Shown in pieces: positions 1 through 15,557 of a stretch of DNA of 15,557 nucleotides. The notes beneath the pieces are model-generated. The model ran no database searches and had not been told where the DNA came from. It was given only the letters and a program-made list of their open reading frames with translations. The translations under genes were made by a program, and so were the position numbers. The stretch lies in UHGV virus genome UHGV-0274902; one strand, written 5' to 3'. Every line of letters starts with the position of its first letter. Positions within the stretch are counted from its first letter, which is position 1. The stretch is from a virus.

Positions 1-160
1 AAAATGAAATGCCGACAATTACACAGAGGATCTTCGCCAGCGTTATGAGTTTGTCTGACATGCTTAATCCTCCCTTCACGATTTCAACGCAATGACCAGT
101 TTTGCCAGCCCATACAGCATCGGGGACACAGCAACACCGACATTGTCGGCATTTCATTTT
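1..160. repeat. Perfect 19-bp inverted repeat: 1-19 (aaaatgaaatgccgacaat) is the exact reverse complement of 142-160, spacer 20-141 (122 bp). The left arm is cut by the window start, so it may be longer
   Basis: Direct reverse-complement comparison in the sequence. A local near-palindrome ccgaca-t-tgtcgg (137-149) sits at the junction. Confidence 0.8.
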
Positions 161-242
161 CACTAATGCTGGTTGCTCTTTTTCTTTCCATGGCCTGGAT
201 GATGTTGTCTTCGTCGGGGCTGCTGGGGTGAACATAAACCGA

Positions 243-701
243 ATGCTTTCCGCGTTTATCGTTATTCTGCTGGTGGCCTGTGGAGCGCTGTGGATGGCAA
301 CAGACCATTACCGTGATAACGCGATTACCTACAAAGCGCAGCGCGATAACAAAGCCAGTGAACTGAAGCTGGCGAACGCAACCATTACTGATATGCAGGT
401 GCGCCAGCGCGATGTTGCTGCGCTCGATGCAAAATACTCGAGGGAATTAGCCGATGCGAGAGCTGAAAATGAAACTCTTCGCGCTGACGTTGCCGCTGGT
501 CGTAAGCGCCTGCGGATCAACGCCACCTGTCCAGGCTCCGTGCGTGAAGCCCCCACCACCTCCGGCGTGGATAATGCAACCGGCCCCAGACTGGCAGACG
601 CCGCTGAACGGGATTATTTCATCCTCAGAGAACGGTTGATGACAATGCAGAAGCAGCTGGAAGGGGCACAGCTATACATTCGTGAGCAATGCCTCAGATA
701 A
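243..701 (+). CDS. Rz: Spanin inner-membrane subunit (i-spanin), lambda Rz homolog
   Basis: Translation [65 protein letters not shown]... has an N-terminal TM segment then a periplasmic coiled-coil, closely matching lambda Rz as I recall it. Start may instead be GTG at 228, which overlaps the stop of an upstream frame as GTGA. Confidence 0.9.
454..639 (+). CDS. Rz1: Spanin outer-membrane lipoprotein (o-spanin), lambda Rz1 homolog, embedded in the +1 frame inside Rz
   Basis: [61 protein letters not shown] has a lipobox (LVVSAC) and the proline-rich [14 protein letters not shown] motif of lambda Rz1. AGGGA Shine-Dalgarno lies upstream of ATG 454. Confidence 0.9.
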
Positions 702-1036
702 AAACCGGCCAAGGATAATCCGCTGAAGATTTGCCGGTGGCTAAAGGGGCCAAGCCACCAATTTACGTAATTAGCCACAGAGATACAATATTTTAGTTTA
801 CTTATGTATTTCTGAAGCATGTCTTTGCGCAGTATCGTCGCCGTATTCCCACATGAACAGAGACCGCAGCCCTACCGGGAGACTCCTCTGCGCGAGTGTG
901 CGGGGATAATCAAAAACGATACACACCGGGGTTTACCGCGTTAACGGAGCGCGGCGTTGTCCCCTCATGGTCGCTGGTCCGGTGCGATGGTGGAAGAAAC
1001 TGGATTTTGTTGCAACTGACAATCATTATCATTTTG

Positions 1037-1230
1037 CCGGGTCCTTTCCGGCGATCCGGGCCGTTACGGGGCGGCGACCTCGCGGATTTTCACTATTTAT
1101 GAAAATTTTCCGGGATCCATGTCCGGTTTCTCTGCAAGTTAACCATATGAAAAATATAAAAACATGCTTTCCATGAACCGGACATGCGCAAAAAATAGAC
1201 ACTAAAACCGGACATGACCGGTTTTGTTGT
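1037..1230 (+). other. cos: cos packaging site: cosN 12-nt cohesive-end core GGGCGGCGACCT at 1069-1080, with lambda-like flanks and a downstream cosB-like region
   Basis: 1037-1110 (gggtcctttccggcgatccgggccgttacg|GGGCGGCGACCT|cgcggattttcactatttatgaaaattttccgg) is near-identical to the lambda right-end/left-end junction as I remember it. An A/T-rich stretch at 1141-1170 could be the IHF (I1) site. It lies directly upstream of nu1, as in lambda. Confidence 0.85.
1118..1216. repeat. Three copies of the 11-bp motif AACCGGACATG in cosB: inverted copy at 1118-1128 (CATGTCCGGTT), direct copies at 1176-1186 and 1206-1216. Candidate small-terminase binding sites (R3/R2/R1 analogues)
   Basis: Exact repeats seen in the sequence. 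One inverted copy, the A/T-rich block, then two direct copies mirrors the lambda cosB layout R3-I1-R2-R1, but the motif differs from the lambda R sites. Confidence 0.6.
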
Positions 1231-1263
1231 GATTGTGAGGTGAGAGTTTTTGCGAGGTGAGGA

Positions 1264-1773
1264 GTGGCTACGCAGACTGAAGTTGCCAGGCATTTAAGTC
1301 TGACCGATCGCCAGCTTCGCAGATTGCAGAAATTGCCGGGTGCCCCGATATCGAATAAGCGAGGGCAACTGGATCTGGATGCCTGGCGCGATTTTTACAT
1401 ATCGTATCTGAGAAGAAGTAAAAACGATGTGCCTGATGGCGATAGCGAAGACGACTATGAGGAGAAATTGCTTATTGCCAGATGGGAACTGACAGCAGAA
1501 CAGGCTGTTACACAGCAGTTAAAAAATGAGGTGTCAAAAGGAAAACTTATTGACACCGGGTTCTGTATTTTTGCCCTCAGCAAGCTGGCAATGGCGTTAT
1601 CCAGTACGCTTGATTCCATCCCTTTATCCATGCAGCGACAGTTTCCTGATTTAACACCGCGCCATCTTGACCATCTGAAAACCCTTATTGCGAAGGGGGC
1701 AAATCAGTGTGCGCGGGCGGGGGATAAATTACCGGATTTACTCGATGAATATATCAGAGCAACAACTGAATAA
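1264..1773 (+). CDS. nu1: Terminase small subunit, lambda Nu1 homolog
   Basis: GTG start preceded by GAGGTGAGGAG. N-terminal helix-turn-helix-like region, and the C-terminal part (IDTGFCIFALSKLAMALSSTLDSIPLSMQRQFPDLTPRHLDHLK...LPDLLDEYI) matches lambda gpNu1. Overlaps the start of A. Confidence 0.9.
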   Translation: MATQTEVARHLSLTDRQLRRLQKLPGAPISNKRGQLDLDAWRDFYISYLRRSKNDVPDGDSEDDYEEKLLIARWELTAEQAVTQQLKNEVSKGKLIDTGFCIFALSKLAMALSSTLDSIPLSMQRQFPDLTPRHLDHLKTLIAKGANQCARAGDKLPDLLDEYIRATTE

Positions 1774-3673
1774 TATGATGAGTGCTGTCACAACAGCATT
1801 ACAGCCCCTGATAAGGGCATTGCCGGTGACGCCAGTTGAATGGGCTGATCAAAATTATTATCTGCCTAAAGAATCTTCATATGGTGAGGGAGAATGGAAA
1901 ACGCTGCCGTTCCAGATCGCCATCATGAACAGCATGGGGAATGATCAGATCCGGACTGTTAATCTGATTAAATCTGCCCGTGTTGGCTATACAAAGATGT
2001 TGCTGGGAGTCGCCGGGTATTTTATTGAGCATAAATCCCGAAACAGTCTGCTTTTTCAGCCCACGGATTCTGCCGCTGAAGATTTTATGAAGTCTCACGT
2101 GGAGGCGACGATTCGCGATGTTCCCTGCCTGAAAAAACTTTCTCCCTGGCTGGGACGTAAACATCGTGATAATACCATCACGCTGAAACGCTTTTCATCG
2201 GGTGTGGGCTTCTGGTGCCTGGGCGGCGCTGCCGCCAAAAACTACCGTGAAAAATCCGTGGACGTGGTCTGCTATGACGAACTTTCCTCGTTCGAGCCGG
2301 ATGTCGAAAAAGAGGGCTCGCCAACCCTGCTGGGGGATAAGCGTATTGAGGGCTCGGTATGGCCAAAATCCATTCGCGGCTCGACGCCTAAAATAAAAGG
2401 CTCCTGCCAGATCGAAAAAGCGGCCAACGAGTCGGCGCATTTCATGCGTTTTTATGTGCCCTGCCCGCACTGTGGGGAGGCGCAGTATCTGAAATTTGGC
2501 GATGAGTCCACGCCTTTTGGCCTTAAATGGGAGAAGGACAGCCCCGAAAGCGTTTTCTACCTCTGTGAACATCATGGCTGCGTGATCCATCAGTCTGAGC
2601 TTGACCAGAGCAACGGGCGGTGGATCTGTGAAAACACGGGGATGTGGACCCGCGACGGTCTGACGTTTTTCAGCGCCGCGGATAATGAAATTCCGCCGCC
2701 GCGCTCCATCACATTCCATATCTGGACGGCGTACAGTCCGTTCACCACCTGGGTACAGATTGTCTATGACTGGCTGGATGCACTGAAAGATCCCAACGGC
2801 CTGAAAACCTTTGTGAACACCACGCTGGGCGAGACCTGGGAAGAGGCCGTGGGCGAAAAACTCGATCACCAGGTGCTGATGGATAAGGTTGTGCGTTACA
2901 CGGCTGCGGTGCCTTCCCGGGTGGTTTATCTGACGGCGGGCATTGACTCGCAGCGAAACCGTTTTGAGATGTATGTCTGGGGATGGGCTACGGGAGAGGA
3001 AGCCTTTCTGGTGGATAAAATCATCATTATGGGGCGTCCCGATGAGGAAGAGACGCTGTTACGTGTGGATGTGGCGATCAACAAAAAATACCGCCATGCA
3101 GACGGAACCGAAATGACCATTTCCCGTGTCTGCTGGGACACCGGGGGGATCGATGGCGAAATTGTCTATCAGAGGTCAAAAAAACACGGTGTTTTCCGGG
3201 TGCTGCCGGTAAAAGGTGCATCTGTTTATGGCAAGCCGGTGATCACCATGCCAAAAACCCGCAATCAGCGGGGCGTGTATCTGTGCGAAGTGGGGACGGA
3301 CACCGCAAAAGAAATTCTCTATGCCCGTATGAAAGCCGATCCCACGCCTGCGGATGAAGCCACGTCGTATGCCATCCGTTTTCCTGATGATCCGGAGATT
3401 TTTTCGCAGACAGAGGCGCAGCAACTGGTGGCGGAAGAGCTTGTGGAGAAGTGGGAAAAAGGAAAGATGCGTCTGCTGTGGGATAACAAAAAGCGGCGTA
3501 ACGAAGCGCTGGACTGCCTGGTGTATGCCTACGCGGCATTACGTGTGTCCGTGCAACGCTGGCAACTTGATCTGGCTGTACTGGCAAAATCCCGGGAAGA
3601 AGAGACGACCCGGCCAACCCTTAAAGAACTGGCAGCGAAGCTGTCCGGAGGAGTGAATGGTTACAGTCGCTGA
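1745..3673 (+). CDS. A: Terminase large subunit (ATPase/nuclease), lambda gpA homolog
   Basis: MNISEQQLNN...VEWADQNYYLPKESSYGEGEWKTLPFQ...KSARVGYTKMLLG...DELSSFEPDVEKEGSP...WTAYSPFTTWVQIV... aligns along its full length with lambda gpA. ATG at 1745 chosen by homology over the in-frame ATG at 1688. Confidence 0.95.
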   Translation: MNISEQQLNNMMSAVTTALQPLIRALPVTPVEWADQNYYLPKESSYGEGEWKTLPFQIAIMNSMGNDQIRTVNLIKSARVGYTKMLLGVAGYFIEHKSRNSLLFQPTDSAAEDFMKSHVEATIRDVPCLKKLSPWLGRKHRDNTITLKRFSSGVGFWCLGGAAAKNYREKSVDVVCYDELSSFEPDVEKEGSPTLLGDKRIEGSVWPKSIRGSTPKIKGSCQIEKAANESAHFMRFYVPCPHCGEAQYLKFGDESTPFGLKWEKDSPESVFYLCEHHGCVIHQSELDQSNGRWICENTGMWTRDGLTFFSAADNEIPPPRSITFHIWTAYSPFTTWVQIVYDWLDALKDPNGLKTFVNTTLGETWEEAVGEKLDHQVLMDKVVRYTAAVPSRVVYLTAGIDSQRNRFEMYVWGWATGEEAFLVDKIIIMGRPDEEETLLRVDVAINKKYRHADGTEMTISRVCWDTGGIDGEIVYQRSKKHGVFRVLPVKGASVYGKPVITMPKTRNQRGVYLCEVGTDTAKEILYARMKADPTPADEATSYAIRFPDDPEIFSQTEAQQLVAEELVEKWEKGKMRLLWDNKKRRNEALDCLVYAYAALRVSVQRWQLDLAVLAKSREEETTRPTLKELAAKLSGGVNGYSR

Positions 3674-3863
3674 ACTGCAGGCGCTGCGTCAGGCGCGCCT
3701 TGATTTATTAACCGGTAAACGGGTGGTGTCTGTCCAGAAAGATGGTCGCAGAATTGAATATACGGCGGCCTCTCTGGATGAGCTTAACCGGGCGATCAAT
3801 GATGCTGAGTTGGTACTGGGGACAACCCGCCGTCGCCGTCGTCCGCTGGGAGTGAGGTTATGA
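3657..3863 (+). CDS. W: Head-tail joining / head completion protein, lambda gpW homolog
   Basis: 68 aa; LTGKRVVSVQKDGRRIEYTAASLDEL matches lambda gpW. GGAGG Shine-Dalgarno; overlaps the end of A and the start of B. Confidence 0.9.
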   Translation: MVTVAELQALRQARLDLLTGKRVVSVQKDGRRIEYTAASLDELNRAINDAELVLGTTRRRRRPLGVRL

Positions 3864-5574
3864 AACGAAAGCCTGTCCTGATTGATGTGAACGGCGTTCC
3901 GCTTCGGGAGAGTCTCAGCTACAACGGGGGCGGTGCAGGATTTGGCGGGCAAATGGCAGAGTGGTTGCCACCCTCGCAGAGTGCCGATGCGGCCCTGCTG
4001 CCCGCGTTGCGTCTGGGGAATGCCCGTGCAGATGATCTGGTGCGCAATAACGGAATAGCGGCCAATGCGGTGGCCCTGCATAAGGATCACATTGTCGGGC
4101 ATATGTTTCTGATTAGCTACCGTCCGAACTGGCGCTGGCTGGGGATGCGGGAGACCGCGGCAAAAAGTTTTGTCGATGAGGTGGAGGCGGCCTGGTCAGA
4201 ATACGCAGAAGGGATGTTTGGTGAGATCGACGTGGAAGGGAAACGCACGTTTACGGAATTTATCCGTGAAGGTGTGGGCGTTCATGCGTTTAACGGCGAA
4301 ATCTTTGTGCAGCCGGTCTGGGATACGGAGAGCACGCAACTGTTTCGTACGCGTTTTAAAGCCGTGAGTCCGAAACGGGTGGACACGCCAGGACACGGTA
4401 TCGGGAACCGTTTTCTGCGGGCCGGGGTGGAGGTTGATCGATATGGCCGTGCCGTTGCGTACCATATCTGTGAGGATGATTTTCCTCGCTCCGGGAGTGG
4501 ACGATGGGAACGGATCCCGCGTGAACTTCCCACCGGGCGTCCGGCCATGCTGCATATTTTCGAGCCGGTGGAGGACGGGCAGACCCGTGGGGCCAACCAG
4601 TTTTACAGCGTCATGGAACGGCTGAAGATGCTCGATTCCCTGCAGGCAACACAGCTTCAGTCGGCCATTGTTAAAGCCATGTATGCAGCGACGATTGAAA
4701 GTGAACTTGATACCGAAAAGGCCTTTGAATATATCGCCGGCGCGCCACAGGAGCAGAAGGATAATCCGCTTATTAATATTCTGGAGAAGTTTTCCAGCTG
4801 GTATGACACGAATAACGTGACACTGGGCGGTGTCAAAATTCCGCACCTTTTCCCTGGTGATGATCTGAAACTACAGACTGCGCAGGATTCAGACAATGGA
4901 TTTTCTGCGCTTGAACAGGCGCTGCTGCGGTATATCGCCGCCGGTCTTGGCGTTTCCTACGAACAGTTGTCCCGTGATTACTCGAAGGTCAGTTATTCAA
5001 GTGCCCGCGCCTCCGCCAATGAGTCGTGGCGCTATTTTATGGGGCGGCGAAAATTTATTGCGGCCCGGCTGGCCACGCAGATGTTTTCCTGCTGGCTGGA
5101 AGAGGCACTTCTTCGGGGGATTATTCGTCCGCCACGGGCACGTTTTGATTTTTATCATCAGCACCAGCTCTTTCTCATACGTGCTCAGTCCGGCCTCAAT
5201 GCGCATCACTGATTCCTGGACTTCCTTGAGCCCGTCAATGGCCATTCTTCCGGCACCAATCCACTCTGCCCGTGACCAGGCTGATCGCGCCTGATAAAAA
5301 TCAAAACGTGCCCGTGGCGGACGAATAATCCCCCGAAGAAGTGCCTCTTCCAGCCAGCAGGAAAACATCTGTTGAGGCCGGACTGAGCACGTATGAGAAA
5401 GAGCTGGCGCTGATGGGCGAGGATTATCAGGACATTTTCCGCCAGCAGGTCAGGGAATCTGCTGAGCGGCAAAAAGCCGGACTCTCACGTCCGGTGTGGA
5501 TAGCGCAGGCGTATCAGCAGCAGATAGCGGAGAGTCGCAGGCCGGAAGAGGAGACAACACCACGTGAGACGTAA
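3860..5574 (+). pseudogene. B: Portal protein gene, lambda gpB homolog, disrupted by an internal inverted duplication. Collinear N-terminal part 3860-5155 (reading frame stops at 5212); C-terminal part resumes at 5374-5574
   Basis: 3860-5155 encodes a gpB-like sequence ending ...MFSCWLEEALLRGIIRPPRARFDFY, then runs into reverse-complemented sequence and stops. The next portal segment (QARSAWSRAEWIGAGRMAIDGLKEVQESVMRIE) is encoded on the minus strand at 5293-5195. The gpB-like C-terminus EAGLSTYEKELALMGEDYQDIFRQQVRE... is back on the + strand from 5374. Confidence 0.8.
5078..5415. repeat. Nested inverted-repeat complex inside B. IR1: 5078-5155 = reverse complement of 5294-5371 (78 bp, perfect). 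IR2: 5156-5199 = reverse complement of 5372-5415 (44 bp, one mismatch at 5163/5408). Unique core 5200-5293
   Basis: Base-by-base reverse-complement comparison. Net structure is A + rc(A-m-B') + B', where A-m-B' is the inferred collinear portal segment. Confidence 0.9.
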
Positions 5575-7069
5575 TCTTTCACACATTATTGCAGCAGCAT
5601 TCAATGAACCGCTGCTTCTGGAGCCCGCCTATGCGCGGGTTTTCTTTTGCGCGCTCGGGCGCGAGATGGGGGCAGCAAGTCTTTCGGTACCACAACAGCA
5701 GGTACAGCTTGATGCACCCGGAATGCTGGCTGAAACGGACGAGTACATGGCCGGAGGTAAACGACCGGCCCGTGTTTACCGGGTGGTGAACGGTATTGCT
5801 GTACTGCCGGTGACAGGCACGCTGGTGCACCGGCTGGGGGGTATGCGGCCATTTTCCGGAATGACAGGCTATGACGGCATTGTCGCCTGTCTTCAGCAGG
5901 CAATGGCGGATAGCCAGGTGCGGGGCGTACTGCTGGACATTGACAGTCCGGGCGGGCAGGCCGCCGGTGCGTTTGACTGTGCTGACATGATTTACCGCCT
6001 CCGTCAGCAGAAGCCGGTCTGGGCACTGTGCAATGACACGGCCTGTTCTGCAGCCATGCTGCTGGCGTCGGCCTGCTCCCGACGGCTGGTTACCCAGACA
6101 TCCCGTATCGGCTCCATTGGCGTGATGATGAGCCATGTCAGCTATGCCGGTCATCTGGCGCAGGCCGGTGTGGATATCACGCTGATTTACTCAGGGGCGC
6201 ACAAGGTGGATGGCAATCAGTTTGAAGCGTTGCCGGAAGAGGTTCGCCAGGACATGCAGCAGCGGATTGATGCGGCGCGCCGGATGTTTGCCGAAAAAGT
6301 GGCGATGTATACCGGTCTGTCTGTTGATGCAGTCACGGGAACAGAGGCCGCCGTTTTTGAAGGTCAGTCCGGCATTGAGGCCGGGCTGGCGGATGAATTA
6401 ATCAATGCGTCGGATGCCATCAGCGTGATGGCTGCGGCGCTGAACACACATGATACAGGAGGCACTATGCCGCAATTAACTGCAACGGAAGCTGCCGCGC
6501 AGGAGAACCAGCGAGTGATGGGGATCCTGACGTGTCAGGAAGCGAAAGGACGTGAACACCTTGCCACGATGCTGGCAGGACAACAGGGCATGAGCGTTGA
6601 ACAGGCCCGGGCGATTCTGACCGCGGCAGCACCACAGCAGCCGGTGGCATCCACGCAGAGTGAAGCCGATCGCATTATGGCGTGTGAAGAGGCTAAAGGT
6701 CGTGAACAACTGGCGGCAACGCTGGCGGCGATGCCGGAGATGACGGTGGAAAAAGCCCGCCCGATCCTGGCGGCTTCACCGCAGGCGGATGCCGGACCCT
6801 CACTCCGTGATCAGATTATGGCTCTGGATGAGGCAAAAGGGGCTGAGGCGCAGGCTGAAAAACTGGCGGCGTTTCCCGGAATGACGGTGGAGGCTGCCCG
6901 CGACATTCTCTCCTCATCGCCGGATAAAGCAGAACCGGTTTCTGCATCCACAACCGCCATGTTTGAACGCATCATGGCGAACCATTCACCGGCAGCCGTG
7001 CAGGGTGGCGTGTCACAGACGTCGGCAGACGGTGATGCGGACGTGAAAATGCTCATGGCCATGCCATGA
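5564..7069 (+). CDS. C: Prohead protease / minor capsid protein (S49 ClpP-like family), lambda gpC homolog, with an extended repeat-containing C-terminus
   Basis: GTG start with GAGGAG upstream. AAFNEPLLLEPAYARVFFCAL...GMTGYDGIV...LLDIDSPGGQAAGAFDCADMIY...KPVWALCNDTACSAA...RRLVTQTSRIGSIGVMMSH...ITLIYSGAHKVDGN matches lambda gpC. Confidence 0.9.
   Translation: MRRNLSHIIAAAFNEPLLLEPAYARVFFCALGREMGAASLSVPQQQVQLDAPGMLAETDEYMAGGKRPARVYRVVNGIAVLPVTGTLVHRLGGMRPFSGMTGYDGIVACLQQAMADSQVRGVLLDIDSPGGQAAGAFDCADMIYRLRQQKPVWALCNDTACSAAMLLASACSRRLVTQTSRIGSIGVMMSHVSYAGHLAQAGVDITLIYSGAHKVDGNQFEALPEEVRQDMQQRIDAARRMFAEKVAMYTGLSVDAVTGTEAAVFEGQSGIEAGLADELINASDAISVMAAALNTHDTGGTMPQLTATEAAAQENQRVMGILTCQEAKGREHLATMLAGQQGMSVEQARAILTAAAPQQPVASTQSEADRIMACEEAKGREQLAATLAAMPEMTVEKARPILAASPQADAGPSLRDQIMALDEAKGAEAQAEKLAAFPGMTVEAARDILSSSPDKAEPVSASTTAMFERIMANHSPAAVQGGVSQTSADGDADVKMLMAMP
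6467..7069 (+). CDS. nu3: Scaffolding protein, lambda Nu3 analogue, translated in frame from an internal start within C
   Basis: Internal ATG 6467 preceded by AGGAGG (6457-6462), same frame as C. This mirrors the lambda nu3 start, which as I recall lies at a GGAGG-containing SGGRM inside C (here TGGTM). Product carries the tandem IMxxxEAKGxE...GMTVExAR modules. Confidence 0.65.
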   Translation: MPQLTATEAAAQENQRVMGILTCQEAKGREHLATMLAGQQGMSVEQARAILTAAAPQQPVASTQSEADRIMACEEAKGREQLAATLAAMPEMTVEKARPILAASPQADAGPSLRDQIMALDEAKGAEAQAEKLAAFPGMTVEAARDILSSSPDKAEPVSASTTAMFERIMANHSPAAVQGGVSQTSADGDADVKMLMAMP

Positions 7070-7105
7070 AGTCAGTGCTGACCATCAATATGAGGTTTTA
7101 ACAAA

Positions 7106-7453
7106 ATGGTGACGAAAACCATCACTGAACAACGTGCGGAAGTACGTATTTTTGCCGGTAATGATCCGGCTCATACCGCCACAGGCAGCAGCGGGATTTC
7201 TCAGGCAACACCGGCACTGACGCCCCTGATGCTGGATGAAGCCAGCGGGAAACTGGTGGTCTGGGACGGACAGAAAGCCGGTAGTGCGGCTGGCATACTG
7301 GTACTGCCGCTTGAAGGCACAGAGACGGTGCTGACGTATTACAAGTCGGGGACCTTTGCGACGGAGGCAATCCGCTGGCCTGAAAGAGTGGATGAACACA
7401 AAAAGGCCAACGCCTTTGTCGGCACAGCCCTGAGTCACGCGGCGCTGCCGTAA
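7106..7453 (+). CDS. D: Head decoration protein, lambda gpD homolog
   Basis: DPAHTATG...TPLMLDEASGKLVVWDG...GILVLPLEG...TYYKSGTF matches lambda gpD. Confidence 0.92.
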   Translation: MVTKTITEQRAEVRIFAGNDPAHTATGSSGISQATPALTPLMLDEASGKLVVWDGQKAGSAAGILVLPLEGTETVLTYYKSGTFATEAIRWPERVDEHKKANAFVGTALSHAALP

Positions 7454-7510
7454 CACGTTATCAGGCCACCGCGTTGGCCTGACTGATTTCTGAATGAAAG
7501 GAACTGATTT

Positions 7511-8539
7511 ATGGGATTGTTTACGACCCGCCAGTTACTCGGTTATACCGAACAAAAAGTTAAATTCCGTGCGCTGTTTCTGGAGCTGTTTTTCCGCCGT
7601 ACGGTGAATTTCCACACCGAAGAGGTGATGCTGGACAAAATTACCGGAAAAACGCCGGTGGCAGCCTATGTCTCCCCGGTTGTTGAAGGAAAAGTGCTTC
7701 GCCATCGCGGTGGTGAAACCCGCGTGTTACGTCCGGGCTACGTCAAGCCCAAACACGAATTTAATTACCAGCAGGCGGTTGAGCGCCTTCCTGGTGAAGA
7801 TCCGGCTCAGCTGAATGACCCGGCCTACCGTCGTCTGCGTATCATTACCGATAACCTCAAACAGGAAGAGCACGCCATTGTCCAGGTGGAAGAAATGCAG
7901 GCGGTGAATGCCGTGCTGTATGGCAAATACACCATGGAAGGGGATCAGTTTGATACTGTCGAGGTGGATTTCGGGCGCTCTGAAGGAAATAACATTGAGC
8001 AGGCTGACGGTAAAAAATGGTCTGAGCAGGACCGTGATACGTTTGATCCGACGCATGATATTGACCTCTACTGCGATCAGGCCAGCGGCCTTGTGAATAT
8101 CGCCATTATGGACGGTACGGTCTGGCGTCTGCTGAATGGCTTTAAGCTGTTCCGCGAAAAACTGGATACCCGTCGCGGCTCAAATTCACAACTCGAAACG
8201 GCAGTGAAAGACCTGGGGGCGGTGGTGTCCTTCAAGGGGTATTACGGCGATCTGGCCATTGTGGTGGCGAAAACGTCTTATGTGGCAGAGGACGGTACCG
8301 AAAAACGTTATCTGCCGGAGGGCACACTGGTCCTGGGGAATACGGCAGCAGAGGGCATTCGTTGCTATGGTGCCATTCAGGATGCGCAGGCGTTGTCCGA
8401 AGGTGTGGTGGCCTCTTCCCGTTATCCGAAACACTGGCTGACTGTGGGCGATCCGGCCCGTGAATTCACCATGACGCAGTCCGCTCCGCTGATGGTGCTG
8501 CCGGATCCGGATGAGTTTGTGGTGGTACAGGTGAAATAA
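7511..8539 (+). CDS. E: Major capsid protein, lambda gpE homolog
   Basis: 342 aa; PGYVKPKHE, DPAYRRLRII, VEEMQAV, KLDTRRGSNS.LETAVKDLG, TVGDPAREFTMTQSAPLM match lambda gpE along the full length. Confidence 0.95.
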   Translation: MGLFTTRQLLGYTEQKVKFRALFLELFFRRTVNFHTEEVMLDKITGKTPVAAYVSPVVEGKVLRHRGGETRVLRPGYVKPKHEFNYQQAVERLPGEDPAQLNDPAYRRLRIITDNLKQEEHAIVQVEEMQAVNAVLYGKYTMEGDQFDTVEVDFGRSEGNNIEQADGKKWSEQDRDTFDPTHDIDLYCDQASGLVNIAIMDGTVWRLLNGFKLFREKLDTRRGSNSQLETAVKDLGAVVSFKGYYGDLAIVVAKTSYVAEDGTEKRYLPEGTLVLGNTAAEGIRCYGAIQDAQALSEGVVASSRYPKHWLTVGDPAREFTMTQSAPLMVLPDPDEFVVVQVK

Positions 8540-8546
8540 TCCGTGA

Positions 8547-8576
8547 GCGGGGGCGAAATGCCCCCGTGTCTTTTTT
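8547..8576 (+). terminator. GC-rich hairpin followed by a T6 run immediately downstream of E (intrinsic-terminator-like; possibly an mRNA-stabilising stem-loop)
   Basis: Stem 8548-8554 / 8560-8566 (cgggggc / gcccccg), loop gaaat, then gtc + tttttt (8571-8576). Confidence 0.45.
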
Positions 8577-8590
8577 CACAGGAGGCTGAG

Positions 8591-8974
8591 ATGGCAACAA
8601 AAGAAGAAAATCTGAATCGTCTTCGTCAACTGGCTGGCCTGCTGGGGCGCGAGGCGGATATGTCGGGGAGTGCTGCGGATATTGCTCAACGTGTGTCTGA
8701 GTGGGAAGAGGAGCTTGCTGTTTCCCCGGAGGGCATTATGCACTCTGATGAGAGCGGGGCTGATCAAAATCACACAGACGATGGTGAGCAGTTGAACAAC
8801 ACGGATGCTCCGGATGATGTTAAAGCCGTCCGGGTACGGAAGTGCCTGCAAGTAATGGGGTATTGCCCGGAGACAGGTCGTCCCGTTGAGCTGGCGTTAC
8901 GGGGTATGCGTGTTCTGGTGCCATCATCACTGGCAACGGCCATGATACAGCACGGAACGGCTGAATATGCGTGA
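8591..8974 (+). CDS. FI: DNA packaging / head assembly protein, lambda gpFI homolog
   Basis: ATG 8591 preceded by GGAGG. Acidic central region and C-terminal ...VELALRGMRVLVPSSLATAM... resemble lambda gpFI. Position between E and FII matches. Confidence 0.8.
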   Translation: MATKEENLNRLRQLAGLLGREADMSGSAADIAQRVSEWEEELAVSPEGIMHSDESGADQNHTDDGEQLNNTDAPDDVKAVRVRKCLQVMGYCPETGRPVELALRGMRVLVPSSLATAMIQHGTAEYA

Positions 8975-9320
8975 TTTTCAGAATGCCTTTGATGCTGCCC
9001 TCGCCGGGGTGGACAGTACGATCGTTGAAGTGATGGGGATCCGTGCGCAGTTCACCTCGGGGGCACAGTGTGGCAGCGAAGTTCAGGGGGTTTTTGACGA
9101 TCCGGAGTCGCTGGGGTTTGCCGGTGGCGGGGTCCGTATTGAAGGAAGCAGCCCGTCATTATTTGTGCGGACGGATACGGTTCGTGCCGTGCGGCGTGGT
9201 GACACGCTGACCATTAATGGTGAGATATTCTGGGTGGATCGTGTTTCTCCGGATGACGGGGGCAGCTGTTATCTCTGGCTCAACCGTGGTCAACCACCCG
9301 CAGTTAACCGGCGACGATAA
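8967..9320 (+). CDS. FII: Head-tail connector protein, lambda gpFII homolog
   Basis: 117 aa; GVFDDPE, VRIEGSSPSLFVRTD, RRGDTLTI, FWVDRVSPDDGGSC.LWL.RG.PPAVNRRR are near-identical to lambda gpFII. Confidence 0.95.
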   Translation: MRDFQNAFDAALAGVDSTIVEVMGIRAQFTSGAQCGSEVQGVFDDPESLGFAGGGVRIEGSSPSLFVRTDTVRAVRRGDTLTINGEIFWVDRVSPDDGGSCYLWLNRGQPPAVNRRR

Positions 9321-9335
9321 ACGCAGGGTGAAATT

Positions 9336-9869
9336 ATGGCGATAAAAGGGCTTGATCAGGCGATTGACAATCTGAGCCGGGTTCGTAAAAACGCCATTCC
9401 GGCGGCTTCAGCAATGGCCATTAACCGCGTGGCCACAACGGCGATTAATCAGTCTTCATCACAGGTTGCCCGGGAGACAAAGGTTCGCCGGAAACTGGTT
9501 AAGGAACGGTCCAGACTGAAACGGGCGACGGTCAGAAATCCGAATGCCAGAATTATCGTTAACCGCGGTGATCTCCCTGTGATTAAGCTGGGGATCAGGA
9601 TGCTGGGGCGTCGCCCGAACAGCATACTTAAAGCCGGTCAGCATCGGTATCAGCGGGCATTTATTCAGCGATTAAAAAATGGTCGCTGGCATGTCATGCA
9701 GCGTGTGGCCGGGAAAAACCGTTACCCCATTGATGTGGTGAAAATCCCGATGGCGGCCCCACTGAAACAGGCATTTGATGAGAATGTTGACCGTATCCGG
9801 CGTGAACGCCTGCCTAAAGAACTGGCATACGCGCTGAAACAACAACTGAGGATTGCGATAAAACGATGA
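9336..9869 (+). CDS. Z: Minor tail protein (tail terminator region), lambda gpZ homolog
   Basis: MAIKGLDQAIDNLSRV...AMAINRVA...SQVARETKVRRKLVKERSRLKRATV...LKNGRWHVMQRVAGKNRYPIDVVKIPMA...RIRRERLPKEL matches lambda gpZ. Confidence 0.93.
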   Translation: MAIKGLDQAIDNLSRVRKNAIPAASAMAINRVATTAINQSSSQVARETKVRRKLVKERSRLKRATVRNPNARIIVNRGDLPVIKLGIRMLGRRPNSILKAGQHRYQRAFIQRLKNGRWHVMQRVAGKNRYPIDVVKIPMAAPLKQAFDENVDRIRRERLPKELAYALKQQLRIAIKR

Positions 9870-10261
9870 AACACACTGACATTCGTGCCGCAGTGCTGGA
9901 TGCACTCGAGCAGCATGAACACGGGGCGACGCTGTTTGATGGTCGCCCCGTTGTTTTTGACGAAGAGGATTTTCCTGCGATCGCGGTTTATCTGACGGAT
10001 GCAGAGTATACCGGTGAAGAGCTGGATGCAGATACCTGGCGGGCCACACTGCATATTGAGGTGTTTTTACCGGCACAGGTACCTGATTCGGAGCTCGATC
10101 AGTGGATGGAAAGCCGGATTTATCCGGCGATGACTGCGATCCCTGCACTGGCAGGACTGATTACCACGATGGTTACGCAGGGCTATGAGTATCGTCGTGA
10201 TGACGATATGGCGTTATGGAGCTCTGCGGATCTGACTTATTCCATTACATACGAGATGTGA
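9866..10261 (+). CDS. U: Tail terminator protein, lambda gpU homolog
   Basis: 131 aa; [17 protein letters not shown]...[15 protein letters not shown]...[25 protein letters not shown]...RRDDD...[13 protein letters not shown] matches lambda gpU. Confidence 0.95.
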
Positions 10262-10268
10262 GGACGAT

Positions 10269-11021
10269 ATGGCAACACCAAATCCCCTGGAGCCGGTAAA
10301 AGGTGCCGGTACCACTCTGTGGGTTTACAACGGCAAGGGTGATGCTTATGCAAACCCGTTGTCAGACGATGACTGGCAGCGACTGGCTAAGGTGAAGGAT
10401 CTGACGCCGGGCGAGATGACGGCAGAACCCTACGATGATAACTACCTGGATGATGAAGACGCGGACTGGACCGCGACCGGGCAGGGGCAGAAGTCTGCAG
10501 GAGATACCAGTTTTACGCTGGCCTGGAAACCGGGAGAAGATGGTCAGAAAGGGCTTATAGGCTGGTTTGAAAGCGGGGATGTGCGGGCCTATAAAATCCG
10601 TTTTCCGAACGGCACGGTGGATGTGTTTCGTGGCTGGGTCAGCAGTATCGGTAAGGCCGTGACGGCGAAAGAAGTGATCACCCGCACGGTGAAAGTGACC
10701 AACGTGGGCAAACCTTCCGTGGCGGAAGAACGCAGCAAAATTACGCCGGTCACTGCAATTAAGGTGACACCGACATCCGGTACCGTGGAAAAAGGAAAAA
10801 CAACCACCCTGACGGTTTCTTTTGAGCCGGAAAGTGCAACCGACAAGACGTTCAGAGCGGTTTCCGCCGATCCGTCAACGGGAACCATTGCTGTGAAAGA
10901 TATGGTGATCACTGTGACGGGGATTAAGGCCGGAAAAGTGAGTATCCCCGTGATTTCCGGTAATGGTCAGTTTGCCACGGTAGCTGAAGTCACCGTTACT
11001 GAAGCGGGCGCTGCAGGGTAA
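10269..11021 (+). CDS. V: Major tail tube protein, lambda gpV homolog, with a C-terminal Ig-like domain
   Basis: 250 aa; [75 protein letters not shown] match lambda gpV. Confidence 0.95.
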
Positions 11022-11034
11022 ACGGAGGTAATAC

Positions 11035-11466
11035 ATGTTTCTGAAAACAGAACAATTTGAATATAACGGTGTATCCGTCATGCTTTCTGAGCTGTCTGCG
11101 CTGCAGCGTATTGAGCATCTTGCCCTCCTGAAACGGCGGGCAGAAGAGGCTGAAGCCAGCGGCAACCTGCAGGTGAGTGTGGAAGATCTTGTCAGAACCG
11201 GCGCGTTTCTGGTGGCGATGTCCCTGTGGCATAACCATCCGGAGAAAGTGCAGCTGCTGTCAATGAATGAGGCCGTGATGCAGATCGAACAGGATGTGCT
11301 GACGACCTGGCCGGCTGATGCCATTGCCCGGGCGGAAGAGGTGGTGTTACGTCTGTCCGGGATGAGCGGGGCTGTTCATGCGGATACTGACAGCACCGAA
11401 GTGGCGAAAAATAACGCGCTTACTGATGATGATTTTTCTGCGGGAAAGTTTTCGACGGCGAGCTGA
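11035..11466 (+). CDS. G: Tail assembly chaperone, lambda gpG homolog
   Basis: MFLKTEQFEYNGVSVMLSELSALQRIEHLALLKR...GAFLVAMSLWHNHPEK...SMNEAV.QIEQDVLTTWP matches lambda gpG. Ends just after the slippery site. Confidence 0.93.
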   Translation: MFLKTEQFEYNGVSVMLSELSALQRIEHLALLKRRAEEAEASGNLQVSVEDLVRTGAFLVAMSLWHNHPEKVQLLSMNEAVMQIEQDVLTTWPADAIARAEEVVLRLSGMSGAVHADTDSTEVAKNNALTDDDFSAGKFSTAS

Positions 11467-11906
11467 ATTTTGCCCTCAGACTGGCGCGTGAGATGGGGAG
11501 GCCTGACTGGCGCGCCATGCTTGCCGGGATGACATCCACCGAATATGCCGACTGGCGACATTTTTACCGCACGCATTATTTTCAGGATACCCAACTGGAT
11601 ATGCATTTTTCCGGGCTGATGTACGCCGTACTCAGCCTGTTTTTTTGCGATCCGGATATGCATCCCTCGGATTTCAGTCTGCTGGCTCCCCGGCGAGAGG
11701 AAGCGCAGACGGAGATGCCGGATGAGGAAGACATGCTGATGCAGAAAGCGGCAGGACTTGCCGGAGGCGTCCGGTTCGGTGGGGAGGGAGGGGGCGATAT
11801 TTCACCTTCTGCAGATGTGGTGGATGTCAGCGAGGATGATGTTGCATTAATGATGGCTTCAGCGGGGATTTCCGGAGGTGTGAGATATGTCCCAGCCGGT
11901 TGGTGA
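11035..11906 (+). CDS. T: Tail assembly chaperone fusion (gpG-T) made by a programmed -1 ribosomal frameshift at the G_GGA_AAG heptamer (11442-11448). The T-specific part is 11448-11906
   Basis: Slippery heptamer GGGAAAG in the G zero frame (gcg GGA AAG). After a -1 shift the frame reads ...ELNFALRLAREMGRPDWRAMLAGMTSTEYADW..., matching lambda gpT. The T frame has no independent start near the junction. Confidence 0.85.
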
Positions 11907-14460
11907 TCTTGTTATTGACCTGAGTCTGGATGCTGTCCGTTTCGATGAGCAGATGAGCCGGGTAAGGCGTCATTTTTCAGGACTGGATACCGACGCCAGA
12001 AAAACCGCCGGTGCCGTTGAGCAGAGTCTGAACCGTCAGGCGCTGGCCGCACAAAAAGCCGGGATTTCCGTCGGGCAGTATAAAGCAGCCATGCGTACCC
12101 TGCCCGCACAGTTTACGGATATCGCCACGCAGCTTGCCGGTGGTCAGAATCCCTGGCTCATCCTGCTGCAACAGGGCGGTCAGGTGAAGGACTCCTTCGG
12201 CGGGATGATCCCCATGTTCAGGGGGCTTGCCGGTGCGATCACCCTGCCGATGGTCGGGGTCACCTCGCTGGCGGTGGCGACAGGTGCGCTGGCGTACGCC
12301 TGGTACCAGGGGGATTCCACGCTTTCAGAATTTAATAAAACGCTGGTCCTTTCCGGCAATCAGGCCGGACTGACTGCCGATCGTATGCTGACGCTCTCAA
12401 GAGCCGGGCAGGCAGCAGGGCTGACGTTTAACCAGGCGAGAGAGTCACTGGCAGCCCTGGTGAATGCCGGTGTGCGTGGTGGTGAACAGTTTGATGCCAT
12501 TAACCAGAGTGTCGCGCGTTTTGCGTCTGCATCCGGTGTGGAGGTGGATAAAGTCGCTGAAGCCTTCGGGAAGCTGACCACTGACCCGACGTCGGGACTG
12601 ATGGCGATGGCGCGCCAGTTCCGTAACGTGACGGCAGAGCAGATTGCGTATGTTGCACAACTGCAGCGTTCCGGAGACGAGGCCGGGGCCTTACAGGCGG
12701 CGAACGATATCGCCACGAAAGGCTTTGATGAGCAGACCCGTCGCCTGAAAGAAAACATGGGAACACTGGAGACTTGGGCGGATAAAACAGGGAAGGCATT
12801 CAAATCGATGTGGGATGCCATTCTGGATATCGGTCGTCCGGAATCCTCAGCGGATATGCTCGCCAGTGCGCAGAAGGCATTTGATGAGGCGGATAAAAAA
12901 TGGCAGTGGTACCAGAGCCGGAGCCAGCGCCGCGGTAAAACCTCCTCTTTCCGGGCCAACCTTCAGGGCGCATGGGATGACCGGGAAAATGCCCGTCTGG
13001 GTCTGGCAGCGGCAACGCTGCAGTCGGATATGGAAAAAGCCGGTGAACTGGCGGCAAGGGACAGGGCTGAGCGTGAGTCGTCACAGCTGAAGTATACCGG
13101 AGAGGCGCAGAAGGCGTATGAGCGCCTGCTGACGCCACTGGAGAAATATACCGCCCGGCAGGAAGAGCTGAATAAGGCCCTGAAAGACGGGAAAATCCTG
13201 CAGGCGGATTACAACACGCTGATGGCGTCGGCAAAAAAGGATTATGAATCGACGCAGAAAAAGCCGTCCGGTGTGAAGGTGTCTGCCGGTGAGCGCCAGG
13301 AAGACCGGGCGCATGCAGCCATGCTGGCGCTTGAAACCGAGCTCCTGACGCTGGAAAAGCATGCCGGTGCGAATGAAAAAATCAGCCAGCAGCGCCGGGA
13401 TTTATGGAAAGCGGAAAATCAGTATGTGGTCCTGAAAGAGGCCGCCACGAAACGGCAGTTATCTGAGCAGGAAAAATCCCTGCTGGCCCATGAGAAAGAG
13501 ACGCTGGAGTACAAACGCCAGCTGGCTGACCTGGGCGACAAGGTTGAACACCAGAAACGGCTGAATGAGCTGGCACAGCAGGCGGCGCGGTTTGAACAGC
13601 AGCAGAGCGCGAAGCAGGCCGCCATCAGCGCAAAAGCCCGCGGCCTCACCGACCGTCAGGCGCAGCGGGAGTCGGAAGAGCAGCGCCTTCGTGACGTGTA
13701 CGGTGATAATCCGGATGCGCTGGCGAAGGCCACATCTGCACTGAAGAACACCTGGTCTGCGGAGGAGCAGCTTCGTGGAAGCTGGATGGCGGGTCTGAAG
13801 TCCGGCTGGGGCGAGTGGGCGGAAAGTGCGACGGACAGTTTTTCGCAGGTTAAAAGCGCGGCCACGCAGACCTTTGACGGTATTGCACAGAATATGGCAG
13901 CGATGCTGACCGGCAGCGAACAGAACTGGCGTGGTTTCACCCGTTCCGTGCTCTCCATGCTGACAGAGATTTTTCTGAAGCAGGCGATGGTGGGGATTGT
14001 CGGGCGTATCGGCAGCGCCATTGGTGGTGCTTTCGGTGGTGGCGCATCCGCTTCCACGGGGACGGCTATTCAGGCTGCGGCGGCGAACTTCCATTTCGCG
14101 ACCGGGGGATTTACGGGAACCGGTGGCAAATATGAGCCAGCGGGGATTGTCCACCGCGGGGAGTTTGTCTTCACGAAGGAGGCAACCAGCCGGATTGGTG
14201 TCGGGAACCTGTACCGCCTGATGCGGGGCTATGCGGAAGGGGGGTATGTGGGTGCTGCCGGAGGTCCGGCGCAGATGCGGCGGGCGGAAGGTATTAATTT
14301 TAATCAGAACAATCACGTGGTGATTCAGAACGACGGCATCAACGGACAGGCCGGGCCGCAGCTGATGAAAGCGGTGTATGAGATGGCCCGTAAAGGTGCG
14401 CAGGATGAGCTCCGGCTGCAGTTGCGTGATGGCGGTCTGTTATCGGGGAGCGGGCGATGA
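11887..14460 (+). CDS. H: Tail tape measure protein, lambda gpH homolog
   Basis: 857 aa; near full-length match to lambda gpH (VGDLVIDLSLDA.RFDEQM.RVRRHFSG, QYKAAMR.LPAQFTD.ATQLAGGQ.PWLILLQQGGQVKDSFGGMIPMFRGL, LYRLMRGYA.GGYVG and others). Confidence 0.95.
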   Translation: MSQPVGDLVIDLSLDAVRFDEQMSRVRRHFSGLDTDARKTAGAVEQSLNRQALAAQKAGISVGQYKAAMRTLPAQFTDIATQLAGGQNPWLILLQQGGQVKDSFGGMIPMFRGLAGAITLPMVGVTSLAVATGALAYAWYQGDSTLSEFNKTLVLSGNQAGLTADRMLTLSRAGQAAGLTFNQARESLAALVNAGVRGGEQFDAINQSVARFASASGVEVDKVAEAFGKLTTDPTSGLMAMARQFRNVTAEQIAYVAQLQRSGDEAGALQAANDIATKGFDEQTRRLKENMGTLETWADKTGKAFKSMWDAILDIGRPESSADMLASAQKAFDEADKKWQWYQSRSQRRGKTSSFRANLQGAWDDRENARLGLAAATLQSDMEKAGELAARDRAERESSQLKYTGEAQKAYERLLTPLEKYTARQEELNKALKDGKILQADYNTLMASAKKDYESTQKKPSGVKVSAGERQEDRAHAAMLALETELLTLEKHAGANEKISQQRRDLWKAENQYVVLKEAATKRQLSEQEKSLLAHEKETLEYKRQLADLGDKVEHQKRLNELAQQAARFEQQQSAKQAAISAKARGLTDRQAQRESEEQRLRDVYGDNPDALAKATSALKNTWSAEEQLRGSWMAGLKSGWGEWAESATDSFSQVKSAATQTFDGIAQNMAAMLTGSEQNWRGFTRSVLSMLTEIFLKQAMVGIVGRIGSAIGGAFGGGASASTGTAIQAAAANFHFATGGFTGTGGKYEPAGIVHRGEFVFTKEATSRIGVGNLYRLMRGYAEGGYVGAAGGPAQMRRAEGINFNQNNHVVIQNDGINGQAGPQLMKAVYEMARKGAQDELRLQLRDGGLLSGSGR

Positions 14461-14786
14461 AAACCTTTCGCTGGAAAGTGAAACCGGATATGGAGGTGAA
14501 CTCGCAGCCATCGGTGCGTGAAGTGCGTTTTGGTGACGGGTACTCACAGCGTATGGCGGCAGGGCTGAATGCTGACCTGAAAACATACCGGGTGATGCTT
14601 TCCGTGACCCGGGAGGAGGCCCGTCATCTGGAAGCGTTCCTGGCAGAGCACGGTGGCTGGAAGGCATTTTTGTGGAAGCCACCCTATGCATACCGGCAGA
14701 TAAAGGTGACCTGTGCCGGGTGGTCTGCGCGGGTCGGGATGTTGCGCGTTGAGTTCAGCGCGGAGTTTAAGCAGGTGGTGAACTGA
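14457..14786 (+). CDS. M: Minor tail protein, lambda gpM homolog
   Basis: 109 aa; MKTFRWKVKP.M.V.S.PSVR.VRFGDGYSQR...LKTY.V.LSV.REEA..LE.FL.EHGGWK.FLW.PPY..RQIKVTCA.WS.RV.MLRVEFSAEF.QVVN is near-identical in pattern to lambda gpM. Confidence 0.95.
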   Translation: MKTFRWKVKPDMEVNSQPSVREVRFGDGYSQRMAAGLNADLKTYRVMLSVTREEARHLEAFLAEHGGWKAFLWKPPYAYRQIKVTCAGWSARVGMLRVEFSAEFKQVVN

Positions 14787-15472
14787 TGCAGGATATTCAC
14801 GAAGAAAGTCTGAACGAGTCGGTTAAATCAGAGCAGTCACCGCGGGTGGTGCTCTGGGAAATCGACCTGACGGTACAGGGCGGTGAGCGGTATTTTTTCT
14901 GCAATGAGCTGAATGAAAAAGGGGAGCCGGTCACCTGGCAGGGGCGGCAATATCAGGCGTACCCGATTGAGGGCAGCGGCTTTGAGATGAACGGAAAGGG
15001 CAGCAGTGCCAGACCGTTGCTGACGGTGTCCAATCTGTTTGGTCTTGTCACCGGAATGGCGGAGGATTTGCAGAGCCTGGTGGGGGCCACGGTGGTCCGC
15101 CGCCGGGTGTATGCCCGTTTTCTGGATGCGGTGAATTTCGTTGCGGGCAATCCGGAAGCGGACCCGGAGCAGGAGCTGAGTGACCGCTGGGTGGTGGAGC
15201 AGATGTCGCAGCTGACAGCCATGACGGCCTCGTTTGTGCTGGCCACACCGACCGAGACGGACGGGGCGCTGTTTCCCGGTCGTATCATGCTGGCGAACAC
15301 CTGTATGTGGACCTACCGCTCTGATGAGTGTGGTTACACGGGCGGGGCTGTGGCGGATGAGTTCGATAAACCCACCACGGATATCCGTAAGGACAGATGC
15401 AGCAAGTGCATGCGCGGGTGTGAACTGCGCAGGAATGTCGGCAATTCCACATACAGGTGTTCGCCAGCATGA
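14786..15472 (+). CDS. L: Minor tail protein, lambda gpL homolog, with an aberrant 3' end. gpL-like sequence runs to 15445, then the frame enters an inverted copy of 15200-15311 and stops at 15472
   Basis: MQDIHEESLNE...VVLWEIDLT..GGERYFFCNE.NEKGEPVTWQGRQYQ.YPI.GSGFE.NGKG.S.RP.LTVSNL.G.VTGMAED.QSLVG.TVVRR.VYARFLDAVNFV.GN matches lambda gpL through ...RNVGN. The last ~12 residues expected from lambda are replaced by STYRCSPA, which is encoded by the fold-back copy. Confidence 0.85.
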   Translation: MQDIHEESLNESVKSEQSPRVVLWEIDLTVQGGERYFFCNELNEKGEPVTWQGRQYQAYPIEGSGFEMNGKGSSARPLLTVSNLFGLVTGMAEDLQSLVGATVVRRRVYARFLDAVNFVAGNPEADPEQELSDRWVVEQMSQLTAMTASFVLATPTETDGALFPGRIMLANTCMWTYRSDECGYTGGAVADEFDKPTTDIRKDRCSKCMRGCELRRNVGNSTYRCSPA

Positions 15473-15557
15473 TACGACCGGGAAACAGCGCCCCGTCCGT
15501 CTCGGTCGGTGTGGCCAGCACAAACGAGGCCGTCATGGCTGTCAGCTGCGACATCTG
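15200..15557. repeat. Perfect inverted repeat at least 112 bp long: 15446-15557 is the exact reverse complement of 15200-15311, spacer 15312-15445 (134 bp). Cut by the window end
   Basis: Base-by-base reverse-complement comparison. The minus strand of 15446-15554 re-encodes the gpL segment MSQLTAMTASFVLATPTETDGALFPGRIMLANTCMW. Confidence 0.9.

Follow-up and report, generated by a model that had tools for sequence, protein, structure and literature searches.

Did the inverted duplications in this prophage sequence arise in a phage, or did they enter it during sequence production? The window, that is, the whole 15,557-nt stretch of DNA that was analyzed, is the late region of an ordinary lambda-like E. 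coli prophage, comprising lysis genes, cos, terminase, and head and tail genes to L. Its gene content was restricted to lysis, packaging, head and tail genes, and no recombinase gene was found in the window.

Inverted repeats and junctions

Inverted repeats were present at the left edge, in the portal gene and in the L gene, with arms of 19, 80, 44 and 112 nt (the 19- and 112-nt edge arms are clipped by the window ends and are not true arm lengths) and spacers of 122, 134, 172 and 134 nt. When the window was shuffled 100 times and searched for perfect inverted repeats with spacers of up to 300 nt, the longest per shuffle had a mean length of 10.9 nt and a maximum of 14 nt; the inverted repeats of the window far exceed chance. 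A sequence-only reading of this locus had described the repeats at these three sites as perfect or near-perfect, and this was confirmed, with a single mismatch in the 44-nt portal pair. Its spacers of 122, 172 and 134 nt also held, but the 138 nt that it gave for the portal is actually 134 nt. It had counted three fold-backs; there are indeed three sites, but alignment to relatives resolved four junctions (J0 to J3, Table 1), and the portal structure is not one fold-back.

At every junction the sequence continued on the opposite strand 122-172 nt away (offsets of 122, 136, 172 and 135 nt). Microhomology at J0, J1, J2 and J3 was 0, 2, 0 and 1 nt, no more than expected by chance and similar to random blunt joins (mean 0.67). 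No shared motif or restriction site was found at the eight ancestral breakpoints. The 8-mer TGTCGGCA occurred close to both colinear ends, at chance level once all breakpoint pairs were counted.

The left block carries, in reverse-complement form, the ancestral segment immediately upstream of window positions 142-160, with which that segment overlaps. In the portal gene, the structure is A.rc(A-s-B).B, in which a 216-bp block has been inverted in place, replacing its 92-bp core, and the 80-bp and 44-bp ends of the block are additionally retained in forward orientation. The portal ORF departs from the native sequence at J1 and reaches a stop codon 18 codons on, and L gains a stop 8 codons past J3. 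The portal and L genes are thus both broken. The earlier caution that the locus should not be accepted at face value as an intact functional phage is upheld.

Table 1. Coordinates of genes, repeats and junctions in the window
Feature	Position	Strand	Description
Left inverted block	1-141	-	100% match to L001 1519..1379; truncated by window start
Left arms	1-19 vs 142-160		19 nt, perfect; spacer 122 (inverted spacer 20-141)
Junction J0	141/142		Inverted block down to ancestral 1379 joined to forward sequence from ancestral 1501; microhomology 0 nt
Colinear lambda-like late region	142-5157	+	1765-5157 100% identical to L004
Small hypothetical ORF remnant			Within colinear region 142-5157
Rz-type lysis gene	243-701		Within colinear region
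cosN	1069-1080
Nu1	1264-1773		Within colinear region
Terminase A	1745-3673		Within colinear region
W	3657-3863		Within colinear region
Portal up to codon 432			Closes colinear region 142-5157
Truncated portal ORF	3860-5212	+	450 aa vs 530 aa in relatives
Arm A, forward copy	5078-5157	+	80 nt, perfect complement of 5292-5371; spacer 134
Junction J1	5157/5158		2-nt ambiguity
Inverted portal block	5158-5371	-	Reverse complement of ancestral L004 3314-3527/3529
rc(B)	5158-5199		Part of inverted portal block; private G>A at 5163
Inverted core	5200-5291		92 nt; part of inverted portal block
rc(A)	5292-5371		Part of inverted portal block
Second portal repeat	5156-5199 vs 5372-5415		44 nt, one mismatch at 5163; spacer 172
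Junction J2	5371/5372		0 nt
Arm B, forward copy	5372-5415	+	44 nt; start of stranded portal C-terminal remnant 5372-5574
Colinear region	5372-15446	+	Portal tail, then C/Nu3, D, E, FI, FII, Z, U, V, G, T, H, M, to L codon 220; 0 mismatches to L004
L ORF with foreign tail	14786-15472	+	228 aa vs 232 aa in relatives
Right arm, forward copy	15200-15311	+	112 nt, inside gene L
Junction J3	15446/15447		1-nt ambiguity; preceded by 134-nt forward spacer 15312-15445
Right inverted block	15446-15557	-	Perfect reverse complement of 15200-15311; truncated by window end

Comparison with relatives and sequence collections

An independent metagenome contig, L004, was aligned to window positions 1765-5157 and 5372-15446 with 0 mismatches in 13,468 nt; positions 1-1764 lie outside its coverage. 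L004 encodes an intact portal (530 aa) and an intact L (232 aa). Base 5163, 6 nt from J1, is the sole base difference within the L004-covered stretch.

The junctions were spanned in none of 5,426 complete E. coli genomes, among which 1,676-1,857 records had homologous DNA (0 of 1676 for J0 and 0 of 1810 for J3; no genome for J1 or J2), and in no phage record. The exact 35-mers across J0, J1, J2 and J3 were all absent from IMG/VR, and that of J1, the one scanned in these collections, was absent from GTDB representative genomes and JGI metagenome contigs. The portal and L proteins created by the junctions had no exact match among approximately 15 billion predicted proteins, nor any in a gene-position index. 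Twelve related loci, totaling about 180 kb and drawn from SPAdes-style, MEGAHIT-style, Logan and NCBI assemblies with about ten contig ends included, had none of these inverted repeats. Short-read contigs of the same prophage region were 11-20 kb and started and stopped near the same places, so the window is of typical length. These comparisons support the reading of the three structures as derived and private to the window sequence.

Origin of the joins

The fold-back joins are probably an artefact of sequencing or assembly and not phage biology. They share one geometry, are unique to the window, and interrupt genes in a sequence whose remainder is identical to an intact relative; for private, gene-breaking joins of this kind, a shared cause outside evolution is the best reading. 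Four homology-free junctions in 15.5 kb without point divergence are not what evolution of a lineage yields. In addition, both window ends fall within fold-back arms, and the essential portal gene is broken yet there are no signs of decay elsewhere. The earlier proposal that a shared cause is likelier than three independent natural events is therefore upheld, the structures being derived, private, of the same geometry and set against an otherwise identical relative.

In the scenario that we favor, four strand-flip joins would have been introduced into a normal prophage sequence during its production, each by a jump of 122-172 nt followed by continuation on the opposite strand. The source may have been chimeric DNA molecules or reads from amplification or library preparation or, alternatively, a mis-oriented piece added at an assembly, extension or gap-filling step. 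J0 lies 141 nt from the window start and J3 111 nt from the window end, which suggests that the window represents an entire contig and that its extension would have stopped soon after meeting its own reverse complement. The remaining two joins would bracket a single 216-nt piece in the portal gene. We infer that the window is a whole contig and that the joins lie outside the heritable phage genome.

Several observations count against an artefact. Chance-level microhomology is a poor fit to polymerase-primed chimeras, the geometry at the portal matches the natural template-switch type 3-1-4-2 exactly (PMC5453318), and no single simple process accounts for all four joins. Error-prone synthesis in vivo could alternatively account for the mutation that lies 6 nt from a junction.

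Specific production errors were also considered and rejected. A routine assembler by-product for this region is contradicted by the 12 related loci, which lack fold-backs across several assemblers and with contig ends included. The logic by which a De Bruijn assembler stops at a visited k-mer predicts a terminal arm of k-1, and arms of 19 and 112 nt fit no single k. A gap-spanning or end-extending piece pasted in mis-oriented and untrimmed would account for the portal, with overlaps of 80 and 44 nt, and for the left end, with one of 19 nt, but fails at the right end. Concatenation of mis-joined paired-end reads (R1+R2) gives coordinates other than those seen.

In products of multiple displacement amplification (MDA), the commonest class of artefact is an inverted chimera with its breakpoints close together; 85% of chimeras are inverted and about one occurs per 22 kb (Lasken and Stockwell 2007, PMC1855051). 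The same class is the commonest in long-read libraries (PMC12338684, PMC13141652). It is possible, though unlikely, that the joins represent inverted chimeras of the classical MDA (phi29) kind that were fixed in the assembly because little template DNA was available, as with single cells or low-input viromes. Each of the four joins is an inversion within one molecule whose two breakpoints lie under 200 nt from each other, well within the 10 kb that delimits inverted segments of the same locus in MDA chimeras; jump-ahead and jump-back geometries are both represented, and the density of four junctions in 15.5 kb differs from the published frequency by less than an order of magnitude. However, the 3' end of an MDA chimera is expected to prime on complementary sequence of 2 nt or more, as it did in 93.5% of the proximal inverted chimeras studied (Lasken and Stockwell 2007, PMC1855051), and only 1 of our 4 junctions has this (P of 1 or fewer of 4, approximately 0.001). 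The typical MDA chimera that the sequence-only reading had offered as an option is thus unsupported. Long-read hairpin artefacts, which it had also named, are unsupported in the form of whole-read foldbacks, which leave the internal 216-bp block unexplained. The four offsets agree with the definition of a long-read foldback used by Breakinator (PMC12338684), which also places the breakpoint near mid-read, with mirrored halves; the portal block of only 216 nt does not suit a whole-read palindrome, and the edge arms are clipped by the window ends.

It appears improbable that the joins are real and formed in vivo very recently, by short-range inter-strand template switching as the prophage or induced phage replicated, leaving a newly defective prophage. 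Inverted repeats with spacers greater than 100 nt are tolerated in E. coli, which counts in favor of such an origin. The portal fits the four-point model exactly, with 3=6437 < 1=6516 < 4=6609 < 2=6652 in L001 coordinates. Events of this type leave an inverted spacer between two inverted repeats, and in natural events point 4 never comes before point 1, a rule that the portal also follows. At the edges, the junctions agree with the types that are most frequent in nature (3-2-1-4 at the right; 1-3-4-2 or 3-1-4-2 at the left), and a point mutation 6 nt from J1 is in keeping with those reported close to replicative junctions. However, three events with four junctions and zero substitutions in the other 13.5 kb compared to an independent sample would require an extraordinary local burst. 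The joins occur in none of thousands of related prophages, priming microhomology is absent, the 216-nt copied fragment far exceeds the short events described for the model, and nothing in this reading explains why two of the events fall at the two window ends. Template-switch correction at quasi-palindromes (Ripley/Lovett type), raised earlier as an option, was rejected: relatives, the otherwise identical L004 among them, lack an inverted repeat at every one of these sites, and the junction contexts lack complementarity, the observed microhomology being that of chance. More improbable still would be one in vivo burst of homology-independent switching that copied fragments greater than 200 nt and made long perfect inverted repeats de novo in essential genes, possibly through a hairpin-capped 15-kb intermediate.

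That the joins are functional inverted repeats, whether an invertible switch, a regulatory hairpin or a coding palindrome, has next to no likelihood: long perfect inverted repeats that overlap genes do exist here, and coding palindromes are natural in Nematomorpha mitochondria (PMC6649704), but the absence of the repeats from every relative effectively refutes this reading, an essential gene is destroyed, and the arms are not in-frame coding. Invertons have conserved flanking repeats, both orientations and a nearby recombinase, whereas these repeats are missing from relatives and the window has no recombinase gene. Palindromes of the Nematomorpha type have both arms in one ORF, whereas here the stops fall 18 codons after J1 and 8 after J3.

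Implications

Should the joins be an artefact, as is most likely, it would be wrong to score the contig as a defective prophage, and the truncated portal and altered L protein are not real proteins. Comparing a contig with its nearest intact relative and measuring the microhomology at its junctions is a check that can be reused. If the joins were formed in vivo, they would be an unusually clean and fresh case of large template-switch events making long hairpins in bacterial coding DNA.

Comparison with known systems

In Drosophila, staggered double-strand breaks have been proposed to give inversions flanked by inverted duplications. The portal structure is similar, as a segment cut with 80-nt and 44-nt staggers, inverted and filled in. 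It differs in having a core of 92 bp compared to kilobases to megabases. To our knowledge, E. coli does not have the end-joining pathway that the staggered-break model assumes.

In ODIRA, template switching at both forks gives hairpin-capped linear DNA (PMC10766183). Both window ends are likewise jump-back folds on the + strand, with the geometry of a 15.3-kb dumbbell whose duplex spans L001 1501-16589 and whose loops are 122 and 135 nt. However, ODIRA is eukaryotic, depends on origins and uses pre-existing short inverted repeats, and no such repeats are present at the window sites.

The portal rearrangement has exactly the topology of a 3-1-4-2 template switch (Loytynoja and Goldman 2017, PMC5453318), with points in the order 3<1<4<2; in place of the stretch between points 1 and 4 stands the reverse complement of the stretch between points 2 and 3, which overlaps both 1 and 4. 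Four-point events as described are mostly tens of bp, single, and set amid ordinary divergence (PMC5453318), whereas the window has a 216-nt fragment, two more junctions in 15.5 kb and no other divergence.

Compared to fold-back artefacts, the window differs in that its junctions are without microhomology, its loops are native sequence and not adapter, and its internal case is a short 216-nt block and not a whole-read palindrome. As in MDA inverted chimeras and long-read foldbacks (Heinz, Meyerson and Li 2025), its joins connect opposite strands of the same locus at breakpoints less than 200 nt apart, and as in fold-back artefacts, several occur in about 15 kb, private to one sequence and at contig-like ends.

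Gene content and inverted repeats

The window, 15,557 bases long, is the late region of a lambda-like E. coli prophage; gene names and order follow the best-matching genomes as annotated in RefSeq, together with gene calls on related contigs. Over 1,500 complete E. coli genomes have a locus that covers 80% or more of the window, and the underlying phage is an ordinary, widely distributed lambda-like prophage. The uncut cosN inside the window indicates that the DNA is in prophage, circular or concatemer form and does not represent virion ends. The slippery heptamer at 11442-11448, at the end of gene G, is presumably the G/GT tail-chaperone frameshift site expected in lambda-like phages.

Length differences were observed among twelve related loci (L001-L012). 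Gene Z (9336-9869) carries a 42-bp polymorphism among close relatives near 9704-9726, encoding 177 aa in the window and L002-L007 and 191 aa in L001 and L008-L012. L009 (Logan ERR1790821_54) is missing approximately 550 bp at its positions 2400-2420, corresponding to window 3662-4214 (gpW and the portal N-terminus; gene calls of 655 aa for terminase and 412 aa for portal); this relative has its own, separate deletion or was misassembled there.

The inverted repeats that a sequence-only reading had described at the left edge, portal gene and L were present on checking the sequence, with the portal spacer given as 138 bp corrected to 134. In shuffled versions of the window (n = 100), perfect inverted repeats whose spacer was at most 300 nt reached 10.9 nt on average at their longest, with a maximum of 14 nt. 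None of the left-edge, portal or L repeats was found in the twelve related loci (approximately 180 kb in total). The tape measure gene contains a 21-nt near-palindrome (12290-12319) that relatives share; it is native and has no relation to the fold-backs.

Features of the window, inverted repeats and pieces aligned to the reference locus L001
Feature	Window position	Second arm or L001 position	Remarks
Small hypothetical ORF	left edge		split by rearrangement
Rz-type lysis gene	243-701
cosN	1069-1080		exact lambda sequence GGGCGGCGACCT, uncut
Nu1	1264-1773
Terminase A	1745-3673
W	between terminase A and portal B
Portal B	start 3860
C/Nu3	5564-7069
D, E, FI, FII, Z, U, V	in this order after C/Nu3
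G and T	after V		usual GGGAAAG slip site at 11442
Tape measure H	11887-14460
M	between H and L
L	start 14786
Left-edge repeat	1-19	142-160	perfect; spacer 122
Portal repeat 1	5078-5157	5292-5371	80 nt, perfect; spacer 134
Portal repeat 2	5156-5199	5372-5415	44 nt, one mismatch at 5163; spacer 172
L-gene repeat	15200-15311	15446-15557	112 nt, perfect; spacer 134
Aligned piece	1-141	1519..1379	reversed
Aligned piece	142-5157	1501-6516	forward
Aligned piece	5156-5371	6652..6437	reversed
Aligned piece	5372-15446	6609-16724	forward
Aligned piece	15446-15557	16589..16478	reversed

Structure of the rearrangement

Alignment to the related loci (two complete genomes and ten contigs), with L001 supplying ancestral coordinates, split the window into five pieces of alternating orientation and therefore revealed four fold-back junctions, J0 (141/142), J1 (5157/5158), J2 (5371/5372) and J3 (15446/15447), with jumps to the opposite strand of 122, 136, 172 and 135 nt, respectively. 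The portal site is more than one fold-back: J1 and J2 belong to a 216-bp block (arm A, core s, arm B) inverted in place. Because A-s-B replaces only the 92-bp core s, the 80-bp A and 44-bp B are each doubled in opposite orientations. The window ends cut the edge arms after 19 and 112 nt, so these lengths are lower bounds.

At codon 432 the portal ORF runs off its native sequence, and a stop follows 18 codons further on (450 aa versus 530), leaving the final 67 codons stranded at 5372-5574. L lacks its last 12 codons and has gained 8 foreign ones (228 aa versus 232).

Comparison with independent sequences

An independent metagenome contig, L004 (ENA ERZ27272572, k141_15350), was 100.000% identical to window 1765-5157 plus 5372-15446 (0 of 13,468 nt mismatched, a figure that excludes 1-1764, which lies outside the contig), and its portal and L genes are intact. 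Within the stretch covered by L004 (1765-15446) the sole base difference is at 5163, a G>A that lies in the inverted copy, 6 nt from J1. This base is in no E. coli record, as each of the best matches to the block retains one mismatch; it could be an error in a chimeric molecule or read, or result from error-prone synthesis at a template switch. Junction-spanning queries yielded no record with at least 80% coverage among 1,857, 1,676 and 1,810 E. coli records with homologous DNA, and no phage record at that coverage. Exact 35-mers over all four junctions were absent from IMG/VR, the J1 35-mer (the one scanned there) was absent from GTDB representative genomes and JGI metagenome contigs, and the junction-made proteins were found neither in the gene-position index nor among approximately 15 billion predicted proteins.

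Origin of the junctions

Microhomology at J0 through J3 was 0, 2, 0 and 1 nt. Random blunt fold-backs simulated in the reconstructed ancestor had a mean of 0.67 nt, with at least 2 nt in 16%; by this comparison the joins are homology-free. No restriction site or other motif common to the eight ancestral breakpoints was found. The 8-mer TGTCGGCA occurs at 144-151 and 15436-15443, set in by 2 nt from the left colinear end and by 3 nt from the right. This is probably chance, since the full set of breakpoint pairs should yield about 0.3 such matches.

The joins are likely to be an artefact of sequence production, the reading we favor most. Four homology-free junctions accompany essentially no further divergence from an independent sample, they are wholly absent from thousands of related prophages, and they destroy an essential gene in a sequence otherwise free of decay. 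Both window ends also lie just inside fold-back arms, the pattern that would be seen were the window a complete contig that doubled back on its own sequence and then ceased to extend. Its size and end positions resemble short-read contigs of the same prophage region, which in other assemblies start at about window -165 to +613 and in many cases stop at 14,799-15,217. Furthermore, the dominant class of artefact in amplified (PMC1855051) and long-read (PMC12338684, PMC13141652) libraries is the inverted chimera whose breakpoints lie close together. However, the absence of microhomology suits polymerase-primed chimeras poorly, other assemblies of the region lack fold-backs, contig ends included, and no one simple process accounts for all four joins. 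The portal structure would be obtained if a 216-nt piece over a 92-nt gap were inserted the wrong way with its 80-nt and 44-nt overlaps untrimmed. The left end also fits this description (a 141-nt piece with a 19-nt overlap with the end). It fails at the right end, where the inverted piece terminates 135 nt inside the colinear end.

Within the artefact reading, chimeras formed during MDA, as had been suggested, are an unlikely source, our confidences in these readings not being meant to sum to one. In MDA, Lasken and Stockwell (PMC1855051) counted approximately one chimera in every 22 kb; 85% were inverted, and priming complementarity of 2 nt or more was present in 93.5% of the proximal inverted ones. 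Only one of the four junctions here reaches 2 nt (P ~0.001 under the MDA rate), which weakens the case for typical MDA chimeras.

A very recent in vivo burst of template switching, making the joins real, seems quite improbable. It has the right geometry and could account for the mutation beside J1, but it needs three events in 15.5 kb without other change and offers no account of why they coincide with the window ends. Switching at quasi-palindromes in particular requires a pre-existing imperfect inverted repeat; the ancestral sequence, as represented by relatives, has none at the junction sites, which counts against that proposal. The junction sequences thus do not support the specific mechanisms named in the sequence-only reading, while its general conclusion, a shared, non-evolutionary cause and a locus not to be read at face value, stands. 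The repeats are absent from relatives, the reading frame is disrupted and the window lacks a recombinase; a functional role as an inverton, regulatory hairpin or coding palindrome is therefore effectively excluded. The feature is most probably non-biological.

Relation to known structures

Viewed on the + strand, both window ends are "jump-back" folds, the same geometry as that of a hairpin-capped 15.3-kb fragment. The portal event is formally the "3-1-4-2" type of the four-point template-switch model (Loytynoja and Goldman 2017, PMC5453318), in which two new inverted repeats enclose an inverted spacer; this type accounted for 1% of the human-chimp events.

What the first reader, a model, noticed from the sequence alone, without database searches (positions are those of the whole stretch)
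5078..5415. Portal gene B interrupted by a perfect fold-back (inverted triplication-like) rearrangement
The gpB-like frame is collinear to 5155. It is followed by the reverse complement of the next ~216 bp of portal sequence (5156-5371 on the minus strand encodes ...RARFDFY-QARSAWSRAEWIGAGRMAIDGLKEVQESVMRIE-AGLSTYEKEL), and then by the forward C-terminal portal sequence from 5372. The structure is A + rc(A-m-B') + B', with a 78-bp perfect inverted repeat (5078-5155 / 5294-5371) and a 44-bp inverted repeat with one mismatch (5156-5199 / 5372-5415). As written the portal is truncated after ~432 collinear residues, so the phage could not package DNA. A single inversion between either repeat pair would not restore the frame. 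This is the signature of a two-step replication template switch, or of a chimeric amplification/assembly artefact. I see no recombinase gene in the window that would suggest a programmed inversion switch.
Basis: seen in the sequence. Interest (0 to 1): 0.75.

Follow-up and report, generated by a model that had tools for sequence, protein, structure and literature searches.

The report
Strand-switch chimera in phage portal gene
The portal gene of this lambda/phage-21-like prophage really is interrupted by a 216-base inverted copy of its own sequence. The same kind of strand switch also sits at both ends of the contig and nowhere else in public data, so it is most likely a sequencing or assembly chimera and not a biological rearrangement.

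Summary
Window 5156-5371 is the reverse complement of natural portal sequence. This creates an 80-nt perfect inverted repeat and a 44-nt inverted repeat with one mismatch. The portal is cut after 432 collinear residues, and the net insertion is 122 bp.

The window is otherwise base-identical (0 mismatches over 13.4 kb) to a collinear metagenome contig with an intact 530-aa portal.

None of 5,426 complete E. coli genomes, 50,697 phage records, 72,556 plasmids, IMG/VR, GTDB representative genomes or JGI metagenomes contains the novel junction.

- Positions 1-141 are the inverted upstream neighbour of position 142.
- Positions 15446-15557 are the reverse complement of 15200-15311.

All four junctions jump only 122-172 nt, have 0-2 nt of microhomology, and have no counterpart in relatives. 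The only private base (5163) lies 8 nt from a junction.

One technical cause explains all three events: chimeric strand-switched molecules or reads that were built into a contig. I rate this about 0.8 likely. A genuine in vivo "3-1-4-2" template-switch mutation is possible (about 0.13) but leaves the terminal fold-backs unexplained. A programmed inversion is excluded. Raw reads would settle the question.

The parts
3860..5212 (+). Truncated portal (gpB-like) ORF: 432 collinear residues plus 18 out-of-context residues, then a stop.
   Evidence: Pfam PF05136 Phage_portal_2 matches residues 29-397, E = 8e-101. Relatives encode 530 aa.
5078..5155 (+). Arm A, the forward natural copy (78 nt, or 80 nt to 5157 counting the 2-nt junction overlap).
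5156..5371 (-). Inverted 216-nt segment, the reverse complement of natural A-m-B'. It divides into 5156-5199 rc(B'), 5200-5293 rc(m) (the only copy of m) and 5294-5371 rc(A).
   Evidence: It aligns to L002 3529-3314 on the opposite strand with 1 mismatch. Translation of the minus strand gives natural portal residues.
5155..5156 (.). Junction J1: natural a1 joined to the reverse complement of b1, a 138-nt jump with 2 nt of microhomology (CA).
   Evidence: The junction string is absent from IMG/VR, GTDB genomes and JGI metagenomes.
5163..5163 (.). The only base not shared with the 100%-identical relative L002 over the part of the window that L002 covers (1765-15557). It is A where the reverse complement of the natural sequence gives G, which changes Ala to Val in the inverted copy. 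It lies 8 nt from J1.
   Evidence: all 11 relatives carry the natural base; none of 2,989 portal copies in 1,843 E. coli records carries the variant.
5371..5372 (.). Junction J2: the reverse complement of a0 joined to natural b0, a 172-nt jump with 0 nt of microhomology.
   Evidence: The junction string is absent from IMG/VR.
5372..5574 (+). Natural portal 3' coding remainder. B' is 5372-5415, followed by the C-terminal codons, now detached from the N-terminal part. It overlaps the start of the protease/scaffold gene at 5564.
1..141 (-). Inverted terminal segment at the 5' end of the window. It is the reverse complement of the 141 nt that in relatives lie immediately upstream of, and overlap by 19 nt with, position 142 onward. 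Junction J0 is at 141|142, a 122-nt jump with 0 nt of microhomology.
   Evidence: 100% to L011, L013 and L018 on the opposite strand; 0 of 5,426 genomes span the junction, and alignments begin at position 142.
142..160 (+). The 19-nt forward arm that pairs with 1-19.
15200..15311 (+). The natural source of the 3' terminal fold-back, inside the tail gene L.
15446..15557 (-). Inverted terminal segment at the 3' end of the window, the reverse complement of 15200-15311 and 100% identical to L002. Junction J3 is at 15446|15447, a 135-nt jump back with 1 nt of microhomology. It truncates gene L to a chimeric 228-aa product.
   Evidence: 0 of 5,426 genomes span the junction, and alignments end at position 15446.

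Best explanation
The window is a complete contig of an ordinary phage-21/lambda-like prophage late region (Rz, Nu1, A, W, portal, protease, D, E ... H, M, L). Its natural sequence is intact in other samples. During sample processing, some DNA molecules or reads switched strand over short distances (122-172 nt), and these chimeric sequences were built into the contig: twice in the portal gene (J1 and J2) and once at each contig end (J0 and J3). Shown: the geometry, the uniqueness of the junctions, the existence of an identical collinear version, and the junction properties. Inferred: that the chimeras arose in vitro or in silico. Possible routes are polymerase strand switching during amplification or library preparation, or mates of read pairs joined end to end without reverse-complementing. 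In either case an assembler with large k would have kept them where natural coverage was thin, for example by retaining low-count k-mers that bridge solid k-mers within one read. The apparent portal pseudogene is therefore not a property of the phage.
For: (1) There are three strand-switch events and four junctions in 15.5 kb, and two of them run exactly to the first and last base of the window.
(2) L002, an independent MEGAHIT gut-metagenome contig, has 0 mismatches to 1765-5157 and 5372-15446 and is collinear with a 530-aa portal. All other contigs carrying the same tape-measure protein are collinear at this site, and all but Logan contig L007 encode the 530-aa portal where the gene is complete.
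(3) No junction occurs anywhere else. For each of the three regions, 0 of 5,426 complete E. coli genomes holds the rearranged form, as do 0 phages and 0 plasmids. The J1 and J2 strings are absent from IMG/VR, and J1 is also absent from GTDB genomes and JGI metagenomes. The chimeric proteins are absent from a collection of 15 billion proteins.
(4) All four jumps fall in a narrow band (122, 138, 172 and 135 nt). Microhomology is at chance level (0, 2, 0 and 1 nt), and relatives have no pre-existing inverted repeat at the switch points. This points to one common cause.
(5) The only base not shared with L002 lies 8 nt from J1 and is seen in none of 2,989 portal copies. The chance of that position is about 0.004. 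This is as expected if that stretch rests on a single chimeric molecule.
(6) Canonical k-mers are unique only for k >= 113, and the 5' inverted segment is exactly 141 nt, which is MEGAHIT's default largest k and the k in the names of relatives' contigs.
(7) All other genes are intact, so there is no sign of an old defective prophage.
(8) The literature shows that inverted short-range chimeras are frequent in amplified DNA (about 1 per 10-22 kb), can have high depth, and do enter assemblies (PMC1855051; PMC4595205; bioRxiv 10.64898/2026.06.11.730069). MEGAHIT keeps 'mercy' k-mers that lie between solid k-mers within one read (PMC7299287).
Against: The source record, its reads and its library method could not be found, so nothing here shows read support directly. 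The junction sequences cannot be produced by graph traversal alone, so real chimeric molecules or reads must have existed. For the internal event they had to outcompete the natural path, which is easier to explain if the DNA really is rearranged. Classic MDA chimeras nearly always show at least 2 nt of junction complementarity (93.5% of proximal inverted ones, with a peak at 5-8 nt), and here only 1 of 4 junctions does. The specific technical route therefore remains unidentified. Ten other contigs of this prophage show no fold-back ends, so the artefact is not universal.
Confidence: 0.8

Rival explanations
1. This is a genuine in vivo mutation. A single switch-and-return replication template switch (four-point model, type 3-1-4-2), or equivalently an inversion with staggered breaks, replaced the 94-nt spacer with a 216-nt inverted copy in the portal gene of a prophage in one lineage and inactivated it very recently. 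The terminal fold-backs would then be unrelated assembly noise.
For: The geometry matches type 3-1-4-2 exactly, with an inverted spacer and two new inverted repeats (PMC5453318). The contig runs through both junctions without a break, which is what a large-k assembler does for real DNA. A de novo substitution 8 nt from J1 could reflect error-prone synthesis at a switch. The junction k-mers must have existed in molecules, because there is no k-1 overlap.
Against: No second occurrence was found in any collection. Microhomology is 0-2 nt, with no quasi-palindrome to seed a switch. This reading needs a separate explanation for two further strand switches of the same size class at the contig ends. 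At 216 nt the copied fragment looks large for this class (my own recollection; not checked here). The type makes up about 1% of events even in human-chimp data.
Confidence: 0.13
2. This is a pure assembler misjoin with no chimeric reads: an unsafe unitig, or a bidirected-graph walk that turns back on itself at low coverage.
For: Low coverage is known to produce misassembled unitigs in MEGAHIT and SPAdes even with error-free reads (PMC9528984). The window carries signatures of a large-k de Bruijn assembly.
Against: Such joins need a shared (k-1)-mer, at least 20 nt at the smallest usual k, between the two joined sequences. The four junctions share only 0-2 nt, and relatives have only 4-6 nt of chance complementarity nearby.
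Confidence: 0.04
3. This is a programmed invertible DNA switch, or a natural polymorphism, of the portal gene.
For: The inverted repeats flank an inverted segment.
Against: The repeats are absent from all relatives; 1,874 genomes match this portal region and none holds the rearranged form, so they are products of the event and not pre-existing sites. No recombinase lies among the 20-odd late genes. Neither orientation gives a functional portal.
Confidence: 0.01

Closest known systems
Four-point template-switch mutations, type '3-1-4-2' (Löytynoja & Goldman 2017, PMC5453318)
   Same: The order of switch points is identical (a0 < a1 < b0 < b1). [quoted passage not shown] The spacer is inverted and two new inverted repeats are created.
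   Different: The copied fragment is 216 nt. There is no evidence of inheritance or of a second occurrence. Two more half-events lie at the contig ends. The source is probably not in vivo replication.
phi29 MDA inverted chimeras (Lasken & Stockwell 2007, PMC1855051; Tu et al. 2015, PMC4595205)
   Same: The joins are inverted in orientation and intramolecular over short range. The density is on the order of one junction per few to 20 kb. Molecules with several junctions occur, and the chimeras can enter assemblies.
   Different: Junction complementarity of at least 2 nt is reported in 93.5% of proximal inverted MDA chimeras, with a peak at 5-8 nt. Here it is 0, 2, 0 and 1 nt. The jump distances here (122-172 nt) are tighter than the broad MDA distribution, which peaks at 250-300 nt.
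Inversions flanked by inverted duplications from staggered double-strand breaks (described for Drosophila inversion breakpoints; recalled from my own knowledge, not checked here)
   Same: The product X-A | rc(A-m-B') | B'-Y is exactly what fill-in of two staggered breaks plus re-ligation of the flipped middle piece would give. Blunt joins need no microhomology.
   Different: Staggers of 78 and 44 nt and blunt end-joining are not a known pathway in E. coli. This model also does not explain the terminal fold-backs.
Tandem inversion duplication / DUP-TRP/INV-DUP (inverted triplication)
   Same: A forward copy, an inverted copy and another forward copy of overlapping sequence lie in a row.
   Different: The central spacer m is present only once, and only the flanks are duplicated, so this is not a triplication. 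It would fit only as a remodelled form after two junction deletions.
Library-preparation inverted-repeat chimeric reads (e.g. nanopore ligation libraries, PMC13141652)
   Same: These are artificial reads that join the two strands of one locus.
   Different: As I understand them (not checked in the paper), they are whole-read fold-backs turning at the molecule end with no skipped loop. Here the turns skip 122-172 nt, and one event switches back.

Membership tests
Lambda-family phage portal protein (Pfam PF05136) | Match to the Phage_portal_2 profile above the curated cut-off | tested here: met
   338 bits against a cut-off of 32.9, covering residues 29-397. The reconstructed 530-aa protein equals that of relatives.
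Four-point template switch, type 3-1-4-2 | The inserted fragment is the exact reverse complement of adjacent reference sequence | tested here: met
   216 nt, 215 of 216 identical to the opposite strand of L002 3314-3529.
Four-point template switch, type 3-1-4-2 | Order of switch points 3 < 1 < 4 < 2 on the reference | tested here: met
   a0 = 3314, a1 = 3391, b0 = 3486, b1 = 3529 in L002 coordinates.
Four-point template switch, type 3-1-4-2 | A heritable in vivo mutation, present in the source DNA and supported by independent reads or lineages | not testable with these tools
   No reads are available, and no second occurrence was found in any collection.
phi29 MDA inverted chimera | Second segment inverted, with the two segments close together on the genome | tested here: met
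   all four joins are inverted, with 122-172 nt jumps.
phi29 MDA inverted chimera | Priming at short complementary sequence (>= 2 nt in 93.5% of proximal inverted chimeras; mode 5-8 nt) | tested here: not met
   0, 2, 0 and 1 nt. The probability of at most one junction with >= 2 nt under the published rate is about 0.001.
phi29 MDA inverted chimera | The sample was amplified by MDA | not testable with these tools
   The source record was not found.
Programmed DNA inversion switch | Inverted repeats are conserved recombination sites present in relatives | tested here: not met
   none of the 1,874 genomes matching this region holds the rearranged form; the collinear relative has no duplicated canonical 21-mers.
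Programmed DNA inversion switch | An invertase or recombinase is encoded nearby | tested here: not met
   only lysis, terminase, head and tail genes are present.
Programmed DNA inversion switch | Inversion toggles between functional states | tested here: not met
   both inversions still give truncated portals.
Tandem inversion duplication / inverted triplication | Three copies of the same segment with the middle one inverted | tested here: not met
   spacer m (5200-5293) is single-copy.
Graph-only misassembly (unsafe unitig) | The joined sequences share a (k-1)-mer at the join | tested here: not met
   the overlap is 0-2 nt.

The most novel reading that the evidence does not exclude
The internal event is a real, very recent in vivo replication template switch (type 3-1-4-2, 216-nt copied fragment, essentially no microhomology) that knocked out the portal of an otherwise intact lambdoid prophage. 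It would be an unusually large and clean bacterial example of this mutation class, and a route to prophage inactivation that could revert by an inversion followed by a deletion between the resulting direct repeats.
Probability: 0.12. Interest if true: 0.4.

Novelty: not a real feature. Interest (0 to 1): 0.1.

Why it matters
This matters mainly as quality control. Taken at face value, the contig would be annotated as a defective prophage with a portal pseudogene and a truncated tail gene L, and its fold-back ends could be mistaken for inverted terminal repeats. Showing that a base-identical collinear version exists elsewhere, and that the contig has the same strand-switch signature at both ends, gives a simple, reusable test for such chimeras: look for further strand switches at the contig termini and for junction-proximal private bases. 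If the rearrangement were real, it would be a modestly interesting example of a large template-switch mutation in bacteria.

Tried and rejected
(1) Tracing the source. Exact look-ups of the truncated portal, the chimeric L protein and two small ORFs found nothing. The junction strings were not found in IMG/VR, GTDB genomes or JGI metagenomes, nor in E. coli, phage or plasmid records.
(2) The idea that the inverted copy came from a second, slightly different prophage allele. Rejected, because the variant base at 5163 occurs in none of 2,989 portal copies.
(3) Classic MDA chimeras as the specific cause. Orientation, distance and density fit, but junction complementarity does not. MDA is kept only as one possible route.
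(4) A graph-only misjoin. Rejected, because there is no shared k-1 overlap.
(5) Pre-existing quasi-palindromes seeding a switch. Local complementarity of 4-6 nt matches the random-pair control.
(6) A programmed inversion. Rejected.
(7) A literature search for documented fold-back contig ends in MEGAHIT, SKESA or virome assemblers found nothing specific.
(8) The hypothesis that the junctions are R1+R2 mates joined end to end. This would explain blunt joins and the narrow 122-172 nt band as insert size minus read length, but it could not be tested without reads. The unequal terminal segment lengths (141 and 112 nt) neither support nor exclude it.
(9) Showing that 142-1764 is free of private bases. 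The best complete genome is only 99.8% identical there, so the 'only private base' statement is limited to 1765-15557.

Full report
**What is in the sequence.** The window is the late region of a phage-21/lambda-like prophage: Rz, small and large terminase, W, portal, S49 protease/scaffold, D, E, FI, FII, Z, U, V, G/T, tape measure, M and L. This comes from the ORF list, Pfam, the gene tables of relatives and the phage hits. Inside the portal gene, the repeat finder reports a perfect 80-nt inverted repeat (5078-5157 / 5292-5371) and a 44-nt inverted repeat with one mismatch (5156-5199 / 5372-5415).

The reverse complement of 5156-5371 begins with the 5078-5155 sequence and ends with the 5372-5415 sequence. 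The layout is therefore X-A | rc(A-m-B') | B'-Y, with A = 78 nt, m = 94 nt and B' = 44 nt. As written, the portal ORF (3860-5212) has 432 collinear residues followed by 18 unrelated ones. Undoing the rearrangement removes 122 bp and gives a 530-aa portal. Its statement that neither single inversion restores the gene is also correct. An inversion followed by a deletion between the resulting direct repeats does regenerate the collinear sequence exactly.

**The collinear form is the natural one, and a base-identical copy exists.**
- Megablast of 4900-5600 finds matches in 1,874 of 5,426 complete E. coli genomes. None covers the rearranged form, and the best hits span 579 bp where the query spans 701 bp.
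- The same holds for 50,697 phage records and 72,556 plasmids.
- Contigs that encode the identical tape-measure protein were fetched. Wherever the portal gene is complete it encodes 530 aa, except in Logan contig L007.
- One of these contigs, L002 (ENA ERZ27272572, contig k141_15350), has 0 mismatches to window 1765-5157 and 5372-15446.
- The window therefore equals a known natural sequence plus rearrangements, with no other decay. All other genes are intact.

- Whole-window alignments to relatives always run from 142 to 15446.
- The last 112 nt (15446-15557) are the exact reverse complement of 15200-15311.
- The first 141 nt are the exact reverse complement of the DNA that, in four independent genomes, lies directly upstream of and overlaps by 19 nt with position 142.
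- No complete E. coli genome spans either terminal junction. Alignments stop exactly at 142 and at 15446.
- Both inverted segments run to the first and last base, and 15,557 is an odd length. The window is therefore very probably a whole contig carrying three strand-switch events and four junctions (J0, J1, J2, J3).

**Properties of the four junctions.**
- The jumps are 122, 138, 172 and 135 nt.
- Microhomology is 0, 2, 0 and 1 nt, which is what blunt random joins give.
- Natural sequence has no inverted repeat at the switch points beyond the 4-6 nt seen for random position pairs.
- The junction sequences therefore cannot come from a graph walk through a shared k-mer. That route is the known way to get misassembled unitigs at low coverage (PMC9528984). 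They must have existed in reads or molecules.
- Over the part of the window that L002 covers (1765-15557), the only base that differs from L002 is 5163, 8 nt inside the inverted segment. All 11 relatives and all 2,989 portal copies in E. coli genomes carry the natural base. The chance that a random base lies that close to a junction is about 0.004.
- Canonical k-mers of the window are unique only for k >= 113. The 5' inverted segment is exactly 141 nt, which is MEGAHIT's default largest k and the k in the names of several related contigs. This fits a contig that starts at a natural 141-mer node and leaves it along a chimeric branch. This last step is inference.

**Best explanation.** A single technical cause accounts for all three events. 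Short-range strand-switched chimeric molecules or reads were incorporated into the contig where natural coverage was thin, and they also formed its dead-end tips.
- The literature shows that inverted, proximal chimeras are the dominant artefact of phi29 amplification. They occur about once per 10-22 kb, can carry several junctions, can reach high depth, and get into assemblies (PMC1855051; PMC4595205; bioRxiv 10.64898/2026.06.11.730069).
- MEGAHIT retains low-count 'mercy' k-mers that bridge solid k-mers within one read (PMC7299287).
- I cannot name the exact route. Classic MDA is disfavoured by the lack of junction complementarity: 93.5% of proximal inverted MDA chimeras have at least 2 nt, with a mode of 5-8 nt.
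- The blunt joins and the narrow jump band would fit read mates joined end to end (jump = insert size minus read length), but this cannot be tested without reads.
- I put the artefact class as a whole at about 0.8.

**Rivals.**
- A genuine in vivo template switch fits the internal geometry perfectly. It is the '3-1-4-2' type of the four-point model, which inverts the spacer and creates two inverted repeats (PMC5453318). It would also explain why the contig runs through both junctions, and perhaps the junction-proximal substitution. However, it has no second occurrence anywhere, no seeding microhomology, and it leaves two same-sized strand switches at the contig ends to coincidence. I rate it at about 0.13.
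- A graph-only misjoin is rated at about 0.04 and is contradicted by the missing overlaps.
- A programmed inversion switch is excluded. The repeats are absent from relatives, there is no recombinase, and neither orientation is functional.

**What could not be done.**
- The source record could not be located. The truncated portal and the other chimeric products are not in the gene-position index or the 15-billion-protein collection.
- The junction strings are not in the DNA collections.
- Read depth, library type and assembler are therefore unknown, and they are what would decide the matter.

**Verdict.** Interest is low. If it were shown to be real, it would be a moderately interesting large template-switch mutation.

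Noticed in passing
window 1-160: The 5' end of the window is itself a strand switch. Positions 1-141 are the reverse complement of the natural upstream neighbour, which overlaps 142-160 by 19 nt. This disrupts a small 43-aa ORF found upstream of Rz in relatives. The inverted segment is exactly 141 nt, which equals MEGAHIT's default largest k.
   Followed up: yes
window 15200-15557: The 3' end of the window folds back: 15446-15557 is the reverse complement of 15200-15311, with a 134-nt loop. This truncates tail gene L to a chimeric 228-aa product.
   Followed up: yes
window junctions 141|142, 5155|5156, 5371|5372, 15446|15447: All four strand-switch jumps fall within 122-172 nt (mean about 142). 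This narrow band is unexplained. It could reflect insert size minus read length, or a physical length scale of polymerase strand switching.
   Followed up: partly
L007 (Logan ERR1790821_54) 2400-2415, corresponding to window 3662-4214: This related Logan contig lacks about 550 bp, covering gene W and the start of the portal gene. The gene table lists a 655-aa terminase product and a 412-aa portal. Identity to the window drops from 99.3% to 95.4% across the join, which suggests a mosaic or k=31 assembly join.
   Followed up: no
L014 (ENA ERZ28762363 contig_2) 10482-15687: The terminase, portal and protease genes are each split into two ORFs in this 4.4-Mb contig, a pattern typical of indel errors in a long-read assembly and unlike the rearrangement studied here.
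   Followed up: no
window 702-1263: The stretch between Rz and the small terminase gene, where the cos region is expected, is mosaic among relatives. Window 826-1004 matches at only 80-94%, and relatives carry different small genes there (Bor, TonB_C, PerC, DUF3950).
   Followed up: no
window 14900-15450 (gene L): Several independent metagenome contigs of this prophage (L005, L006, L009, L010) end within this stretch, at window-equivalent positions 14906-15217. This suggests a strain or prophage mosaic boundary that breaks assemblies near where this contig ends.
   Followed up: no

What the first reader, a model, noticed from the sequence alone, without database searches (positions are those of the whole stretch)
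6497..7069. Threefold tandem repeat of the scaffold module in the C/nu3 overlap region
The C-terminal third of the gpC frame contains three consecutive ~46-50 aa modules (starting near 6503, 6662 and 6803) of the pattern (E/R).(Q/D)(R/Q)(V/I)M...(C/D)(Q/E)EAKG(R/A)E...LA...(G/E)M(S/T)VE.AR.IL...P, plus a partial fourth (ERIMANHSP, near 6965). Lambda gpC/Nu3, as I recall, carries one such module. The copies are diverged at DNA level, so this is an old duplication and not part of the perfect fold-backs. Because nu3 is read in frame from an internal start (ATG 6467 with AGGAGG), the scaffolding protein would be ~200 aa, versus ~130 aa in lambda.
Basis: partly seen in the sequence, partly recalled or inferred. 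Interest (0 to 1): 0.45.

Follow-up and report, generated by a model that had tools for sequence, protein, structure and literature searches.

The report
Triplicated scaffold module, phage 21 type
The tail end of this phage's head-protease/scaffolding gene really does carry three old tandem copies of a small three-helix module that phage lambda has only once, but the same triplication was already annotated ("Tri boxes") in the 1993 phage 21 sequence, so it is real, ordinary and of unknown function.

Summary
In the gpC frame (5564-7069), three modules lie at 6503-6637, 6662-6784 and 6803-6925. Pairwise alignment scores are 12-17 sd above shuffles, and single-module PHROG profiles hit three times. 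The "partial fourth" (ERIMANHSP) is not a repeat. It belongs to a separate post-module tail motif that single-module homologues, including lambda, also carry.

The window is a phage 21-type head operon, 95.5% identical to M81255.1 across this gene. That 1993 record already marks "Tri1 box / Tri box / Tri3 box" (function unknown) at the same positions, with gene 6 (Nu3 analogue) starting at the same ATG (window 6467).

- Lambda gpC has one module, as do about 93% of the best-scoring S49 prohead proteases.
- 77 of 80 close relatives keep three.
- An E. coli prophage has four, and a distant protease duplicated it independently.
- The copies are old: 52-68% nucleotide identity, third positions near saturation, dN well below dS.

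AlphaFold gives each module as a confident three-helix bundle (pLDDT 90), with the three joined by flexible linkers.

The best reading, which is inferred, is a multivalent protein-binding scaffold. The finding is already known and of low interest.

The parts
5564..7069 (+). Head maturation protease gene (lambda C / phage 21 gene 5 homologue), 501 aa. The S49 peptidase domain covers residues 146-293. Ser162 aligns with lambda Ser166.
   Evidence: Pfam PF01343 E=1.6e-35; phrog_53 head maturation protease E=6.9e-226; 95.5% nt identity to phage 21 gene 5, same length, no indels.
6467..7069 (+). Nested in-frame scaffolding-protein gene (lambda Nu3 / phage 21 gene 6 homologue), 200 aa, 20.8 kDa, pI 4.7. 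AGGAGG lies at 6457-6462.
   Evidence: Same start as annotated gene 6 in M81255.1 and OL657228.1; SD context; the Met is nearly invariant in homologues. Expression was not tested here.
6503..6637 (+). Module 1 (ENQRVMGILTCQEAKGREHLATMLAGQQGMSVEQARAILTAAAPQ). It is the orthologue of lambda's single module and contains the phage 21 'Tri1 box' (6534-6637).
   Evidence: HMM hit 80.5 bits; groups with lambda-type modules in the NJ tree; AF2 three-helix bundle, pLDDT 90.2; Tri1 mapping.
6662..6784 (+). Module 2 (EADRIMACEEAKGREQLAATLAAMPEMTVEKARPILAASPQ). It contains the phage 21 'Tri box' (6674-6784).
   Evidence: HMM hit 84.8 bits; SW z=16 against module 1 and 16.7 against module 3; positional orthologue in Salmonella proteins.
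6803..6925 (+). Module 3 (LRDQIMALDEAKGAEAQAEKLAAFPGMTVEAARDILSSSPD). It contains the phage 21 'Tri3 box' (6815-6928). It is the most diverged copy: the near-invariant Arg of GRE and the first Leu of helix 2 are replaced, and its net charge is -4.
   Evidence: HMM hit 82.4 bits; deviations seen against alignment A2; charge; two allelic forms among relatives.
6926..7066 (+). C-terminal tail (47 aa) with a predicted helix TTAMFERIMANHS and the terminal ...MLMAMP. It holds the family-wide post-module motif and is not a fourth repeat.
   Evidence: No similarity to the modules above shuffles; aligns with lambda ALDRLMQGAPAP...LLNTPV; similar motif after the single module of distant S49 proteases; low AF2 confidence, pLDDT 43-59.

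Best explanation
Window 6467-7069 is the scaffolding part of a phage 21-type head gene. It is read twice: as the C-terminal 200 residues of the S49 head-maturation protease (gp5, the lambda C homologue), and on its own from the internal ATG 6467 as the scaffolding protein (gp6, the lambda Nu3 homologue).

The protein is built as beads on a string:
- a 12-residue N-terminus;
- three 41-45-residue three-helix-bundle modules joined by 6-8-residue Pro/Ala/Ser/Gln linkers;
- the conserved 47-residue tail.

The first module is the counterpart of the single module of lambda and of most S49 prohead proteases. The other two arose by old in-frame tandem duplication downstream of it. Purifying selection has kept them as folded units.

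Inferred mechanism: each module is a small protein-protein interaction unit of the kind that anchors scaffold and protease inside the assembling gpE shell, or links scaffold molecules to each other. The 21-type scaffold would then be trivalent where lambda's is monovalent. After assembly the co-packaged protease degrades it.

Shown here: repeat anatomy, age, conservation, fold prediction, distribution of copy number, and identity with the annotated phage 21 Tri boxes. Inferred: the binding partner, and any consequence of valency.
For: - **Repeat significance.**
- **Identity with phage 21.** Genes 5/6 and the annotated Tri1/Tri/Tri3 boxes match.
- **Protease domain.** S49 domain with a conserved Ser.
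- **Internal start.** It has an SD and a conserved Met.
- **Copy number elsewhere.** Lambda has one module. Single copy is the norm: 132 of 142 top representatives, 1288 hits in all. All ten long hits that were scanned are S49 peptidases.
- **Stability.** 77 of 80 loci with a protease at least 96% identical keep the 501-aa, 3-module form. The other three are truncated or frameshifted.
- **Age and selection.** dN is 0.25-0.50 against dS above 1.1 or saturated, and third-position identity is 22-47%. Modules 2 and 3 have positional orthologues in Salmonella proteins.
- **Fold.** The single module has pLDDT 90.2 and three helices. In the 200-aa model the modules reach pLDDT 72-82, the linkers are below 62, and pTM is 0.27, so there is no fixed arrangement between modules.
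- **Published interactions.** Lambda Nu3 is reported to interact with E, with C and with itself (PMC3224144).
Against: - No solved structure or Pfam/NCBIfam model covers the module.
- Module 3 has lost the near-invariant Arg and a core Leu, so it may be functionally weakened or diverged.
- Capsid proteins of the 1-, 3- and 4-module lineages have the same length and are 59-84% identical. Extra copies are therefore not tied to an obvious change in the shell.
- Expression from ATG 6467 is taken from annotation and sequence signals, not measured.
Confidence: 0.6

Rival explanations
1. The modules are self-association units of the scaffold rather than capsid-binding units. Three copies would let scaffold molecules form a network or core, and the conserved C-terminal tail alone would contact the shell or portal.
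For: Lambda Nu3-Nu3 interaction is reported by two-hybrid and by personal communication in PMC3224144. The tail motif is conserved across the whole family independently of the module. It is the extreme C-terminus, the usual shell-contacting end in other scaffolds (P22, 80alpha, as reviewed in PMC11922011).
Against: The AF2 model of the 200-aa protein shows no packing between modules (pTM 0.27), although that model is a monomer. No direct data exist either way.
Confidence: 0.2
2. The extra copies act mainly as a spacer. They replace lambda's 48-residue low-complexity N-terminal segment and set the distance between the protease or N-terminus and the C-terminal tail. They have no binding role of their own.
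For: Lambda Nu3 has a long Ser/Thr/Ala/Asp-rich segment before its module, while the window protein has only 12 residues there. Module 3 lacks some near-invariant residues. Rare natural 2-copy variants exist: P0021 and P0022, and P0017 with a further internal deletion.
Against: Each copy keeps the core and the EAKG(R)E loop under purifying selection, with dN well below dS. Each folds confidently. 77 of 80 close relatives keep all three. The length compensation is incomplete: 200 against 131 aa.
Confidence: 0.12
3. The apparent repeat is a compositional or assembly artefact: Ala/Gln-rich low complexity, or a duplication created by the same process that produced the fold-backs elsewhere in the window.
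For: The window does contain perfect fold-backs at 5078-5415 and 15200-15557. The region is Ala-rich.
Against: Composition-preserving shuffles never reach the observed scores. The copies are direct, in frame and 52-68% identical, not perfect. The same three copies occur in phage 21, in about 20 sequenced phages and in 77 IMG/VR loci.
Confidence: 0.01

Closest known systems
Phage 21 genes 5 and 6 (head-tail preconnector gp5/gp6) with annotated 'Tri1 box / Tri box / Tri3 box' (GenBank M81255.1; also OL657228.1)
   Same: The gene has the same length (1506 nt, no indels), 95.4-95.5% nt identity and 24 aa differences. The internal start and the three repeat boxes are the same, and the box ends coincide with the module ends found here (6637, 6784, 6928 against 6925).
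   Different: The differences are allelic only and cluster at the end of module 3 (FPGMTVEAARDILSSSPD against CPGMTVESARAVLAAGSG). Both forms circulate among relatives. The closest phages are Escherichia phage PhiR12_x, at 99.5%.
Phage lambda gpC / gpNu3 (S49 protease with nested scaffolding protein)
   Same: The gene order is the same (B, C/Nu3, D, E). The protease part is 61% identical and the Ser is conserved. The SD-preceded internal Met sits at the equivalent place. Lambda has one homologous module (residues 357-400) and a homologous tail.
   Different: Lambda has one module preceded by a 48-residue low-complexity segment, and its Nu3 is 131 aa. Here there are three modules, a 12-residue N-terminus and 200 aa.
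P22-type scaffolding protein C-terminal helix-turn-helix coat-binding domain
   Same: Both are small helical units near the C-terminus of a scaffolding protein, with conserved basic residues. The presumed role in recruiting the scaffold to the coat protein is the same (literature summarised in PMC11922011).
Tandem three-helix-bundle binding domains (staphylococcal protein A domains, GA modules, UBA/CUE)

Membership tests
Lambda C/Nu3-type S49 prohead protease with nested scaffolding gene | S49 (SppA/ClpP-like) peptidase domain with the catalytic Ser | tested here: met
   PF01343 E=1.6e-35 over residues 146-293. Ser162 aligns with lambda Ser166 in the conserved N-D-x-x-C-S-A motif. That Ser166 is catalytic in lambda is from my own knowledge of Medina et al. 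2010.
Lambda C/Nu3-type S49 prohead protease with nested scaffolding gene | In-frame internal translation start giving a scaffolding protein identical to the protease C-terminus | tested here: inconclusive
   ATG 6467 with AGGAGG upstream is at the position equivalent to lambda Met309 (GGAGG upstream). It is annotated as gene 6 in phage 21, and the Met is nearly invariant. Actual translation cannot be tested with these tools.
Lambda C/Nu3-type S49 prohead protease with nested scaffolding gene | Position in the head operon between portal (B) and decoration/major capsid genes (D, E) | tested here: met
   Phage 21 annotation: portal, gene 5/6, shp (D-like), major capsid. Window ORFs 7106-7453 and 7511-8539 follow the gene. 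gpE is 62% identical to lambda E.
Lambda C/Nu3-type S49 prohead protease with nested scaffolding gene | C-terminal I-x(5)-EAKGRE-x-LA-x-x-LA...M-[ST]-x-x-x-A-x-x-x-L...P module followed by a conserved tail | tested here: met
   The module is present three times. The tail is homologous to lambda's. phrog_8399 (head scaffolding protein) gives E=1.3e-36.
Phage 21 'Tri box' triplication | Three repeat boxes inside gene 6 at the annotated positions | tested here: met
   M81255.1 repeat_regions 5542-5645, 5682-5792 and 5823-5936 map to window 6534-6637, 6674-6784 and 6815-6928. They translate to the module cores.
P22-type scaffolding helix-turn-helix coat-binding domain | Sequence or fold similarity to the solved P22 C-terminal HTH | tested here: not met
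P22-type scaffolding helix-turn-helix coat-binding domain | Direct binding to the major capsid protein N-arm | not testable with these tools
   This needs binding assays or prohead cryo-EM. The only pointer found is a two-hybrid Nu3-E interaction reported for lambda (PMC3224144).

The most novel reading that the evidence does not exclude
The three-helix module is the unit that grips the major capsid protein, and its copy number sets scaffold valency. Copy number is 1 in lambda and 3 in phage 21. It is 4 in the E. coli prophage contig L084, and 2 in the distant S49 protease P0108 through an independent duplication. A 21-type scaffold would then cross-link three gpE subunits, for example around a quasi-threefold. 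That would change the stoichiometry and kinetics of T=7 shell assembly without changing the shell. Lambdoid phages would be a natural copy-number series for testing how scaffold avidity controls capsid assembly.
Probability: 0.25. Interest if true: 0.5.

Novelty: already known. Interest (0 to 1): 0.22.

Why it matters
The finding matters little as a discovery. The triplication was recorded with the phage 21 head-operon sequence in 1993 and has been carried in GenBank since, labelled 'function unknown; putative'.

What this check adds is context:
- the module is a confidently predicted three-helix bundle, specific to the S49 prohead proteases examined and not covered by any Pfam or NCBIfam model;
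- one copy is the rule;
- three copies are stably kept in the 21 lineage;
- other lineages reached two or four copies independently.

How lambda-type scaffolds contact the shell is still structurally unresolved. This natural 1/2/3/4-copy series could serve as a handle for experiments on scaffold valency.

Tried and rejected
- **DNA-level repeat finders.** Tandem Repeats Finder on 6300-7200 found nothing. The short direct and inverted repeats from the repeat finder are 12-23-nt matches in a GC/Ala-codon-rich stretch and say nothing about the modules. The repeat is visible only at protein level.
- **Fourth copy.** Tested and rejected.
- **Pfam and NCBIfam.** No model covers the module. The weak hits to the 200-aa protein (E 0.13-0.9) are noise.
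- **PDB by sequence.** Only designed tandem-repeat proteins matched, sharing a 'G-x-S-x-E-Q-A-x-x-I-L' string with per-stretch i-E-values of 2.8 or worse. These are chance matches.
- **Foldseek of the whole 200-aa model against PDB.** Nothing scored below E=1, as expected for a floppy multi-domain model.
- **Literature.** The 1993 phage 21 paper and the two Catalano-lab lambda gpC/gpNu3 papers are not in the held library. Statements about them rest on the GenBank annotation and on my own knowledge.
- **First homology search.** It returned mostly fragments. These showed variants, but copy-number statistics were taken instead.
- **Recent repeat turnover in the 4-copy variant.** Considered and rejected. 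Its copies are only 71-77% identical at DNA level.
- **CII-box annotation inside the gene.** The pattern count equals chance.

Full report
**What is there**

The window is a lambdoid head-tail operon. The ORF 5564-7069 (501 aa) carries an S49 peptidase domain (PF01343, E=1.6e-35, residues 146-293). It matches the PHROG 'head maturation protease' over its full length. Its DNA is 99.5% identical to Escherichia phages PhiR12_x. It is 95.5% identical, with no indels, to gene 5 of phage 21 (M81255.1, OL657228.1).

In both phage 21 records a second CDS, gene 6 ('scaffolding protein', the Nu3 analogue), starts in frame at the position of window ATG 6467. That ATG is preceded by AGGAGG. The Met is nearly invariant in homologues.

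**Checking the observation**

Translation of the last 200 codons shows three similar stretches. An HMM built from the stretches places them at residues 13-57, 66-106 and 113-153.

- Pairwise local alignment scores are 101, 73 and 108, against 22-25 ± 4-5 for composition-preserving shuffles. That is z = 12-17, with 0 of 1000 shuffles as high.
- PHROG profiles built from single-module proteins hit the 200-aa protein in three separate stretches. This check does not depend on my own model.
- Seventeen columns are identical in all three copies.

The 'partial fourth' (ERIMANHSP at 6965) is present as a string, but the tail is no more similar to any module than shuffled sequence (score 20, z about 0). 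It aligns with lambda's tail ALDRLMQGAPAP. It also aligns with a [FL]-x-x-x-M...P motif that follows the single module in many distant S49 proteases. It is therefore a separate conserved element of the family, not a product of the triplication.

**Already annotated**

GenBank M81255.1 (phage 21 head operon) carries three repeat_region features inside gene 6. They are named 'Tri1 box', 'Tri box' and 'Tri3 box' and noted as 'function unknown; putative'. With the constant offset between the two sequences, they map to window 6534-6637, 6674-6784 and 6815-6928. They translate to the cores of the three modules. The triplication is thus a known feature of phage 21. The accompanying paper is not in the searchable library, so I rely on the record itself.

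**Comparison with lambda**

- Lambda gpC (439 aa) aligns with the window protein through the protease part at 61% identity.
- Lambda Ser166 aligns with window Ser162.
- Lambda has one module, at residues 357-400.
- Lambda's SD-preceded internal Met309 gives a 131-aa, 13.4-kDa Nu3.
- RefSeq instead annotates nu3 from an upstream ATG as 201 aa, so the length comparison depends on which start is used.
- Lambda has a 48-residue Ser/Thr/Ala/Asp-rich segment ahead of its module. The window protein has 12 residues there, and two additional modules after the first.

**How common three copies are**

A profile of 21 diverse modules was searched against 1.84 billion cluster representatives. It gave 1288 hits at E≤1e-3. 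Among the best 142 with a near-complete module, 132 have one copy, 8 have two (several are fragments) and 2 have three. P0035 also has three but was excluded from the recount. Multi-copy proteins rank first because their scores add, so single copy is clearly the norm.

All ten long hits scanned are S49 peptidases with the module near the C-terminus. The best structural matches among viral models are also S49 prohead proteases, including one from a cyanophage.

Eighty IMG/VR loci were chosen only by protease similarity (at least 96% identity). Of these, 77 encode the 501-aa three-module form and the other three are truncated or frameshifted.

Other states exist:
- **Four modules.** An E. coli prophage contig (L084) has four, with a 138-nt period at 77% identity.
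- **Two modules.** Rare 21-type variants (P0021, P0022) look like deletions between or within repeats, and P0017 has a further internal deletion.
- **Independent duplication.** A distant protease (P0108) has two modules that are each other's closest relatives.

**Age and selection**

Module cores are 52-68% identical in DNA, and third positions are 22-47% identical. dS is 1.2-1.7 or saturated, while dN is 0.25-0.50.

In a neighbour-joining tree of modules, module 1 groups with the lambda-type single modules. Modules 2 and 3 group by position with those of Salmonella proteins. That tree rests on only about 41 aligned positions and is weakly resolved.

The triplication is therefore old, and each copy has been kept as a protein. 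Module 3 is the most diverged: GAE replaces GRE, Q replaces a core L, and its net charge is -4. It occurs in two allelic forms.

**Structure**

- AlphaFold2 on the single-module alignment gives a compact three-helix unit, with helices at 2-10, 18-25 and 32-42, pLDDT 90.2 and pTM 0.65.
- The 200-aa protein is predicted as three such units (pLDDT 72-82). Low-confidence linkers and a low-confidence tail join them, and there is no fixed mutual arrangement (pTM 0.27).
- The conserved hydrophobic positions fit a bundle core. The invariant EAKG(R)E sits in the loop between helices 1 and 2.
- No solved structure is related by sequence.

**How it most likely works**

Established knowledge of lambda:
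- C and Nu3 overlap in frame (Shaw & Murialdo 1980, cited in PMC8508860).
- gpC is the protease that removes the scaffold (Medina et al. 2010, cited in the same paper).
- Nu3 interacts with E, with C and with itself (PMC3224144).

On that basis, the shared C-terminal region is what brings both scaffold and protease into the assembling shell.

I infer that each module is a protein-interaction unit and that the 21-type scaffold is a trivalent version of lambda's. The partner is not shown by anything here. It could be the capsid protein, the portal or another scaffold molecule.

Capsid proteins of the 1-, 3- and 4-module lineages have the same length and are 59-84% identical. Copy number is therefore not linked to an evident change of shell.

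Three rivals remain:
- self-association units, with the tail as the only shell contact;
- mere spacers;
- an artefact, which searches exclude.

**Verdict**

The feature is an already annotated property of phage 21-type phages. Interest is low. The residual value is as a natural copy-number series for studying scaffold valency.

Noticed in passing
window 5078-5415 (portal gene B): A perfect fold-back lies inside the portal gene. Window 5156-5371 is the reverse complement of phage 21 sequence (L001 1137-1352), flanked by forward copies of overlapping sequence. The portal ORF is therefore split (3860-5212 and 5341-5574) instead of one 531-aa gene as in phage 21. It looks like an assembly or sequencing chimera or an inversion-duplication.
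   Followed up: partly
window 15200-15318 and 15439-15557: A second inverted duplication lies at the very end of the window. The repeat finder reports 119-nt arms 97% complementary, 120 nt apart, and blastn gives 112 nt at 100%. It is probably the same kind of artefact as the one in the portal gene.
   Followed up: no
window 6472-6485 and 6706-6719, minus strand: There are two matches to TTGYN6TTGY. The phage 21 record OL657228.1 annotates these positions as CII binding sites. They are the only two in the window, but two is what shuffles predict (mean 2.7), so the annotation is pattern-based only.
   Followed up: yes
window 6875-6925 (end of module 3) and IMG/VR loci L004-L083: The end of module 3 occurs in two sharply different allelic forms among otherwise 96-100% identical genes: FPGMTVEAARDILSSSPDK against CPGMTVE(N/S)ARAVLAAGSGK. 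The tail motif also varies (FERIM against FEHFM). This suggests mosaic recombination inside the scaffold region.
   Followed up: no
L084 410-918 (E. coli GCA_032727965.1 contig): A lambdoid prophage has four modules with an exact 46-codon period (TRF period 138, 3.7 copies, 77% matches). It sits next to D-like and E-like genes, and its E protein is 84% identical to the window's.
   Followed up: partly
NC_001416.1 5132-5737 (L003 833-1438): RefSeq annotates lambda nu3 as a 201-aa product from an upstream ATG with no obvious SD. The SD-preceded Met309 (131 aa, 13.4 kDa) lies at the position equivalent to the phage 21 gene 6 start. The database annotation may overstate the length of Nu3.
   Followed up: partly
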